A stretch of DNA of 64,000 nt from Spirochaetia bacterium (GTDB taxonomy: Bacteria; Spirochaetota; Spirochaetia; SZUA-6; Bin103): assembly GCA_965198005.1 (NCBI GenBank), contig CBDAOI010000003.1:736001-800000 (forward strand), given 5' to 3'. The position numbers were made by a program, and so were the translations under genes. The notes under the pieces were generated by a model that saw nothing but the letters and a program-made list of their open reading frames with translations, ran no database searches and was not told the origin of the DNA. Below, one piece after another: positions 1-64,000 of the stretch. Positions within the stretch are counted from its first letter, which is position 1, and every line of letters starts with the position of its first letter.

Positions 1-1404
1 CCCGGCGTTGGCCCGGATCGTAGACCAGTCCTGTTGTCTGATCTCAACCTCGACCCCGATCTCGGCAAGGTAGCCTTGGACGATCTCACGATGCCCGACA
101 CTGGTGGGGTTGGCGATGATGTCGCTGATCGTGAATCGGATGCCGTCGGCGCCGCGCGGATACCCGGCCTCGTCGAGGAGCTTCTCGGCAGCTTCCGGGT
201 CGTACCGGTAGTACTGCTTGACCTCCTCGGGCCACTCCGCATACGGAATCGCAAATCCGGTGAACGGCTGTAACGAGCCCATGGGTTCGGGCCGCATCCA
301 ACCCTTGTAGTAGGTGTTGTTGATCGTTTCGAGGTCGACCGCCATCTGTATGGCGTGGCGCACGCGGATGTCGTCGAAGGGTGGCTTGGTCAGGTTGAAG
401 GCAGCGCCCTCCCCCCCCCGAAAATAGTACGCGTTCACCCTCAGCTCGGGGTTGGTCCGCTGCAGGCTGTCGATCGGGTCCACCGTAGAGAACTGACCGT
501 GGCCGTTGTGCGCAAGGTAGTCGATCTGGCCGGTGCGCATGGCCGATACGCGCGTCGCTTGGTCTGGCATGATCAGTCTGACCAGCTCGTCGATGTAGGG
601 CAAGCGGTTTTCGGGGTACTTCTCGTCGTGGCCCCAGTAGTCGGGATTCTTCACCCAGGTGATGGAGCTGCCGTCGACCCAGTCCGTCAGCATGAAGGGA
701 CCGGTACCGACCAGGTTCCTCCAGTCGGCGACGTCGCCGTGCTGCTCGATCGCCTCGGGGGCGTTTATGAACCCGATATTGTCGTCGATCAGCACCAACA
801 GCGCATCGAGGGGTGGATCCTGTAGCTTGACCTCGACCGTGTATCTGTCGGTGGCGGTGACCGATTCCCATGACAGGTCGGGGTATCGGGTGTTCTGGTC
901 GCTGGTGCGCCAGCGTTCGAAGTTGTACACCACGTCCTCGGCGGTCAGCTCGCGACCGTTCATCGGTGCCTTGTCGTGCCAGCGAACGCCCTGCCGGATG
1001 TGGAAGATATAGGTCGAAGGGTCGGGGATGTCCCAGCTTTCGGCCAGAGCCGGGGCAAACTGGTCTTCGAGCAGGAACTCGTTGGCGAGATTGTTCACGC
1101 TCCGATCGATGCCCCAGTTGGCGATGCCGAGCTTCTCGACCACGCCGCTGGCGGCAGATCCCGCCCCGATCCCACCGATCATCGCGTCGGAGTTCGGAGG
1201 CTCGAACGAGGCGCCGTAGGTCAGCGTCCCACCATACTCCGGTGCCGTGTACACCTTGCCGTTGGTGGGGTCGGTGACGTACTTCTTGTCGGCCGCGGCT
1301 GCCGCGCCGACGCTATCGCTTTCGCCGGCGGCGAACGAAACGGTGGCCACCAGCGCGAACGCCAGTGCCATCGATACTGCGATTGCTTTTGCTAAGAATC
1401 TCAT
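1..1404 (-). CDS. ABC transporter substrate-binding protein, family 5 (SBP1), 3' end outside window
   Basis: ATG at 1404 with GGAGG 7 nt upstream; paralog of 3930-5716; motifs PEYGGT, GTGP, DIRVRHA; frame checked at several points and open to position 1. Confidence 0.9.
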   Translation of the reverse strand, partial: MRFLAKAIAVSMALAFALVATVSFAAGESDSVGAAAAADKKYVTDPTNGKVYTAPEYGGTLTYGASFEPPNSDAMIGGIGAGSAASGVVEKLGIANWGIDRSVNNLANEFLLEDQFAPALAESWDIPDPSTYIFHIRQGVRWHDKAPMNGRELTAEDVVYNFERWRTSDQNTRYPDLSWESVTATDRYTVEVKLQDPPLDALLVLIDDNIGFINAPEAIEQHGDVADWRNLVGTGPFMLTDWVDGSSITWVKNPDYWGHDEKYPENRLPYIDELVRLIMPDQATRVSAMRTGQIDYLAHNGHGQFSTVDPIDSLQRTNPELRVNAYYFRGGEGAAFNLTKPPFDDIRVRHAIQMAVDLETINNTYYKGWMRPEPMGSLQPFTGFAIPYAEWPEEVKQYYRYDPEAAEKLLDEAGYPRGADGIRFTISDIIANPTSVGHREIVQGYLAEIGVEVEIRQQDWSTIRANAG

Positions 1405-1906
1405 CAAGATTCCTCCATCTAAATATGCAATGTGTCATAGAGCACTGATTCCACTGCCGGCCCCTCGCCTGCTCTACTCGAGCGAGGGCGACACCTTCTA
1501 GCGGCCTGCCTCGGCCGCTCGGTCCCTGCGTTAGTCCTGTATCCCGTGCCTCCTTTGACGCGCGTCGCGCCGACGGCATGCAAGCGATGACGTGACTCGC
1601 GTCACTCGCAACGTCATCGCTAGCCGGCCAGTGGGACCGATGGCATCAGCTCCCATGCGCGGACGATTGTAAAGGGCGGACGACCACATTCCGGTTAGCG
1701 CCGTTAGCGAAGGATAGCACGGCTCGTCTGGTCCCGCACACCCGCGCCCTTGCCCATCAGCAGTTCTCGGTGAACGGGTAGTGGTGGTGGTAGGATGCAC
1801 CGGCTGCGTTACCGCTAACCGGTGGGACCGCTGGGACGTGTCGTCACGCATCACGGTGCCCATGAGAACGCAGTCTGCCGCACGCGCGGCAAACAGTCAA
1901 GCGGGT
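1325..1906. repeat. Direct repeat copy 1 (SBP 5' end plus upstream region), copy 2 at ~5640-6214
   Basis: Near-identical sequence at offset 4312; I saw only one substitution and one 3-bp indel. Confidence 0.92.
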
Positions 1907-1936
1907 CGCGGCATCTGCTTCCCTCGCGCCCCCGAG

Positions 1937-2866
1937 CTACGCCTGCTTCTTCACCGGCTCGCGGCCGAGGCGCCCCCCGCCACCCCGCAGCCGCGGGTCG
2001 AGCAGGTCCCTGATCGCATCGCCGAACATGTTCAGGCTGTAGACCAGCACGGTCAGGAAGATACCGGGCCAGAACGCCAGCCACGGCGCCTGCTCCATGT
2101 ACTCGCGCCCTTCGCGGCTCAGCATCCCACCCCAGCTGGGAACCTCCAGTGGCAGACCGAAGCCGAGAAAGCTCAGCGAGGCCTCACTGATGATTACCGC
2201 ACCGATGTTGATACTGAAGACGATGATCACCGGCGCGACGATGTTGGGCACGACGTGGCGAATCAACGTCATTCCCCTCGATGACCCAATCGCCTCGGCC
2301 GCCTGAAAGTAGACATTCTCCTTGATGGCGATGACGGCGCTGCGGACCACCCTCGAGCCGCCGATGCCGCCGGTTACGCCGAGGACCACGATGGTCTGCA
2401 CCAGCCCCTGCCCCACGATGGACATGATGGTCAACAGGATCAGCAGTCCGGGTATCGACACCCAGGCATCGACGAATCGTTGGGTCGCCAGGTCGACCTT
2501 ACCGCCAACGAATCCGGAGGCACCGCCGATCACCAGGGCGACCACGACGTTGAGGGCGGTCGCGGCCAGGCCAACGGTCAGCGAAACACGCGCGCCGTAA
2601 ATCAGGCGGGTCAGCAGGTCGCGTCCGACATGATCGGTGCCGAGCAGAAAGCGCGCCGAGGGCCCGCTGAGCCGATCGGCCAGGCTCATCTCCAGCATTC
2701 CGTAGGGAGCCAGCACGTCGGCGAAGATGGCGGTCAGAACGAACAGCACGATGATGATCCCACTGGCGGTTCCCAGGGGTTTCTCTTTCCACAGCCGAGC
2801 GAAGAAGTAGGCGGCGCCGGTGCGGGTCTTCGGCTCGCTCACCGCGGTGGTCTGTCTGTCACTCAT
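1937..2866 (-). CDS. ABC transporter permease, DppC/OppC-like
   Basis: LLGTDHVGRD, EAA-type loop, GDAIRDLLDPR C-terminus. Confidence 0.93.
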   Translation of the reverse strand: MSDRQTTAVSEPKTRTGAAYFFARLWKEKPLGTASGIIIVLFVLTAIFADVLAPYGMLEMSLADRLSGPSARFLLGTDHVGRDLLTRLIYGARVSLTVGLAATALNVVVALVIGGASGFVGGKVDLATQRFVDAWVSIPGLLILLTIMSIVGQGLVQTIVVLGVTGGIGGSRVVRSAVIAIKENVYFQAAEAIGSSRGMTLIRHVVPNIVAPVIIVFSINIGAVIISEASLSFLGFGLPLEVPSWGGMLSREGREYMEQAPWLAFWPGIFLTVLVYSLNMFGDAIRDLLDPRLRGGGGRLGREPVKKQA

Positions 2867-3815
2867 AGCGGATTCTCGGATCGAGGAACCCGTACGTCAG
2901 GTCGATGAGCACGTTCCCCACCACGACGAAGCTGCCAAACAGCAGGTTGATTCCCGAGACCACTGTGTAGTCTCGGTCTTCGAGAGCATTCAGCATCAGA
3001 CGACCCAGCCCAGGCAGATTGAAGATGTTCTCCATGATGACCGAGCCGCCCACCAGGATGGGCAGCTGCAAGCCCACCAGCGTAATCACCGGGATGATGG
3101 CGTTCTTGACCGCGTGCCGCACGACCACCGCCCGCTCCTTCAGACCCTTGGACCAGGCGGTGCGGACATAGTCCTGCCGCAGCACCTCCAACATCATGGT
3201 GCGTGTCATCCGCATGGTGGCCGCGGCCATCGCCGTTCCCAGGATGGCGCCGGGAATGATGAACATCCCCAGGTTCCCCAGCGGGTCGGCGCTGAACCGG
3301 ATGAGGCGCATCGGTGGTGACCAGCCCCACCAGATTGCCGGGTAGAGCATGACCATCACCGCCAGCCAGAAGTTGGGCGTTGCCAGGCCGATGACGGCAA
3401 CCGAGCGTCCCACGTAGTCGGCGGCGGTATCCTGGCGGATCGCCGAGTAGATGCCCACCGGCAGGGCGATCAGCAGCCCGATCACCAGCGCCGTCACGCC
3501 GAGCTGAATCGTCACCGGCAACCTACCCGCTATCTTCTCGTTTACGGAGAAGCGGCCGAGCAGGGATTGACCCAGGCTCCCGTGCAGCACGATGTCGCCC
3601 AGCCAGCGCGCGTACTGCACGGGAATGGGCTGGTCCAAGCCGAGCTTGCGCTCGAGAGCTTCGCGGTCGATCTCGCCGGCGGTGAAGGCGTACTCTTCCT
3701 GCATGGCGTCGATGACATCGCCGGGGATGAACCGGACCAGCAGAAAGACGATCATGCTCAGGATCAGGAGCGTAGGGACGACCAGCAGCACCCTTCTGAT
3801 GACGTACGCTCTCAT
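2859..3815 (-). CDS. ABC transporter permease, DppB/OppB-like
   Basis: MRAYVIRR start, PGD motif, QDYVRTAWSKGL, LDPRIR; overlaps next gene. Confidence 0.93.
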   Translation of the reverse strand: MRAYVIRRVLLVVPTLLILSMIVFLLVRFIPGDVIDAMQEEYAFTAGEIDREALERKLGLDQPIPVQYARWLGDIVLHGSLGQSLLGRFSVNEKIAGRLPVTIQLGVTALVIGLLIALPVGIYSAIRQDTAADYVGRSVAVIGLATPNFWLAVMVMLYPAIWWGWSPPMRLIRFSADPLGNLGMFIIPGAILGTAMAAATMRMTRTMMLEVLRQDYVRTAWSKGLKERAVVVRHAVKNAIIPVITLVGLQLPILVGGSVIMENIFNLPGLGRLMLNALEDRDYTVVSGINLLFGSFVVVGNVLIDLTYGFLDPRIRYE

Positions 3816-3929
3816 GGCAGATACCTGGCTGTTATCACGCGGCGTGCGGAGATGAGAGGGGAGCCGGGATAGCGGTCGGCTGCCCGACTCCCCCCTCCCC
3901 TAGGTCACGATTGACTAGCGATACCTGAG

Positions 3930-5716
3930 CTAGCCGCCCATTTCCCTCTTCAGCGCCTGATCGATCCAGAGGCGGGCGAAGACGGCGTTCTTGTTCCAGA
4001 CCCCCATGTAGAAGTCACCGTCGAAACCCTGCAGCCACGGCTGGGTGACGTTGAACCATGGATTCAGGCCTCCCCACATGAAGATGTGGTTCTCTACGAG
4101 CCAGTAATCGGCCTCTCTCGCGAGCCGCTGATGTTCCTCCGCGGTGGCAGCCACTTTCAGTTGCTCGATCAGTGCGTCGTACTCCGGGTCACTGAGTCCT
4201 GGGACGTTGTTCGGGTGGCCCGACGACGTGGCGTTCAGAATTACCAGAGGGCGATACGGAGTGCCCTGACCCCAGTTGGTGATGCCGTCATACTCGCCCT
4301 TGCCACCCCCGAAGTTGGCCTGCATCGTAGGCCAGTCCTGTTGCCGGATCTCGACCTGGACCCCGATCTCGGCAAGGTAGCCCTGGACGATCTCACGATG
4401 CCCGATGCTCTGGGGGTTGTAGATCATGTCGCTGATCGTGAATCGGATGCCGTCGGCGCCGCGCGGATACCCGGCCTCGTCGAGGAGCTTCTCGGCAGCT
4501 TCCGGGTCGTACCGGTAGTACTGCCTGACCTCCTCGGGCCACTCAGCAAACGGAATCGCAAATCCGGTGGCGGGCTTTATCGTCCCCATGGGTTCGGGCC
4601 GCATCCAACCCTTGTAGTAGGTAGTGTTGATGGTTTCGAGGTCGACCGCCATCTGTATGGCGTGGCGCACGCGGATGTCGTCGAAGGGTGGCTTGGTCAC
4701 GTTGAAGGCAGCGCTCTCCCCCGCCCGAAAATAGTACGGGTTCACCCTCAGCTCGGGGTTGCTCCGCTGCAGGCTGTCGATCGGGTCCACCGTCTGAAAG
4801 TGTCCCCGGCTGTTGTGAGCAAGGTAGTCGATCTGGCCAGTACGCATGGCCGAGATGCGTGTCGCTTGGTCTGGCATGATCAGTCTGACCAGCTCGTCGA
4901 TGTAGGGCAGGCGGTTCTCGGGGTACTTCTCGTCGTGGCCCCAGTAGTCGGGATTCTTGACCCAGGTGATGGCGCTGCCGTCGACCCAGTCCGTCAACAT
5001 GAAGGGACCGGTACCGACCAGGTTCCTCCAGTCGGCGACGTCGCCGTGCTGCTCGATCACCTCGGGGCGTTTACGAACCCCATACTGTCCTCGATCAGCA
5101 CCAACAGCGCATCGAGGGGTGGATCGACCAGCTTGACCTCGACCGTGTATCTGTCGGTGGCGGTGACCGATTCCCATGACATCGCGGGGTATCGGGTGTT
5201 CTTGTCGCTGGTGCGCCAGCGCGCGATGTTGTACACCACGTCGTCGGCCGTGAGCTCGCGACCGTTCATCGGTGCCTTGTCGTGCCAGCGAACGCCCTGA
5301 CGGATGTGGAAGATATAGGTCGAAGGGTTGGGGATGTCCCAGCTTTCGGCCAGAGCCCCGGTAAAGTGGTCTTCGAGCAGGTACTCGTTGGCGAGATTGT
5401 TCACGCTCCGATCTATGCCCCAGTTGGCGATGCCGAGCTTCTCGACCACGCCGCTGGCGGCAGCTCCTGCCCCGATATCACCGACCATCGCGTCGGAGTT
5501 CGGAGGCTCCGACGAGGAGCCGTAGGTCAGCGTCCCACCATACTCCGGTGCCGTGTACACCTTGCCGTTGGTGGGGTCGGTGACGTACTTCTTGTCGGCG
5601 GCGGCTGCGGAGTCGTCGCTGTCGCTTTCGCCGGCCCCACCGGCGAACGAAACGGTGGCCACCAGCGCGAACGCCAGTGCCATCGATACTGCGATTGCTT
5701 TTGCTAAGAATCTCAT
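3930..5716 (-). CDS. ABC substrate-binding protein family 5 (SBP2), single frameshift at ~5064-5067
   Basis: Split over ORFs 5057-5719 and 3930-5177; G4 run where the paralog has G5, so possibly a sequencing error. Confidence 0.88.
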
Positions 5717-6214
5717 CAAGATTCCTCCATCTAAATATGCAATGTGTCATAGAGCACTGATTCCACTGCCGGCCCCTCGCCTGCTCTACTCGAGCGAGGG
5801 CGACACCTTCTAGCGGCCTGCCTCGGCCGCTCGGTCCCTGCGTTAGTCCTGTATCCCGTGCCTCCTTTGACGCGCGTCGCGCCGACGGCATGCAAGCGAT
5901 GACGTGACTCGCGTCACTCGCAACGTCATCGCTAGCCGGCCAGTGGGACCGATGGCATCAGCTCCCATGCGCGGACGATTGTAAAGGGCGGACGACCACA
6001 TTCCGGTTAGCGCCGTTAGCGAAGGATAGCACGGCTCGTCTGGTCCCGCACACCCGCGCCCTTGCCCATCAGCAGTTCTCGGTGAACGGGTAGTGGTGGT
6101 GGTAGGATGCACCGGCTGCGTTACCGCTAACCGGTGGGAGCGCTGGGACGTGTCGTCACGCATCACGGTGCCCAGAACGCAGTCTGCCGCACGCGCGGCA
6201 AACAGTCAAGCGGG
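5640..6214. repeat. Direct repeat copy 2 of 1325-1906
   Basis: Direct sequence comparison. Confidence 0.92.
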
Positions 6215-6731
6215 CATTCAGGTGCCCCCGCCAGCCGGTGGGAACTCTCCCACACGATCGCCTCATGCCTCGCTCCGCTCCGCGGCCAGCCACTCACCGA
6301 GACTAACAGCACAATAAGGATTGTAAGGCTTATTCCGGCGGTTGTCAAACCTGAATTCGGTGACGTGGATGGGACCCGTTCGGCATCTGCTTCCCTCGCG
6401 CCCCCTTCCGTAGAGCTATCTGCTTACTCTGTCATAAAATACCGAACACTGCCCGCGTCCCTTCATCCCCAAGAATAGTTCAGTCGATTGCCCTGCGAGG
6501 GGTCGGAGGTGGCGGTGGGCGACCCGGCACAGGCAGCGTCGTGTGCTCAGCTGGCAGGGCGCGCCGGCTGACCCACACCGGAGCCCAGGGTGGAGCCGTG
6601 CACCAAGCGCCTGCTGGCGGCGCAGGGAGCACACCAGCCCCCCGGCCAAGTCTCCCGGCGCGGTTACCCGGACGCGGTATGCGCGGTACCCGGTCCGACG
6701 CAGGCACTAATCAGGGATGATAACGTTCAGC

Positions 6732-6915
6732 GCTACCCGGACAGCGGCTGCGGCGGCGAGTTCATCCGCACCAGCACCTGGTCCCACGACGGGAACAGGA
6801 ATAGCCGAAACGTGGCACGCACCGCGCCCCAGAACTCCCGGCGCGCCCCGAACCCAGCCCGCACCTGCTGATACGGACCGTCCACCAGCTCGAATATCTG
6901 GTGCATGAAATAGGC
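6732..6915 (-). mobile_element. 3' fragment of ISNCY-type transposase
   Basis: Near-identical reverse complement of ~61809-61992. Confidence 0.85.
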
Positions 6916-7044
6916 ATGGAGCAGACGCCCTGGCTGGCGCTGTGGCCCGGTCTTTGCCTGACTATTGCCGTTTACTGTCTAAACATGCTCGGCGACGCCA
7001 TGCGGGACCTCCTCGACCCCAGGCTCAGGGGCGGCGAGGGGTGA
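6916..7044 (+). pseudogene. 3' fragment of DppC-like permease
   Basis: Translates MEQTPWLALWPGLCLTIAVYCLNMLGDAMRDLLDPRLRGGEG*, matching the ends of 15392-16312 and 35675-36577. Confidence 0.88.
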
Positions 7045-7170
7045 GGGGGGCTAGGGCGGACATCCGCCTGAGGCGGACCCCTGTCCGAATTTGTCATTGA
7101 CAAGGACCCAAATCAAGTATCTAGTTCGCTGACTACTTTGACACCCAAATATTCGAATGGAGGAATTGAC

Positions 7171-7737
7171 GTGAACTCATCTAATGAACAAGTTATTTTT
7201 GAAGACCGCTTCGATGGGGCGCTAGACGAAGGCTGGTCATGGCTGAGGGAGAACCCGGACCGTTGGCGTATTCGAGACAGCGGGCTGGAGATTTGCGTCG
7301 AGCCCGGTGACGCTGCTACGGTCAGGAACGCGTTGCTCAGGCCCGCGCCAGACCGCGGCGCTGGCACATTTGCCATCGAAGTGACCGTTACCAACCACAC
7401 CTATCCAACCCAGCCGTATGAGCAAGCGGGGATCACCTGGTACAATGACGGCAAGCCGGTATTCAAGGAGGTGAAGGAGCTCCTTGACGGCGAGCTTTAC
7501 ATCATCCCCGGGCGGCAGCCGATGCCGGCGAAGAGCGTCCGACTGCGCTTGCTGGTTACCGCGGATTCTTGGGAAGCACAATATCGCCCCGAAGATGCGA
7601 CAGAATTCCAAACGGCGGCAACAGGCGACCTTCCCCCGCCGGGCGACGACCAGGTGAGTATCCAGTGCTATAACGGCCCGGCAGATGCGGCGCATTGGAT
7701 TCGGTTCGAGAAATTCAGCATTAAGTCATTAACCTAG
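7171..7737 (+). CDS. Conserved protein, probable ConA-like/DUF1349-type beta-sandwich (copy 1 of 3)
   Basis: GGAGG RBS then GTG; F-D-G-x-L-x-x-G-W-x-W-L-R-E start and YEQAGI motif; near-identical copies at 16356 and 41778. Confidence 0.7.
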   Translation: MNSSNEQVIFEDRFDGALDEGWSWLRENPDRWRIRDSGLEICVEPGDAATVRNALLRPAPDRGAGTFAIEVTVTNHTYPTQPYEQAGITWYNDGKPVFKEVKELLDGELYIIPGRQPMPAKSVRLRLLVTADSWEAQYRPEDATEFQTAATGDLPPPGDDQVSIQCYNGPADAAHWIRFEKFSIKSLT

Positions 7738-7855
7738 CTAGGTACATACCAACTCATGTGCCAGACAAGTACCGCAGGATTGCAGGTGCGGTAACTGTTT
7801 GGTCCCGGACATTCCGGCTTGCGGCACCATGGCGACTACTGACAGGAGCTCATAG

Positions 7856-8368
7856 ATGACACAGACACTTCCGACGGCGGTTCTGGGTCGTACTGGGCTC
7901 GAGGTCTCCAGACTGGGATATGGCACCGCGCTTCGTAACCAGCCCAACCACGAGCAGTGGGGAAGGCTTCTCAACACCGTCCTGGACTCGGGAATCAACT
8001 TCATCGACACGGCGAACGACTATGGCGTTGCGGGCATCACTCGATCGGCGAGCGGCCCCGCGCGGGTGATGCTCCCGGTCATTCGTGAACAGGGAGCTGC
8101 CTACGTGATTGGCGGCATCTTTTCCGTGCCTGGCAGAGGTGTCGTCAACGGCGCGCTGTTCAGGGACGAGCGCCTCCTCGAGTTGGCCCGAACGACCGGT
8201 ATCTCTATTGCGGCGCTGAGTGTGCGCTTCTTGCTGGCGAATCGGGAGATTACGACCATCCTGGTGGGTGCGTCCACACCCGAGGAGCTCGAGGAAAGTG
8301 TCGTGGCGGCGCAGGCCGGTCCACTCCCGCCGGATATTCAGCAAACTCTGGAGGAGCTCGCCTCGTAA
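7856..8368 (+). pseudogene. Aldo/keto reductase with large in-frame internal deletion
   Basis: LGRTGLEVSRLGYG and IDTANDYG N-terminus joined to a C-terminal part resembling 16930-17916; only 170 aa. Confidence 0.78.
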
Positions 8369-8404
8369 CGGCCCCGACTTGACCGCGAGGACGCTCTGAG
8401 TAAT

Positions 8405-8702
8405 GCGTGCGCAGCGCCCCGAGATCACCGCTCGCACGATCGAATCGTACCTCCACAACCTCTATCGTGCGCAGCCTGACTTCGTCTACAGCGTGTCCCG
8501 CGACTTCGCGCGATCGTGCCCCACGCCGATCCTGGTCATGCCCGATGACGCACCGTCGCACCCCTACCAGACATCCATGGACATTGTCGAGCTGGCGCCA
8601 CACGCCGAAGTTACTCCCTTCCCCTGGGCAGACCAACCCGAAATGCTAGCCCAGACCATCCAACAGGTGCGCGATTTCCTGCACGCCCATGAACCCAGGT
8701 GA
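8405..8702 (+). pseudogene. 3' fragment of alpha/beta hydrolase
   Basis: Near-identical to 47915-48212 including downstream sequence. Confidence 0.88.
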
Positions 8703-8876
8703 GAAATTTGGGCATGTTCCTGGAGTCCCTGGGGGCCGTAACCGAGCTGCGCCCGCTGAGTTCGGCATTGGCATAGATGGGGCCCCAACTGAAGTAACTG
8801 AAGTGCGCACGATTGACAGTGGGCATGGGCGGCGGTGAGCGGGACCAGACGGCGTGCTGTCCTTGGCCGGCTTAGA

Positions 8877-9251
8877 TTAGGTCACGCGCGCCAGCGGTAC
8901 CCGCGTCGACTTCAGCATCTGCCGGTCTCGAGTCAGCAGGGGGATGTTGTGCACCACGCTGGTCGCCGCGATCAGCTCGTCGGCCGGGTCGCCGCGAAAG
9001 TCCAGGTCGATCGAGGCCCGGGCTACGTCGAGGTCGAGCGGCCAAACGTGCAGGCTGGCCAGCACACTCTGGACCTCGGCGTCGCCGAGATCGACGTCGA
9101 GCCGGCCAAGCTGCGACAACTTCGCCAGCTCCCAGAAGACGATGGCCGCCACTCCCCAGTCGTGCTCGATCAGCATCGACTCCTCCGTAGGTCTCAGGTC
9201 GCCGGTGAGGGCGTGCACGAGAATGTGCGTATCAAGATTCAGCAGCGGCAT
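8877..9251 (-). CDS. vapC: Type II toxin, PIN-domain VapC family
   Basis: LDTHILV, DPADELIAAT, LLTRD motifs; overlaps upstream antitoxin. Confidence 0.88.
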   Translation of the reverse strand: MPLLNLDTHILVHALTGDLRPTEESMLIEHDWGVAAIVFWELAKLSQLGRLDVDLGDAEVQSVLASLHVWPLDLDVARASIDLDFRGDPADELIAATSVVHNIPLLTRDRQMLKSTRVPLARVT

Positions 9252-9462
9252 CCCACGTCACTCCCGTGGTGAGGATGTCACCGCGTACGGCTAGCTTCCC
9301 TCGTAACGCGCCGATCAGCTGGCGCGGTTGCACTGGATAGCGCACAACCCGTGCCACCGGCTTGCCGTGTTTGGTAACGATCAGGCCGTCGCGGGGGAGG
9401 TCGTCGAGAAGCGCCAGGCACTGCTCCTTGAATTTCGCTGCACCGATCGTCCGCGTGTTCAT
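9232..9462 (-). CDS. Type II antitoxin, Phd/YefM family
   Basis: IGAAKFKEQCLALLD and VTKHGKPVARV motifs. Confidence 0.88.
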   Translation of the reverse strand: MNTRTIGAAKFKEQCLALLDDLPRDGLIVTKHGKPVARVVRYPVQPRQLIGALRGKLAVRGDILTTGVTWDAAAES

Positions 9463-9779
9463 AAGTGGTCATATAATACGACCAGGCGGAAATTATGACC
9501 AGTGCCGACCACCCGCCGCCGGCCTACTCGCGTAGCTGGCGCGGCCAGTTCCGACCACCCCCCGCCGTTGGCCACTGCCGCGGCAGCTAATGGTCTGGCG
9601 AGGCGGCGCCGAGGCGCTGTATCACGCCGACGGGTCGATGGACCTCGAGCGCAACGAAGCGCTCCGGCAATTTCTCGGCAAGGCCCCCAGCCCCGTCGAC
9701 GAGGAGACCCTGCGCCGCGTTCTCCGGGAAGAGTTCCATACAACAGACTGAGGCGAGTCAGCGTAGATGGCGAGCCTAG

Positions 9780-11643
9780 GAGTCTGTCGGATTGACCGTA
9801 CGGGGCAGGCGGAGGAGAACGGCAGCGGTCTCCAGAGCGAGTAGCGGCTGTGTGAATTTCATGCTGTCACGGATCGTTGGGTTGTGCCGCCGCTTGATCA
9901 GAAGGAATGGCCACAGGGATCAGTCGAGAGTGCCCATCACGGACCCGGAGTGGCCTGCTGGCACTGTTGTGGTGATGGCTGGACATGGTTTTTGATTTCG
10001 GTTAGTGTTGCAGGCACATACTCTGCACACGAGGTGTTCATGGCCGAGGATTTTCGTGCGCTTGATCGAGACACGCCGATGCTGCTGCCGGCGTCCATTC
10101 AAGAGTGGCTACCGGAGCAGCACATGGCGCGCTTTGTAGTGGAAATAGTGGAGCAACTGGAGCTCGGTGAAATAACGAGCCAGTATGGAGGTAGCGGCGG
10201 CAAGCAGGCGTATCATCCGGCCATGCTGGTGGCGCTGTTGTTTTATGGCTACGCTACCGGGGTGTTTTCCAGTCGCAAGCTGGAGCAGGCGACGTACGAT
10301 TCGGTGGCGTTTCGCTACATCACCGGAGGTGAGCATCCGGACCATGATACGATAGCTAATTTTCGCAAGCGGTTTCTGGCGGAGTTACAAGGGCTGTTCA
10401 AGCAGATTCTGGTGCTGGCGAAGACGCTGGGGACGCTGCGGCTGGGACGGGTGAGCCTGGATGGGACGAAGGTGCAGGGGAACGCGAGCAAGCACAAAGC
10501 GATGAGCTGGGGGCATGCGACGAAGCTGGAGCGGCAGTTGGAGGGGGAGGTAGAGAAGCTGCTGGAGCTGGCGGAGCGAGCGGACGCGGAGGGGGAGCAG
10601 GAACAGCAGGAGCTGGACATTCCGGAAGAATTGCAGCGCCGGGAGGAGCGGCTGGCAGCGATTCGGGAAGCGCAGGAGAAGATCAAGGAGCGGGCGGAGG
10701 AGCGGCATGCGGCGGAGCAAGCGGAGTACGAAGCGAAGCTGAAGCGACGGCAGGAACGGGAAGCGGAGACCGGCAAGAAGCTGGGAGGGAGACCGCCGAA
10801 GGAGCCTGAAGCAGGACCGAGAGAGAAAGATCAAGTGAACTTCACGGATGAAGAATCACGGATCATGCCGGGGGCGAACGGGGCGTTCATACAGGGCTAC
10901 AACGCGCAAGCGGTGGTGGAGCAGGACAGTCACATGGTGGTGGGCAACCACGTCAGCCAAGCGGCCAACGACAAGCAGGAAGTGGCGCCGGCGCTGAACG
11001 AGTTGGGAAAGGTGGCAGACGAGCTGGGCAAGCCGGAGGCGCTGGTGGCGGATGCCGGGTACCACAGCAAAGAGAACGTGGAGCGGTGCGTGGAACAGGA
11101 CATCGAGCCGTATATCGCGGGGAGCCGGGAACGCCACAACCGGTCGCTGGAAGACCGTCTGAAAGCACCCCCGGAGTGTCCTGCTGATGCGGATGCGGTG
11201 ACGGCGATGCAGCATCGTTTGCAGACGGCTGAGGGGAAGGCGATCTATAGCAAGCGGAAGTCCACGGTGGAGACGGTGTTCGGGGTGATCAAGGAGGTGC
11301 TGGGATTCCGCCGCTTTCATCTGCGCGGGTTACGCGGCGCCGAGGGGGAATGGAGTCTGGTGTGCACGGCGTGGAATCTGAAGCGGATGTATGCTCTGGC
11401 AGGAGGATAAGTGGGGTCAGTGGGTCCCGATGGTCGAGCTGTGGCGCCGGAACGGGCGCCGGAGCCACCTTGGAGGGTGTTGCTGGCGTCACGATCCCTC
11501 CCGAAGGGCCTCAATCCCTCCCGGAGGGCCTGTCTTGACCACTCGACCGAGCGCAACCAAGCGCTGGCGAGCCAGGCGGCCGCTACGGCGTTCCCTTGGG
11601 CTCGCTCACTTCATAACCCCGCGATCATGACTCCGACAGACTC
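9780..11643 (+). mobile_element. IS1182-family insertion sequence, apparently complete
   Basis: Terminal inverted repeats GAGTCTGTCGGA / TCCGACAGACTC flanked by CTAG on both sides (9776-9779, 11644-11647). Confidence 0.9.
10040..11410 (+). CDS. IS1182-family DDE transposase
   Basis: YHPAML, SSRKLE, PDHDTIANFR, LDGTK, ADAGY, VETVFG motifs. Confidence 0.93.
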   Translation: MAEDFRALDRDTPMLLPASIQEWLPEQHMARFVVEIVEQLELGEITSQYGGSGGKQAYHPAMLVALLFYGYATGVFSSRKLEQATYDSVAFRYITGGEHPDHDTIANFRKRFLAELQGLFKQILVLAKTLGTLRLGRVSLDGTKVQGNASKHKAMSWGHATKLERQLEGEVEKLLELAERADAEGEQEQQELDIPEELQRREERLAAIREAQEKIKERAEERHAAEQAEYEAKLKRRQEREAETGKKLGGRPPKEPEAGPREKDQVNFTDEESRIMPGANGAFIQGYNAQAVVEQDSHMVVGNHVSQAANDKQEVAPALNELGKVADELGKPEALVADAGYHSKENVERCVEQDIEPYIAGSRERHNRSLEDRLKAPPECPADADAVTAMQHRLQTAEGKAIYSKRKSTVETVFGVIKEVLGFRRFHLRGLRGAEGEWSLVCTAWNLKRMYALAGG

Positions 11644-12076
11644 CTAGCCGCGCGCATCGACGGCAGCGGTGCCTCGCCTCCCGCGTCAGACTGTCACTCG
11701 TCGTCGGGTAGCTGGAGCAACCGCTCGCTCCGCCACACACCAGTGGGATCCATGCGGGACTTCGCCTCGCTGCTCCGCCTGCCCACGGTCTGAATGGACA
11801 CGCTACCACCTAAAGTGCGCCTGTAGAACAATGGGCGCCGGCGTGCGTGTGCGGGACCAGACGAGTCGTGCTCGCCTCGCTCACCGAGAAGTGCTTGCCC
11901 TCGCGTGGCCGGCCGGCCATACTCCTCGTTCGCCTATGGGGACCGACGCCATCCACTCCAGCCGCCGGCTAGCGCTGACGCGGCGCCACGACCGCGGTGG
12001 GTCGCGCTTGACACCGATTTCGGCCGGCCGTTATACTCGTTCGCCTATGGGGACCGACACCATCCACCGACTACCT

Positions 12077-12202
12077 AACCGCGCGACAGCCAGCCGCTCG
12101 GCGCCGGTGCTGAGCGCGGCACCATTGATGCGTGTGGCACACAGCCGCCACGCATCCGTGCGTCCAGCGGCCGACCCCGTCGGCCGCCACTTCCACCAGT
12201 CC
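12077..12202 (+). repeat. ~126-bp non-coding repeat, second copy 62707-62832
   Basis: Direct comparison; both copies lie upstream of an SBP gene in the same orientation. Confidence 0.8.
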
Positions 12203-12424
12203 GGACCAACATGCGTAGCGACGCTTGCCGGCCGCCACCACGCGTGGCGTGCCCAGGCATGCCCTTTCGGCGCGGCGCGCGGGCGTCAAAGGAGGTACGG
12301 CCTAGAGGATTAACGCAGAGACCGGGCGGCCGCGAAAGGGTGTCGCCCTCGCTCGACTAAGGGAGCAGGCGAGGGGCCGGCAGTGGCAACAGCGCTCTCG
12401 AAATTTTTTGTGAAGGAGATCTCA

Positions 12425-14239
12425 ATGAGATTTTTCAAAACAGGCGTCGCGATAGTGTGCGGCCTCATGCTGACCGCGACCGGCCTCTGGGCCACCGGCG
12501 CGGACGAGGAGCCCGCAGCCGTTGCCGACAGAGAGACGGTGTTCGACCCCGCCAGCGGCATAACCTGGACCGCGCCAGAGTATGGCGGGACACTCACGTG
12601 GGGCGCTAACGGTCTGCCCAAGAATACTGATCTGTGGGCGCCTGGTGGCTGGACGCCTCACCTCATCAGTGGCGTTAATGAGAAGCTAGTCCACGGCAAC
12701 TGGGCAATATCCAGGGAAAAGGTGGCTGAACTAGCTTGGATTTATTCGAGCCCAGAGATGTACAGAGGGGCTCTGGCTGAAAGCTGGGAAATGCCCGACG
12801 ACACAACGTGGATCTGGAACATCCGCCAGGGCGTTTACTACCATGATAAGGCGCCGATGAACGGTCGGGAGTTCGATGCTTATGACGTCGAATGGAACTA
12901 TCACCGCTTTTGGGGTCTGGGTGATTTCACCGAAAACGGACCTACCCCCAACCTGGCTGTAAGAGGTTTTGGTCTAGAGCTCGAATCGGCAACGGCCACC
13001 GACAAATGGACGGTTGAGCTTAAGCTGACGAAGCCTTACCCCAATACGGTGTACTTGATGTCCCACAACCTGACTTGGATGTTAGCCCGCGAGGTAGTCG
13101 AGGAATACGGCGACTATGGGGATTGGAGGAACGTGGTCGGCACGGGGCCCTATCGACTGACTGACCTTGTCGAGGACACCTCGGCAACCTGGGAGAAGAA
13201 TCCCAACTACTGGGGCTACGACGAGAAATTCCCGGAGAACCGCCTACCCTATATTGACACGTTAAGGAACCTCGTTATACCCGACGAGGTAGCACGCCTG
13301 GCGGCAATGCGCACGCGTAAGATTGACATGCTGAGTATGACCGGCGACGCTCGGATATTCAGCGTCGACAATATAGAGAGCCTCCAGAAGACCAACCCTG
13401 AAATCGAGGTGTGGCCCGTTTATGCCTTTTCGAGTGGCTCTCATATTTTTAACCAGTCTCTGCCACTCATGCAGCACGTCAATGTGCGCAAGGCACTGCA
13501 GATGTCAGTGGACCGCGAGACAATTTCCGCTACCTTCCTTGGGGGTTGGGGAGATCCAGCGCCTAATGGGTTAATAAGTCAAAGGCAGGTAGGGTGGAGC
13601 TGGCCATATGAAGAATGGCCCGAAGAGGTCAAGGCAGGCTATAGGTATGACCCGGAAAGGGCAGAAGCGTTGCTTGATGAGGCCGGATATCCACGAGGCG
13701 CCGACGGCGTTCGATTCACGCTCAAGATAGGCCATGCCGGTTGGTCCGATCCGGCCTATCCAGAAGTCGTCATAGCGTACTTCGACGCCATTGGTGTTAA
13801 AAGCGAGCTGGTTGTGGTTCCTGGCGCTGAGGTGGGACATTACATGTCTACGGAAGCGCACGAGCTCCACATGGTTAATTGGGTGGCATATCCGTCATTT
13901 CCCCCCTCGCCCGATGTATATAGGCTAACAAGTAACCCCTGGAGTCGAACACTCGGTCGTCACTGGAGCAAAGCGAAGGACCCGGAAATGGACGCCCTGA
14001 TTGCCGAAATGCAAGCTACTACCACCGCGGAGGAGTGGCAGAGCTTACATGTACAGGTCGATGAGAAAACTGTAAGGGAGCACTGGGGCCTAGTTAAACC
14101 CATCTCCCCTCAGTTTAGCGTGACGCAGCCGTGGGTCGAGGGCTATTTCGGTGAAGCAGGTCTGGGATACGCTGAACGTAATACCTTCAAGGCCCGCCTC
14201 TGGATTGATAGTGCGCTGAAGGCAGAAATGGGCTACTAG
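12425..14239 (+). CDS. ABC substrate-binding protein family 5 (SBP3)
   Basis: AAGGAG RBS, signal peptide, PEYGGT, LAESW, GTGPY, RLWID. Confidence 0.93.
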   Translation: MRFFKTGVAIVCGLMLTATGLWATGADEEPAAVADRETVFDPASGITWTAPEYGGTLTWGANGLPKNTDLWAPGGWTPHLISGVNEKLVHGNWAISREKVAELAWIYSSPEMYRGALAESWEMPDDTTWIWNIRQGVYYHDKAPMNGREFDAYDVEWNYHRFWGLGDFTENGPTPNLAVRGFGLELESATATDKWTVELKLTKPYPNTVYLMSHNLTWMLAREVVEEYGDYGDWRNVVGTGPYRLTDLVEDTSATWEKNPNYWGYDEKFPENRLPYIDTLRNLVIPDEVARLAAMRTRKIDMLSMTGDARIFSVDNIESLQKTNPEIEVWPVYAFSSGSHIFNQSLPLMQHVNVRKALQMSVDRETISATFLGGWGDPAPNGLISQRQVGWSWPYEEWPEEVKAGYRYDPERAEALLDEAGYPRGADGVRFTLKIGHAGWSDPAYPEVVIAYFDAIGVKSELVVVPGAEVGHYMSTEAHELHMVNWVAYPSFPPSPDVYRLTSNPWSRTLGRHWSKAKDPEMDALIAEMQATTTAEEWQSLHVQVDEKTVREHWGLVKPISPQFSVTQPWVEGYFGEAGLGYAERNTFKARLWIDSALKAEMGY

Positions 14240-14274
14240 GGGCTCCACCCCTTGGAGCTTAGCTCAGGGAAAAA

Positions 14275-14306
14275 GGGAGCTGGGGGGTTCACGCTTCCCA
14301 GCTCCC
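14275..14306 (+). terminator. Stem-loop after SBP stop (GGGAGCTGGG...CCCAGCTCCC), also at 26794-26825 and 34204-34235
   Basis: 10-bp perfect stem conserved after three SBP genes; no U-tract, so possibly an mRNA-stabilising hairpin. Confidence 0.6.
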
Positions 14307-14380
14307 ATACTCCTGGAGAGGGCGACGAGATTGCCACGCCCCGATAAATCGGAGCTCGCAATGACAGGGAGGAGTGTGAC

Positions 14381-15382
14381 ATGAGAGCCTATATCATAAG
14401 GCGGCTATTGCTCATAATCCCCACCCTGCTTATTCTGAGCATCCTGGTCTTTCTCTTGGTCCGCTTTATCCCAGGTGATATAATAGACGTAATGGCGGGA
14501 ACTATAGATTCGACGCAAATGGACCTGGACCGTGAAGCTGTTGAGCGTATTCTGGGATTGGACGTGCCTGTCTACGTACAGTACGGACGCTGGATAGGAG
14601 TGTTGCCTACCCCTGACTGGATTACCAAGAAGTCTCACTTCAACGGTATCCTCCAGGGCACCCTTGGCAAATCACTGATTGGCGGCCAACGCCCGATAGA
14701 GGAGCAGATAATAGCTAAATTGCCAGTTACCATACAGCTTGGCGTCATGGCAATCGTAATCGCGCTGGTGATAGCCCTGCCCGTCGGCGTCTACTCGGCG
14801 ATTCGCCAGGATACGGCCACCGACTACGTGGGGCGCACCGCGGCCGTCATCGGCCTGGCGACGCCTAACTTCTGGCTGGCAATTATGGTAACGCTCTACC
14901 CGGCAATCTGGTGGGGCTGGTCGCCATCGGTAGAGTATATCCCTCTTGTCGAAGACCCGCTGGGGACCCTGGTGATGTTTCTCATTCCCGCCGCAATTCT
15001 GGGGACGGCCATGTCGGCAGCCACCATGCGGCTGACACGCACCATGATGCTGGAGGTGCTCAGGCAGGACTATATCAGGACAGCCTGGTCCAAGGGTCTC
15101 AAGGAGAGGGTAGTTATTGTGAGACACGCCGTCAAGAATGCCCTTATCCCGGTGGTTACGTTGATAGGCCTGCAGTTGCCTCTGCTGGTAGGTGGCTCCG
15201 TTATCATGGAGAACATATTTAACCTGCCGGGGATAGGTCGTATGTTTCTGGATTCACTCGAGGCCAGAGACTACCCGGTGATCCAAGGAGTAAACCTGTT
15301 TTTCGCCACCGTAGTTATGCTTATCATTCTAGTTATCGACGTGATTTATCCCTATTTGGACCCCAGGGTCCGCTACAGCTAG
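14381..15382 (+). CDS. ABC permease, DppB/OppB-like
   Basis: Family motifs, position after SBP. Confidence 0.93.
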   Translation: MRAYIIRRLLLIIPTLLILSILVFLLVRFIPGDIIDVMAGTIDSTQMDLDREAVERILGLDVPVYVQYGRWIGVLPTPDWITKKSHFNGILQGTLGKSLIGGQRPIEEQIIAKLPVTIQLGVMAIVIALVIALPVGVYSAIRQDTATDYVGRTAAVIGLATPNFWLAIMVTLYPAIWWGWSPSVEYIPLVEDPLGTLVMFLIPAAILGTAMSAATMRLTRTMMLEVLRQDYIRTAWSKGLKERVVIVRHAVKNALIPVVTLIGLQLPLLVGGSVIMENIFNLPGIGRMFLDSLEARDYPVIQGVNLFFATVVMLIILVIDVIYPYLDPRVRYS

Positions 15383-15391
15383 AGGGAGCAT

Positions 15392-16312
15392 ATGAGCGAC
15401 GCCACACGGATACCATCAGCAGAAATTGCGCCAAAGAGACGTTCCCGGCCGGCTGCGTTCTTTATCAGGCTGGTCAAGGAGAAGCCGCTGGGTACTGCCA
15501 GCGGGATTATCATATTGATATGGATTGTCATCGCAATCTTTGCCGATGCTCTGACCCCTTATCCACCTTTTGAAATGAACCTGCCAGACCGGCTGCAGGG
15601 CTCATCCGTCCAGCATCTCCTGGGGACGGACCACATAGGGCGAGACTTCTTGAGCCGCCTGATCCTCGGGGCGCGTATTTCGATACTGATCGGTCTGGCA
15701 GCGACCGCTCTGAGTACGGTGATCAGTACTTTGATAGGCGGAACTTCAGGATTCCTTGGTGGTAAGTTTGACATTATGGTGCAGAGGGTTGTCGATGCCT
15801 GGATAGTTTTCCCGGGACTGCTCGTGTTGCTAACCATAATGTCTATAGTGGGGCGGGGTATACCACAGATAATACTGGTCCTGGGGATATCAGGAGGCAT
15901 TGGCGGCAGCAGACTAATCCGAAGCGCCGTTATCGCCATCAAGGGGAGTGACAATTTTCTGGCAGCAGAGGCGGTTGGCAACACAAAATGGCGTTCATTC
16001 ATCCGACATGTCCTGCCCAATGTTATGCCTGTCGTCATCATCATGTTCTCGATAACCGTAGGAGGCGTAATCCTGAGTATTGCTTCTCTGAGCTTCCTCG
16101 GTTACGGTCTGCCCCCCACGAGTCCTGACTGGGGAGGTCTGCTCAGCCGGGAAGGGCGTCAATACATGGAGCAGGCGCCCTGGCTGGCGGTCTGGCCCGG
16201 TCTTTGCCTGACTATTGCCGTTTACTGTCTAAACATGCTCGGCGACGCCATGCGGGACCTCCTCGACCCGAGGTTGCGTGGCGCAACCACGCTCAGGGGC
16301 GGCGCGGGGTGA
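15392..16312 (+). CDS. ABC permease, DppC/OppC-like
   Basis: HLLGTDHIGRD, GDAMRDLLDPR. Confidence 0.93.
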   Translation: MSDATRIPSAEIAPKRRSRPAAFFIRLVKEKPLGTASGIIILIWIVIAIFADALTPYPPFEMNLPDRLQGSSVQHLLGTDHIGRDFLSRLILGARISILIGLAATALSTVISTLIGGTSGFLGGKFDIMVQRVVDAWIVFPGLLVLLTIMSIVGRGIPQIILVLGISGGIGGSRLIRSAVIAIKGSDNFLAAEAVGNTKWRSFIRHVLPNVMPVVIIMFSITVGGVILSIASLSFLGYGLPPTSPDWGGLLSREGRQYMEQAPWLAVWPGLCLTIAVYCLNMLGDAMRDLLDPRLRGATTLRGGAG

Positions 16313-16355
16313 GGGGGGCGAGGCACCTGCGATTCATTCGAATGGAGGAATTGAC

Positions 16356-16922
16356 ATGAACTCATCTAATGAACAAGTTATTTTTGAAGACCGCTTCGAT
16401 GGGGCGCTAGACGAAGGCTGGTCATGGCTGAGGGAGAACCCGGACCGTTGGCGTATTCGAGACAGCGGGCTGGAGATTTGCGTCGAGCCCGGTGACGCGG
16501 CTACGGTCAGGAACGCGTTGCTCAGGCCCGCGCCAGACCGCGGCGCTGGCACATTTGCCATCGAAGTGACCGTTACCAACCACACCTATCCAACCCAGCC
16601 GTACGAGCAAGCGGGCATCACCTGGTACAATGGCGGCAAGCCGGTATTCAAGGAGGTGAAGGAGCTCCTCGACGGCGAGCTTTACATCATCCCCGGGCGG
16701 CAGCCGATGGCGGCGAAGAGCGTCCGACTGCGCTTGCTGGTTAGCGCGGATTCTTGGGAAGCACAATATCGCCCCGAAGATGCGACAGAATTCCAAACGG
16801 CGGCAACAGGCGACCTTCCCCCGCCGGGCGACGACCAGGTGAGTATCCAGTGCTATAACGGCCCGGCAGATGCGGCGCATTGGATTCGGTTCGAGAACTT
16901 CAGCATTACGTCATTAACCTAA
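16356..16922 (+). CDS. Conserved ConA-like/DUF1349-type protein (copy 2 of 3)
   Basis: Near-identical to 7171-7737. Confidence 0.7.
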   Translation: MNSSNEQVIFEDRFDGALDEGWSWLRENPDRWRIRDSGLEICVEPGDAATVRNALLRPAPDRGAGTFAIEVTVTNHTYPTQPYEQAGITWYNGGKPVFKEVKELLDGELYIIPGRQPMAAKSVRLRLLVSADSWEAQYRPEDATEFQTAATGDLPPPGDDQVSIQCYNGPADAAHWIRFENFSITSLT

Positions 16923-16929
16923 CTTTTCT

Positions 16930-17916
16930 ATGACAGGGACACTGGAACAACGCCCCTTCGGGCGTACGGGTCAGACGGTCAGCGTCATCGGGCTGGGTGG
17001 CGCCGCTCTCCACAAGCACAGCTATCAGCACGGGCTGGCCACCGTCAAACATGCGCTCGAGCTGGGGATCAGCTATTTCGATACCTCTCCTTTATATGGC
17101 ATAGCAGGCCCTGATGGTAAGTGGATCAGCCAGGGTGAGTCGCAGCGCATTGTCGGCGAGGGGCTCGAGGGGACGAGCAAGCCGCATCTGCTGGCGACCA
17201 AGATCGGTGCCTGGCAGAGGCACAATCACACGGTAGAAGATTGTCTGGCGGAGGTGCGCGATAACCTCCGTATCCTGCGTCGTGACCGCGTCGACGTGCT
17301 CCTGGGCCACGATATGGAGCAGCGGCGATTCTGGAGGCCGGACGCGAACACGGGGGAGCTGCTGGAGATCGATGAGCCGCTCGACTACGAGAATGCGCCG
17401 GTGATGCAAGCCCTTCGTGAAGCAAAGGCGCAGGGGCTGTGCCGATACATTGGCCTCAGTTCAAACAAGTCCGCGCCCTTGGCTCACGTCCTGAACCGGG
17501 TAGAGCTGGACATGTGCCTGTCGGCCCACGAGTATTCGCTGCTGGCCCGCCGTTCCCCGCAGGTGATGCTGCCGGTCATTAGTGAGCAGGGGATTGCTTA
17601 TGTCGTGGGAGGGATTTTCTCCAACGTTGGTCTGGGCGTGTCAAATGAAGCCTCGCCGTTTCAGCTCGCCCCCAAAGGTCCTCTGGCTCGGGTTGGCGGG
17701 ATATTCTCAGATGAGCGCCTCCTCAAGTTGGCCCGGGCGACCGGTATTTCGATCGCAGCATTGACGGTTCGCTTTTTGATCGCTAATAAAGAACTACCGA
17801 CCATCCTTGTGGGTGCGTCCACACCCGAGGAACTCGAGGAGAGCGTCGTGGCCGCGCAGGCAGGTCCGCTACCGCCTGATATTCAGCAAACCCTGGAGGA
17901 ACCTGAAAGACTATAG
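16930..17916 (+). CDS. Aldo/keto reductase
   Basis: FGRTGQTVSVIGLG, FDTSPLYG, LATK, YIGLS motifs. Confidence 0.88.
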   Translation: MTGTLEQRPFGRTGQTVSVIGLGGAALHKHSYQHGLATVKHALELGISYFDTSPLYGIAGPDGKWISQGESQRIVGEGLEGTSKPHLLATKIGAWQRHNHTVEDCLAEVRDNLRILRRDRVDVLLGHDMEQRRFWRPDANTGELLEIDEPLDYENAPVMQALREAKAQGLCRYIGLSSNKSAPLAHVLNRVELDMCLSAHEYSLLARRSPQVMLPVISEQGIAYVVGGIFSNVGLGVSNEASPFQLAPKGPLARVGGIFSDERLLKLARATGISIAALTVRFLIANKELPTILVGASTPEELEESVVAAQAGPLPPDIQQTLEEPERL

Positions 17917-18158
17917 AGACAAAGTCGCGGTGATCACCGGCGCAGGGCGCGGCATCGGCCGAGGGATTGCCCTCCACTGTGCCAAGGAAGGGATGAAGGT
18001 CGTCCTGGCCGGATTCGGGATGGAATCCCTCACCAATACCGCCGCCGACCTGAAGGCGCTCGGGGCCGAGACGCTGATCGTCCAGACGGATGTATCCCAG
18101 GTAGAACAGGTGGAAGACCTGGCAGCAGCCACGGTCGAAGCATTTGGGCAGGTCGACC
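17905..18158 (+). pseudogene. N-terminal fragment of short-chain dehydrogenase
   Basis: KVAVITGAGRGIG...FGQVD then loss of similarity. Confidence 0.8.
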
Positions 18159-18259
18159 TCCAAGACTTGCGACGCCTTGAACGCAAGATCCGCAGACAAG
18201 CCCACTCCCTCGGTTATGACCTTGTCCCGGAGGTCGCCTCACTGGTTGTTTCTAAGAAG
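18159..18259 (+). mobile_element. Possible 3' tail of IS110-family transposase
   Basis: RRLERKIRRQAHSLGYDLVP resembles IS110 C-termini; followed by GTTTCTAAGAAG, similar motif again at ~18586. Confidence 0.4.
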
Positions 18260-18929
18260 CTTCCCACCGGTCGGACTGGTCGGCGGCCGGAGTTGCCATG
18301 CAAGAAACAACGCAGCTATACTGTATGCGGGATCGGATGGCGCGCGAGGAGGCCGTCGAGTCACTGGTGTGCCGCCCTACGGGGCGAACCCGTTAAGAAG
18401 CTTGGTCCCGGGGCTTGTGAAGTTGACATTGGTGAGATCGCAGACTGGCATTGTCCGGTCGCGATCATCCCGTTCAGAAGAATACCTGTTGTTCACGCCC
18501 CGCCGCACCATCCACCCATCACACAGGAGGACGCAGGACGCCACAGACAGCCATTCAGTTCCTTGAACGCTCATCCTGACTTGATTGTTTCTCAGAAGAA
18601 GAAGAAGGCGGTTTCGACGAGCAGGGCACCTTCGTCTACATACCTCTTGGCCACCTCGAGACTATGACCGAGCTCCTACGCCGCCGAGTGATCGCGTTGC
18701 TGGGCGCTTGCCCGCGCCCGCTGCCCGCCGGCGGCGGCGGCGTCTTCATCGAGCCTCATCCAGCCCGCTTCGGCCTCCCTAGCCGCGGCAATCTTGCCAC
18801 ACCCGCCTGCGACGGCCGTCGCGACCGCGACCACCGCCAACCCCTCGCCCTCGTCCTGATCAGTCACGACCACGACGCGGCTCGCGGTGCTTTACGCTCG
18901 TTCGGGTTCTCGATTACTGTTCCTATCAC

Positions 18930-19735
18930 TTCATTATAGCCTGTGAGCCACGGCTGGGTCGCCGCATAGGTCGGGGCGATCGGACCAAATATCGTCCAGT
19001 ACTGCTCTATCGCATACTGATTCAGCTCTTTAGTAATGTTATTTGCTTCCTCCATAGTGGAAGCGGCCAACTTCTCCGCATGCTTGGCGTTATACCATGG
19101 GTCGTCGGTATTGGAGGTGTTCCGCCAATTCCACATAGTCCGTCTCGTAGCGGCCTAGATGCATAAGGTCGGTCTTGAATCGGATGACAGCCTGTGTAAT
19201 ATGCCGACTAAGCTGCCCCTGAGGTATTATATCGGCATAACCCTTATAGAATGCGTTGTTGATCTCTTCGAGGTTAATTGCCATCCGCAGCGCCTTGCGC
19301 ACCCTGATATCGTCAATCTGCGCCAACTGAACGTTCATGCCAATACTGTTATGCCCCGCATCGGAAGCCGGCCATATCCCGAGCTTGGAGTTGGTATTCA
19401 GGAGGCTTTCTACCTCCTCGAGAGTCTGTATCGGGGTCACGCCGAGAGAACCTAGGTAATCAAGCTGACCCGATCGCAGCGCCGCCATAGGTGTCGGCGG
19501 TTCCGTCATATTCAGGGTCCTTACCTCGTCAACATAGGGCAGGCGGTTCTCCGGATATTTTCGTCGTGGCCCCAGTAGTCGGGATTCTTCGTATGAGTGA
19601 AAGAGCTGCCCTCGACCCAGTCAGTCAGCATCATGGGTCCGGTGCCGACCAGGTTCCTCCAGTCGTTAGCGTGTCCGTCTTCCTCGATGACGTCGGGCGG
19701 GTATATCAAGCCGAACTCATCGTCCAAGATAGTTG
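18930..19735 (-). pseudogene. Degraded family 5 SBP (SBP4) with deletions and frameshifts
   Basis: DWRNLVGTGPMMLTDW, DDIRVRKAL, QPWLTGYNE pieces in different frames. Confidence 0.85.
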
Positions 19736-19826
19736 GTCGGGTCGTCGGGTAGTCGGGTAGTCGGGTAGTGTCACCGTACGCGGGCAAGCGTAAGTACCGC
19801 GCGCCTTTGTGCAAGCGGCCACCCCG

Positions 19827-20220
19827 GGGCCGCGGGTACCGCTACACGGGCAAGATCTCTACACTGCCGAGCAGGCCGCCGAGTTGCTGCGGGTGACCAA
19901 CAGCACCGTGATCCGCTGGGTGGAAGCCGGTATGCTCCGCGGTACGCAGGTCACGGCGGGGGCACCTTGGAGGATCGTTGTCACCGACGAGGACATCGCC
20001 AAGCTCAAGCCTACCGATCACACCGACGGATGGCTCTCGCTGAAGGCGGCAGCGGCGGCGCTGGGCACCAGCCCGAATGCCGTTTTGCAAAGAGTCAGTC
20101 GCGGCGAGCTCGAGGGTGGTCGGGTTCGCTCAGGCCGTCGCATCGGTTGGAGAATTCGTTTACCAGAAACGACTTACGCAGATCAACCGGCGCTCTTTTC
20201 AAGCTCCGATGACCAACTTA
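19827..20220 (+). pseudogene. 3' fragment of the serine recombinase gene (HTH region)
   Basis: Near-identical to ~23451-23882 but without the 38-bp duplication. Confidence 0.88.
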
Positions 20221-20242
20221 CACAGTGCATTCCAGACTACTT

Positions 20243-20518
20243 ATGACGATGATGATCTGCCCGCCCAGGTCCTGATTCTGTACCGGCCCCACCCGCTGGC
20301 TGGGCAGCAGGTGAGAGTCATCCAGCGACGACGTCATGGCCACCAGACATTCTGGCGGGTGCTTCTGCCAGACGGCTCGCATGCCGAGCTGCCGGCCGCG
20401 TGGACCGATCAACCAACTACCGAGTCCGCGTACTCCGCCGTGGATAATGGCGAACGCCCCGCGACGCCGCAGGCGCTCAGAGAGCTCCTTACCGTGGTGG
20501 AGCCGCTTGTTGGCAGCT
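20243..20518 (+). CDS. DUF5372-like small protein of the recombinase element, interrupted at its 3' end by IS1595
   Basis: HPLAGQQVRV...LPDGSHAELPAAWTD motif; start uncertain. Confidence 0.55.
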
Positions 20519-21416
20519 CTAGCCAGCGACGACTTGTATTGTAGGGCATGCCACGTCCTTCCTTCCCGGTGGGTCTGCGTGAGTTCCAACGCCAGTTTGC
20601 GACCGAGGAGGCTTGTTACCTGGGCGGTCGTTGGCCTGACGGGTTCATTTGTCCGCGATGTGATCACCGGCGCGCGTACGTTGGTGAAACTTCGCAGTGC
20701 ACGGCCTGTCGGTACCAGGTGTCTCTGACATCGGACGATTCTGCACAATACGTGCCCCTGACGGTGTGGTTCTGGGCCGATCATGACCACCATACGCGCG
20801 GGATACCAGCGAGTGCGACGATACGAGACCGTGGATGATGCTTCACAAGCCGACGAGGATGGTCAATGATCGCGAACGGTGACATAGAGATCGACGACAC
20901 GATCGGAGGCACTCAGGCCGGCGCGGGAGCCGCCGCTCAGAGAAGCGTGGCAATAAGACTGGACGGGCTCGTATGACGGTGATCCCCGATTTCAAGGCCA
21001 TCACGCTCAAGAGTTTCATCACGCAGAACGTGGCGCCAGGATCGAGGATCTACACCGACGCAAGACCTTCACCGGCCTGGAGCAAGCGGGATTCAAGCAC
21101 ATCGCCCGCTCGCAGCCGCTGAGGATCGATCTGCGGAAAGGCGCCCAGTCGGTGGTGCCCCTGGCTGACCGAGCGATCGGCAACCTCCAACAGTGGCTGA
21201 TCGGCACCTACCACGGTGTCAGTCGCGCTCAGCTGCAGGTGTATCTTGATGAATTCGTCTTTCGATACAATCGCCGCAAGCACCCTATGGCGGCTTTCCA
21301 AACGCTGCTCGGCCTTGGCACAGGCCAGACGCCCACGACCTACAATCGCATTCGTGGCGCCCGTGACCAAGAAGCGTCGTCGACTTATCGTCGGCTGAAA
21401 CAACCGTATAAGCTAG
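20519..21416 (+). mobile_element. IS1595-family element, transposase fragmented
   Basis: 8-bp target duplication TGGCAGCT (20511-20518, 21417-21424); ends CTAGC/GCTAG; RWPDGFICPRC and GTYHGVS...YLDEFVFRYNRR motifs. Confidence 0.85.
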
Positions 21417-21632
21417 TGGCAGCTACCAGCTGAGAGAGCCTTGCCCCGAGGATTTATCCGGCGGAGGCAGCGATGGGAAAGCAGCTGGAACTGTTCGAAC
21501 GGGAGGATCGTTGGGTGCTGCGGCTGTGGCAGACGATCCCAGCGGGGACCAAGGAGTGTGTGATGGCCGTGCTGACGCAAATCGGCAAAGCCGCGCTCGC
21601 CAGGAAGGGGACCGAGCACAAGAAGGTCGACG

Positions 21633-23887
21633 ATGACGGCTGATGGGATCACCACGGGTCAGCGTAACCGTCTGGCGGTCGTCTACATCCGTCAGTCCTC
21701 GCCGCAACAGATAGCGCGCAACCCGGAGAGTCAGAGACGGCAGCGTGGGTTTGTGAACCGGGCGGTGCAGTTGGGCTGGCCGGCAAACCGTATCCGCGTC
21801 ATCGACGAGGATATGGGGCAGTCGGGGGCGCGATCGGGCAGCCGCCAGGGCTTCCAGCAGATGGTGGCCATGGCGGCGCTGGGCCGTATCGGGATCATTC
21901 TCGCTTTGGAAGTCTCGCGGCTGGCCCGCAGCAATGGCGATTGGTACCAGCTGCTGGACGTCTGTGCGGTCGCAGGTATCCTCATTGCCGATGAGGAAGG
22001 GCTCTACGATCCGGCGGCCTACAACGATCGGCTCCTGCTGGGGTTGAAGGGTACGATGAGCGAGGCCGAGTTGCACCTGATCAAACAGCGGCTGGTGGAA
22101 GGGATGCGGGCGAAGGCCCGGCGAGGCGAACTACGCCGCCGTCTGCCAGCGGGGTTTGTATGGGATCAGGCCGGACGGATTGTCAAAGATCCCAACGAGC
22201 AGGTGGTAGCGGCGATTGACGAGGTGTTCCATCGCTTTCGCAGAGTGGGCACGATTGGTCAAACGCAGCTGTCGCTGATCGACCAAGGGGTGGAGATTCC
22301 GGCACGGACCGAGCAAGGGACGTTGCGCTGGAGCCGCCCCAGTATTGGAGCGGTGGCACGGATGCTGAAGAATCCCACCTACGCCGGAGCCTACGTCTAT
22401 GGTCGCCGCCAGGTAGAGGAGCAACTGGACGGGTCTCTGAAGCCGCAGAAGCGAATGCGGGAAGTCGAGCCGCAGCGGTGGCACGCATTGCTGAAGGATC
22501 ACCACGAGGGCTACCTGAGTTGGGAGCAGTTCGAACACAACCAGAGGCAGATCAGGAGCAACCGGCGGGCGCCCGGCGAGGCTGGCGCACCCCGTGAAGG
22601 CGATGGGCTGCTGCAGGGCTTGGTGCTCTGTGGGATCTGCGGCAGGCGACTGCACATCGCCTACGGCAAGGGCTCCAAGCCATCGCGTTATTGGTGTGTC
22701 CAAGCTCGCCGCCAGAGTGGTGAGCCGACCTGCCAGAGCTTCGGGGCGCGGCGGCTCGAGCAGGCCGTCGAGCGGTTATTGCTGCAGTGTCTGTCGCCGT
22801 TAGGAATGCAGGCGATGTTGGAGGCGGCCCGGCTGCATGCCGAGGATGCTCAGCTGGAGCAGCAACGCCACGAACAGCGACTGGAGCGGGCACGCTACGA
22901 GGTGAGCCTGGCCCGCCGCCAATACGATGCGGTGGACCCTGAGAATCGGCTCGTGGCTCGGGAGTTGGAGAGCCGATATGAGAAGGCGCTATGTACCGAG
23001 CGCGATGTTCAAGCCGACGTCATGCGCGAGCTCGACAGGCTCCAGGAGCCCCTCAGCGCCGAACAGGAGCAGCTTCTGGAGCGCTACAGCGAGGACCTCC
23101 AGCCGTTGTGGAAGGCACCCACCACAGGAGCTGCCGATCGCAAGCGTATCGTGCGCTGCTTGATCGAGGCGGTGGTGGTCAGCGCATCTCGCGACAGCTC
23201 GACGCTCACGGCAAAGGTTCACTGGAAGGGCGGGTAGGTCACAGCGATCGAGCTGCCCAAAGGCCGCCCGGGCGTACATCGCTATGTCTCGCCTCCGGAG
23301 TTGGTGGAGCTCATTAGGACACTGGCAGCCGAGTTCACTGACGCCCAGATCGCGAGGATCCTAAGGCGCAAGAAACTGCTCACGCCCAAGGGCCACTCCT
23401 TCATGGCCTATCACGTGGCCAACGTGCGCCTCAAGCACGGTATTGCACCGGGGCCGCGGGTACCGCTACACGGGCAAGATCTCTACACTGCCGAGCAGGC
23501 CGCAGAGTTGCTGGGGGTGACCAACAGCACCGTGATCCGCTGGGTGGAAGCCGGTATGCTCCGCGGTACGCAGGTCACGGCGGGGGCACCGGTATGCTCC
23601 GCGGTACGCAGGTCACGGCGGGGGCACCTTGGAGGATCGTTGTCACCGACGAGGACATCGCCAAGCTCAAGCCTACCGATCACACCGACGGATGGCTCTC
23701 GCTGAAGGCGGCAGCGGCGGCGCTGGGCACCAGCCCGAATGCCGTTTTGCAAAGAGTCAGTCGCGGCGAGCTCGAGGGTGCTCGGGTTCGCTCAGGCCGT
23801 CGCATCGGTTGGAGAATTCGTTTACCAGAAACGACTTACGCAGATCAACCGGCGCTCTTTTCAAGCTCCGATGACCAACTTATGTGA
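21633..23887 (+). pseudogene. Large serine recombinase (resolvase + recombinase + Zn ribbon + HTH) with in-frame TAG at 23235-23237 and a frameshifting 38-bp duplication
   Basis: YIRQS, SRLARS, LLQGLVLCGICG motifs; continuation in ORFs 23301-23705 and 23594-23887. Confidence 0.88.
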
Positions 23888-23909
23888 GGTATAGCAGTAT
23901 GAACCGCAT

Positions 23910-24335
23910 TGTCCGTGCTGCGGCTCAGAGATGAGGGTGATTGCCCTCATTCACGACCCGGTGGAGATCAAGCGCATCGTTGACCATCTAATCAAAAGTG
24001 GCAGAGCGCCTCCAGGGCTGAAGGTGTCTTGAGTGAGTTGAGCTTCGACATCCTCGCTGCGCCCCCTCTCTGGCCTTAGCGCCCGCGAAAGCTGCCCTCC
24101 GTCTTTCCAGTCAGCTCACCTGCAGCGGTTGCAGAACACACCAGTTGACAGCTTTGGCGCTTTCACCTAAGGTCGGAGCGTTCTGGTGGGGGGCCGAGAT
24201 GAGGGCAGAGATGGGTATTGACAGATCGACAGCTTGGGCCCATGGTTCACCCATGTTGAGAGTTGATGCGGGGGGAGTGGAATCTGCCAGGGCGCGCTCG
24301 TCCGATCCCGCAGGCTCTGTCGGGGCCAACTTGCC
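23910..24335 (+). mobile_element. 3' remnant of IS91/ISCR-like element
   Basis: 23910-24032 translates CPCCGSEMRVIALIHDPVEIKRIVDHL...RAPP, typical of IS91-family C-termini; downstream sequence is repeated at 31931-32056. Confidence 0.7.
24218..24246 (+). promoter_or_regulatory. Candidate sigma70 promoter, second copy 31940-31968
   Basis: TTGACA-17 nt-CATGGT; the -10 box is a weak match. Confidence 0.4.
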
Positions 24336-24354
24336 AGCCTGCAGCAGCTCCCGT

Positions 24355-24775
24355 CCTTGTTCGCGGGTTTCCCAGGTACTATGGGCCTGTCCGACTTCCC
24401 AGCTCCGTTCATCGTCGGCGTACGTCCTTGGACTTCCCGACACGGCCTGCGACGCCATCCGCCACAGGCGAAGCTGGGATCTCCCGGCTCCCGCGCAAGG
24501 TGTTTCCGTACGTGCCCGGGGTCTTGGACCGCGCAGGGTCCCGTGGCGCCTCGCGATATCGGCGCCCCGGGTGTGGCCTTCCGCATCCTCCTACGGCGTC
24601 GGCACCCCAAAGTAATTCCTTTCGCGGCTCGATACCCGGCCCGCACGTACCCCTGTCAACGCTTCACCCCCGCCCTCGCGGGCGACGGCGCATGACTCGG
24701 GGCCGCCGTGGGTCGCTAACCCTTCGACGTATGACTCTTCCATTCACAACACCCTGCCGGTTTGTGCCGGCGCAC
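24355..24775 (-). ncRNA. Group II intron 5' remnant (domain I to about domain III), no ORF, no domain V/VI
   Basis: Minus strand starts GTGCG at 24775; intron-like segments GAAGCGTTGACAGGGG, AAGTCGGACAGGCCCATAGTACC; distal part parallels 56486-56642. Confidence 0.82.
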
Positions 24776-24861
24776 AGGAGGTTCGAATGATACTCAAAGA
24801 ACCGCACGCGCGCGCGGCGTGAGCCGGGGTGAACCCGCTGAGTCACACGCCGCGCGCTTTT
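24776..24861 (+). promoter_or_regulatory. RBS + leader ORF MILKEPHARAA* (24787-24822) + 12-bp GC stem + TTTT; attenuator-like
   Basis: AGGAGG; stem 24810-24821 / 24846-24857; four copies in the window. Confidence 0.6.
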
Positions 24862-24967
24862 AGTGAATTTGACTCTGACTGGCCGTCCGCGTTGCGGGCA
24901 TGAGAGTAGCCAGGGAGCGGTAATCCGCTACGCAATACTCTCGAAAAATCTACATACGGAGCTACGT

Positions 24968-26791
24968 ATGATTACTGTACAAATTACAATCATAAGGACC
25001 TTCGCGTTTGCGTTGGTCCTGGTCATGACCGCAACCGGCCTCTGGGCGGGTGGCGCAGAGGAGGAGCCGACAGCCGCCGCCGACAAGAGGTACGTGACCG
25101 ACCCCACCACCGGCAAGGCGGTGACCGCACCGGAGTATGGCGGGACATTGACCCAGGTCCTGAAATGGGGCGATGTCGACTTTCGACCGGATGCCTATAT
25201 TGGCGGTAATTTATCGTTACTCATCATCAGTGGCGTTCTAGAGAAGCTGGCCATGGTGGACTGGGCAATAGATAGGGACATATATCCTTTTTTCGGCGGC
25301 TACATGGCGCCTGTATTCGCCCTGACGGGGGCGCTGGCGGAAAGCTGGGAACAGCGTGATGACACAACTTATATCTTACACATCCGCCAGGGCGTTCACT
25401 GGCATGATAAGCCGCCGGTGAACGGGCGTGAGCTAACTGCCAAGGATGTAGAACATTCCTTTCACCGCATGTTGGGAAATAAATTGACAGGGACCGAGTT
25501 CAGTGAAGCCGAACCTTCCCCAGGGGGAGGTCACCTCGTAGCTTTGCCTTGGGAATCGGTAGAGGCCACCGACAAGTGGACGGTTGTTATGAAGCTGAAG
25601 GAGCCAAAAATCCTTGCCCTGGGTTATATCTTGGACTGGTTCAGTATGGTTATACAGCCCCCCGAGCTACTCGAGGAATACGGGGACGATTGGGATTGGC
25701 AGAATGTGGTCGGCACCGGGCCCTATATGATAACTGACTTGGTCCCGGTCAGCTCTGTGACCTGGACCAAGAATCCCAACTACTGGGGCTTCGACGAAAA
25801 ATACCCGGAGAACCGCCTGCCCTATATTGACACGTTAAAGGGACTTGTTATCATGGAAGTGGGCACATTTCTGGCGGGACTGCGCACGGGTAAGATCGAT
25901 TTCATAGGTTGGCCGGGCTCCTCTCAATTAAACGCTATAGACCAGGCAGAGAGCCTCATGCGGACCAACCCCGAACTCGTACTCCACACGTGGTCAGAAC
26001 GGTCGAATGCTGTTAGCGCGTTGAACCAGCGCCAGGCGCCCTATGACGACATCCGGGTGCGCCGCGCAATGCAGATGGCACTGGACCTCGAGACAATTAA
26101 CAATACCTACTTTAAGGGTTATGCAGAAACGTTACCTCGGGGGATGGTAGGCCTGGAATTCAAGGGGTATCACGTCCCATTTGAAGAGTGGCCCGAAGAG
26201 ATCAAGGGATACTATACCTATGACCCAGCAGGGGCCGAGAAGCTGCTTGATGAGGCTGGGCTTCCGCGTGGCGCCGACGGCATTAGATTCAAGACCACGT
26301 ACCTGCACCACCCGCGGCGTGATGTGAGCCTCACAGAATTACTGGCAGCACACTGGCGTGACATTGGCGTTGATGTGGTTATTGACACACCTAGCGGTGC
26401 AGAATTTAATACTAGAGTGAAAGTTGGAGATTTTGGTTTGTCCACGGATGTTGGGGGCGTCAAGGCTGATCCATTTTGGCAAGTCGGTAAGTTTCTCTCG
26501 GGCTCTGGAACGAACAGAGCTGGACTCTCCGACGCGCAATATGACGCCCTGTATGAAGCCGCCCCGGTGGCTACCACCATGGAGGAGCACGTGAGGCTGA
26601 TTAAAGAGATGGACTGGCGCATCATAGAGCAGCACTGGATGATCTGGGGGCCTTTGGCCCCAGCGTTTACCGTGCACCAGCCGTGGGTGATAGGTTATAA
26701 CGCCGAAGGCGGCTTTGGAGGAATGCAAAACCATGTTGTCTTCTCCCGCCTCTGGATTGATAGTGAGCTGAAGGAAGCAATGGGTCATTAA
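24968..26791 (+). CDS. ABC substrate-binding protein family 5 (SBP5)
   Basis: Signal peptide, PEYGGT, GTGPY, DDIRVRRA, RLWID. Confidence 0.93.
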   Translation: MITVQITIIRTFAFALVLVMTATGLWAGGAEEEPTAAADKRYVTDPTTGKAVTAPEYGGTLTQVLKWGDVDFRPDAYIGGNLSLLIISGVLEKLAMVDWAIDRDIYPFFGGYMAPVFALTGALAESWEQRDDTTYILHIRQGVHWHDKPPVNGRELTAKDVEHSFHRMLGNKLTGTEFSEAEPSPGGGHLVALPWESVEATDKWTVVMKLKEPKILALGYILDWFSMVIQPPELLEEYGDDWDWQNVVGTGPYMITDLVPVSSVTWTKNPNYWGFDEKYPENRLPYIDTLKGLVIMEVGTFLAGLRTGKIDFIGWPGSSQLNAIDQAESLMRTNPELVLHTWSERSNAVSALNQRQAPYDDIRVRRAMQMALDLETINNTYFKGYAETLPRGMVGLEFKGYHVPFEEWPEEIKGYYTYDPAGAEKLLDEAGLPRGADGIRFKTTYLHHPRRDVSLTELLAAHWRDIGVDVVIDTPSGAEFNTRVKVGDFGLSTDVGGVKADPFWQVGKFLSGSGTNRAGLSDAQYDALYEAAPVATTMEEHVRLIKEMDWRIIEQHWMIWGPLAPAFTVHQPWVIGYNAEGGFGGMQNHVVFSRLWIDSELKEAMGH

Positions 26792-26829
26792 GAGGGAGCT
26801 GGGGGGCTCAAGCCTCCCAGCTCCCACAC

Positions 26830-27215
26830 AAGATGTCATGGCGAGGCGCGCCTTCTTACTGTCATTGCGAGGAGTCCTTCGCAGAAGGACGACGAAGCAA
26901 TCTGGTTGAGGCAACGGGATCGTCTAAGTGGATTCCGGCTTTCGCCGGAATGACGGGGAGAATCAAGGGGGACACCCCCTTGAACCCCCGTTTCAAAGGG
27001 GTTTCACCCCTCTGGACTCTCCAAAACGGTGAGAGGCGAGTTTCTTCGCAGGGGTCATTCGCACCTTAGAGAGTGCCGCGCCCTTCAGTGGAAGGGGCCG
27101 GAATGACGTGGAAGGTGGATTCCGGCCCCGTATCCAGTCCGGGACCGGCTTTTCGCGGGAATGACGTGGAAGGTGGATTCCGGTTTTCACCGGAATGACG
27201 AGTGAAGTGGCAATG
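26830..27215. repeat. Cluster of REP-like palindromes
   Basis: GTCATTGCGAG...GAAGCAATCT, GGATTCCGGCTTTCGCCGGAATGAC, tandem GGAATGACGTGGAAGGTGGATTCCGG. Confidence 0.75.
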
Positions 27216-27244
27216 ACGGGGGAAATCGCGATGATGAGTGTGAC

Positions 27245-28255
27245 ATGAGAGCCTATATCATCAGGCGGTTATTGCTGATAATCCCCACCTTGTTTATATT
27301 GACCATCCTGGTCTTTCTCTCGGTCCGCTTCCTCCCGGGCGATGTAATAGACCGAATAGAAGCTAAAATGGAAGGCTTTGGCTCCACCATCAATATCGAG
27401 ATAGACCGTGAAGTTCTTGAGCGTATACTGGGATTAGACGTGCCTGTTCACGTGCAGTATGGACGCTGGATAGGAGTGTTGCCCACCCCTGACTGGGTTA
27501 CCGGTGAGTCCCACTTTAAAGGTCTCCTCCAGGGCACCCTTGGCGACTCACTGTTTGTTGGTTTTGCGGTAGAGGAGAGAATAATAGCTAGCCTGCCGGT
27601 AACCATTGAGCTTGGCGTCATGGCACTCGTAATCGGGTTCCTGATAGCCCTGCCAGTCGGCATCTACTCGGCGATTCGCCAGGATACCGCCGGCGACTAC
27701 CTCGGGCGCACCATCGCCATCATCGGCATGGCAACGCCTAACTTCTGGCTTGGAATTATGGTCATGATCTTCCCGGCAATCTGGTGGGGCTGGTCGCCAC
27801 CGATGGAGTGGATTCCTTTCACCGAAGACCCGCTGGGGAATCTCGGGGTGTTCATCATTCCCAGCCTGATTCTGGGGACGGCCATGTCGGCCGCCACCAT
27901 GCGGATGACGCGCACCATGATGCTGGAGGTGCTCAGGCAGGACTATGTCAGGACGGCCTGGTCCAAGGGTCTGAAGGAGAGGGTAGTTGTTATGAGACAT
28001 GCCATCAAGAATGCCCTCATCCCGGTAGTTACCCTCGTAGGCATGCAGTTGCCTATCCTGGTAGGTGGCTCCGTTATCATGGAGAACATCTTTAACCTGC
28101 CGGGGTTGGGTCGTCTCATGGTGAATGCCCTCAATGACAGAGACTACCCGGTGGTCTCCGGAGTCAACCTGGTTTTCGCCAGCGCGGTTATGGGGGCCAA
28201 TCTAATGATAGACATGATTTATCCTTATTTAGACCCCAGGGTCCGTTATAGATAA
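27245..28255 (+). CDS. ABC permease, DppB/OppB-like
   Basis: Family motifs. Confidence 0.93.
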   Translation: MRAYIIRRLLLIIPTLFILTILVFLSVRFLPGDVIDRIEAKMEGFGSTINIEIDREVLERILGLDVPVHVQYGRWIGVLPTPDWVTGESHFKGLLQGTLGDSLFVGFAVEERIIASLPVTIELGVMALVIGFLIALPVGIYSAIRQDTAGDYLGRTIAIIGMATPNFWLGIMVMIFPAIWWGWSPPMEWIPFTEDPLGNLGVFIIPSLILGTAMSAATMRMTRTMMLEVLRQDYVRTAWSKGLKERVVVMRHAIKNALIPVVTLVGMQLPILVGGSVIMENIFNLPGLGRLMVNALNDRDYPVVSGVNLVFASAVMGANLMIDMIYPYLDPRVRYR

Positions 28256-28273
28256 AGGAAGGAAATCGGGAAT

Positions 28274-29203
28274 ATGAGTGATGCCACAGGGAGACCATCA
28301 GCAGTAAGTGAGCCAAAGAGACGTAACGCGCTGGCTGATTTCCTTATCAGGCTGTGGAGGGAGAAGCCGCTGGGTACTGTCAGCGGGATTATCGTATTGC
28401 TCTTGATTCTTGTGGCTATCTTTGCCGATGTTCTGGCCCCTTATCCATATGATGAAATACACATGGCAGACAGGCTGACTGGCTCATCAGCAAAGTACCT
28501 GCTGGGCGCGGACCAGTTGGGGCGAGACTTCCTGAGCCGCATTATCTACGGGGCTCGTCTTTCCATAGTTGTCGGTCTGGCCGCGACCGCTCTCAATGTT
28601 GTGGTGGCTCTCCTGATAGGCGGCATTTCAGGATTCCTTGGCGGTAAATTGGACCTGGCTATGCAGAGATTTGTCGATGCCTGGATGTGTTTCCCGGGCC
28701 TGCTCCTGTTGTTAACCATCATGTCCATAGTGGGGAAGGGTATACCACAGATAATAGTGGTCCTGGGGATATCAGGAGGCATCGGTGGCTCAAGAATAGT
28801 CAGAGGCGCCGTTATCGGCGTCAAGGAGAATATGTATTTTCAGGCGGCAGAGGCGATTGGCTGCAAAAAATGGAGAACACTTATCAGACATGTCCTGCCC
28901 AATATTATGCCTATCGTAATCATCATATTTAGCATCAACATCGGGGGGGTGATTATCAGCGAGGCGTCCTTAAGCTTCCTGGGATTCGGTCTGCCGCCGA
29001 GTGTACCCAGCTGGGGAGGTCTGCTCAGCCGGGAGGGGCGTGTGTACATGGAAATGGCGCCACGGCTGGCTCTCTTGCCCGGTCTTTGCCTGACTGTTGT
29101 TGTCTACAGTCTGAACATGCTCGGCGACGCGCTTAGGGACCTGCTCGACCCGCGGCTGCGGGGCGGTGGTAGTCTCGGTGCCGGAGCCGCCGGGTCGGTC
29201 TAA
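28274..29203 (+). CDS. ABC permease, DppC/OppC-like
   Basis: Family motifs. Confidence 0.93.
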   Translation: MSDATGRPSAVSEPKRRNALADFLIRLWREKPLGTVSGIIVLLLILVAIFADVLAPYPYDEIHMADRLTGSSAKYLLGADQLGRDFLSRIIYGARLSIVVGLAATALNVVVALLIGGISGFLGGKLDLAMQRFVDAWMCFPGLLLLLTIMSIVGKGIPQIIVVLGISGGIGGSRIVRGAVIGVKENMYFQAAEAIGCKKWRTLIRHVLPNIMPIVIIIFSINIGGVIISEASLSFLGFGLPPSVPSWGGLLSREGRVYMEMAPRLALLPGLCLTVVVYSLNMLGDALRDLLDPRLRGGGSLGAGAAGSV

Positions 29204-29389
29204 GGAGAGCGCGCCTGCGGCGGCCTCGGGGCCACGCGCCTGCTGCGGGGCCGTGCACCCCACCGAGCAAGGCAAGGTGCGACGGGTCGGCCCCAGATGT
29301 CTTCCCGCTCGATCACCCCGACGCGGGCATCCTTCGGCTTCGCCACCACCGCCGCACCGACCCGTGCGTGCGCGGCCGGCAACCCGCGG

Positions 29390-29848
29390 GTCACGCCGGA
29401 TGCACGGTGACCTCCACCCGACGGCGCCATCCCTGCCGCCACGGGTGGCATGTAGCTCCCGGCCCGCGACAGGGACGTCGCGGGCTGGGAGCCCATCGGC
29501 CACTCCGGAGGCGCGCCCGGAACGCGCCCGACCACGTCAACGAGCGCCGGGCTGTGGATGGGCGTGACCTGGCCGGTCAGCTCGAAGCGGCGCCAGGCAC
29601 CGTACTGTCGGCGCATCATCGGGCACCGCAGACCGAGTCGGCGAAGTGCACGGGTAACTCATCACACGACTGACGCGTCGTCCGTGCATCGGAGAGAAGT
29701 GGCGGTCGCGGCCGAGCGACGCTGACGAAAAACGTCGGTCGCCGTCGTGCTCTGGCGCGATAGGAGACCAAGGAAGGATGGCGCCTCGCCGCGGAGAGCA
29801 GGCCGAGGTTGGTCTGCACTCCGCTTGTCGAAGGGGCCTTCGGACACG
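29390..29848. repeat. ~460-bp diverged repeat, second copy ~58221-58694
   Basis: Colinear similarity with indels. Confidence 0.8.
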
Positions 29849-30225
29849 TTCTGAATCGGCCAATGGGCCCTTGTGCCGGATCGCAGGTATCGCCATTGTG
29901 CTGATGTCGCGGGCGCACCGCTAGTGACGGTTGGCCGGTGGTGCCGGCGTGGATCGTGGCGGCGTGAGAGGTAGCGCTGCCACGTCATGCCGCCGCTTCA
30001 TCGGCCGCGGCAGAGTTCGTAACCGGTGACCTGCACCCGTGGCGCCCTCCCTGGCGCCACGGCTGGCATACGGCCCACAGACCACGACACGAGGTCGGGG
30101 GCTGTGGGCTGCTTCGCTGGTCCGGAGGGGGGGCCGGAAGGCGACCGAGCAGGTCGGCGAGCGCCGGGTTGTGCATGGGCGTGGCCTCGGCGGTCAGCGG
30201 GAAGCCGATACTCCGATCTCGACCC

Positions 30226-30822
30226 TCAGTACTCGTCGTCGCAGAGGCCGTCGCGGAACGTATGGGGCACCACCCAGTAGCCGTCGACCGTGGCGAACAG
30301 GTCGGCGGCCGCCACCCGACAGAACGCCGGAGCGACAGGCGGCCGCGAGGCCACCACGAAGGTCGGCTTGAGGTGGTAGAGCGCCGAGCGATAGGCAAGC
30401 CGCGAGCCCGGACCCCACTGCCGGTCGGCAGGGCGCTCGGGGAACAGCACCACCAGCGAGCTGCGCTTGACCAGCCACAGGGTACGCCGCGCCAGCGCTG
30501 CGTTGGGCGGGATGCCCTCGGGCACCACCGCCGAGGCGAACAGCCCCTCGGCCCGGCAGCGCCGTGCGCGCTGGCCGAACGCGCAGCCGACGAACACCTC
30601 GTCGGGGCCGCACGCTGAGTGGGCCAGCGCCGCGCGGAACGCCGCATCGACGCCGGTCGCGCAGCCCACGAAGAACCCGAACCCGTGGCGGCGGAACCGC
30701 TCGACCAGCGCGCGGCAGACCGGCTGCTCCACCTGCCCGCGGCGGCTGCCGGCAAACAGCACCGCGCGCGCCGCCACCTTGAACCGCAGCGCCGGCTGAC
30801 CGGAAACCTGAAAGCTCACCAT
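30226..30822 (-). CDS. DprA/SLOG-like Rossmann-fold protein
   Basis: FAGSR, VGCATGVD, ALARRT, GPGS motifs; AGGAGG RBS. Confidence 0.6.
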   Translation of the reverse strand: MVSFQVSGQPALRFKVAARAVLFAGSRRGQVEQPVCRALVERFRRHGFGFFVGCATGVDAAFRAALAHSACGPDEVFVGCAFGQRARRCRAEGLFASAVVPEGIPPNAALARRTLWLVKRSSLVVLFPERPADRQWGPGSRLAYRSALYHLKPTFVVASRPPVAPAFCRVAAADLFATVDGYWVVPHTFRDGLCDDEY

Positions 30823-31039
30823 CGATCGCACCTCCTGGTACTTGGTGCGGCGCCTAATTCGCACTCGGTTCCCAGCCGTCAAGCACTTTCTTCGCGCGAT
30901 CTGCGCTCTCGGTTCCCTCTCCCTACGGCAGCTCCGGCTCGGCGGCGCTAGCGATCAGGCGCTCCTTCTGGGCCGCGTGCGTCATCACGCTGCGCAGGTA
31001 CGCCTTGATGATGGTGCGGTACTCGGCCGGCAGCGGCCG

Positions 31040-31253
31040 TCAGGTGCCTTGTGTGGGGGATGTCCCCTTGCCGTCTCCACGAGAGGTCCGCTCGCGGGGG
31101 TGGTAGAGGCTGTGCACGCGCTTCAGATCGCCGATCTCCACCCGCAGGTACTTCTGCGTGGTCTTCAGCGAGGCGTGGCCGAGCAGCTTGGCTATGTGCA
31201 TCACGTTCGCATCGGCTCGCAGAAGATGGGTCGCCACCGAATGGCGAAACGTC
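31040..31253 (-). pseudogene. C-terminal fragment of XerC/D-like tyrosine recombinase
   Basis: TFRHSVATHLL...LLGHASLKTTQKY. Confidence 0.85.
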
Positions 31254-31760
31254 GCCACGTTTCGGCTATTCCTGTTCCCGTCGTGGGACCAGGTGCTGGT
31301 GCGGATGAACTCGCCGCCGCAGCCGCTGTCCGGGTAGCCGCTCCCTCGGAAACTGAACCTGCTCCCTGAACGATCCCTGACGGGGGCCGCGGCGCAGGTG
31401 TGCCGGCCGCGTCCGGGCAACCGCCCCCGAAGGGCCGATCGCCGCACCGCGCCAGCCCGCGGCATCGGCCGAGCGGCGGTGGCTGACGGTGGTCAGGTCA
31501 TCGCACGGGGCTGGCTTGACGGTGGCTAAATACTTCACCTGCAATCAGTTACAGAATTTCGGCCGGGTCGGACCGTGCGTGCATTCACTCGGTGGGCCAA
31601 CAGGTGGGCATGGTCGCGTTTCACACACTCGGAGGGCTTGAGCTTATGACAGGGCTTGCGATCTCGCCCTCAAGACTTTTTCTGTAACCTTTCGCCCGCA
31701 ATGTTGGTTTACTGTTTGGTTTACTGTTTATGATGCTTTGCCGTTCCCCGAGAATTGCTG
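31254..31760 (+). mobile_element. Right-end remnant of the ISNCY-type element; a second shortened right end follows at ~31813-31923
   Basis: Near-identical to 61908-62401, ending in GTTCCCCGAGAATTGCTG. Confidence 0.85.
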
Positions 31761-31930
31761 CCCGTGGCCGTCCGGTGCTTGTCTTTCACGGGAGGAATGG
31801 GTATTATTGGGTCGTGCATTCACGCGGTGGGCCAACAGGTGGGGCATGGTCGCATTTCACATACGGAGGGCTTGAGCTTATGACACTCTGCCCCTCTACC
31901 AGCCGTTCACCGAGAATTGCTGAACTTGCC

Positions 31931-32090
31931 AGATGGGTATTGACAGATCGACAGCTTGGGCCCATGGTTCACCCATGTTGAGAGTTGATGCGGGGGAGTG
32001 GAATCTGCCAGGGCGCGCTTGTCCGATCCCGCAGGCTCTGTCGGGGCCAACTTGCCCATCAGCGTCCAGATCGGATATAGTTCTTCCTAT
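31931..32090 (+). mobile_element. IS91-like 3' end with candidate oriIS terminus
   Basis: Repeat of 24209-24335 continuing to GTTCTTCCTATC, which resembles IS91/ISCR oriIS ends. Confidence 0.5.
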
Positions 32091-32157
32091 CACTTGGGGC
32101 GCGCACGCGGATCCCATCTTACGTCAGCCATCTGGCAGGGCACCCTGTGCCCCAAGA

Positions 32158-32243
32158 AGGAGGTGAAGATGATACTGAAAGAACCGCACGCGCGCGCGGC
32201 GTGAGCTGGGGTGAACCCGTTGAGTCACACGCCGCGCGCTTTT
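32158..32243 (+). promoter_or_regulatory. RBS + leader MILKEPHARAA* (32169-32204) + hairpin + TTTT
   Basis: Copy of 24776-24861 without the intron remnant. Confidence 0.6.
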
Positions 32244-32368
32244 AGTGAATTTGACTCAGACTGGCCGTCTGCGTTGGCGGGCGCGCCCGTGTTGCGGGCG
32301 TCAGAGTAGCCAGGGAGCGGCAATCCGCTCCGCAATACTCTCGAAAAAATCTACATACGGAGCTACGT

Positions 32369-34168
32369 ATGATTACTGTACAAATTACAATCATAAGGAC
32401 CTTCGCGATTGCGTTGGTCCTGATTCTGAGCGCAACCGGCCTGTGGGCCGCTGGCGCAGAGGAAGAGGCACCGGCAGCCGCGGCTGACAAGCGGTATGTG
32501 ACCGACCCCGCCACCGGCATGACGTGGACCGAGCCCCAGTATGGCGGGACACTCACGTGGGCCCATAAGCAGTTTCCTAAGAGTGCTGACCCGTACTCGG
32601 CTGGTGGCTGGCCGCCTCACTTCATCAGTGGTGTTAATGAGAAGCTGGTCATCGCCGACTGGGCAATATCCAGGGAAAAGACGGTTGACCTAAACTGGTT
32701 CTATACGGGCCCAGAGATGTACAGAGGGAATCTGGCTGAAAGCTGGTCAATGCCCGACGACACAACGTGGATCTGGAACATCCGGCAGGGCGTTTACTAC
32801 CATGATAAGCCACCGATGAACGGTCGGGAGTTCGATGCTTATGACATCGAATGGAACTATCACCGCTATTTGGGTCTGGGTGATTTCACCGAAGACGGAC
32901 CTGGGGGCTATGTAGGTGGTCTAGAGTTCGAATCGGTTACCGCCACCGACAAATGGACGGTTGAGCTTAAGCTGAAGAAGCCTAACTTCAATACGGTGCG
33001 GGGAATGCTCCACAACTCAGCTTGGATATTACCCCCCGAGGTAATCGAGAAATACGGCGACTATGTGGATTGGCGGAACGTGGTCGGCACCGGGCCCTAT
33101 CGACTGACTGACCATGTGGAGGACACCTCTGCAACCTGGGAGAAGAATCCTGACTACTGGGGTGTTGACGAAAAATTCGGGAACCGCATACCCTATATTG
33201 ACGAGTTAAAGTCCCTCCTTATACCAGACATTTCAGCACGTCTGGCGGCAATGCGCACGGGTAAGATTGATATGCTGTCTAACACCGGCGACGCTCATCT
33301 AGCCAATATCGACCATGTAGAGAGCCTCCAGAAGACCAACCCTGAAATCGATGTGTGGCCCGCTTATGTCTGGAATGCAGGCACTTTCATGTTTAACCAC
33401 TCTTTGCCGCTCACGCAGGACGTCAATGTGAAAAAGGCACTGCAGATGTCAGTGGACCGCGAGACACTTGCCGCTACCTTCTTTAAGGGTTGGGCAGATC
33501 CAGCACCTTCTGGGTTTATAAATCAAGCGGCTGAAGGGTTTGCCTGGCCATATGAAGACTGGCCCGATGAGGTCAAGGCAGGCTATAGGTATGACCCGGA
33601 AGGTGCCGAGAAGCTCCTCGATGAGGCTGGGTACCCGCGCGGCGCCGACGGCTACAGATTAACGCTCAAGATTGGCCATCACGCGAGGAACGAACCGACC
33701 TATACAGAAATCCTCATGGGGTACTTCGACGCCATTGGCGTTAAAAGCGAGATGGTTGTGATTACTGACCCTGAGCTGCCACCTCTCGGAACGGCGGACA
33801 CGCACGAGTTGCACTTACAGGGTTGGGTGGTATATGGGACTAAGCGCCCCATCCACTATATGTATGGTCTAACAGAACTTCGTGGTTGGAAATATAGCAA
33901 AACGAAGGACCAGCGAATGCACGACCTGATTGCCGCCATGAAACGTGTTCCCACCTTGGAGGAGTGGCAGAGCTATAGTCGACAGGTCGATGAGATCACT
34001 GTAAGGGAGCACTGGGGCCTAGTCAAACCCCTATCCCCTCTGTTTAGCGTGAGCCAGCCGTGGGTCGAGGGTTATGCCGGTGAATTTGGTCTGGGATTCA
34101 CTGAACGTCATACCCACTTTGCCCGCCTCTGGATTGATAGTGAGCTGAAGGAAGCAATGGGTCGTTAG
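32369..34168 (+). CDS. ABC substrate-binding protein family 5 (SBP6)
   Basis: Signal peptide and family motifs. Confidence 0.93.
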   Translation: MITVQITIIRTFAIALVLILSATGLWAAGAEEEAPAAAADKRYVTDPATGMTWTEPQYGGTLTWAHKQFPKSADPYSAGGWPPHFISGVNEKLVIADWAISREKTVDLNWFYTGPEMYRGNLAESWSMPDDTTWIWNIRQGVYYHDKPPMNGREFDAYDIEWNYHRYLGLGDFTEDGPGGYVGGLEFESVTATDKWTVELKLKKPNFNTVRGMLHNSAWILPPEVIEKYGDYVDWRNVVGTGPYRLTDHVEDTSATWEKNPDYWGVDEKFGNRIPYIDELKSLLIPDISARLAAMRTGKIDMLSNTGDAHLANIDHVESLQKTNPEIDVWPAYVWNAGTFMFNHSLPLTQDVNVKKALQMSVDRETLAATFFKGWADPAPSGFINQAAEGFAWPYEDWPDEVKAGYRYDPEGAEKLLDEAGYPRGADGYRLTLKIGHHARNEPTYTEILMGYFDAIGVKSEMVVITDPELPPLGTADTHELHLQGWVVYGTKRPIHYMYGLTELRGWKYSKTKDQRMHDLIAAMKRVPTLEEWQSYSRQVDEITVREHWGLVKPLSPLFSVSQPWVEGYAGEFGLGFTERHTHFARLWIDSELKEAMGR

Positions 34169-34243
34169 GGGCTTCACCCCTTGTGGCTGACCTCAGGGCA
34201 AGAGGGAGCTGGGAAGCTTACGCTTCCCAGCTCCCGCAGCCGT

Positions 34244-34642
34244 TGTCATTGCGAGGCGCGCTTTCTTACTGTCATCCCGGACTTGATCCGGGATCCAGGA
34301 GTTCTTGGCCTAGATTCCGGATCAAGCCCGGAATGACAAATCAACCTGATCACCACTCTTCGCAAACGTTACCGTCATTCCGGCGAAAAGCCTGCCCCGC
34401 ATTGGAATCGGGGCCGGAATCCAGTTGTAAGTCACGTGTGAATTGATAGCAGGGCGTAAGACCCCCCTCCTTAATCCTCCCCCAGTGGGGGAGGAGATAA
34501 TTCCTCTCCCCCTCGCAGGGGGAGATTGAGAGGGGGGAGCAAGGCGCCCGCCCATGCGCTGGGGTTAAGGTTAGCCAGACCCGAAGCAATCGGGAAGGCC
34601 GCGAGATTGCCACGCCCCGATAAATCGGGGCTCGCAATGACA
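34244..34642. repeat. Cluster of REP-like palindromes
   Basis: GTCATCCCGGACTTGATCCGGGATC, GTCATTCCGGCG...GCCGGAATCC, CCTCCCCCAGTGGGGGAGG, GAGATTGCCACGCCCCGATAAATCGGGGCTCGCAATGAC (also at ~14327-14365). Confidence 0.75.
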
Positions 34643-34656
34643 AGGAGGTGTGTCAC

Positions 34657-35665
34657 ATGAGAGCCTATCTCATCAGGCGGTTATTGCTGGTAATCCCCAC
34701 CCTGTTCATATTGACCATCATAGTCTTTCTCGCGGTGCGCTTCATCCCCGGCGATTTAATAGACATTATGGTGGCTGAGATGGGAGGATGGTATGCCACG
34801 GGTGGCGATATAGACCGCGAAGCTCTTGAGCGTATGCTGGGTTTAGACGTGCCTGTGTACGTACAGTACGGACGCTGGATAGGAGTGTTGCCTACCCCTG
34901 ACTGGGTTACCAAGGAGTCCCACTTCAACGGTATCCTCCAGGGCACGCTTGGCGAACCACTGATTGGCGTTTTTTCTACGATAGAGGAGCAGATAATAGG
35001 TAGATTGCCAGTAACCATTGAGCTTGGCGCCATGGCAATCGTAATCGGGCTAGTGATAGCCCTGCCCGTCGGCATCTACTCGGCGATTCGCCAGGATACC
35101 GCCAGACTACGTGGGGCGCTCCATCGCCATCATCGGCCTGGCAACGCCTAACTTCTGGCTGGCAATTATGGTCATGCTCTACCCGGCAATCTGGTGGGGC
35201 TGGTCGCCGTCGATGGAGTATATCCCTCTTGTCGAAGACCCGCTGGGGAATCTCGGGATGTTCATCATTCCCAGCGTGATTCTGGGGACGGCCTCGGCTG
35301 CAGCCACAATGCGGATGACGCGCACCATGATGCTGGAGGTGCTGAGGCAGGACTACATCAGGACGGCCTGGTCCAAGGGTCTCAAGGAGAGGGTAGTTAT
35401 TATCAGACACGCCATCAAAAATGCACTCATCCCGGTAGTTACTCTGATAGGCCTGCAGTTGCCCCTCCTGGTAGGCGGCTCCGTTATCATAGAGGAAATA
35501 TTTAACCTGCCGGGGATAGGTCGTATGTTTCTGGATGCACTCGAAGGGAGAGACTACCCGGTGGTCCAAGGAGTAAACCTGTTTTTCGGCGGCGTAGTTC
35601 TGCTTACCATTCTACTTACCGACATGATCTACCCTTACCTGGACCCCAGGGTCCGCTACACGTAG
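34657..35665 (+). CDS. ABC permease, DppB/OppB-like, frameshift near 35103
   Basis: Split over ORFs 34648-35151 and 35111-35665; 2 nt missing relative to paralogs. Confidence 0.85.
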
Positions 35666-35674
35666 AGGAGGCAT

Positions 35675-36577
35675 ATGAGCGACGCTGCAGGGATGCCATC
35701 GACAGAAATTGCGCCAAGGAGACGTTCCCGGCTGGCTGAATTCTTTATCAGGCTGGTCAAGGAGAAGCCACTGGGTGCTGCCAGCGGGATTATCATATTG
35801 ATATGGATTCTGATCGCGATCTTTGCCGATGCTCTGACCCCTTATCCACCTTTTGAAATCCACCTGGCAGACCGGCTGCAGGGCTCATCCGCCCAGTATC
35901 TCCTGGGGACGGACCAGATAGGGCGAGACTTATTGAGCCGCCTGATCCTGGGGGGTCGTCTTTCCATACTGATCGGTCTGTCCATCACCGCTCTGAGTAC
36001 TGTGATCAGTACCCTGATAGGCGGCACTTCCGGATTCCTTGGTGGTAAGTTTGACATTATAGTGCAGAGGGTTGTCGATGCCTGGATAGTTTTCCCGGGA
36101 CTGCTCCTGTTGCTAACCATAATGTCTATAGTGGGGCCGGGTATACCACAGATAATACTGGTCCTGGGGATATCAGGAGGTATTGGCGGCTCAAGAGTAC
36201 TCAGAGGCACCGTTATCGGCATTAAAGAGAATGATTACTTTCTGGCGGCGCGGGCAATTGGGAGCCCCACCACCGCAACACTGATGCGGCATGTCCTGCC
36301 CAATGTTATGCCTGTCGTCATCATCATATTCTCGATAACCGTAGGAGGCGTAATCCTGAGTATTGCTTCTCTGAGCTTCCTCGGATACGGTCTGCCCCCC
36401 ACGAGTCCTGACTGGGGGTCTCTGCTCAGCCGGGAAGGACGTAAATACATGGAGCAGGCGCCATGGCTAGCTCTCTGGCCTGGTCTTTGCCTGACTATTA
36501 CCGTTTACTGTCTAAACATGCTCGGCGACGCCCTCAGGGACCTCCTCGACCCCAGGCTCAGGGGCGGCGAGGGGTGA
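35675..36577 (+). CDS. ABC permease, DppC/OppC-like
   Basis: Family motifs. Confidence 0.93.
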   Translation: MSDAAGMPSTEIAPRRRSRLAEFFIRLVKEKPLGAASGIIILIWILIAIFADALTPYPPFEIHLADRLQGSSAQYLLGTDQIGRDLLSRLILGGRLSILIGLSITALSTVISTLIGGTSGFLGGKFDIIVQRVVDAWIVFPGLLLLLTIMSIVGPGIPQIILVLGISGGIGGSRVLRGTVIGIKENDYFLAARAIGSPTTATLMRHVLPNVMPVVIIIFSITVGGVILSIASLSFLGYGLPPTSPDWGSLLSREGRKYMEQAPWLALWPGLCLTITVYCLNMLGDALRDLLDPRLRGGEG

Positions 36578-36840
36578 AGGGGGGGGATGCCGTCAGCCGT
36601 CAGCCGTCAGCCCCGACGCGTCGGGGCGCCCCTACCGAAGGTGACGTGGGACGACAACGGCCGACCCTCTTTATCTGGCAAGTGCCTTCTGGCGTTCTTC
36701 CCACTCGCGCCGCAAAACCCATCCAACCGCACTGTTTCCAGACCAGCGGGCGGTGCCTTCATAACCTAGTATTGATGATTAACTGACGAACAATCTGCCA
36801 TGCACAACTTCAGCACTTCTTCGATTCTCAAGGAGACACT

Positions 36841-39552
36841 ATGAGTAGCACCCATGTCCTCCCCTTTGCAGTTCAAGACAACGCACTTGCTGCCGATCTG
36901 GATACGGTAGGCGGCAAAGGCCAGTCGTTGGCAAGCATGACTGCTGCCGGATTTCCAGTCCCGGCAGGCTTTACGGTGACGACAACCGCCTACCGGCAGT
37001 TCGTTTCTGACAACGACCTTCAGCAGGCCATCATCGATGGGGCAAAACCGGAGCTCGTGGGCACAGCGGTGTCTTTCGATTCCGCCTCGCAACAAATCCA
37101 GGCGTTGTTTGCCGAAGCTGAGCTAACGGATGAACTGAAGGCGCAGATCGGTTCAGCTTATACCGCCTTCGGCGCAGGCGAGCCACCGGTTGCGGTGCGT
37201 TCATCGGCCAACGCGGAAGACCTGCCGGATCTGTCGTTCGCGGGGCAGCAGGACACCTATCTCAACATACGCGGTCGCGATGCAGTGTATGCGTCGGTGC
37301 GCGACTGTTGGGCGTCTCTGTGGACCGCACGGGCCATCAGTTATCGGCATGAACATGCCATCGCCCAGGAGGCGGTTGCCATGGCGGTGGTGGTGCAGAA
37401 AATGGTGCCGTCAGAAGTCTCGGGCATCCTGTTTACCGCCAACCCGGCGACGGGGGAGCGGTCCGAGATGATCGTCAATGCCAGTTTCGGGTTGGGCGAG
37501 GCGATTGTCGGCGGCGAGATCACCCCCGATACCTACATCATCGACCGGGACACGTTGGCGGTCAGGGAGACCATTATCGGCAGCAAGGAGCACATGATGG
37601 TGTCCGCTGCAGGCCAGGGCACCGACACCCGGGAGTTGAGCGCGGCGGAACGGGAACAGTCGTCGCTGGCGGAGCCGGTGTTGCGGGAACTGGCCCAACT
37701 CGCCATCGCCGTGGAGCGGCACTTCGGCCAGCCCCAGGATATCGAGTGGGCAGTCGTCAACGGGACACTGTCGCTGCTGCAGTCGCGCCCGATTACCAAC
37801 CTGCCTCCGGCACCGCTGAAGGATATTCGGTGGGAGAAGCCCGACATGCCGGATTGGTTCCCGGGATATCCACGAGGTGGACCTGGTGCACCATTGCTGC
37901 GAAAAAACCTGGTGGAGCATATCCCGGGGCCGGTCTCGCCACTGTTCGAAGATCTCTACCTGAAGGATGCGGTGGGCGGTCGAGCGACACATAGTGTTCA
38001 TTACGCTGTCAATGGCTATGCGTACGTCACGTCGGGTACGCCCCCAGGTGTGGAACCCTATCCAACCACCCGTGTGTTTCCTGGGTCGGCGAACGAACAG
38101 ACCCCTACTATCGCAAATATGCGGCTGTCCAAGAACCAGTCCACGAATACGGCGAGCCATATCTACGGCACTGGCAAATGGGCCAAGGTCTACGCCGACT
38201 GGTTTAATTCGTGGGGCAAGGAAACGTTGCCCGCATACCTGGCGGTGATTGATGAGTGGCGGCAGGTGGACCCGCAGGCGGCGTCGGATGAGGCACTGCT
38301 GGATGGTATGTGTGCCCTGGCGAGAGCGGATGGCGAAACCTGGTACTCACCCACCATGAGACAAGACTCGATGATCAGCCATGTCGACACCAGGGCAGTC
38401 ATGAATATGCTGCGGGGCGCCGAAATCACATTCCAGGATTTTCTGCAGAAAGCGGCCCCGGGGAAGGGGTTTAGCAGCGGCCAGTTCCTCAGCGGCCTGC
38501 GCTCGCTCTCCATGGAAGCCCAGGGCGAGATCTCCGATATTGCCGAACTCATCCGTGCCGATGAGGGACTCGTTGAGCTCGTGCTGACCACTCCCGCACA
38601 ACGGCTGCTAGCCGCGTTGCGTGAGCGCTCAGAGGCAGCGCTGATCGTTCAGGCGATCGATCAGCATCTGCAGCGCTACGGGCACCAGATCAGCACGCTC
38701 GACTTCGCCGAACCAACGCTTGCGGAAGACCCCTTGCCGGTGATGTTGAACCTGAAGGCAGTGGCCCGGGACACCAACCACGACCCGGCCGCCACGCAGA
38801 TCGACCTCGCCAGGCGACGTCAGGCGGCCCTGAGGGAGGCGAAGCAGGCCTTCAGCGATGAAGACTGGCGGGAATTGTGCGAGTTCCTCTGGGTCATGAA
38901 GCGCGTTTATCCTGACCGCGACCAGGCGCTGTTTTACCTGGGGGCCGGATGGCCGACGCTGCGGCGGCTCGCACTCGAACTGGGCAGCCGTCTGGTCGAG
39001 GCCGGCACCCTAACCCAGGCGGACGACCTCTTCTACCTGTGGAGAGCACAGCTCGAAGAGGCCATGGCGGCGCGCCAGGCGGGCCAGGCGCTGCCGGAAC
39101 TCAAGGAACGTGTCGCCGAGCAGCGCGAACTTCAGCAGGCGCGCATGCGGCTGGTGCCACCGAACACGGTACCACCGGAAGAAGGTGAGGGGCCTGGCTG
39201 GGGCAAGACCGCCAACGACGCGGACAGTGACAGCTTAAACGGCAACGCCTGCAGTCCCGGCCAGATCACCGCCCGCGCCAGCCTCGTCATGTCCCCGGCC
39301 GATTTCGCGAAGATGCAACCCGGCACCATCCTCGTGTGCCCGATGACCACTCCCGCCTGGACGCAGCTGTTCTCCCAGGCAAAGGGTCTGGTGACCGATA
39401 TTGGCGGCATCCTGACGCATGGCTCGATTGTGGCCCGCGAGTACAACATCCCCGCAGTGCTCGGACTCGGGATTGCCACCAAGAGGATCAAGCACGGGCA
39501 GATGATCCGTGTGGATGGCGACAACGGGGTGGTCGCTCTCCTCGACGAGTGA
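36841..39552 (+). CDS. PEP-utilising enzyme with PPDK-type ATP-grasp N-terminus and C-terminal His swivel domain (rifampin phosphotransferase-like architecture)
   Basis: VGGKG, VAVRSSANAED, SFAGQ, QDIEWA, LQSRPIT, C-terminal LTHGSIVAREY. Confidence 0.88.
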   Translation: MSSTHVLPFAVQDNALAADLDTVGGKGQSLASMTAAGFPVPAGFTVTTTAYRQFVSDNDLQQAIIDGAKPELVGTAVSFDSASQQIQALFAEAELTDELKAQIGSAYTAFGAGEPPVAVRSSANAEDLPDLSFAGQQDTYLNIRGRDAVYASVRDCWASLWTARAISYRHEHAIAQEAVAMAVVVQKMVPSEVSGILFTANPATGERSEMIVNASFGLGEAIVGGEITPDTYIIDRDTLAVRETIIGSKEHMMVSAAGQGTDTRELSAAEREQSSLAEPVLRELAQLAIAVERHFGQPQDIEWAVVNGTLSLLQSRPITNLPPAPLKDIRWEKPDMPDWFPGYPRGGPGAPLLRKNLVEHIPGPVSPLFEDLYLKDAVGGRATHSVHYAVNGYAYVTSGTPPGVEPYPTTRVFPGSANEQTPTIANMRLSKNQSTNTASHIYGTGKWAKVYADWFNSWGKETLPAYLAVIDEWRQVDPQAASDEALLDGMCALARADGETWYSPTMRQDSMISHVDTRAVMNMLRGAEITFQDFLQKAAPGKGFSSGQFLSGLRSLSMEAQGEISDIAELIRADEGLVELVLTTPAQRLLAALRERSEAALIVQAIDQHLQRYGHQISTLDFAEPTLAEDPLPVMLNLKAVARDTNHDPAATQIDLARRRQAALREAKQAFSDEDWRELCEFLWVMKRVYPDRDQALFYLGAGWPTLRRLALELGSRLVEAGTLTQADDLFYLWRAQLEEAMAARQAGQALPELKERVAEQRELQQARMRLVPPNTVPPEEGEGPGWGKTANDADSDSLNGNACSPGQITARASLVMSPADFAKMQPGTILVCPMTTPAWTQLFSQAKGLVTDIGGILTHGSIVAREYNIPAVLGLGIATKRIKHGQMIRVDGDNGVVALLDE

Positions 39553-39565
39553 CGGTGTGCGAATT

Positions 39566-40372
39566 ATGAAGATTCTGGTCACGAACGACGATGGTATTGA
39601 TTCGCCAGGCATCCGGGCTCTCGCCGACGCGATGAGCCGGGTCGGGGAGGTGCTCATTGTTGCCCCGGACCAAGAGCAGAGTGGCATTGGCACCGCAGTA
39701 TCCCTTCATAACGGCATTGCTGTTGCGGAACGAGACACTGCCATCGAAGGGGCGCGTGCCTATGCCGTCAGTGGCACACCAAGTGATTGTGTGTTCCTGG
39801 GCTTAGGGCCATTGGCTGAAGGCAAGATTGACCTCGTCGTCTCCGGCATCAACACGGGTCCCAACCTCGGTAATGAAGTCCTGCAATCGGGTACCACCAT
39901 GGCGACCCGGGTGGCTCATACCCGCAGTCCCAGGATCCCGTCAATTGCCGTCTCGCTGAGCCTATATGGGTCGCAAGACCAGCGAGAGCCGCATTTTCCC
40001 CTTGCCGCCACGGTTTCCGAATTGTTGGCACGCAAAATAACGGAGGGCGAAATGCCGCCGGGCCTCACACTCAATGTGAACGTCCCCAGTGTCCCCCGCG
40101 GAGAAATCCGGGGTATTGCCGTCACAAGACCCTCGCCTGTTGGTTATTGGATGTGGAGAACGGAACAGGACGGCGATGGACTCTACTACAACAAGCTTTC
40201 CGCAATCGCAGCGGACCATCCCGACATCGAAGAGGGGACGGATGTCTGGGCTCTCAATCGGGGGCTCATATCCATCACCCCGTTACGCCTCGAGGTCACC
40301 GACGATAAACTCATACCAGCGCTGAGTGAGCATACTCGTCGCTTAGAATCCGGTCTCAAGCAGATGATGTAA
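39566..40372 (+). CDS. surE: 5'/3'-nucleotidase SurE family
   Basis: ILVTNDDG, APDQEQSG, GTPSDCV, SGINTGPN, NVNVP. Confidence 0.88.
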   Translation: MKILVTNDDGIDSPGIRALADAMSRVGEVLIVAPDQEQSGIGTAVSLHNGIAVAERDTAIEGARAYAVSGTPSDCVFLGLGPLAEGKIDLVVSGINTGPNLGNEVLQSGTTMATRVAHTRSPRIPSIAVSLSLYGSQDQREPHFPLAATVSELLARKITEGEMPPGLTLNVNVPSVPRGEIRGIAVTRPSPVGYWMWRTEQDGDGLYYNKLSAIAADHPDIEEGTDVWALNRGLISITPLRLEVTDDKLIPALSEHTRRLESGLKQMM

Positions 40373-40427
40373 GCTAACTAGAATTTACCAGGTTTATCTG
40401 CCATCCCTTATAGCGCCGAGGATACAG

Positions 40428-40707
40428 ATGACTGCTATACACGTACTGCCTCTTGCCACTGCAGATGCCTGCCTGGAAATGGTTGGGCGTACCGAATCAT
40501 TATCCCCATGCGGCGTTGGATGCCTTCGTGATCATGCCCAGTCATGTTCATGCGATCATCGTGATCGCGGATATCGTAGGGGCGACCCCGACGCGTCGGG
40601 GCGCCCCTACCCAAGGCGCCCCCCGGGTGGACCGCGCGGGCCATCAGTTACCGGCATGAACATGCGATAGCGCAGGAGGCCGCTGCCATGGCGGTGGTAG
40701 TGCAGGT
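40428..40707 (+). pseudogene. Remnant of a second PEP-utilising gene with an internal RAYT/Y1 transposase fragment
   Basis: MTAIHVLPL...EMVG, then LDAFVIMPSHVHAII (HUH motif) and a GTAGGGGCG...CGCCCCTAC REP, then WTARAISYRHEHAIAQEA matching 37321 onward. Confidence 0.75.
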
Positions 40708-40755
40708 CTTGGTAGAGTTGTTCCCACGAGTTGAATCCAAGGAAGGAAGAAAACA

Positions 40756-41595
40756 GTGACAGAGAAAAAGGGAAGACTTGCAGGCAAAGTGGCGGTTGTC
40801 ACCGGCGGCAACAGTGGAATGGGGGCTGGAACGGTGGAACTATTCGTGGCCGAAGGGGCCCGGGTGGTGATCGCGGCCCGCGGCGAGGAAGCAGGACAGG
40901 CACTGGCCGATCGCTTGGGCGAAAATGCGATTTTCAAACGCACCGATGTCTCCGTGGAAGCCGATGTGCAAGCCCTGGTCGATGCCACAATCGAGAAGTG
41001 GGGGCGAGTGGATGTGTTGTTCAACAATGCCGGCATCGGGCAAGGCTTTGTCCCTCCTGAAAGGTTTACTCTGGAGGATTTCAACCGAGTGATGATGACG
41101 AATCTCGGCTCCTGTTTCCTTGGTCTCAAATATGTGACCCCGATCATGAAAAAGCAGGGCGGCGGCAGCATCATCAACAACGGCAGCACAGCCGGAGTGA
41201 CGACCGATGGCGCCGGTCCGCTCTATTCCGCGAGCAAAGCGGGAGTCATCCATATCACCAAGGTCTGGGCTGTCGAGCTTGCCGAGCACGGGATTCGTGT
41301 TAACTGCATCTCTCCAGGAGCAATCGTGACCCCCATCTTCTGGGGCGGCTACCATACTCAATCGGCAGAGGAAAACGAACGCCGGACCCAACGGCTGACA
41401 GAAACCTTTGCAAAAGAGTTACCGCTCAATCGCGCGGGGACCCCCGAAGACATTGCCTATGCTGCGTTGTATTTGGCGAGTGACGAAAGCCTCCACACTA
41501 CAGGGCTCAATATGATGGTTGACGCCGGGCTGACCTGTCGTAATCGACCCTGGAAGAAGAGCGAAAGAAGGGCCGAATCAATTGCTGGGGAGTGA
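40756..41595 (+). CDS. Short-chain dehydrogenase/reductase
   Basis: TGGNSGMG, NNAG, YSASK, IRVNCISPG. Confidence 0.92.
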   Translation: MTEKKGRLAGKVAVVTGGNSGMGAGTVELFVAEGARVVIAARGEEAGQALADRLGENAIFKRTDVSVEADVQALVDATIEKWGRVDVLFNNAGIGQGFVPPERFTLEDFNRVMMTNLGSCFLGLKYVTPIMKKQGGGSIINNGSTAGVTTDGAGPLYSASKAGVIHITKVWAVELAEHGIRVNCISPGAIVTPIFWGGYHTQSAEENERRTQRLTETFAKELPLNRAGTPEDIAYAALYLASDESLHTTGLNMMVDAGLTCRNRPWKKSERRAESIAGE

Positions 41596-41777
41596 AACGC
41601 CAGAGGAGGATGGATGGAAAAACCTCCATTTTCTTAAGCGATGCTATAATAGGCCAGGGCTATGTCCGGATTTGTCATTGACGAAACTTAACCGCGAAGA
41701 ATACGAGTAGAAGGACCCAAATCAAGTACCTAGTTCGCTGACTACTTTGACACCCATATTCGAATGGAGGAATTGAC

Positions 41778-42344
41778 GTGAACTCATCTAGTGAACAAGC
41801 TATTTTTGAAGACCGCTTCGATGGGGCGCTAGCCGAAGGCTGGTCATGGCTGAGGGAGAACCCGGACCGTTGGCGTATTCGAGACAGCGGGCTGGAGATT
41901 TGCGTCGAGCCCGGTGACGCGGCTACGGTCAGGAACGCGTTGCTCAGGCCCGCGCCAGACCGCAGCGCTGGCACATTTGCCATCGAAGTGACCGTTACCA
42001 ACCACACCTATCCAACCCAGCCATATGAGCAAGCGGGGATCACCTGGTACAATGACGGCAAGCCGGTATTCAAGGAGGTGAAGGAGCTCCTCGACGGTGA
42101 GCTTTACATCATTCCCGGGCGGCAGCCGATGGCGGCGAAGAGCGTCCGACTGCGCTTGCTGGTTACCGCGGATTCTTGGGAAGCACAATATCGCCCCGAA
42201 GATGCGACAGAATTCCAAACGGCGGCAACAGGCGACCTTCCCCCGCCGGGCGACGACCAGGTGAGTATCCAGTGCTATAACGGCCCGGCAGATGCGGCGC
42301 ATTGGATTCGGTTCGAGCACTTCAGCATTACGTCATTAACCTAA
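41778..42344 (+). CDS. Conserved ConA-like/DUF1349-type protein (copy 3 of 3)
   Basis: Near-identical to 7171-7737 and 16356-16922. Confidence 0.7.
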   Translation: MNSSSEQAIFEDRFDGALAEGWSWLRENPDRWRIRDSGLEICVEPGDAATVRNALLRPAPDRSAGTFAIEVTVTNHTYPTQPYEQAGITWYNDGKPVFKEVKELLDGELYIIPGRQPMAAKSVRLRLLVTADSWEAQYRPEDATEFQTAATGDLPPPGDDQVSIQCYNGPADAAHWIRFEHFSITSLT

Positions 42345-42423
42345 CTTTTCTATGACAGGGACACATCGTCGGCTCTGCGCGCATGCGCTCTGCACGCCTG
42401 GGGACGTCAGCAGGAGGTGAGTA

Positions 42424-42861
42424 GTGTTTAAGAAGCTTGATCATATCGGCGTTGTAACTACGGATATGAAGAGACTCATCGATTTCTATGAAGGAATCCT
42501 GGGTTTCAGAGTTCGAGAGAGATTTGAGGCCGAGGCTGGTAAGGGCTCGGCTCAGCTGAAAGAGGTGGCCAATCTCACCCTTGAAGAGGGTGCAGTGATA
42601 GAACTGTTTTCGATCGACGCAGGCGCTCCACCTGATCCTGAATACAACGCACCACCATTCGAAGCGGGCTTTCGATTGATGGCGATCGAAGTGGAGGATA
42701 TGGATCAGGCTGTGGAATATCTCACCAGCAAGGGAATAGAAGTCCATAGAGCGCACCAGGCTAATCCAGCCAGGTGGATCAAAGACCCGGACGGCAATAT
42801 GCTCATCTTATTTCCCTCGATCGTGTATGAGAATTACAGGAAACTAGACAAGAAAGCGTGA
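42424..42861 (+). CDS. VOC/glyoxalase family protein
   Basis: LDHIGV, FYEGILG, IKDPDGN; AGGAGG RBS. Confidence 0.88.
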   Translation: MFKKLDHIGVVTTDMKRLIDFYEGILGFRVRERFEAEAGKGSAQLKEVANLTLEEGAVIELFSIDAGAPPDPEYNAPPFEAGFRLMAIEVEDMDQAVEYLTSKGIEVHRAHQANPARWIKDPDGNMLILFPSIVYENYRKLDKKA

Positions 42862-42971
42862 TGGCCGGTTACCCACACGAAACCCTGAAGAGCCTCAAAC
42901 TCAAATGGTAAGTGGATCAGCCAGGGTGAGTCGCAGCGCATTGTCGGCGAGGGGCTCGAGGGGACGAGCCG

Positions 42972-43365
42972 TTACGGTAAGATCGTCAACATCGCCTCGG
43001 ATGCCGGCAGGCAGGGCAGCCCCGGAAACCCACCATACCACGTCTCCAAGGCCGGCGCGACCAGTCTGACACAGGCATCCGCTCGTGGACTCGCCCCGTT
43101 CAACATCAATGTGAATGCCATCTGCCCGGGTAATCTGTGGACGCCCATGCAGGAGCGGATACTGGCTCGCCGGACGGTGCTGGAGGGGTCTCTCGGCGGC
43201 CTAACACCGCGGCAAGTCTTCGAGGCGTCTTCGCAGCGCATGCCGCTGGGACGCAGGCAGACGCCGGAAGACGTGGCCTATCTTGCAGTGTTCCTGGCTT
43301 CCGAATACGCCAAGAACATCACCGGGCAGGCCATAAACGTCAACGGGGGCATGCGCATGGACTAG
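42972..43365 (+). pseudogene. C-terminal fragment of short-chain dehydrogenase
   Basis: GKIVNIAS, YHVSK, VNAICPG, ITGQAINVNGG; no N-terminus. Confidence 0.82.
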
Positions 43366-43416
43366 GCGCACTCTTGTGCGTCCCGTCCGGCCCGGCGAGT
43401 ATCCTCACGATGTCGT

Positions 43417-43462
43417 GGTAACGTTCCACCGGAATCACTGGAAAGGTTCACCGGAATACGCA
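43417..43462. mobile_element. Possible solo IS21-family terminal repeat
   Basis: Reverse complement starts TGCGTATTCCGGTG with an internal ATTCCGGTG repeat. Confidence 0.45.
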
Positions 43463-43478
43463 GGACGGGGTTGTCATG

Positions 43479-44177
43479 TCAACGGCCGGCGCCCCTGAGC
43501 CGCGGGTCGAGCAGGTCCCGCACGGCGTCACCGAACATGTTCAGGCTGTAAACAACGATGGTCAGCGCGACGCCTGGCCATAAAGCCAACCATGGCGCGT
43601 GCTCCATGTACCTACGCCCTTCCCGGCTGAGCATACCTCCCCAGCTAGGAATGTTCGGTGGCAGACCGAATCCGAGGAAGCTCAGAGAGGCCTCAGATAT
43701 AATCACCCCCCCGATGTTGATGCTGAAGATGATGATGAGGGGCGCCACAATATTGGGCAGGACATGCCGCAACAGGATTTGGGTCGTGGGGGTGCCCACG
43801 GCCTCGGCTGCCAGAAAATAGTCATTCTCCTTAATATCGATAACGGCGCCTCGGAGTACTCTCGAGCCGCCGATGCCCCCTGTTATCCCCAAGACCAAGA
43901 TGATCTGGGGCAGACCCCGCCCCGCTATGGACATGATGGTCAATAACAGAAGCAGGCCCGGAAAAGCCATCCAAGCATCGACAAATCTTTGTACACCCAG
44001 GTCCAGTTTACCACCAAAGAATCCTGAAATGCCGCCTATCAGGACAGCCACCCCAACATTGAGAGTGGTCGCGGCCAGACCGACGGTCAACGAAAGACGA
44101 GCCCCGTAGACAAGGCGGCTCAGGAGGTCTCGCCCCAAAATTGTCAGCAACACCCGCCTGATGATATAGGCTCTCAT
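43479..44177 (-). pseudogene. In-frame dppB'-'dppC deletion fusion
   Basis: MRAYIIRRVLLT (DppB start) joined to LGRDLLSRLVYGARL (DppC interior). Confidence 0.85.
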
Positions 44178-44222
44178 GTCACAGCTTATTGAGCGTCCGC
44201 AGCAAAACCCGGTGCAGGGGCA

Positions 44223-45013
44223 TCAAAAAATAACCTCTACTCCTCTTTCTCGGAGCCCAGGGATATAGACTTCCTTCGACGTCTCGCTCAAGGGGTTACC
44301 AGACAAACTTACAGTGTCCCCCTCAGAAAGCCCGCCGTTCTCCACCAGTGGTGAGATGTCGCTTATTTGGTTAAACATAAGGTCGAGCTCGGTGAGATTA
44401 GTCAGGGAAGCTAGCGGTGCAATGTCGCTTATCTGGTTCAACGCAAGGTCGAGCTCAGTGAGGTTAGTCAGAGAAGCCAGTGGTGAGATGTCGCTTATCC
44501 GGTTCTTCCTAAGGGCGAGATTGGTGAGATTAGTCAGGGAAGCTAGCGGCGAGATGTCGCTTATCCGGTTGTCGTAAAGGCTGAGCGAGGTGAAGTTGGC
44601 GAGCGAAGCCAGTGGTGAGAGGTCGCTTATCCGTCCATAGTGGAAAACCAGCTCGGTAAGGTTACTCAAATACTCCAATCCGGCGAGGTCGGTGATCTTG
44701 ACTCTCGCATATCCCCTGCCTGATTCACGAAGCGAGGTGATGGTTTCCAGCTCCGAAACATGGATGGGACCTTGATGCTTCTGGATAGCTGCCCTTATGA
44801 CTCTCTCAAGAGCTTCGTCGGGGATGGTGACCCCTTCGCCCACTTCTTCTGTAGCACTAACAGGTTCTTCTGCAGTACACTAACAGGTTCTTCTGCAGTA
44901 CTTGCAGGTTCTTGTTCTTCTGCAGTATTTACAGGTTCTTCCGCAGGGCCACAGCCGGAAAGAGTGAATATCATTACGAAGACAACGAACAAAGGCAAGC
45001 ATTTCCTATCCAT
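44223..45013 (-). CDS. Leucine-rich-repeat (internalin-type) lipoprotein, frameshift in repeat linker near 44875
   Basis: Lipobox LSGC; TAEEP linker repeats; 22-aa repeats N-x-I-S-D-I-S-P-L-A-S-L-T-N-L. Confidence 0.82.
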
Positions 45014-45165
45014 CTGCGTCCACCTCCTGTTGCTTACCGCCCAAATTATACGCTGGCGCTCTATCCCGTTGCCCTGAGCAGAGGAACTGGGAAGCGCGCT
45101 TGCATTTCCTATCCATCTGCGTCCACTTCCTGTTGCAAGCGACAGCCTCCCAGCTCCCTTTTTCC

Positions 45166-46672
45166 CTAACGACCCATGGCGTTCTTCAGCTCACTATCGA
45201 TCCAGATCCGGGCTTGGACGGTATTACGTTCACCCCATCCCATTCCTGCTTCACCGAAATAACCCTCGACCCACGGCTGGCTCACGGAAAACTGAGGGGA
45301 CTTGGATTTGACTAGGCCCCAGTGCTCCCTCACAGTGATCTCATCGGCCTGTCTCAAAAGACTCCTATACTCCTCCAAGTCGGTAGTTTCTTGGGAGGCA
45401 AGATACAGGGCGTCCATACGCGGGTCCTTCGCTTTGTTGTAGCTCCAGCCAAAGTTTTGGCTAATCCCCTTCATGGGATTCCAAAAGGTGACGCTGCTGC
45501 CGCCATTATATCCCCCTTGCACTAGCGCCCACTCGTGCGTGTCCGCGCTATTGTCAGCGTTATGCTCAGCGATAGTCTGCGGGACAAGCTCGCCTTCAAC
45601 GCCAATGGCGTCGAAGTACCCCATGATGAGTTCTGCATAGTCTGTGGTGTACCTCTCAAAGGCCCTTACCTTGAGCTTGAATCTATAGCCGTCGGCGCCG
45701 CGGGGATACCCGGCCTCATCAAGGAGCTCCTCGGCCCTTTCGGGGTTATAGGTATATTCTTGCTTGACCTCCTCGGGCCACTCTTCATATGGCCAGGCCC
45801 ACCCTTCTTCAAGATCTTGTCTCATTAACCCGGCAGGCGCTGGATCTCCATAACCCTTAAAGAAGCTGGCGGAATTTGCCTCGCGGTCCACTGACATCTG
45901 CAGTGCCTTGCGCACAATGGGGTCGGCAGTGGGCGGCAAAGCCCAGTTGAAAACGAAAACGCCGGCCGGTGCCCCAAGAAAGGGCCACACCTCGATTTCA
46001 GGGTTGGTCCGCTCGAGGGTCTCCAAATCGTCGACATTGTATATCCAAGAGTCGCCGAAGTTACCCATCACATCAATCTTACCCGTGCGGAATGCTGCCA
46101 GACGTGCTGACATCTCTTTCATCATCAGGGACCTTAACTCGTCAATATAGGGTAGGCGGTTCTCCGGGAATTTTTCGTCGTAGCCCCAGTAGTTAGGATT
46201 CTTCTCCCAGGTTACAGAGCTGCCGTCCACGTACTCAGTCAGTCTCCAGGGCCCGGTGCCGACCAGGTTCCTCCAGTCCTTAGCGTCTCCGTACTTCTCG
46301 ATTACCTCGGGAGCGTACGCAACCCAGTAGGGGTTGAGCAGTTTCCCCAGCACATCGAGGGTAGGCTCCGTCAGCTTCATAACTACCGTCCATTTGTCGG
46401 TGGCCGTTACCGATTCGAGACCTACACCCCAGGTGGTAGCAAATGTATGGGCGCTAGGTCCGGCCTCGGTGAAATCGCCCAGACCGAAATAGCGGTGATA
46501 GTTGTGTTCGACGTCATAGGCATCGAACTCCCGACCGTTCACCGGCTCCTTATCGTCCCAGTAAACGCCCTTGCGGATGTTCCAGATGAACGTTGTGTCG
46601 TCGGGCATCGACCAGCTTTCAGCCAGAGCCCCTGTAGTCATCTCTGGGGTCACAATGGCGTAGTCTCTACCG
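45166..46672 (-). pseudogene. Family 5 SBP (SBP7) lacking signal peptide and N-terminal region
   Basis: Begins just before GALAESW; rest of frame open to RIWID...MGR. Confidence 0.85.
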
Positions 46673-46677
46673 TTCTG

Positions 46678-46752
46678 AAGCGCGCGGCGTGTGACTCACC
46701 GGGTTCACGCCGCGCGTGCGTGCGGTTCTTTGAGTATCACTTTGCACCTCCT
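46678..46752 (-). promoter_or_regulatory. RBS + leader (GTG)ILKEPHARAA* (46740-46705) + hairpin with shortened loop
   Basis: Third copy of the leader element. Confidence 0.6.
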
Positions 46753-47456
46753 TTCTTGAGCTATGCGGTGCCCTGACGGATGCCTGACGGAAGCTGTGTG
46801 TCTCGGGCCGGCGCTAGACGTAAGATGGGGTGCGCCGCGCGCAGCGCGTGTGCGCCCCATTAGGCAAACACCGACCGCTCGGCCAACGTCGGCACCTGCG
46901 TCGCGCCGCCTCGGGGGGCGGTGGTCGGCGGAGCAACGAATGTGATTGACCGGCAACGCCGGCGGTGGCTTTTGTCGGCAGTAAGTCGCGGGCGGGGATC
47001 CGGGACGGTTGCGGTGGTCAGTGAACGAAGGTGGACTCAGCCGGCACCACACGTAGCCGGCCGCTACCCCCTTGCTCACGGCGCAGGCGCCCACCTCGGC
47101 GCGTACGGGGCGGTCAGCCGGAGGGGGGGGGGTAGGCGAGGATAGGACGCGCCGGTTGCGTTGCCGCTAGGAGCGTGTCGGCTGCCGCCGACGAGGTCCG
47201 AGCGGATCGGCGGAATAGACCGCCCCGACGCCTCGGGCGTCGGTTTATGGGGCGCCAACCGGTGGCTGCGCTGAGTAGTGTCATCAGGCATCGTTCGCAT
47301 CCGTTCGTTACCCGAGACACTACCCTCGCACACCTGCGGCAACCACGTCAAGCGGCAATTGAAGGTTTTTTTCGATTTTTTGGATTTTTTGGTATCTTAT
47401 GTGCCAGCCAGGCCAACGACCCACCACAATTGAGTGTCGTCCTAAAGTGTGCAAGC

Positions 47457-48212
47457 ATGGCCCCTATGCCGTTTTTTCAGCGAGGCGACGTCCGCATCCG
47501 TTACGAGGAGGCCGGCTCCGGCTTCCCCCTCCTGGTCACCCCCGGCGGTGGCCTAAACTCACGCGTCGACGGTTGGCCGGGAGCCGTTTTCAATGCCATG
47601 GATGCGTTTCAAGACGAGTTTCGCTGCATCACCATGGACCAACGCAACGCCATCGGTGGTGAGTCCACCGGGCCAGTCCCGGTCGACGATCCGTGGGGCG
47701 CGTTCGCCGGCGACCAACTGGATCTCATGGACCACCTCGGTATCGAGCAGTTTCTCTACATGGGCTACTGCATCGGCGGCCCCTTTGCCTTCAAACTCAT
47801 GCAGCAGGCACCCGACCGCGTCGTGGCCAGCGTGCTGTGCCAGCCAGTCGGGCACCGGCCGGAGGACCGGGATGTCATGTACAACTCCGGTCGCGATGCC
47901 TGGGCCCCCGAGCTGCGTGCGCAGCGCCCCGAGATCACCGCCCGCACGATCGAATCGTACCTCCACAACCTCTATCGTGCGCAGCCTGACTTCGTCTACA
48001 GCGTGTCCCGCGACTTCGCGCGATCGTGCCCCACGCCGATCCTGGTCATGCCCGATGACGCACCAGCGCACCCCTACCAGACATCCATGGACGTTGTCGC
48101 GCTGGCGCCACACGCCGAAGTTACTCCGTTCCCCTGGGCAGACCAACCCGAAACGCTAGCCCAGACCATCCAACAGGTGCGCGATTTCCTGCACGCCCAC
48201 GAACCCACGTGA
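47457..48212 (+). CDS. Alpha/beta hydrolase fold protein
   Basis: IRYEEAGSGFPLL, DQRN, GYCIGG nucleophile elbow with Cys. Confidence 0.85.
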   Translation: MAPMPFFQRGDVRIRYEEAGSGFPLLVTPGGGLNSRVDGWPGAVFNAMDAFQDEFRCITMDQRNAIGGESTGPVPVDDPWGAFAGDQLDLMDHLGIEQFLYMGYCIGGPFAFKLMQQAPDRVVASVLCQPVGHRPEDRDVMYNSGRDAWAPELRAQRPEITARTIESYLHNLYRAQPDFVYSVSRDFARSCPTPILVMPDDAPAHPYQTSMDVVALAPHAEVTPFPWADQPETLAQTIQQVRDFLHAHEPT

Positions 48213-48359
48213 GAGATTTGGGCATGTTCTTGGAGTCTCCGGGGGCGTAACCGAGGTGCGCCAGCGGCTAGCCGAAGGCTACGCGCGGGCCGGCTTCGTC
48301 CTGGCGTTTCATGGCTCGCCTGTGGCATCATGGCGCACAGAGGATCCACACGCACACAT

Positions 48360-48654
48360 ATGAGCAAGCACATGATAACCGTCGCGGTGACCGGCTCGGT
48401 GCCGACGCGCGACCAACATCCCGGCCTCCCCCACACCCCCGCGGAGATCGCCGACGCCACCTACGACTGCTACCGAGCAGGCGCCGCCATCGTCCATATC
48501 CATGTGCGCGATCCCGAGACCGGGGTCCCCACCTACCGCCTCAAGCTATTTCGCGAGTGCGTCGAGAGGATCCGCGACAAGTGCGACATCCTCATCAACC
48601 TGACGACCAGCGGCAACAACATCCCCCGTAAGAACGTCATTGAGGAACGGCTGG
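48360..48654 (+). pseudogene. 5' part of beta-keto acid cleavage enzyme (Kce/BKACE family), truncated by mobile element
   Basis: ITVAVTG, AGAAIVHIHVRDP, INLTTSG. Confidence 0.82.
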
Positions 48655-48809
48655 TGTTGCGTTGCGCGCCCCGAGCCGAGGTTAGTTGCATGATAGATGG
48701 CGCGGAGTGTGGGCGGTGGTCGTTCCGTTCCGAGTGCGTCCCTGGTGCGGAACAAGGGAACAGCGGAACAGTGGTCGGATGAGAGCGAGCAGGCAGGCGA
48801 CGGGCGGGG

Positions 48810-49751
48810 TCAGGCCGGCAGGTGCCAGCCGGCGGGGCTGCGGACGGCGAGGCCGCGCTGTTCAAGGGTTTGGAGGGCGAGACCGAGACGGGCGTTGTTG
48901 ACGCGCAAGCGTTGGCGGAGGGCGGTCCTGGAGAGCGGCTGGCCGGCGCTGCGGAGAGCGGCGCGCACCGCCTCGGCGAGCGGGGGCGGCGGGGCGGCAG
49001 CACTGTCGACGAGCAGGGAGAGGGGCTGGTCAGCGCCGCCTGAGAGGCGCAGCAGGAGGGGATCGGGAGCGGGAGCGGCGCGGTGCTCGACGGTGAGTTG
49101 GAGACGGTCGTCGGGGCGCCGCACCAGATAGCAGGCGGAGTCGGTCCAGGCGTGCAGGTCGGAGGAGCCGCGCAGAGACTGGCCGAGATTGCGGCGCGAG
49201 CGCTTGGCCATGTGGTGGACGAGGACCAGAGCGAGTTGATAGCGGCGGTTGAGGGCGCGCAGAAAGCCGAGCAGAGAAGAGATGTCTGAGGCGCTGTTCT
49301 CGTCGAGACAATGAAGTCGGACCAGAGGGTCCAACAGCAGGAGTATGGGACGGATCTGAGCCACGGTCTGGTCGAGCGCGAGCTGGTCGCGCTCGGTATC
49401 GAGGCGCAGCCGGTCGGAGGTGACGACGTGCAGGTCGAGGCGGGTTAGGTCCAGGCCGCGGTGGCGGCACAAGTGGGCGACACGGTCGCGGACGCGGGGC
49501 AGAGCATCCTCGGCGAGATAGACCAGGGCGGGACCGGTGGCCTCGACCGGGAACCGCCCGAGGGCTGGGGTGCCGGACGCGACCGAGACCGCGAGATCAA
49601 GTCCTAGCCAAGACTTACCAACTTTGGGCTGACCCCCGATTGCCCCCACGGCGGCGGCGGTCCAGAGGTCGTGCACCAACCACTGGGGGGTGTCGGATTG
49701 GGGATCGATGGCATGGACGGGAACGGTGGGCAGCGGTTTGGTCATGGCCAC
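48810..49751 (-). CDS. AAA family ATPase, RepA/AAA_25-like
   Basis: GQPKVGKS Walker A, YLAED, LLLLDP, LVHH, LRGSS. Confidence 0.82.
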   Translation of the reverse strand: MAMTKPLPTVPVHAIDPQSDTPQWLVHDLWTAAAVGAIGGQPKVGKSWLGLDLAVSVASGTPALGRFPVEATGPALVYLAEDALPRVRDRVAHLCRHRGLDLTRLDLHVVTSDRLRLDTERDQLALDQTVAQIRPILLLLDPLVRLHCLDENSASDISSLLGFLRALNRRYQLALVLVHHMAKRSRRNLGQSLRGSSDLHAWTDSACYLVRRPDDRLQLTVEHRAAPAPDPLLLRLSGGADQPLSLLVDSAAAPPPPLAEAVRAALRSAGQPLSRTALRQRLRVNNARLGLALQTLEQRGLAVRSPAGWHLPA

Positions 49752-50545
49752 AGGTACCTGCGAGCGGCGATCACGTCACCGGCACTGACGGTGGTGGCGG
49801 GGGTCTTGGCGGCGTGCTGCAGCGCCGCCAAGGCCAAGCGGTCGATGGCCCGCAGGTTGCCGTGGCTCATTTCGAAGATGGTTTCCTGAGCGTCGCCGTC
49901 GAAGGGATTGGTGCGAGCGCCGGCGAGGGTGCAGCGATGTTCGACGTAGGCGCAGGTCTCATCCCGGGAGAGCAGACGCAGTTCGGCGTAATGCGCCAGA
50001 CGGTGCGCGATGCCGGTTTGTTCGGGGCGTCGGAGGAGCAGTTTCAGGTGTGGCTGGCCGGCGAGCACGAGGGACACGACGAGGCGACTGTCCATTTCGA
50101 AGTTCGTGAGGACCCTCAACATGGCCAACGCTTCGGGGCGCAGATCATGGGCCTCGTCGAACAGGATGACCGGGCGCAGACCGTCGCTGGCGGTGTGTTC
50201 GAAAGCCTCCTGCAGCTTGCGCACCAGAGCGGGATAAATGCCGGTGGGAGAGAGGCCGCAGGCGACGGCGATTTCCTTGCACAGGTCACGCTTGGAGAGG
50301 CCGGTCACCTTGACGTAATGGACCTGGAAGCGCGCCTCCGGCAGAGCGGCGAAGAGCATGCGCAAGGCGACGGTCTTACCGGTGCCGGCGGGAGCGATGA
50401 GGGCGGCGCTCATGCGCTCCTGCACCGCCTCGGTGAGTGCGGTGGCGACCTGTGCTTGAGGTTCGAGAGGGAACCGCTCGCGCACGGTCAACTCGCGGGT
50501 AAAGGGGGTCTTGCGGAAGCCCAGTGGGCTGAGGTCATGGCTCAT
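49742..50545 (-). CDS. ExeA-type AAA ATPase (transposition helper)
   Basis: GFRKTPF, APAGTGKT, ILFDEAH, LVLAGQP. Confidence 0.85.
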   Translation of the reverse strand: MSHDLSPLGFRKTPFTRELTVRERFPLEPQAQVATALTEAVQERMSAALIAPAGTGKTVALRMLFAALPEARFQVHYVKVTGLSKRDLCKEIAVACGLSPTGIYPALVRKLQEAFEHTASDGLRPVILFDEAHDLRPEALAMLRVLTNFEMDSRLVVSLVLAGQPHLKLLLRRPEQTGIAHRLAHYAELRLLSRDETCAYVEHRCTLAGARTNPFDGDAQETIFEMSHGNLRAIDRLALAALQHAAKTPATTVSAGDVIAARRYLWP

Positions 50546-51243
50546 GGGTGCTGCTCCTGGTCGTGTTGGTCGTCCTGTGGATCGCTATAGCCGCCCTCGG
50601 GGTCGACCAGCGGGCGCAGGTCGTTGGCGTAGGCGATGCCGGCCGCAGTGGCAGGCAGTTCCTCGCCGTCCTCGTCGGCGGTCGGTTGCGGCGCGCGACC
50701 GGAGCCGCGCGGCGCGGTCGCGTTGGCGTGGGGGTCCACCTCAGCCAGCTCGATCATGCGCCCCTGGTGCTGAACCCACAGCCGACCGTCGAGCACGTGG
50801 CGTGCCACCTCGACCCAACTGGCAGCGCTGCGGCGCGGCGCTTCCCACAACCGACCGTCGGCCTTGATGACGTGATCGTTGGAGACCTTGTGCATGGCGC
50901 GCACCACGAAGCGGCGGTACAGATCGGCGTCGTCTGTGGGGAAGCGTAGGGGACGCCCTTGCTCCCAGCGCTGACGCGGGGTGGTATCCTTGCCCAGAGT
51001 CTCGTGTGGGGTGTCGTTGTAGCGGTCGAGGAAGTGGCGCAGGCGGAGCGTGAGTGCCTCGCAAGCGGGGTCCACGTCGGCGGCGCCGTCGAGGGACCGC
51101 AGCACCTGATCGTACGCGGTGCGGTTGAAGCGCTCGATGGCGCCGTGGCCCTCGGGATACCTGGTGGCGCCGTGGATCAGCAAGGCGCCCAGTCCGCCCT
51201 GGATCACGCTCAACGTGTCGAGGGAGATGAATCCCGGGCCTTT
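50542..51243 (-). pseudogene. 3' part of DDE (Mu/integrase-core) transposase
   Basis: KGPGF...GHGAIERFNRT...YNDTPH; continues the frame broken at 54751. Confidence 0.82.
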
Positions 51244-51369
51244 ATCAAGGAAATGCCGAATTCGGCATTACCTTGATTATCCCGAAAAAAATGAAATGCC
51301 GAAGTTTGTCGGTAACTTGTTTCCACACAAACAGATAGCGTTGCAAACTTCGGCATAACATTGGGGCTC

Positions 51370-52398
51370 TTAGAGGCCGCACAGCCGCCTCAGACTCTCC
51401 TCATCCTTCCAGGCGGGCGTTTCGTCCGCCAGCCCGGGATCTGCTCGCTCGATGGCTTTGCGCAGCATCTCGGTATCCGCGGAAGCATAGATCTCAGTGG
51501 TAGTCACGCTTGCATGTCCCAGGAATTCCGCAATATAAGGAAGCGGCATCCCGGACTGATAGAGATGCATCGCACGGCTATGTCGAAACAGATGAGGGTG
51601 CACTCTCGGCGGCACCTCAGCACATGTCGTGCGCGCACCTTCGCCGTAGTTCTTGACCAATACGCTGATCGCATCGGTGGATAGCATGTGCGGCCTACCC
51701 GCGTGCAGGGAATAGAACAGCGGCACTTCGTGACGGTCGGCGGGGCCAGCATGGAATTGCCGTAGATATTCCTTCAGATGGGCAACGGTCTTGTCCATGA
51801 GAGGAACACTTCTGGTTTTGTTGCCTTTGCCGGTCACCAGTACGAATGGAGTTCTTGCCTCCAGATGGAAGTCGGTGACGCGCAAGTCGACCAGCTCTTG
51901 AACCCTGGCTCCTGTGTCGTATAGCAGAATCATGATCATCCTGTTCCGTCTCCCCTTTACGGTTGTCTTATCAGGTTGAGCGAGCACCGTCCTCAGGGCC
52001 GTCTGCGACAGGTAACCGACCGGCGTCCGGGCCATCTTCAGTAATGGAATCTTTTTCACCTCCTGGAACACACTATAGAGGCTGACGTCTTCATCCGCAC
52101 AGTATCTGAGGAATGCCTTGAGAGCGGATAGTCTGAGATTGCAGGTTGCGACTCCGCACGGCCTCTGGCGCAGCCACTGAATGTACTTGATCACCGAGTC
52201 TCGCGTGAAGTGATCCCATGATACATTCGCGAACTTGATCCGATGTTGTGCTTCGAGGAAGTCGCAGTACATGCCTATCGATCGTCTGTAGGAGTCAACG
52301 GTGTGCGCACTGCAACAGCGTATTTTCGGCAGGTGCACCGTGAGGTACTCACGTACACACTTCCAGAATTGTTGTCCCGATGTGCTATCCCTGGTCAT
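51370..52398 (-). CDS. Tyrosine recombinase (RitC-like)
   Basis: LYDTGARVQEL, GKGNKTR, PHLFRHS, LGHA...TTEIY. Confidence 0.9.
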   Translation of the reverse strand: MTRDSTSGQQFWKCVREYLTVHLPKIRCCSAHTVDSYRRSIGMYCDFLEAQHRIKFANVSWDHFTRDSVIKYIQWLRQRPCGVATCNLRLSALKAFLRYCADEDVSLYSVFQEVKKIPLLKMARTPVGYLSQTALRTVLAQPDKTTVKGRRNRMIMILLYDTGARVQELVDLRVTDFHLEARTPFVLVTGKGNKTRSVPLMDKTVAHLKEYLRQFHAGPADRHEVPLFYSLHAGRPHMLSTDAISVLVKNYGEGARTTCAEVPPRVHPHLFRHSRAMHLYQSGMPLPYIAEFLGHASVTTTEIYASADTEMLRKAIERADPGLADETPAWKDEESLRRLCGL

Positions 52399-53353
52399 GG
52401 TCCACCTCCGGAAGAATGGCCTCAGTGGCGCGCACCTTGGCCGCGAATGTAGCGAAGAACTCGGGAACCAGGTGAAGGTAGTAATCGGTACTTGCCAGGC
52501 TGGCGTGTCCCATGTACCTGCTGAGATAGGGGAGCATGGCGTTGACCTCAACACCGGTCGCGATCCACCGGTTCAGATTGCTGAGCGCAAAGTGGTGCCT
52601 GAAGTCATACGCACGCGGTCGGTTGCCGCATCCCGCTCCCAGGCCCGCCGCCTTCCAGATGCGGTTGAATACTGCTGCTACGCTGCCGCCGCTGTAGCAA
52701 TCCGATCTCGTTGTCGGGAAAAAGTAGATTCTCCCGGGATATATCACGGACACTCGTGCGGCATATCGACGGAGCAGACCCAGAACGTCGGCCGGCACCG
52801 GAAGTCTGCGACTTCTGCAACCCTTCGAACGCATGATGTCGATGTGGCTGGCTTCCAGATCAACCTGCTCAACGCGCAGCGTTCTTGCCTCACCGGTCCT
52901 CAGACCACAGCAATACAGGAGGCGGAAGAATACCGGCAGGACCAGATGTCGCGCCTGCGCCGTCCCATGGGACTGGAGCTTGTCGCAGGCGCCGAAGAAT
53001 GCCGTAATCTCCTGGTGAGTAAAGAAATGAGGCACGTACCTAGCGGCGGCACGGATGCCGGCTGAGGGAAGCACGAAGGCATCTGCAACGCCGATCGACT
53101 GCATATACTTGCCAAGTTCACGGATCGGCGATATCCGGATACGATGCCCTGCCAGATTTTCTCCGTCCTTGGCTTTCGCCCAACCGTGGACCAACTCTCT
53201 GCCGAGGGATTGGAATGCGGGATGCCGGGCTGCGTATCTGTCGAAATCATGGAGATAGAACTCAGCGCTCTCATAGGAGTAGCCAACGGCGCGCTTGGTC
53301 GCGACCAGTCCCGAGATAAAGGGTGCAAACAGGCTTGAGTATGCAGTATTCAT
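52385..53353 (-). CDS. Tyrosine recombinase (RitB-like)
   Basis: LYCCGLRTGE, YDFRHHF, LSRYMGH...TDYY. Confidence 0.9.
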   Translation of the reverse strand: MNTAYSSLFAPFISGLVATKRAVGYSYESAEFYLHDFDRYAARHPAFQSLGRELVHGWAKAKDGENLAGHRIRISPIRELGKYMQSIGVADAFVLPSAGIRAAARYVPHFFTHQEITAFFGACDKLQSHGTAQARHLVLPVFFRLLYCCGLRTGEARTLRVEQVDLEASHIDIMRSKGCRSRRLPVPADVLGLLRRYAARVSVIYPGRIYFFPTTRSDCYSGGSVAAVFNRIWKAAGLGAGCGNRPRAYDFRHHFALSNLNRWIATGVEVNAMLPYLSRYMGHASLASTDYYLHLVPEFFATFAAKVRATEAILPEVDHDQG

Positions 53354-54585
53354 GACAGGCCTGCGCAGTTCACGGGAATCTTGGCGAGGTCCAACGCACA
53401 CTCCCTCATGCGCTGTTGGTCGGTCGCCAAGTAGACGTCGGTCGACTCTTTGTGGGCGTGTCCAAGCATGGTCGAAATGGTAGTGACCGGGACCCCCTTG
53501 GAGAGCATCCTGGAGGCCGCAGAGTGACGCAGCACATGGAGCCCTTTGCGTTCGCTACCAACCCTTATCCCGGCTTGGAGGAAGGCTCGCCGAAGCACTG
53601 CATAACAGGCCGCATGGCCTGACAGAACGGTGAATGGGGCTAGACAACGAAGGAATACATATGAAGTAGCCGTTGTTGGACGCTCATTGAGCAGGTAAGC
53701 GGAGAGCGCATTGCCAACATCCGCGATCAGCGGGATCTTGAAGGCGATTCCGGTCTTTGACTGGGCGATTGTGATGGTGTCATTGATCCAGTCGATATCT
53801 GTGAGTTTGATCCTCAGGATGTCTACGGAACGCAATCCGGTTCGCAAGGCCAACAGGATGATGGCCTTATCCCGAAGCCGGAGTTGGCCGTTCTGCAGCA
53901 CCTTTTCCAGTGCATCGTTTTCGTGGTCCAAAAGGATCGGTATGATTGGCCTGTTTCTGACACAGCGTGAAGGGACTGCCAATAGCAGCCGTTCTTCGGT
54001 TTCTGCGAATCTGAGAAACGAGCGGATGTTCGAGGCAACGGTACGAATACTGGTGGGCCGGTATGTGGCGAGCAGATGCTGGAAGAAAGCCGGTACCATA
54101 GCGGCGCTGGCGAGCGCCAGCGAAGTGCAGTCGTGGTCCTCCAGGAACAACAGGAATTGGCGGACTGCGCTGGCACATGATTGTATCGTATTCGCGCTTT
54201 TGTTTGTGGCTGCAAGCTCGTCCATGAACCTCTCATGCAGGAGCAGCAATTCTCTCGACTTGGGCATCGGCTGGCAGTCGAATGTGTACGTGGTCCACCT
54301 GATTGCTCCGTTGGCGACGTATTCTTGCAGTATCAACGATGCTCGTCTGAGATGGTTTCGTCTGCCACGTCCGATTGCGCCCGCCTTGTGCTGTTCCTCT
54401 AGGTCATGCAGGAAACTTTGGATCAGACTGTCGCAGAAACGTTCGACGTTGCGCGCGGCTGCGTACTGCTTGAGCCGCCTATATGTTTGTCGATAGTGGT
54501 TGATCGTTATCGGGTCAAGGCCGAACTTTCCGATCTCCTGAAGAACGCTCTCGACAAGATCGTCCAACAATAGGTTGTCGTGCAT
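53350..54585 (-). CDS. Tyrosine recombinase (RitA-like)
   Basis: TGLRSVDI, HVLRHS, LGH...TDVY. Confidence 0.9.
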   Translation of the reverse strand: MHDNLLLDDLVESVLQEIGKFGLDPITINHYRQTYRRLKQYAAARNVERFCDSLIQSFLHDLEEQHKAGAIGRGRRNHLRRASLILQEYVANGAIRWTTYTFDCQPMPKSRELLLLHERFMDELAATNKSANTIQSCASAVRQFLLFLEDHDCTSLALASAAMVPAFFQHLLATYRPTSIRTVASNIRSFLRFAETEERLLLAVPSRCVRNRPIIPILLDHENDALEKVLQNGQLRLRDKAIILLALRTGLRSVDILRIKLTDIDWINDTITIAQSKTGIAFKIPLIADVGNALSAYLLNERPTTATSYVFLRCLAPFTVLSGHAACYAVLRRAFLQAGIRVGSERKGLHVLRHSAASRMLSKGVPVTTISTMLGHAHKESTDVYLATDQQRMRECALDLAKIPVNCAGLS

Positions 54586-54742
54586 TGTGCACCTCCCTGA
54601 TGATGTCCAGATGGATGTCTGGCGCTCTCATCATAGAAGGGGCCTTGCCCATCGGCCAATATTATGCCGAAGTTTGCAACGCTATCTGTTTGTGTGGAAA
54701 CAAGTTACCATCAAACTTCGGCATTTCATTTTTTTCGGGATA

Positions 54743-55438
54743 ATCAAGGAAGAACAAATCAGCCAAGCCGTGCCGTATGACCAGCGCCCAGAGAGCGCGC
54801 AGGAACAGCTCGCTGGACTCCGCGGTGCCCACCAGCACTCCCAGGCCGTAGCGCGTGGCATCGTCAATCAGGAACAAGGCGACCCGGCGCAGACGTGCGG
54901 CGCCGGCGCGGAAATGCTTGCCGTCAGCGAGCACGCACTGCATGCGCTGCGCATAGCGCCAGCGCCGCATGTCCCCCTCACGCTTGTGCGGTCGTTGGCG
55001 CGTCGGCAGCCCCATCCGCCGGCAGGCGCGCCACACGGTGGTGCGATCGATCTTGGCGTCGACCGGGATGATGCCGAGCTCCCGCGCGCGGCGCACCAGT
55101 TCCGGCACCGAGGCGCGCGCATCACGCTGCTTCTCGGTGCGCAGAAAGGTGACCAGTTTGGGACTCAGCGCCAGTGAGGTCGCGATGCGGGTGCGGCTCT
55201 GCGGCGTCAGGGCAGCGAGGCTGCCGGCGGCCCAGGCAGCGCGCCAGCGTTGCAAGCTGCGTACGCTGACCCGCACCGGGCGCCCGTCCAGGTCCACGCG
55301 GTCGGTGCCGGCAACGCGGCGTACGGCGGCGCCTGCGGGCCAGCCGCGCACCACCAGGGCCTCGACCTCGGCGACCACCAGGTAGCGCTGCAGCGCGGTG
55401 GTCGAGACCGGTAGCGGGGGACGATCTGAATCATTCAT
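54743..55438 (-). pseudogene. 5' part of DDE transposase interrupted by RIT
   Basis: HTH region, ADGKH, LIDDATRY, ends LFFLD at the insertion. Confidence 0.82.
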
Positions 55439-56373
55439 GAGCGTACCGTAGCGCCTCCGGGGGCGCCTCGATCAAGCAATTTCGTAGTGGGTGGAGCGCG
55501 CTCCCGAGGGCTCCCGGCACCCCCCTGTTCCCGCGCTGCGGAAGCCTCGGTCGGGGCCACGATCCAGCTCTTGCCGGCCTGCTCCCAGCGCGCCACCAGC
55601 CGCGGGCGCGGCGGCCCCCACAGGTCGCTCACCGCCCCGGCCGCCGCCATGCGGTCCCCCAGCGTGGCGGCGGCCGTGATCGCCCGCAGCACGGCCACGA
55701 TCGCTGCGCCGCGGCTCTGCCAACTGCGCCCCCAGCGCGCGGCGCCGTCCCGCACGGTCATGGTCGCTACGCCCAACCGCGTCGCGATCCGTTCGCGGGC
55801 GCCCTCGTCCAACCCCGGACTCACCCCGGTCAGGCGTCCGGCCACCTCCAGGCGGCGTCCTTGGGTGCGCCGCCGGCGCCGCTCCGGAGAGCGGTGCCAC
55901 CAGTGCACCTCGGCTGGCCAGTGCTCCCCCCGCGCCGCATCCTGCGCCGCCGCAAACAGCGTCGCCTGCCACTGCGGTCGTCTGCCGGCTGCGTCCAACA
56001 GCAGGTCCCCACTTGCGCTACAGGGTGTCGCCGCAACGCGGCCATACGGGTAGTGTCCGGGCGGATACAGGGTGTAGCGCCGGCCTCCATGGACCCGGCA
56101 CCCCACCACCGCTACCGCGTGGCAGGGCCCGCTCTTGCGCTTTCGGTAATGATCGACGAAGATGGCACACGTCTGCTCCCCTGTGGCGTAGACGCACCGC
56201 GACGGCAGCACGGCGCGCAAGGTCCCGTCCTGATCCGCTTGGTAGTTCGTCGTCGCCAACGGGAGCGCGTGTGCCTCGGTTGCACCCTCGGACACTCGCT
56301 GCCTCTCGTGAGCCTTGGCGGGCGGTTGTCTCCCGCCCGCCAAGGCCGCCTGAAAAAGTGAAGCCCGCAGCAT
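55435..56373 (-). CDS. Hypothetical protein upstream of transposase
   Basis: 312-aa ORF whose stop overlaps the transposase start; contains Cys/His-rich region and YTLYPPGHYPYGR; start uncertain. Confidence 0.55.
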   Translation of the reverse strand: MLRASLFQAALAGGRQPPAKAHERQRVSEGATEAHALPLATTNYQADQDGTLRAVLPSRCVYATGEQTCAIFVDHYRKRKSGPCHAVAVVGCRVHGGRRYTLYPPGHYPYGRVAATPCSASGDLLLDAAGRRPQWQATLFAAAQDAARGEHWPAEVHWWHRSPERRRRRTQGRRLEVAGRLTGVSPGLDEGARERIATRLGVATMTVRDGAARWGRSWQSRGAAIVAVLRAITAAATLGDRMAAAGAVSDLWGPPRPRLVARWEQAGKSWIVAPTEASAAREQGGAGSPRERAPPTTKLLDRGAPGGATVRS

Positions 56374-56481
56374 TCACCTGCTGCGGGCTCCTCACTTTAT
56401 ACCCCTATCGCTTCTCCGCCTACGCCATCATCACCGCAACCGGTACCCCCTCACCGCGCCCTTGGGCGCGCAACGAAGAAC

Positions 56482-58169
56482 TCAGGCACGTGCGTACGTC
56501 ATATACCGGGACCTGGGAGGTCTTCGGGTCGTCCCGGCGAGTCGTCGCCGGGACCGCGGAGGGAAGGCGTGAGGCTGGACCAAAGATGAACGACCCGAAG
56601 GAGTCGGACATGGGCATAGTAGCGGCGAAGCCGGCGAACAAGGGAGCGCAAGCGACTGCGGAGACGGTGGAGCGAAGGCCCATGACCAACGGGAATTCGC
56701 AAGGTCAAAGCACGGGCCGGACGCAGAGTCGGGCAACCGTGACACAGGCGGCCGAGCGGATACGGCAATTCGTAAAGAGAGAACCGCAGGAGAAACTCAC
56801 TGCGCTGCTGCACCACGTGACGCCGGAAGCGCTGCGGGTGGCCTATTACGCGCTGAAGCGTGAAGCGGCCCCGGGGGTGGACGGGATGACGTGGCGGGAG
56901 TACGAGACGGGGTTGGAAGTGCGTTTGCACGACCTGCACCGGCGAGTACACACAGGAGCGTACCGAGCGACCCCGGTACGGCGGGTCAACATCGACAAGC
57001 CGGACGGAGGCACACGACCGCTGGGGGTGGCCGCGCTGGAGGACAAGATCGTCCAGAAGGCCGTGGTGGATGTGATCCTGACACCGATCTATGAGGAGGA
57101 ATTTCTCGGGATCAGCTATGGGTTTCGACCGGGGCGAGGGGCACACGATGCGTTGGACGCACTGGCCTACGCCATCGAACGGCGCGAAGTGAACTGGATA
57201 TTGGACGCGGACATTCGCGCCTACTTCGACACGATCTCGCGGGACTGGTTGATCAGATTCCTGGAGCATCGGATTGGAGATCGGCGGGTGCTGCGGCTGA
57301 TAAAGAAGTGGCTGCGCGCTGGGGTACTGGAAGAAGGCCGACAGATCGACGCGGGGCGGGGTACAGCGCAAGGGTCGGTGATTTCACCGATGCTCGCGAA
57401 TATATACTTGCACTACGTGTTGGACCTGTGGGTCACCAAGAAGTGGCGGCCGCAGGAGGCGCGCGGAGACATGATCATAGTGCGCTACGCAGATGACTAT
57501 GTCGCCGGGTTCGAGCATCGTGACGATGCGGAACGCTTCCTGCGGGAACTGAAGGAGCGATTCAGAGGCTTCGAGCTGGAACTGAACGCCGACAAGACCC
57601 GACTCCTCGAGTTTGGACGGTATGCCGAAAGGAACCGCCGAGCACGTGGGGAAGGGCGACCGGAGACGTTCGACTTTCTGGGTTTCACGCATTATTGCAG
57701 GAAGGACAGGAAAGGACGCTTCGGGCTGGGGCGGAAGCCAATTCGGAAGCGGATGAATCGTACGCTGAAGAGGATCAAGATCGAACTCCGCAGACGCATG
57801 CATGATGACGTGATGGAAACCGGGCGCTGGCTGGGACGGGTACTGCGCGGATGGCTCAACTACTACGCGGTATGCGCGGATGGCTCAACTACTACGCGGT
57901 ACCCACCAGCTACCGCTACCTGCACCGATTCGTGTGGCGTCTGCGAGGAATCTGGGTAAAGATTCTACGCCGGAGGTCCCAGAAGGACCGATTCTCCTGG
58001 GCTTGGATGCTGGCGATCAGCATCGAGCTGTGGCCCCAACCCCGAATCGTACACCCATGGCCGGACCGGCGATTTGCCGTCAACCACCGAAGGTAGGAGC
58101 CGGATGGTTTAACGACCACGTCCGGATCTGTGCGGGGGGCGCCGGGTAACCGGCGTTCCTACCGCGAAC
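56482..58169 (+). mobile_element. 5'-truncated group II intron with RT ORF
   Basis: Domain V (GAGCCGGATG...CACGTCCGGATC, 58097-58128) and domain VI ending AC at ~58169; 5' side starts late in domain I. Confidence 0.85.
56739..58096 (+). pseudogene. ltrA: Group II intron reverse transcriptase/maturase, frameshifted by a 29-bp duplication; no endonuclease domain
   Basis: APGVDG, RPLG, SYGFRPGR, QGSVISP, YADD, FDFLGF, GWLNYY; start codon uncertain. Confidence 0.9.
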
Positions 58170-59477
58170 CGCTGCCGCCAGGGGGGTTTAGGAGAGCCAT
58201 CATGCGGCTCCGCACCCGGTGTCACGCCGGAGGCACGGTGACCTCCTCCCGTGGCGCCCTCCCTGCCGCCACGGGTGGCATGTAGCTCCCGGCCCGCGAC
58301 AGGGACGTCGTGGGCTGGGAGCGGTTGTTGCTATTCCGGAGGCGCGCCCGGAACGCGCCCGACCAGGTCGACCAGCGCCGGGCTGGGGATGAGCGTGACT
58401 TGGCCGGTCAGCGCGAAGCGGCGCCTGGCATCATGTTGTTGGCGCATCATCGGGCGCCGCAGACCGAGTCGGCGAACTGCACAAGTAGCCCATCACACGA
58501 CTGACGCGTCGTCCGTTCGTGGCCCCTTCCGACGCGTCCACCGCGCATCCGGAGGGAGCTGCATTCGGAGAGAAGTGGCGGTCGCGGCCGAGCGACGCTA
58601 ACTGAGAACGTCAGTCGGCGTCGTGCTCTGGCGCGACTGCGGAGAGCAGGCCGAGGTTGGTCTGCACTCCTCTCAGAAGGGGCCTTGGGACACAGTTCGC
58701 GTCGCCCACCGGGCCCAACGGATTGCATGGAGGATCTACGAAACACGCAAATGGCCGGTCACGGTGTGACTGACCGGGAGGAACTATCCACTTCGCCCGT
58801 GGGCTCTTCCATGCGCCCACGGCCGAGACCGGCAACCAGCCCGAGACCGGACGTCTCGGGCTGGTTGCCTCTTAGGTCATTTTTCCGGGCGCGCGCCCAG
58901 ATAGCGACGCAGCGGGTCGACCAGCGCCGGGCTCCGGAAACCGCTTCCCGGGACCAGCGCACCCAGGATGGTCTCCTGGAAGTGCACGGCGAAGATGGAT
59001 CGCGCTCAGAGGGCTGCGTATGTCTACATCGCGTGTTTTCAAACCCGCTTTGCGATGGTGATGATCTCGGCGCTCGTGTCGGTCAGAGGATCACCGCTCA
59101 GGGCTGGTGTTGAGCCCGAGATGTGATAGGGGTGGGGAGCACTGCGAGAAACTGCACGCGAAGCGGCGTTCGCCGCTACTCGAATCGCCAATGGGCGGGT
59201 GGTGAGGGGGCCGGGAGCGGGCAATGTGCGGTCCGAGGGCCGTAGAGAGTGCGTCACGGGTTGAAACTGTCGACCCTCTCGTTGTCGGCATCGTGGAGGA
59301 AGGCGGAGTCTCCGCCGTTGTTGCAGACGTTCTGTCGAGTTGGGGAGAGGCTGGCCGGTGGATCGTGAATACCGCCGCTGGCGCTGTAGATGGTGACGGT
59401 GCCAGTCGGAGGAACGACCACTCCTGATGGGATGCTTATGTGTATACTCGATCAGCTCTGTCAGCGGGAGGTCAATC

Positions 59478-60143
59478 GTGAACAAATACCGTTGGGAACA
59501 GATCGGAGCGGCCGGGGGCATTCTCTACATACTCCTCGGGTACGGCTACCTGTTGCTCGTTCAGCTACCAGGTCCGCAGCCTGCCCTCATCGGCGCCTCT
59601 GCAGCGACGATCACGGAGTTTTTCAACACCAGGAATTCTACGCTCTTTCACGTGGGCATCTACTTCTCGGTCCTCTTGATCGTCCCGTTCACCTGGTATC
59701 TGGGCAGCCTTTGGGCGGCACTGCGTCGGGAAGAAGAGGAGCCGCGTTTTCTGTCGACAGTGGTCCTATTGGCCGGACTAACGACCACGATCATATACGC
59801 GGTGCCCCACTTGGCCCTGGCTGAGCTGAGAGTCGATGACGGCCTCGATCCAAATGTTGCCCAGCTGGTTTATGACTTAGCCAATCAGGGGTTGTTTAAT
59901 GTCGCGATCCTGTTCGGCGGCTTCCTGTTGGCCGTTGGAGTAGCCGTCATCCGCACCCGCGCGCTGCCTCTGTGGATCGGCTGGGCAGCGGTGGTGATCG
60001 CAGCCGGGCTCTTTGGGACGAGAGCGGCACCGATGGAATCGCTCGCGATAGTTGTGCCGTCCCTTCTCTACTATATCTGGCTGATCGTTACGAGCGTAAT
60101 GTTGATCCGCCGTGCCGGGAAGGCAGCTCAAGCCGCGCAGTGA
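59478..60143 (+). CDS. Integral membrane protein (DUF4386-like)
   Basis: About six hydrophobic segments, LPLWIGW motif, GGAGG RBS. Confidence 0.65.
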   Translation: MNKYRWEQIGAAGGILYILLGYGYLLLVQLPGPQPALIGASAATITEFFNTRNSTLFHVGIYFSVLLIVPFTWYLGSLWAALRREEEEPRFLSTVVLLAGLTTTIIYAVPHLALAELRVDDGLDPNVAQLVYDLANQGLFNVAILFGGFLLAVGVAVIRTRALPLWIGWAAVVIAAGLFGTRAAPMESLAIVVPSLLYYIWLIVTSVMLIRRAGKAAQAAQ

Positions 60144-60173
60144 TGGGCCTGTACGGCATCACGATACACCACC

Positions 60174-60482
60174 TCATCGACGTGCCCGATGTAATGCCAG
60201 GTCGAATCGGTCTCGGCGACGGAAGTCGAACGCCAGGTAGATGGGATCGGCGCCGATTCTGCTCTGCAGGTAGCTCAACGCCTCCGTCGACAGAGGCTCA
60301 CCTCGGCGGAGCTCGGGCGTGTCGACGCCCAGGAGCCGCACTGTCTCGGTCGTCTCAGGTCCCGGTGGCGGCGAGTCGATGTGGACCACGAAGGTGTCGC
60401 CGTCGATGTGCCGGGTCACGGTCGCCGGTGTCATTCGAGCGATGTCCGCGTCCTGGAAGCGCCGTACTCCGGTAATCGTCAC
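60174..60482 (-). pseudogene. Thermonuclease (SNase-like) fragment
   Basis: VTRHIDGDT, VRLLGVDTPE; truncated and abutting an IS end. Confidence 0.75.
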
Positions 60483-60491
60483 GTCGTAGAC

Positions 60492-62402
60492 TCAGCAATT
60501 CTCGGTGAACAAAAATTGAGAGGGTCGGCGTGGGGGGCAATGGCGGGCGGGACGGCACGTAAGTGGTCGTATAGGTCATGAGTATGTAATAAGTTGCCTA
60601 CCGGCTGGACACTCGATCCCAGGGTTGTCATGCTCTCTCCTATGGCAAGAGGTCGCCACAGAGGTCCATTTTTACTTCGTTTTCGTGCGCTCCTGATCTC
60701 CTTGAACCTGCACGCCGCCAAGGTCGTCGATACCCGCCAAGCCAGCAAGGTCCGGTACTCCCTGCAGGATTGCTACGTGTGTGGTTTCGCCTTGTTTTAC
60801 CTCCAAGACCCTTCCGTGCTGGAGTTCCAACGCCGCTTCCAGGACCAACTCCGCACCAACAACCTCAACTCTACGTTTGGCGTCGCTCAGATCCCTGCCG
60901 ACTCCCAGTTCCGCGATCTGCTCGACAGCCATGACTATGAACCGCTGCTCGACTGCTTCGGCGACTGGATAGGGCGCATGCAGTACACCAAATGGCTGCA
61001 GCACTACCAGTTCCTCGACGGTCGCTATCTCATCACCATGGACGGCTCCCAGTACTTCAGCTCGTACCAGGTGAACTGTGAGTGCTGTCTGACCGCCACC
61101 AACAACGGCACCGTACGCTACCACCACGACATCCTGCAGACCGCCATCGTCCACCCCGACAAGCGGCAGGTGCTGCCGTTGGCTCCCGTGTTCATTCACA
61201 ACGCCGATGACTCTGGCGCCAAGAGCGCCAAACGCCGCAAGCAGGACTGTGAAATAAAAGCCGGCTACCGTGCCGTGCAGCGCATCCGTAACGACCATCC
61301 CCGGCTGGCTGCGGTGATCGTCGCCGATAGTCTGTACTCCAAGCAACCGTTCATCGAACAGGTGCGCGCCGCCCGCTTCTCGTTTCTGCTGGTGGCCAAG
61401 CCGGAGGATCACACCAGCCTGTACCAGGATATCGACGGGCTGCGCCGCGGTCGGCTGCTGGCCACCGCTGCACCATCGACGCGACCGGGGACCGGCATGA
61501 ATACGAGTGGGTTACCGGGGTACCGCTGAACGGCAAGCCCCGCAGTCCCCAGATCAACTTCGTGCACTACCGCATCGTACGTGCCGGCACGCCCACCTAT
61601 CAAAACGCCTGGGTGACCGACTTGGTGCCGACCGCTGGCAGCGTCGCGCGGATCGTGCGTGCGGGACGGGCACGCTGGAAGATCGAGAACGAGGGGTTCA
61701 ATACGCTGAAGCGCTGAAGCGCTGAAGAACCAGGGCTATCACCTGGAGCACAACTTCGGCCATGGTGACAAGTACCTGTCGGAGGCGTTCTTCGTGCCGG
61801 GCCTGCTGGCCTATTTCATGCACCAGATATTCGAGCTGGTGGACGGTCTGTATCAGCAGGTGCGGGCTGGGTTCGGGTCGCGCCGGGAGTTCTGGGGCGC
61901 GATCCGTGCCACGTTTCGGCTATTCCTGTTCCCGTCGTGGGACCAGGTGCTGGTGCGGATGAACTCGCCGCCGCAGCCGCTGTCCGGGTAGCCGCTCCCT
62001 GGGGAACTGAACCTGCTCCCTGAACGATCCCTGACTGGGGCTGCGGCGCAGGTGTGCCGGCGGCGCGCGGGCAACCGGCCCCGAAGGGCCGATCGCCGCA
62101 CCGCGCCAGCCCGCGGCATCGGCCGAGCGGCGGTGGCTGACGGTGGTCAGGTCATCGCACGCGGCTGCATGACGGTGGCTAAATACTTCACCTGCAATCA
62201 GTTACAGAATTTCTGCCGGGTCGGACCGTGCGTGCATTCACTCGGTGGGCCAACAGGTGGGCATGGTCGCGTTTCACACACTCGGAGGGCTTGAGCTTAT
62301 GACAGGGCTTGCGATCTCGCCCTCAAGACTTTTTCTGTAACCTTTCGCCCGCAATGTTGTGTTACTGTTAATGATGTTTTGCCGTTCCCCGAGAATTGCT
62401 GA
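60492..62402 (+). mobile_element. ISNCY-type insertion sequence
   Basis: Terminal inverted repeats TCAGCAATTCTCGGTGAAC (60492-60510) / GTTCCCCGAGAATTGCTGA (62384-62402); no target duplication seen. Confidence 0.8.
60642..61991 (+). pseudogene. DDE transposase with frameshifts (~61465 and 61704-61727)
   Basis: MDGSQYFSS, KQDCE, ADSLY, GRARWKIENEGFNTLK, LEHNFGHG. Confidence 0.85.
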
Positions 62403-62879
62403 AGGCCGGAGTCCGCGCTTGACATGGTCAGGCGAGCCTGTGACGATAGGGAGTTCGGGGATCGAACGGATGCCGATGACGGGCCATGATGACAGCCAGC
62501 GCAGTGGCCGGTTGGCGATGACTTTCGGTGACCTCCGAGTCGTTGACAGGTTTCCGGCCGCGTGCGACGGTTCACCGCTCGGGGTTGGATGGATGAGCAT
62601 GATGCGCCACGACGACAGTCAGCGCAGTGACCGGCTGGCGGTGACGCAGCTGTCGGCGGGTTCACTCACTCACTCACTCACTCACTCGCTCGCTAGTCGC
62701 CCAGCCAACCGCGCGACAGCCGTTCGCTCGGCGCCGGTGCTGAGCGCGGCACCATCGATCGGTGTGGCGCACAGCCGCCACGCGTCCGCGCGTCTAGCGG
62801 CCGACCGGGTCGGCCGCAGCCTCCACCAGTCCACTGAGCGAGCGTTGCCGGCAACCCAGCTTCGAGTATCCAGCTCACC

Positions 62880-63082
62880 TCCCAGCTCCATTCATCATCG
62901 GCGAGCGTGCTTTGGCTTGCCGACGACACGGCCTGCAGCGCCATCCGCACGCACCCCGGTCAACGCTTCACCCTCGCTCTTGCGAGCGGCAGCGCATGAC
63001 TCGGCGCCGCCGCCGTGGGCCGCCAGCCCTTCGACGTATGACTCTTCCATTCACCACACCCTGCCGGTTTTTGCCGGTGCAC
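62880..63082 (-). ncRNA. Second, internally deleted group II intron 5' remnant
   Basis: Similar to 24398-24775 with about 180 bp (including EBS1) deleted; 5' end reads GTGCA. Confidence 0.75.
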
Positions 63083-63168
63083 AGGAGGCCCGAATGATAC
63101 TCAAAGAGCCGTAGGCGCGCGCGGCGTGAGCCGGGGCGAACCCGGGTGAGTCACACGCCGCGCGCTTT
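63083..63168 (+). promoter_or_regulatory. RBS + leader MILKEP* (63094-63114) + hairpin + TTTT
   Basis: Fourth copy of the leader element, His codon replaced by TAG. Confidence 0.6.
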
Positions 63169-63266
63169 TGGTGAACTTGACTCAGACTGGCCGCCTGCGT
63201 TGCGCGTGGCCAGGGAGCGGCAAGTCGCTCCGAAATACTCTCGAGACAACATTCAAGGAGACAAGG

Positions 63267-64000
63267 ATGAAGATACTATTTGCAAGGACCTTCGCGATTG
63301 CGTTGGTCCTAGTTCTGACCGCAACCGGCCTCTGGGCCGCCGGCGCAGAAGAGGCACCGGCAGCCGCTGCCGAAAAGAAATATGTGACAGACCCCACCAC
63401 CGGTAAGGTGGTGGTGGCGCCAGAGTATGGCGGGACATTCACCTTCGCTCACCAAACGCTCTCTGGCATTTTTGACAGCGTGGTCCAAGGTAGGTGGGCG
63501 TCCGGCTATCACGGTCTCGTTCTAGATAAGCCGGCTCTCGCGGACTGGGGAAGAGATAGGGATGAATTTGCCTTGAATTTGCCGTGGCCAACTCTACCTT
63601 ACTTAAGAGGGGCACTGGTGGAAAGCTGGGAGCAAACTGACGACCTAACCATTATCTTCCACATCCGCAAGGGCGTTCACTGGCATGATAAGGAGCCGAT
63701 GAGCGGTCGGGAGTTTACTGCTGATGACATTGTATTTAACTATCACCGGATACTGGGTCTGGGCAGCGGCTTCACCGAACCTACCCCCCAGAGGACGGCT
63801 CAACTCCTTCCTATAAAAGTCGAATCGGTAAGGGCTACCGACAAATACACGGTTGTCTTTAAGCTGAAGGAGCCAAACATCAAGGCGCTGCAGGGTATCG
63901 TCGACGACGAAGTAGCTTATATACATCCCCCCGAGGTAATCAAGGAACACGGCGACACCACGGATTGGAGGAACCTGGTCGGCACCGGGCCCTATGAGCT
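63267..64000 (+). CDS. ABC substrate-binding protein family 5 (SBP8), 3' end outside window
   Basis: AAGGAG RBS, MKILFARTFAIALVL signal peptide, PEYGGT, DWRNLVGTGPY. Confidence 0.9.
   Translation, partial: MKILFARTFAIALVLVLTATGLWAAGAEEAPAAAAEKKYVTDPTTGKVVVAPEYGGTFTFAHQTLSGIFDSVVQGRWASGYHGLVLDKPALADWGRDRDEFALNLPWPTLPYLRGALVESWEQTDDLTIIFHIRKGVHWHDKEPMSGREFTADDIVFNYHRILGLGSGFTEPTPQRTAQLLPIKVESVRATDKYTVVFKLKEPNIKALQGIVDDEVAYIHPPEVIKEHGDTTDWRNLVGTGPYE

Follow-up and report, generated by a model that had tools for sequence, protein, structure and literature searches.

IS1397 and ISKpn1 insert in REP palindromes, while ISEcp1-type elements are found upstream of resistance genes, to which they supply a promoter and which they mobilise. 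Large paralogous families combining a highly conserved 5' untranslated region and signal peptide with a variable mature part are represented by the surface proteins Mycoplasma vsp and Borrelia vlp/vsp and by SBP expansions such as Bordetella Bug/TctC. The E. coli leader-peptide attenuators of pyrBI and tna have an upstream ORF that is short, carries an SD of its own, and terminates at the 5' arm of a strong GC hairpin or within it. The IS with sequence- or structure-specific targets also include the IS1111/IS110 elements (PMC11187229). Group IIC-attC introns insert repeatedly in integron cassette arrays at a conserved multi-copy hairpin site, opposite to gene transcription, and truncated copies of them are common (PMC7923331).

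The window analysed here, a stretch of 64,000 nucleotides taken at its full length, comes from a metagenome-assembled, repeat-rich genome (90% complete, 3% contamination) of a sponge-associated lineage of Spirochaetia. Family-5 SBP genes have more than 120 paralogues in this genome, where PF00496 matched 133 of 226 candidates scored and where 122 full-length SBP ORFs show a median protein identity of 46%; they head ordinary SBP-permease-permease operons. In the window (Table 1), SBP2 is a tandem duplicate of SBP1 (91-95%, spacing 4.3 kb), and reading of the sequence places the probable starts of SBP3, SBP5 and SBP8 at the ATG codons at 12426, 24968 and 63267, respectively.

Table 1. SBP genes and upstream features in the window
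Feature	Position	Strand	Remarks
SBP1	1..1407	-	PF00496 (SBP_bac_5), E 2.7e-75; cut by window start
H1-type proximal leader, SBP1	1439..1572	-	Also 5751-5884 (SBP2), 12273-12398(+) (SBP3)
G/H2 block with 45-bp motif, SBP1	1612..1757	-	Also 5924-6069
Solo right end (type d) of variant-2 IS, SBP1 upstream	1758..1905	-	Terminal repeat 1758-1770; 99% copy 6070-6214
SBP2	3930..5719	-	SBP_bac_5 (Pfam); two frames, 3930..5177 and 5057..5719
Variant-2 IS, truncated 3' part, SBP2 upstream	6070..6915	-	Transposase C-terminus 6732-6915; terminal repeat 6070-6082
SBP3 upstream	11831..12202	+	H2-like block; 45-bp motif twice (11910-11956, 12021-12067); F 12077-12202
SBP3	12383..14239	+	PF00496
SBP fragment	19090..19509	-	SBP_bac_5 (Pfam)
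Module C, SBP5 upstream	24209..24335	+	Called 'IS91 end' in the earlier note
Family-2 group II intron, 5' 437 nt only	24339..24775	-	Antisense to SBP5; RF02005 24519-24738(-), 184 bits
E-type leader of SBP5	24776..24967	+	AGGAGG, 11-codon upstream ORF, GC hairpin, second hairpin, SD
SBP5	ORF 24863..26791	+	SBP_bac_5 (Pfam)
Permeases 3' of SBP5	27245..28255 and 28274..29203
IS 3' fragment, SBP6 upstream	31244..31760	+	Terminal repeat 31748-31760; 94% to 61899-62401 (blastn)
Promoter-like site	31779..31807	+	TTGTCT, 17-nt spacer, TATTAT; 18 nt past IS end
Second solo IS right end, SBP6 upstream	31813..31922	+	Block B and type-a terminal repeat
Module C, second copy, SBP6 upstream	31931..32056	+	Starts TTGACA, 17 nt past terminal repeat
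Class U1 native upstream segment, SBP6	32095..32157	+	
E-type leader of SBP6	32158..32368	+	
SBP6	32369..34168	+	SBP_bac_5 (Pfam)
SBP7	45166..46653	-	SBP_bac_5 (Pfam); N-terminus absent (~108 positions of family profile)
Leader-core remnant (46678-46752) and U1-like segment, before SBP7	46678..46796	-	
Full-length IS, 1909 bp	60493..62401	+	Transposase frame broken; without target duplication
~126-nt tandem-repeat family, two diverged units	62404..62650	+	TTGACA 17 nt past IS end
126-bp block F, SBP8 upstream	62707..62832	+	
Family-2 group II intron remnant, internal deletion	62877..63082	-	Antisense to SBP8; RF02005 62929-63045(-), 57 bits
E-type leader of SBP8	63083..63266	+	
SBP8	ORF 63168..	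+	SBP_bac_5 (Pfam); cut by window end (64000)

Shared blocks upstream of the SBP genes

An earlier note on this DNA had claimed that the SBP upstream regions are assembled combinatorially from a few mobile-element ends, each keeping its orientation relative to its SBP gene. Every module that it listed was recovered in place. In blastn comparisons (E from 1e-12 to 0), besides the pair given in Table 1, 1408-1905 equals 5720-6214 (99%), 6732-6915 is the reverse complement of 61809-61992 (98%), 31578-31651 equals both 31813-31885 and 62231-62304, and 24209-24335 equals 31931-32056 (98%). Looser matches join 11910-11956 to 12021-12067, 12077-12202 to 62707-62832 (88%), 24394-24462 to 62877-62948, 24641-24861 to 62945-63169 (88%), and 24776-24862 to 32158-32244 and to the reverse complement of 46678-46752. 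The orientation of each block relative to its own SBP gene is constant in the window.

The genome-wide mapping for which that note had asked extends this pattern. In an nhmmer census counting copies at most 2.5 kb upstream of a family-5 SBP start and on the same strand, this position was held by 24/26 copies of block A, 24/29 of A2b, 24/27 of B, 12/12 of A2c, 2/3 of module C, 8/8 of D, 11/12 of the intron 5' part, 74/81 of the leader core, 22/26 of F, 6/7 of G, 28/32 of H1, 26/31 of H2 and 47/63 of H3, i.e. 67-100% per module against a chance expectation of 3.8%. No copy of any module was found upstream of an SBP gene on the opposite strand anywhere in the genome, and the order of the modules is collinear across loci. 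Other repeats are not orientation-locked: of the 22 matches to the reverse-transcriptase gene of intron family 1, 11 are located upstream of SBP genes, and these occur on both strands. Mis-joining of repeats during assembly might be suspected in a repeat-rich genome of this completeness and contamination, one contig of which ends within a repeat, but identical junctions are seen again at dozens of loci of this genome, as well as in four assemblies made independently of it, and RNA-library contigs cover the leader-to-coding junctions, so that an artefact seems extremely improbable.

The explanation that we favour, and hold to be probable although well short of certain, is that elements insert at specific sites and in one orientation into a control region present in many copies, and that decay, duplication and recombination then turn it into a mosaic. 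The conserved 5' control region shared by most of the SBP paralogues would offer many near-identical target sites, which at least two unrelated mobile elements would enter in one orientation only: a DDE IS, whose right end and 9-10-bp target duplication would come to lie 8 bp before TTGAC(A/G) in the SBP upstream repeats, and a group II intron, which would retrohome on the antisense strand to the precise 5' edge of the leader. Truncation of the insertions, segmental duplication of SBP loci and, by way of the conserved leader and signal-peptide block, homologous exchange would together yield few blocks of constant order and orientation in varying combinations. The orientation bias would stem from target recognition rather than from selection.

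The insertion sequence and its target

What had been called an 'ISNCY end' is indeed the end of a mobile element, namely the right end of a 1.9-kb DDE IS whose 13-bp terminal inverted repeat occurs at 60493, in inverted form at 62401, and likewise at either extremity of further copies. The family name, however, could not be retained. The transposase frame is intact (447-464 aa) in several copies elsewhere in the genome, and the intact protein matches the Pfam models DDE_Tnp_1 (E 3.8e-6) and DDE_Tnp_1_assoc (E 7.9e-5) and no other; among NCBIfam models it matches IS701 (22 bits, cut-off 150) and IS4 (16 bits) weakly, and the ISNCY and ISKra4 models not at all at E<=0.01. None of the 120 homologues listed among 7,357 (E<=1e-10) bears a family name.

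Nine copies retain both ends. In four of them, a 9-10-bp target duplication brackets the IS alone and is followed by 8 nt and then by a TTGAC(A/G) hexamer; no such duplication is seen in the other five, among them the window copy and its duplicate. By hand count, TTGAC lies 16-18 nt past the right terminal repeat at 17 of 31 right ends and at 0 of 14 left-end flanks; neither of the window's two type-d ends (1758 and 6070) shows TTGAC at the expected spacing. In another species (L087), a related IS precedes an SBP leader and is oriented in the same way. Because of its terminal repeats, the intact transposase of some copies and the target duplications, the IS is an ordinary active or decaying element.

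Like ISEcp1-type elements, this IS lies directly upstream of the gene that it accompanies and is co-oriented with it, which raises the possibility that IS and downstream SBP operon move together by one-ended mobilisation, with a fixed orientation and perhaps expansion of the family as results. In accord with this scenario, the window from 60493 onward is duplicated at C2:10317-1 over 10.3 kb (99.8%), and the duplicate starts exactly at the left IS end, with a different left flank. However, it stops at the contig end and may be an assembly effect of the repeat, the SBPs adjoining IS copies are mutually unrelated, and the target duplications bracket the IS alone, all of which makes joint mobilisation very unlikely. 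Also unlike in ISEcp1-type elements, the promoter-like hexamers lie outside the IS.

Target-specific insertion, the favoured explanation, finds parallels in IS1397/ISKpn1 and in IS1111/IS110 (PMC11187229), where one repeated intergenic motif likewise accumulates IS in a fixed orientation. The present case differs from them in its DDE_Tnp_1 IS, its 9-10-bp duplication, its target 8 bp before a -35-like hexamer, and target repeats that are specific to one gene family. A literature search found no description of a DDE IS targeting a fixed distance before a -35-like hexamer in gene-family repeats.

Promoter-like hexamers are found in target DNA outside the IS ends, and they also occur in repeat units without IS. 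A simple promoter scan gave hits at 31779-31807 and at 32052-32081, whereas 62300-63300 yielded no site, and the hexamers are therefore only putative promoters. Some 46 short terminal-repeat segments (types b, c and d) have no adjoining copy of the IS transposase, and most of them are followed by hexamer pairs at a fixed distance; these could have been kept for function rather than by decay.

The intron and the leader

The reading of two stretches as intron remnants was correct. Both are remnants of a group II intron (RF02005, also matched with 182-184 bits in L006 and L007), antisense and exactly at the 5' edge of the leader; upstream of SBP5, GTGCG is the intron 5' end at 24775 and abuts the leader. 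Eleven of the 12 copies in the genome lie upstream of SBP genes. The 5' junction with the leader is identical in 10 of the 11 copies compared (the eleventh aligned over 62 nt only), while the retained length ranges from 104 to 1678 nt and the truncation points vary by locus. A 1931-nt copy that carries a reverse-transcriptase gene occupies C4:409954-411884, inserted precisely where an intact class-II upstream segment meets the leader. By tblastn, the two long copies contain frames sharing 49% identity with the TIGR04416 reverse transcriptase of the window, and the two window remnants hold none. Leaders of different subtypes carry the intron, and the intron-leader junction recurs in three other genomes (five full loci and one partial). 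This is ordinary retrohoming insertion.

With group IIC-attC introns, it shares a multi-copy hairpin-bearing target, antisense orientation and many truncated copies (PMC7923331). It differs from them in the following: insertion occurs at the 5' edge of a gene leader instead of attC at the cassette 3' end, the GC hairpin lies ~35 nt before the insertion site on the intron strand instead of directly before it, and the integron integrase is not involved here (PMC7923331). Nor is the window an integron, its tyrosine recombinases belonging elsewhere (a three-recombinase element at 51370-54585 and a transposon fragment at 31087-31255) and the hairpin sitting 5' of the genes.

The leader had also been counted among the mobile-element ends. 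It is instead a native conserved 5' region of ~195 nt, with a short upstream ORF, a GC hairpin, a second hairpin and an SD, and it is present in related species as well. Of its 81 copies in the genome, 77 directly precede SBP genes, at a distance of 16-377 nt from the point where the alignment of a same-strand SBP frame begins (86-154 nt in 72 of these 77), and in four other Spirochaetia assemblies it precedes SBP genes at 37 loci, running into the SBP start at 33. Over -180 to -31, mean pairwise DNA identity across 63 loci is 0.80-0.91, compared with 0.39-0.87 for coding windows. Both SBP5 and SBP6 are covered, leader and coding region alike, by RNA-library contigs that come from three studies and four sponge metatranscriptome runs; this conserved control region is probably transcribed.

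The leader may act as an RNA. The GC hairpin occurs in 40 of 40 aligned leaders, its tail reading either TTTT or one of TTC, CTC and GTC, and it is nearly invariant, with a compensatory change in one of 21 predicted pairs; the RNA structure is therefore only predicted. A consensus scanner called no sense-strand terminator, and Rfam searches gave the intron alone in 24100-25000 (E<=1) and no match in 11800-12450. As in pyrBI and tna, a short SD-bearing upstream ORF runs up to, or into, the 5' arm of a strong GC hairpin; unlike in these attenuators, the U-tract is not conserved, Rfam has no match, and the peptide is unconserved past six codons, with a stop at codon 7 in many copies. The combination of conserved 5' region and signal peptide with a variable mature part recalls vsp, vlp/vsp and Bug/TctC, but neither an expression site nor an invertible element nor any arrangement of silent cassettes was observed here.

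Native segments and the assortment of modules

Other modules also proved not to be element ends. Block F, U1 and the tandem units, common to related species, are native upstream segments like the leader; U1 was found at five loci in related genomes, and a six-unit array of the ~126-nt tandem repeat lies at another SBP locus. The 'IS91' label of module C had to be abandoned: the two full copies in the genome are both in the window, with a partial copy at C4:385567, and the only matches to Y2_Tnp, fragments at C1:52773 and C4:747629, are far from every copy.

Pure vertical inheritance, in which all modules go back to a single long ancestral upstream region that was duplicated along with every SBP gene and then differentially deleted, would suit the strictly collinear order and the presence of F, U1 and tandem units in related species, as well as the homology of U1, which extends over 310-364 nt (72-100% identity) and is of about the same age as the coding DNA. 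This scenario, however, is contradicted by the IS and the intron and was rejected for them: block A copies are 94-100% identical to one another (with one exception, 78%) while neighbouring SBPs share ~50% in protein, target duplications bracket the IS alone, and the intact upstream segment resumes beyond the full-length intron. Module presence, moreover, is unclustered on the SBP tree, and we regard a purely vertical origin as quite unlikely.

On that tree, upstream class requires 23 changes against 25.1 in shuffles and IS presence 20 against 21.3, and intron presence is scattered too, although the tree (FastTree) is star-like and the absent clustering may partly reflect low resolution; leader type does cluster (36 changes against 50.5). 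Pairs with the same upstream class share 50.2% protein identity against 49.9% for other pairs. Combinatorial assembly is thus upheld as regards modules assorting independently of the SBP coding sequence, but not as regards their nature, several being native rather than mobile-element ends.

The earlier note had gone further and inferred functional promoter/leader shuffling, with domesticated element ends serving as expression modules and recombination homology and giving a receptor library a changeable control. That the modules are near-exclusive to SBP genes, orientation-locked, collinear and uncoupled from SBP phylogeny is in keeping with this, as are the several types of solo terminal-repeat segment that have -35-like hexamers, and in many cases -10-like ones too, at fixed distances beyond them. 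It would also accommodate SBP3 and SBP6, which are 79% identical in DNA and have unlike leader types, and the closest SBP6 homologues in five other genomes, which carry five different combinations of the same module set. It is difficult to reconcile with hexamers that belong to the target DNA and occur in IS-free repeat units, with native segments beside an ordinary IS and intron that have target duplications and, in some copies, intact genes, and with intron remnants truncated differently at each locus. No recombinase or other dedicated machinery was seen to recur with the modules, the serine recombinase by SBP5 being single-copy. Shuffling of this kind is therefore unlikely in our view, the pattern that it was meant to explain being nonetheless real.

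Under insertion into a shared control region followed by decay and exchange, the uncoupling of modules from SBPs may be due to recombination.

Block order upstream of the receptor genes

Family-5 solute-binding protein (SBP) genes are abundant in this genome (4.89 Mb in four contigs, ~60% G+C), where PF00496 gave 133 scored matches among 226 candidates and a custom profile search recovered 203 SBP ORF pieces, 122 of them full length. The 122 full-length paralogues have a median protein identity of 46%, and their alignment alternates conserved framework stretches with short hypervariable patches, the N-terminal linker that follows the signal peptide being among the most conserved parts. Eight SBP genes or fragments (SBP1 to SBP8) were identified in the window with Pfam, in most cases with two permease genes after them. 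No ABC ATPase domain was found in the 52 window ORFs scanned with Pfam (a subset of all those present), and the operons appear to consist of an SBP and two permeases without ATPase genes of their own. Mobile-element genes in the window encode an IS1182-family transposase, a serine recombinase, three consecutive tyrosine recombinases, Mu-like transposition proteins and a group II intron reverse transcriptase. The RNA runs that contain this stretch are labelled sponge metagenome.

The earlier note had described a small set of modules recurring before these genes, and blastn of the eight upstream regions against the window recovered every one of them where it had been placed (E 1e-12 to 0), each in a constant orientation relative to its SBP gene. 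Genome-wide, when copies were counted as SBP-associated if they lay on the same strand no more than 2.5 kb upstream of an SBP start, the share ranged per block from 67% (2/3 for C, the presumed IS91 end) to 100%, against a chance expectation of 3.8%. This holds for A (24/26) and B (24/27), two blocks from the right part of an insertion sequence (IS), for the 126-bp block F (22/26), for the 5′ part of a group II intron (11 of its 12 copies), and for two types of SBP 5′ region, namely the leader core (74/81) and H1 (28/32). Opposite-strand copies of these modules upstream of SBP starts were not found anywhere in the genome, and the modules are thus not spread over random loci in random orientation. 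Their order is invariant across the 122 full-length SBP loci: IS parts, then either a terminal-repeat end of one type (type d) or tandem units, then the block with the 45-bp motif (G/H2), F, the intron remnant, the E or H1 leader, and the gene.

The leader and its antisense intron

The 87-nt leader core is part of a ~195-nt block, the E leader, that runs from an AGGAGG to the SBP start codon. Among its 81 genome copies, 77 are on the SBP strand, 16-377 nt before the first aligned residue of the SBP frame (86-154 nt in 72 of the 77), and mean pairwise identity is 0.80-0.91, above that of most coding DNA. Besides the Shine-Dalgarno (SD)-like AGGAGG, it contains a short ORF (6 or 11 codons, the first six of them conserved), a long GC hairpin followed by another hairpin, and the SD of the SBP itself. 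Its folds exceed shuffled sequence in stability (z -3.45 and -2.66). RNAalifold gave a poor consensus for a first alignment of 73 leaders from this genome; an alignment of 40 leaders drawn from five genomes shows a near-invariant main hairpin, with a double change in 1 of 21 pairs, so that covariation offers no proof of the fold. An Rfam scan of the leader matched no family. The second leader type, H1, has 32 copies and precedes SBP1, SBP2 and SBP3.

Four other Spirochaetia assemblies contain the E leader at 37 loci, in 33 of which it continues into an SBP start. The leader had been counted among the ends of mobile elements, which does not suit a conserved SBP 5′ block present in these other assemblies; judging from sequence, it is in all likelihood the native control region of the SBP genes. 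Upstream of the leaders in the related genomes, in the same orientation, F recurs at 6/37 loci, the upstream segment U1 at 5/37 and the tandem units at 6/37. All three may be read as native upstream DNA, including F, which had also been taken for a mobile-element end. Module C has two full genome copies, both in the window; the IS91 label lacks support, as the module has no Y2 transposase nearby.

In four sponge metatranscriptome runs (three studies), RNA-library contigs cover both leader and coding region of SBP5 and SBP6; being contigs, they do not report transcript start, strand or expression level.

On the strand opposite SBP5 and SBP8, a group II intron (RF02005) adjoins the first leader base with its GTGCG 5′ end. 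Ten of the 11 copies compared share this junction and retain 104-1678 nt, the 11th being aligned over 62 nt only, and one copy of 1931 nt has an intact upstream segment directly on one side and the leader directly on the other. Two copies retain a reverse-transcriptase frame, 49% identical to the window's other intron, and the same junction is found in three other genomes. These features point to retrohoming into a multi-copy site. In this they resemble group IIC-attC introns, for which an antisense position relative to neighbouring genes is likewise described (PMC7923331). The other intron of the window belongs to a second, unrelated group II family with about 20 copies (99-100% protein identity); of 22 matches to its reverse-transcriptase gene, 11 precede an SBP gene by no more than 2.5 kb, on either strand.

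The insertion sequence and its target

Leftward extension of the query from the presumed 'ISNCY end' led to a 1909-bp element with a 13-bp terminal inverted repeat, other copies of which have an intact transposase frame of 447-464 aa; one intact copy lies at C4:393849-395996. The module is therefore the right end of a real IS, and the solo ends and the fragment listed in the table are truncated derivatives; the name ISNCY did not hold, since the transposase matches DDE_Tnp_1 and DDE_Tnp_1_assoc, and no curated family model (ISNCY, ISKra4 and others) matched at a usable score. A homologue search with the transposase returned no family name.

A target duplication of 9-10 bp is present in four of the nine copies having both ends, and in all four a TTGAC(A/G) comes after it with a spacing of 8 nt. 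TTGAC occurs 16-18 nt past the right terminal repeat at 17/31 right ends (22/31 when TTGNNN variants are counted) and in 0/14 flanks outside left ends, in counts made by hand from the terminal-repeat listing with a possible error of one or two. Two of the four copies with duplications have a unit of a ~126-nt tandem repeat as their target, as do several other right ends; this repeat occurs ahead of many SBP genes, in one array as six units. The IS copies are 94-100% identical to one another (with one exception at 78%), adjacent SBPs share ~50% protein identity, and IS presence is scattered on the SBP tree (20 changes versus 21.3 with shuffled labels). Near-identity, scatter and fixed target context together indicate that these copies are independent insertions with a strong site and orientation preference, and not inherited pieces. 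The five copies without a duplication, including that in the window, suggest later rearrangement at these copies.

Two types of solo terminal-repeat segment were also observed. One, found outside the window at about 25 loci upstream of SBP genes, is followed by ~40 conserved nt and a poly-C run whose length varies greatly, often with a (CA)n run as well; the other, 183 nt farther upstream, has a near-consensus -35/-10 pair after it. In addition, a 10.3-kb segment of 99.8% identity is shared by contigs C3 and C2; the C2 copy begins precisely with the left end of the IS, differs from C3 in its left flank and extends to the contig end, which is either a real IS-bounded duplication or a repeat-caused assembly effect.

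Assortment of the blocks and neighbouring elements

Upstream class, IS, intron, F and H3 (another SBP-upstream block) cluster on the SBP tree no more than shuffled labels do, in a test weakened by the star-like family underlying this FastTree tree. Protein identity is equal for SBP pairs with same-class and different-class upstream regions. From codon 12 on, SBP3 and SBP6 share 79% identity, with H1 before the former and E before the latter. The closest SBP6 homologues were compared in five other genomes, and the combination of these blocks differs in every one of them. Since these matches reach only 80% DNA identity, no closer than the in-genome paralogue SBP3, they are closest homologues, true orthologues not being definable. 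Together, these observations show that the combinatorial assortment of upstream blocks is real. This much of the combinatorial shuffling system proposed earlier is borne out; its domesticated ends and the system itself are unsupported, nothing in the data pointing to a dedicated recombinase tied to shuffling. The simplest cause would be repeated targeted insertion together with homologous exchange through the conserved leader/signal-peptide block. Integron and invertible-promoter readings were dropped, as neither a fitting recombinase nor a corresponding arrangement of repeats was observed.

Our verdict is that processes of known kinds, site-specific IS insertion and intron homing, act on an unusual multi-copy regulatory target. 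A wider reading, which we consider unlikely when all its parts are taken jointly, would make the control region of this 120-plus-member family a dedicated landing pad in a sponge-associated spirochaete lineage. In family-specific promoter repeats, the DDE IS would recognise, always in one orientation, a site 8 bp ahead of the -35-like hexamer, the intron would home antisense to the leader edge, and retained IS ends and a ~375-nt leader/signal-peptide block would provide portable homology re-assorting promoters, leaders and receptor bodies. If so, element activity would diversify the regulation of a nutrient-receptor library. Apart from that wider reading, the case offers a concrete, testable example of mobile elements choosing a regulatory site and not a gene or palindrome: the IS lies at a constant spacing from a -35-like hexamer, and the intron adjoins the first leader base. 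It also shows how a symbiont of animals retains one shared leader throughout a very large family of transporter receptors and yet re-assorts the control DNA farther upstream. The leader, found in RNA-library contigs of sponge metatranscriptomes, is a candidate new cis-regulatory element of dozens of operons; annotation of the blocks as independent 'domesticated' promoters should await transcript start data. A limited literature search returned no relevant description of this SBP expansion or of IS targeting -35 hexamers.

Several neighbouring elements were also noted. Block J, which is not among the modules discussed here, is located at one end of a transposon whose genes encode a Mu-like DDE transposase, an AAA_22 ATPase and a tyrosine recombinase; none of J's forward frames translated into a convincing protein. 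It has 75-102 genome copies, with 22 loci on the opposite strand upstream of SBP genes, several just distal to tandem repeats. Of the four genome copies of the IS1182-family element, three precede an SBP gene on the same strand. The unit with a single-copy serine recombinase lies directly upstream of SBP5, beside an SBP fragment, and its flanking direct repeats (397-435 nt) share a 294-nt core that is 100% identical.

Coordinates of features in the window (G000:C3:736001-800000) and, where a contig or locus is named, elsewhere
Feature	Position	Remark
Solo IS ends	1758; 6070; 31813-31922	
IS fragment	31244-31760	
IS1182-family element	9884-11410	upstream of SBP3, same strand
Serine recombinase unit	19824-23882	
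Direct repeats of the unit	19824-20220; 23448-23882	
Serine recombinase	21633..23237	
Excisionase-like ORF	23301..23705	
Stretch with almost no RNA contig cover	29372-31206	four runs; not readable as silence
Block J	29382-29870; 58214-58716	
Transposon with block J	29382-31255; L001 5978-10199	
Leucine-rich-repeat protein gene	44223-44843	66-nt tandem units; between a truncated permease gene and SBP7
Second group II intron	55600-58175	
Its reverse transcriptase	56013..57959	TIGR04416
1909-bp IS	60493-62401	
10.3-kb duplicate	60493-64000 and beyond (C3:796493-806809); C2:1-10317	
(TCAC)7.5 microsatellite	62662-62691	upstream of SBP8, between tandem units and F
Solo terminal repeats, poly-C type (examples)	C2:233449; C4:686127; C4:1380239

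Follow-up and report, generated by a model that had tools for sequence, protein, structure and literature searches.

A truncated group II intron opposite a Shine-Dalgarno-like hexamer in a Spirochaetia genome points to an intron family that may use ribosome-binding-site complements as landing sites

Introduction

Group II introns, from which spliceosomal introns are presumed to descend, serve as programmable gene-targeting tools, and a central question about them is by what means they locate safe insertion sites in compact genomes. For bacterial introns, the review by Zimmerly and Semper (2015) names only three target specificities, which are homing sites, positions after terminators, and attC sites (PMC4424553). 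Several described systems come close to the one presented in this work. Class C (IIC) introns are bacterial, endonuclease-less elements that use a generic, widespread target feature in place of a single gene-specific homing site and land outside coding sequence. RmInt1, an endonuclease-less class D intron of Sinorhizobium meliloti, is described as homing into the multi-copy insertion sequence ISRm2011-2 and as multiplying in this repeated genomic element with many truncated copies. The proliferating thermophilic introns of Thermosynechococcus elongatus reach a high copy number in one genome with diversified target pairing sequences (Mohr et al. 2010, PMC2882425), and group IIC-attC introns reportedly carry outward-facing promoters (PMC3001079).

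Here we describe the 5' part of a group II intron found in a 64,000-nucleotide stretch of a Spirochaetia genome (G000), hereafter the window. It stands antisense at the Shine-Dalgarno (SD)-like hexamer of a leader that precedes an ABC-transporter solute-binding protein (SBP) gene. We regard it as very probable that this segment represents the 5' 439 nt of a mobile, endonuclease-less intron that retrohomed through an SD-mimic EBS1 opposite the SD of a mini-ORF and was later deleted at its 3' side, and that this is a habit of the clade.

The use of the SD complement can be likened to the use of terminators by class C introns, with which the present intron shares its bacterial host, the missing endonuclease and a generic target outside coding sequence. 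The target is, however, the SD complement and not a DNA stem-loop, EBS1 pairing covers 5–8 nt as opposed to the 3–4 nt IBS1 of class C, the 5' exons are antisense coding DNA (start codon plus ORF at 46 of 58 sites from the best 80 of 543 related loci), and the best Rfam match is D1D4-6. The sites do not lie right behind a terminator or attC stem-loop, IBS1 is not very short, and the nearest hairpin in the window ends 34 nt from the junction. With RmInt1 it has in common the missing endonuclease, the multiplication in a repeated element (18 of 78 leaders, see below) and the many truncated copies, whereas its repeated target is a leader before transporter genes and not a mobile element, its orientation is antisense to the reading direction of that element, and its IBS1 is an SD complement common to relatives without a repeated target. 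The T. elongatus introns reportedly reached many unrelated targets as their EBS sequences diverged, whereas here one conserved motif class is maintained across phyla. As with IIC-attC introns, a gene stands right behind the intron and has to be expressed through it or out of it, but consensus matching of positions 24100–25000 gave no promoter-like site on the gene-sense strand of the remnant.

Results and Discussion

The features of the window on which the following paragraphs draw are listed here with their strand in brackets.

24209..24336 (+): upstream module, fused to intron nt 439 by deletion
24337..24775 (-): group II intron remnant, intron nt 1–439, with 98.4% identity across its 439 nt to the full-length copy G000:C4:411884..409954
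24337..24412 (-): start of the IEP ORF, MNGAGKSDRPIVPGKPANKDG..., broken off after ~25 codons
24738..24519 (-): domain I, Rfam RF02005 (group-II-D1D4-6), 184.2 bits, E 6.5e-54, model 1–225 of 225
24592..24587 (-): EBS1, AGGAGG, apical part of the hairpin GCCGACGCCGU-AGGAGG-AUGCGGAAGGC
24771..24775 (-): 5' boundary GTGCG (GUGYG consensus), splice junction between 24776 and 24775
24776..24781 (+): AGGAGG, SD-like hexamer before the leader mini-ORF; IBS1 is the complementary CCTCCT
24787..24822 (+): leader mini-ORF ATG...TGA, MILKEPHARAA, 11 codons
24810..24861 (+): GC-rich hairpin followed by TTTT, terminator-like, overlapping the mini-ORF end
24968..26791 (+): ABC-transporter SBP gene, Pfam SBP_bac_5, 220.6 bits
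32158..32204 (+): intron-free leader AGGAGG-tgaag-ATG...TGA
46705..46752 (-): intron-free leader with GTG start, plus-strand CCTCCT at 46747–46752, coordinates read by eye
62877..63082 (-): second intron remnant, nt 1–135 joined to nt 314–382, EBS1 region deleted
63083..63129 (+): second occupied leader, AGGAGG plus a mini-ORF variant with in-frame TAG (MILKEP, then stop)

The original prediction of a minus-strand intron that begins GTGCG at 24775, behind a 5' exon ending in CCTCCT opposite the plus-strand AGGAGG at 24776–24781, agrees with the sequence in every position. On the minus strand the junction reads ...cattcgaacctcct up to the insertion point and GTGCGCCGGCAC... from there on, with G1 at 24775. 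The GTGCG boundary is present in all 10 aligned copies, and RNA-library contigs from empty paralogous sites part from the window sequence exactly at 24776. The domain I match lies far above the RF02005 gathering score of 49, and the remnant extends from domain I onward to the first 25 codons of the IEP. As it stops at intron nt 439, without RT, domain V and domain VI, the window copy cannot splice.

At its 3' side the remnant is fused to the upstream module, the counterpart of which is found ~100 nt before the leader in an empty paralogue (31940–32060). Paralogue contigs diverge at 24335 into CATCAGCGTCCAG..., matching the copy around 32 kb. Metatranscriptome contigs from four runs cover 24209–26500, and one of them bridges the deletion junction (24270–24604); contigs give neither strand nor level, and DNA carry-over may contribute to them. 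They do not extend to positions before 24207, an absence that carries no weight as evidence. That remnants keeping only the 5' part do not look like products of abortive reverse transcription was rightly suspected, since they are deletion products whose breakpoints differ between copies. The further idea that the 5' part is kept as part of an SBP upstream module found no support as regards a working role; only one copy pair is a true co-duplicate. As a side observation from consensus matching, the empty paralogue carries one weak promoter-like site, TTGCCC-18-TATAGT at 32052–32081, whose position corresponds to the deletion junction of the occupied copy.

The same junction recurs, as predicted, at 63083/63082 (...cattcgggcctcct before and GTGCACCGG... 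after the insertion point), where the remnant lacks the EBS1 region, still scores 57.1 bits with RF02005, and is identical to a copy at G000:C2:7728. A single full-length intron of 1931 nt was found in G000 (G000:C4:411884..409954), the other 17 copies being truncated. It encodes a 513-aa ORF with an RVT_1 match of 111.6 bits (Pfam) that aligns to solved group II RTs with E values of 1e-25 to 1e-29 and lacks 30 aa that relatives have. RVT_1 is the sole Pfam domain of the IEP, so that an endonuclease domain is absent, a trait of classes A, C, D, E and F and of later varieties, and the protein terminates soon after the maturase-like region in G000, G020 and L118. The G020-type intron is 2016 nt long and has a full-length IEP. 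Exactly at the 3' end of the full copy lies a putative domain V (RF00029, C4:409954–410028) with 37.1 bits, which is below the gathering score of 40, and domain VI, read by eye, has a bulged A and ends in AC. Both junctions of this copy are precise, its 3' exon being the upstream flank of empty leaders (cgtaaatctagagaaga directly followed by AGGAGG).

The hexamer at the junction stands 5 nt ahead of the mini-ORF. The SBP gene has a GGAG of its own before its ATG at 24968, and the SD-like hexamer of the mini-ORF lies ~190 nt upstream of that gene. AGGAGG had been taken for a ribosome-binding site (RBS); it is the SD-like hexamer, and thus a putative RBS, of the 11-codon mini-ORF and not the RBS of the SBP gene. 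As noted before, no intron interrupts the leader copies at 32158 on the plus strand and 46752 on the minus strand, the latter preceding an SBP_bac_5 gene at 45166–46653. Altogether, G000 contains 78 leader copies, mostly ahead of SBP_bac_5 genes, and the mini-ORF starts with ATG in 74 of them, encodes the identical peptide in 41, and is shortened to 6 codons in 13. The paralogous leader fold has a z of -3.26, and an Rfam search with the leader at E values up to 1 returned zero families. The leader was found in 6 of 10 other genomes of the genus and in none of the five sister-genus genomes searched, a distribution in line with the introns being tied to the leader in the one genus and free of it in the other.

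Recognition of the target by EBS1 was assessed in several ways. The Rfam RF02005 alignment puts GCCGACGCCGUAGGAGGAUGCGGAAGGC into a model hairpin, and in an energy-only MFE fold of 24519–24775 (-) GGAGGA forms the loop of a 5-bp hairpin. AGGAGG pairs with the CCUCCU of IBS1, the last six nt of the 5' exon. A second intron family of the same genome has the loop GUACUC in the equivalent hairpin, which pairs with its own exon ends GGGUAY, and the sister genus shows a compensatory change, with UGGAGG facing CCTCCA in place of AGGAGG facing CCTCCT. For a wider view we used the best 80 of 543 related loci, which come mostly from Acidobacteriota MAGs, span at least six phyla as counted by record titles, and are not mutually independent. 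In this selection of 80 from 543, loop and exon are exact complements over at least 5 nt at 62 of 72 sites and over at least 6 nt at 54 of 72, whereas shuffled loop/exon partners reach at least 6 nt in ~20%; complement lengths range from 5 to 8 nt. The EBS1 nucleotide ahead of GGAG (A, C, U or G) covaries with the exon nucleotide that follows CTCC (T, G, A or C, respectively). The predicted stem-loop match in domain I, with CCTCCT on the plus strand at 24587–24592, is thereby confirmed: the Rfam hairpin, the second family, the sister-genus compensation and the covariation over 72 sites all map AGGAGG to the EBS1 loop. These observations demonstrate the pairing itself, and we conclude that the insertion site is chosen by EBS1 (AGGAGG) pairing with CCTCCT.

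Introns of the sister genus are 87–88% identical over the first 421 nt and occupy unrelated sites ending in CCTCC(A/G/T/C). Seven orthologous sites that are empty run contiguous across the junction, and together with the leader comparison they show the insertion to be precise and without target-site duplication. At one sister-genus site, the orthologous position is a space of 16 nt that separates an OppC-like permease gene from the gene after it. Across the relatives (again the best 80 of 543), CTCC lies within the last 8 nt of the 5' exon at 49 of 58 sites and is absent in nine. An antisense start codon that opens an ORF follows 12–19 nt from the junction at 46 of the 58, with 12 failing; this start-plus-ORF test is lenient, being passed by 94 of 483 control CTCCT sites (19.5%). 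The expectation that homologous introns would have such exon ends next to divergent ORF starts was met by these counts. Still among the best 80 of 543, seven of ten antisense ORFs belong to ordinary, unrelated Pfam families with profile matches starting near the N-terminus, an in-frame stop occurs at most 53 codons upstream of the proposed start at 30 of 39 sites, and 22 of 37 sites appear operon-internal in a crude ORF-based classification. Other EBS1 sequences and targets occur in an 11-member subclade and a few single introns. In a quick, midpoint-rooted IEP tree from an unfinished search, SD-type loops (called by a loose regular expression) form the backbone with 51 of 69 rows, and non-SD loops are seen in the outgroup, in one basal row and in a small number of derived groups. 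The sites in the sister genus and in other phyla support, at the level of the clade, the bold inference of an intron lineage homing to the template strand of RBSs; in G000 the habit is narrower, being limited to one leader.

An alternative that we consider unlikely, while giving it real weight, is insertion at any accessible CTCC-type 5–8-mer, with the RBS excess coming mainly from selection rather than from recognition of the RBS context. The young, identical copies in G020 speak for it: one that passes the start-codon test is located within an alpha-L-fucosidase gene, where an internal sequence resembles an RBS, and two further sister-genus sites have no start codon nearby, which argues that motif pairing, and not RBS function, is what is recognised. 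Part of the RBS enrichment may accordingly have arisen through later selection. The short complements of 5–8 nt fit this alternative as well, and no pairing beyond EBS1 was found: scans for EBS2–IBS2 in 44 relatives (exon -6 to -26 against the 50 nt before the EBS1 hairpin) and in the leader exon against intron nt 1–420 gave nothing convincing, only scattered 4–6-mers at inconsistent positions. On the other hand, an ATG follows at the spacing expected for an RBS even in the fucosidase gene (TGGAGGtccgacATG), and 44 of the 46 start codons among the best 80 of 543 fall inside a 3-nt window, 15–17 nt from the junction. Accepting this alternative would change the cause of the enrichment; the SD mimicry of EBS1 and the RBS location of the surviving copies would be left as they are.

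Occupancy in the genus itself could be read as the work of a leader-specific homing element with an ordinary homing site of 20–35 bp, whose IBS1/SD overlap is incidental. In G000, intron 5' ends occur in 18 of the 78 leaders, every one at the same nucleotide, and a 24-nt junction-plus-leader pattern is present twice in the window against 0.00 expected. Leaders with the exact AGGAGG-ATG motif are occupied in 15 of 56 cases, as compared to 0 of 308 other AGGAGG-N4-9-ATG sites, so that something beyond EBS1, or history, limits specificity in this genome. In four further genomes of the genus, the 14 junctions examined are without exception leader junctions as well. Moreover, ...GGTTCTTTGAGTATCAT... 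is conserved at -9 to -25, which is where other group II introns have their IEP contacts with DNA. We nevertheless hold this reading to be improbable. The sister genus, in whose searched genomes the leader was not found, has its copies at the unrelated CCTCC(A/G/T/C) sites, and distant relatives in other phyla behave alike with covarying EBS1; the occurrence of the same lineage at non-leader sites elsewhere indicates that SD-type targeting is older than the association with the leader. Co-orientation with the inferred replication fork differs little between occupied (14 of 18) and empty leaders (37 of 60), a comparison based on cumulative GC skew along contigs that cover replicons only in part.

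It also seems very improbable that the SD-like EBS1 is kept for a role at the RNA level, for instance that it binds the CCUCC tail of 16S rRNA and so tethers or protects the excised intron, with the DNA preference as a by-product. The 16S rRNA of G000 does end in a sequence complementary to EBS1 (...GGATCACCTCCTTT), and an association of introns with ribosomes is the subject of Contreras et al. (2013), as cited in PMC4424553. An invariant rRNA tail, however, cannot account for the covariation of EBS1 with the flanking exon nucleotide, and the single 16S gene found in the genome is free of an intron at its 3' CCTCCT. Finally, a single chance insertion beside an SBP gene that was then copied along with the gene family can hardly be upheld: the SBP operons are paralogous repeats, and the pair 63082 / G000:C2:7728 shows 100% identity throughout intron, leader and gene, but it is the only such pair among 10 copies, the others being 85–98% identical in the intron against 53–79% in the SBP coding sequence, occupied and empty leaders share leader subfamilies, breakpoints differ between copies, and both junctions are precise in the full copy. 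Median identity among the 10 copies falls from 92% (intron) through 81% (leader) to 71.5% (SBP gene). The introns are thus more alike than the genes they adjoin, which argues for repeated insertions instead of one duplicated accident and rejects the chance insertion that would have refuted the original prediction.

Under the preferred explanation of targeting by an SD-mimic EBS1, the intron would have retrohomed into the strand opposite the leader mini-ORF, at the outer edge of its SD-like hexamer, and a later deletion would have removed the 3' three-quarters of it. The loops and exon ends of the relatives show that the EBS1 of the clade is an SD look-alike in several forms (AGGAG, AAGGAG, CAGGAG, GGAGG, UGGAGG), and that members sit antisense just outside the SD of diverse genes, where they disrupt neither the SD nor the spacer nor the ATG. 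Within the genus studied here, the lineage may have become restricted to, or been captured by, one leader that exists in dozens of copies, and in G000 it is decaying, with one full copy that carries a 30-aa RT deletion and 17 truncated ones. The presumable benefit of such a target is a short motif that occurs in every genome, that the host is unable to mutate away, and that lies outside coding sequence.

Conclusion

The related introns antisense at RBS complements point to a family that uses a near-universal signal as its landing site. We lean, if only slightly, towards the wider view that this is an endonuclease-less clade of broad phylogeny whose EBS1 is an SD mimic and whose natural target is the complement of the RBS, which would add a fourth specificity class to homing sites, terminators and attC; the host-indispensable motif may explain its spread across phyla, and the loop could also pair with the 16S tail. 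In the full-text literature we found no published description of RBS-complement targeting; survey supplements, subscription journals and the curated intron database may hold one.

For G000, the finding explains odd segments upstream of transporter genes as intron debris and brings to light an uncharacterised leader of 78 copies. It also poses a puzzle, since an intron placed antisense cannot leave the host mRNA and needs antisense transcription for its own expression. Annotation would be affected as well, as insertions just before gene starts and inside operons may change expression. If true, RBS-complement targeting would give retroelements a new way to reach conserved non-coding sites, of which nearly every bacterium offers thousands.

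Intron Copies and Their Boundaries

The minus-strand group II intron remnant of the window starts at base 24775, where the junction reads tcattcgaacctcct / GTGCGCCGGCACAAACCGGCAGGG. The GTGCG start and exon end given there by the original prediction are thereby base-exact, and the second junction at 63082/63083 as well as the intron-free leaders at 32158 and 46752 were likewise found in the sequence. RF02005, the Rfam model of group II domain I, matches 24738..24519 (−) over its full length with 184.2 bits (gathering score 49), while a weaker second match lies at 63045..62929 (−) with 57.1 bits. In the alignment of the window intron, GCCGACGCCGUAGGAGGAUGCGGAAGGC occupies the model hairpin, and an energy-only fold of 24519–24775 (−) likewise shows GGAGGA in the loop of a hairpin.

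24592..24587, minus strand: AGGAGG of the window intron, in the hairpin of the RF02005 alignment
G000:C4:411884..409954, minus strand: complete intron copy of 1931 nt, starting GTGCG

Across the genome containing the window (G000; 4 contigs, 4.89 Mb), BLAST with the window fragment returned 23 matches and RF02005 37. The window copy corresponds to nt 1–439 of the complete element at 98.4 % identity, and the second window copy retains nt 1–135 and 314–382. From nt 364 onward, the complete copy encodes a protein of 513 aa with matches to RVT_1 and to solved group II intron reverse transcriptases (RTs), the endonuclease domain being absent from its Pfam result. The domain V model RF00029 scores 37.1 bits (gathering score 40) exactly at its 3′ end, and the copy carries a helix in which an A is bulged, with ...CUCCAAC after it. 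The element is an endonuclease-less group II intron. Reverse-complemented, its 3′ exon TCTTCTCTAGATTTACG gives the empty-leader sequence before AGGAGG (cgtaaatctagagaaga / AGGAGG), hence the insertion was precise and occurred without duplication. Compared with relatives, 30 residues are missing between conserved blocks of the RT, which is probably disabled.

Intron 5′ ends adjoin AGGAGG in 18 of the 78 leaders of this genome, at the same nucleotide every time. Of these 18 copies, a single one has its full length, and 17 are truncated or carry internal deletions with differing breakpoints, keeping from about 20 nt up to nt 1–1680; in the genome as a whole, only four intron fragments lack the 5′ end. 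The window remnant itself is dead debris. Several repeats were observed in the window: a 294-nt direct repeat (19927–20220 and 23589–23882, 100 % identical, 3.6 kb apart) just upstream of the intron, a (GAGT)n microsatellite beside the second remnant (about 62660–62700, −), a run of about 10 G (about 47125–47135, +), and four tandem copies of 66-nt period (reported as 132-nt units, 64–100 % identical) within a minus-strand ORF at 44345–44674.

Assignment of EBS1

Three independent lines of sequence comparison agree in pointing to the hairpin loop as EBS1. A second intron family of G000, which aligns to RF02005 as well, has the loop GUACUC in this hairpin; GGGTAT, GGGTAC or GGGTGC stand at its 5′ exon ends, all able to pair with the loop. 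In the closest relatives from a sister genus (87–88 % identical) the loop reads UGGAGG and exons mostly end CCTCCA, so that both partners have changed relative to AGGAGG/CCTCCT. Across 72 distinct sites, loop and exon share an exact complement of at least 5 nt in 62 and of at least 6 nt in 54, whereas loops of other introns reach at least 6 nt in about 20 %. Exon ends follow loop types, with AAGGAG facing CTCCTT at 19/21, CAGGAG facing CTCCTG at 5/7 and UAGGAG facing CTCCT at 21/22 sites. Together with the RF02005 hairpin, these results bear out the proposed AGGAGG loop: EBS1 mimics a Shine–Dalgarno (SD) sequence, and base pairing to the SD complement determines the junction.

The second family (e.g. 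C4:168056, C3:813829) is young and numbers about 13 copies that share one Rfam score. Its near-identical copies begin GAGCG, not GUGYG, encode an intron-encoded protein (IEP) of 538 aa and pair EBS1 GUACUC with GGGTAY exon ends; a repeated sequence is common to many of the 5′ exons. One of its ORFs lies in the window.

56013–57959, plus strand: second-family RT ORF, with no domain-I match found nearby

The Target Leader

24776–24967, plus strand: leader of about 190 nt, before an SBP_bac_5 gene
32158–32368, plus strand: leader of about 190 nt, before an SBP_bac_5 gene
63083–63266, plus strand: leader of about 190 nt, before an SBP_bac_5 gene
46560–46752, minus strand: leader of about 190 nt, before an SBP_bac_5 gene

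Five nucleotides after AGGAGG (24776–24781) the leader continues with ATGATACTCAAAGAACCGCACGCGCGCGCGGCGTGA, encoding MILKEPHARAA, and a GC-rich hairpin, whose 5′ arm is the end of this mini-ORF, is followed by TTTT. The SBP_bac_5 gene itself starts only at 24968, behind a GGAG of its own. Allowing up to 7 substitutions, we counted 78 copies in G000, of which 74 have an ATG start, 41 encode the identical peptide and 13 are shortened to six codons; in 73, the next 450 nt contain the start of an ORF that is 150 aa or longer, usually about 600 aa. The leader matched no Rfam family and was detected in 6 of 10 further congeners and in none of the 5 sister-genus genomes searched. With its SD, mini-ORF, strong hairpin and U-run overlapping the stop codon and further conserved helices, it looks like a putative translation-coupled attenuator.

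The original prediction of a lineage homing to ribosome binding sites (RBSs) does not extend to RBSs in general within G000. Among 364 AGGAGG-N4–9-ATG sites, 15 of the 56 in leaders are occupied and none of the 308 others, confining the intron to the mini-ORF of the multi-copy leader; in four congener genomes, 14 of 14 junctions examined fall in the same leader. A single accident later copied along with the genes is contradicted by the ten copies retaining at least 105 nt of intron, whose median pairwise identity is 92 % in the intron, 81 % in the leader and 71.5 % in the adjacent SBP gene (600 nt compared), and by leader subfamilies that contain both occupied and empty copies. This gradient and the mixed occupancy show the insertions to be younger than the gene family and mostly independent, with only window 63082 and C2:7728 being identical in intron, leader and gene.

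Insertion Sites of Relatives

At the level of the clade, the homing claim is supported. Guided by the protein, a scan in which a single genome represented each species found 543 relatives, of which the best 80 (IEP 60–79 % identical; MAGs of Acidobacteriota, Planctomycetota, Gemmatimonadota, Ignavibacteriota, Methylomirabilota, Pseudomonadota and Myxococcota) were analysed, placing intron nt 1 by a small nhmmer profile. Distinct sites with 60 nt or more of 5′ exon numbered 58. CTCC occurs within the last 8 exon nt at 49 of them, and at 46 a reverse-complement start codon 12–19 nt off the junction begins an ORF that either spans 50 codons or more or extends to the locus edge, as compared to 94/483 (19.5 %) for other CTCCT sites in the same flanks, in line with the divergent gene expected. 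In the 46 passing sites, 44 starts lie at 15–17 nt and 42 are ATG; an in-frame stop was found at most 53 codons upstream of the proposed start in 30/39 sites. Seven of ten antisense ORFs scanned belong to ordinary unrelated families (aldo-keto reductase, TrbL, amidase, two Peripla_BP_6, alpha/beta hydrolase, methyltransferase), with profile matches beginning near the N-terminus.

On an IEP tree of 69 rows (a quick, unfinished search, midpoint-rooted), SD-type loops run along the backbone (51 rows by loose regex labels), and non-SD loops are restricted to a few derived groups, a single row at the base and the outgroup. Eleven loci (L148–L162) form a derived subclade with EBS1 loop CUGACACAA and an apparent extra 5′ segment of about 20 nt; their targets are not SD-like, with boundaries poorly placed by the nhmmer profile. 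Loci L096 and L133 appear to be twintrons, in which a clade member with EBS1 UAGGGU follows ...gagcccta inside a different group II intron, in its 5′ region.

The intron of the sister-genus genome G020 is young, as the matches listed include 16, all 87 % identical to the query at equal E-value, and its copies occupy unrelated sites. Head-to-tail tandem arrays with no exon between were seen at L080 and L081 in G020, where the matches listed show five arrays of 2016-nt spacing, and at L126, L135 and L115, with similar pairs in Acidobacteriota MAGs. All six 3′ exons seen in G020 begin with G, like the intron itself. Such arrays may arise when an intron homes again into a copy already in place, at its 5′ junction; RT template switching could alternatively produce them.

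Occupied Sites and Their Empty Counterparts

Each of two insertions in the sister genus was set against the orthologous site in seven other species. The first empty site reads ggcatggtctttcctcca / gtttcacacggcc and is an operon-internal RBS in the 16 nt that separate an OppC-like permease gene from the gene after it; on the 3′ side of this site, the occupied genome and the orthologues are not collinear. The second is clean on both sides (cttcatgtcggacctcca / intron / gaggatctgc versus ccgcca / gaggatctgc) and lies antisense inside an alpha-L-fucosidase gene (229 bits), at an internal sequence only resembling an RBS. Here the occupied allele carries TGGAGG versus TGGCGG in the seven orthologues (L077/L176), a synonymous change (Arg) that strengthens EBS1 pairing. 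Insertion is precise and leaves the gene-side SD, spacer and ATG untouched. As two more young insertions have no start codon nearby, they and the fucosidase site indicate that the intron recognises the motif; the RBS excess of older copies may reflect recognition, selection or both.

Proposed Mechanism and Biological Meaning

Introns lacking the endonuclease usually reverse splice into transiently single-stranded DNA and use a replication-derived primer, a route that this element may share. By GC skew, 14/18 occupied versus 37/60 empty leaders are co-oriented with the inferred replication fork, a small difference that is uninformative about this route. The SD complement would offer a ubiquitous target outside coding sequence that the host is unable to mutate away, and in this genus the leader with its dozens of perfect copies may have become the main or only sink. 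The remnants keeping only the 5′ part were rightly held not to stem from abortive reverse transcription, which would leave 3′ ends instead; they could result from deletions that enter from the promoter side but stop short of the SD, since crossing it would harm the unit downstream. Being antisense to the adjoining gene, the intron is not spliceable from that gene's mRNA, and its own expression depends on antisense transcription; the transcript data, which are unstranded contigs only, do not demonstrate antisense intron transcripts.

Class C introns are the nearest analogue in logic, as they also target a generic feature (terminators or attC sites), and RmInt1, which homes into an IS present in many copies, is the closest counterpart in how it lives inside a single genome. 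The review by Zimmerly and Semper (2015, PMC4424553) gives three bacterial target specificities, the RBS complement not among them. Our full-text literature search, whose scope ended short of key older surveys and all supplements, returned no description of RBS-complement targeting, so the chance that it is undescribed is about even or slightly better.

The observation is confirmed and its interpretation supported with two corrections, namely that the target in G000 is the leader mini-ORF and that the remnant is dead. Standard group II machinery is directed here at a new class of target, and the interest lies in the clade-level targeting rule that the remnant revealed.
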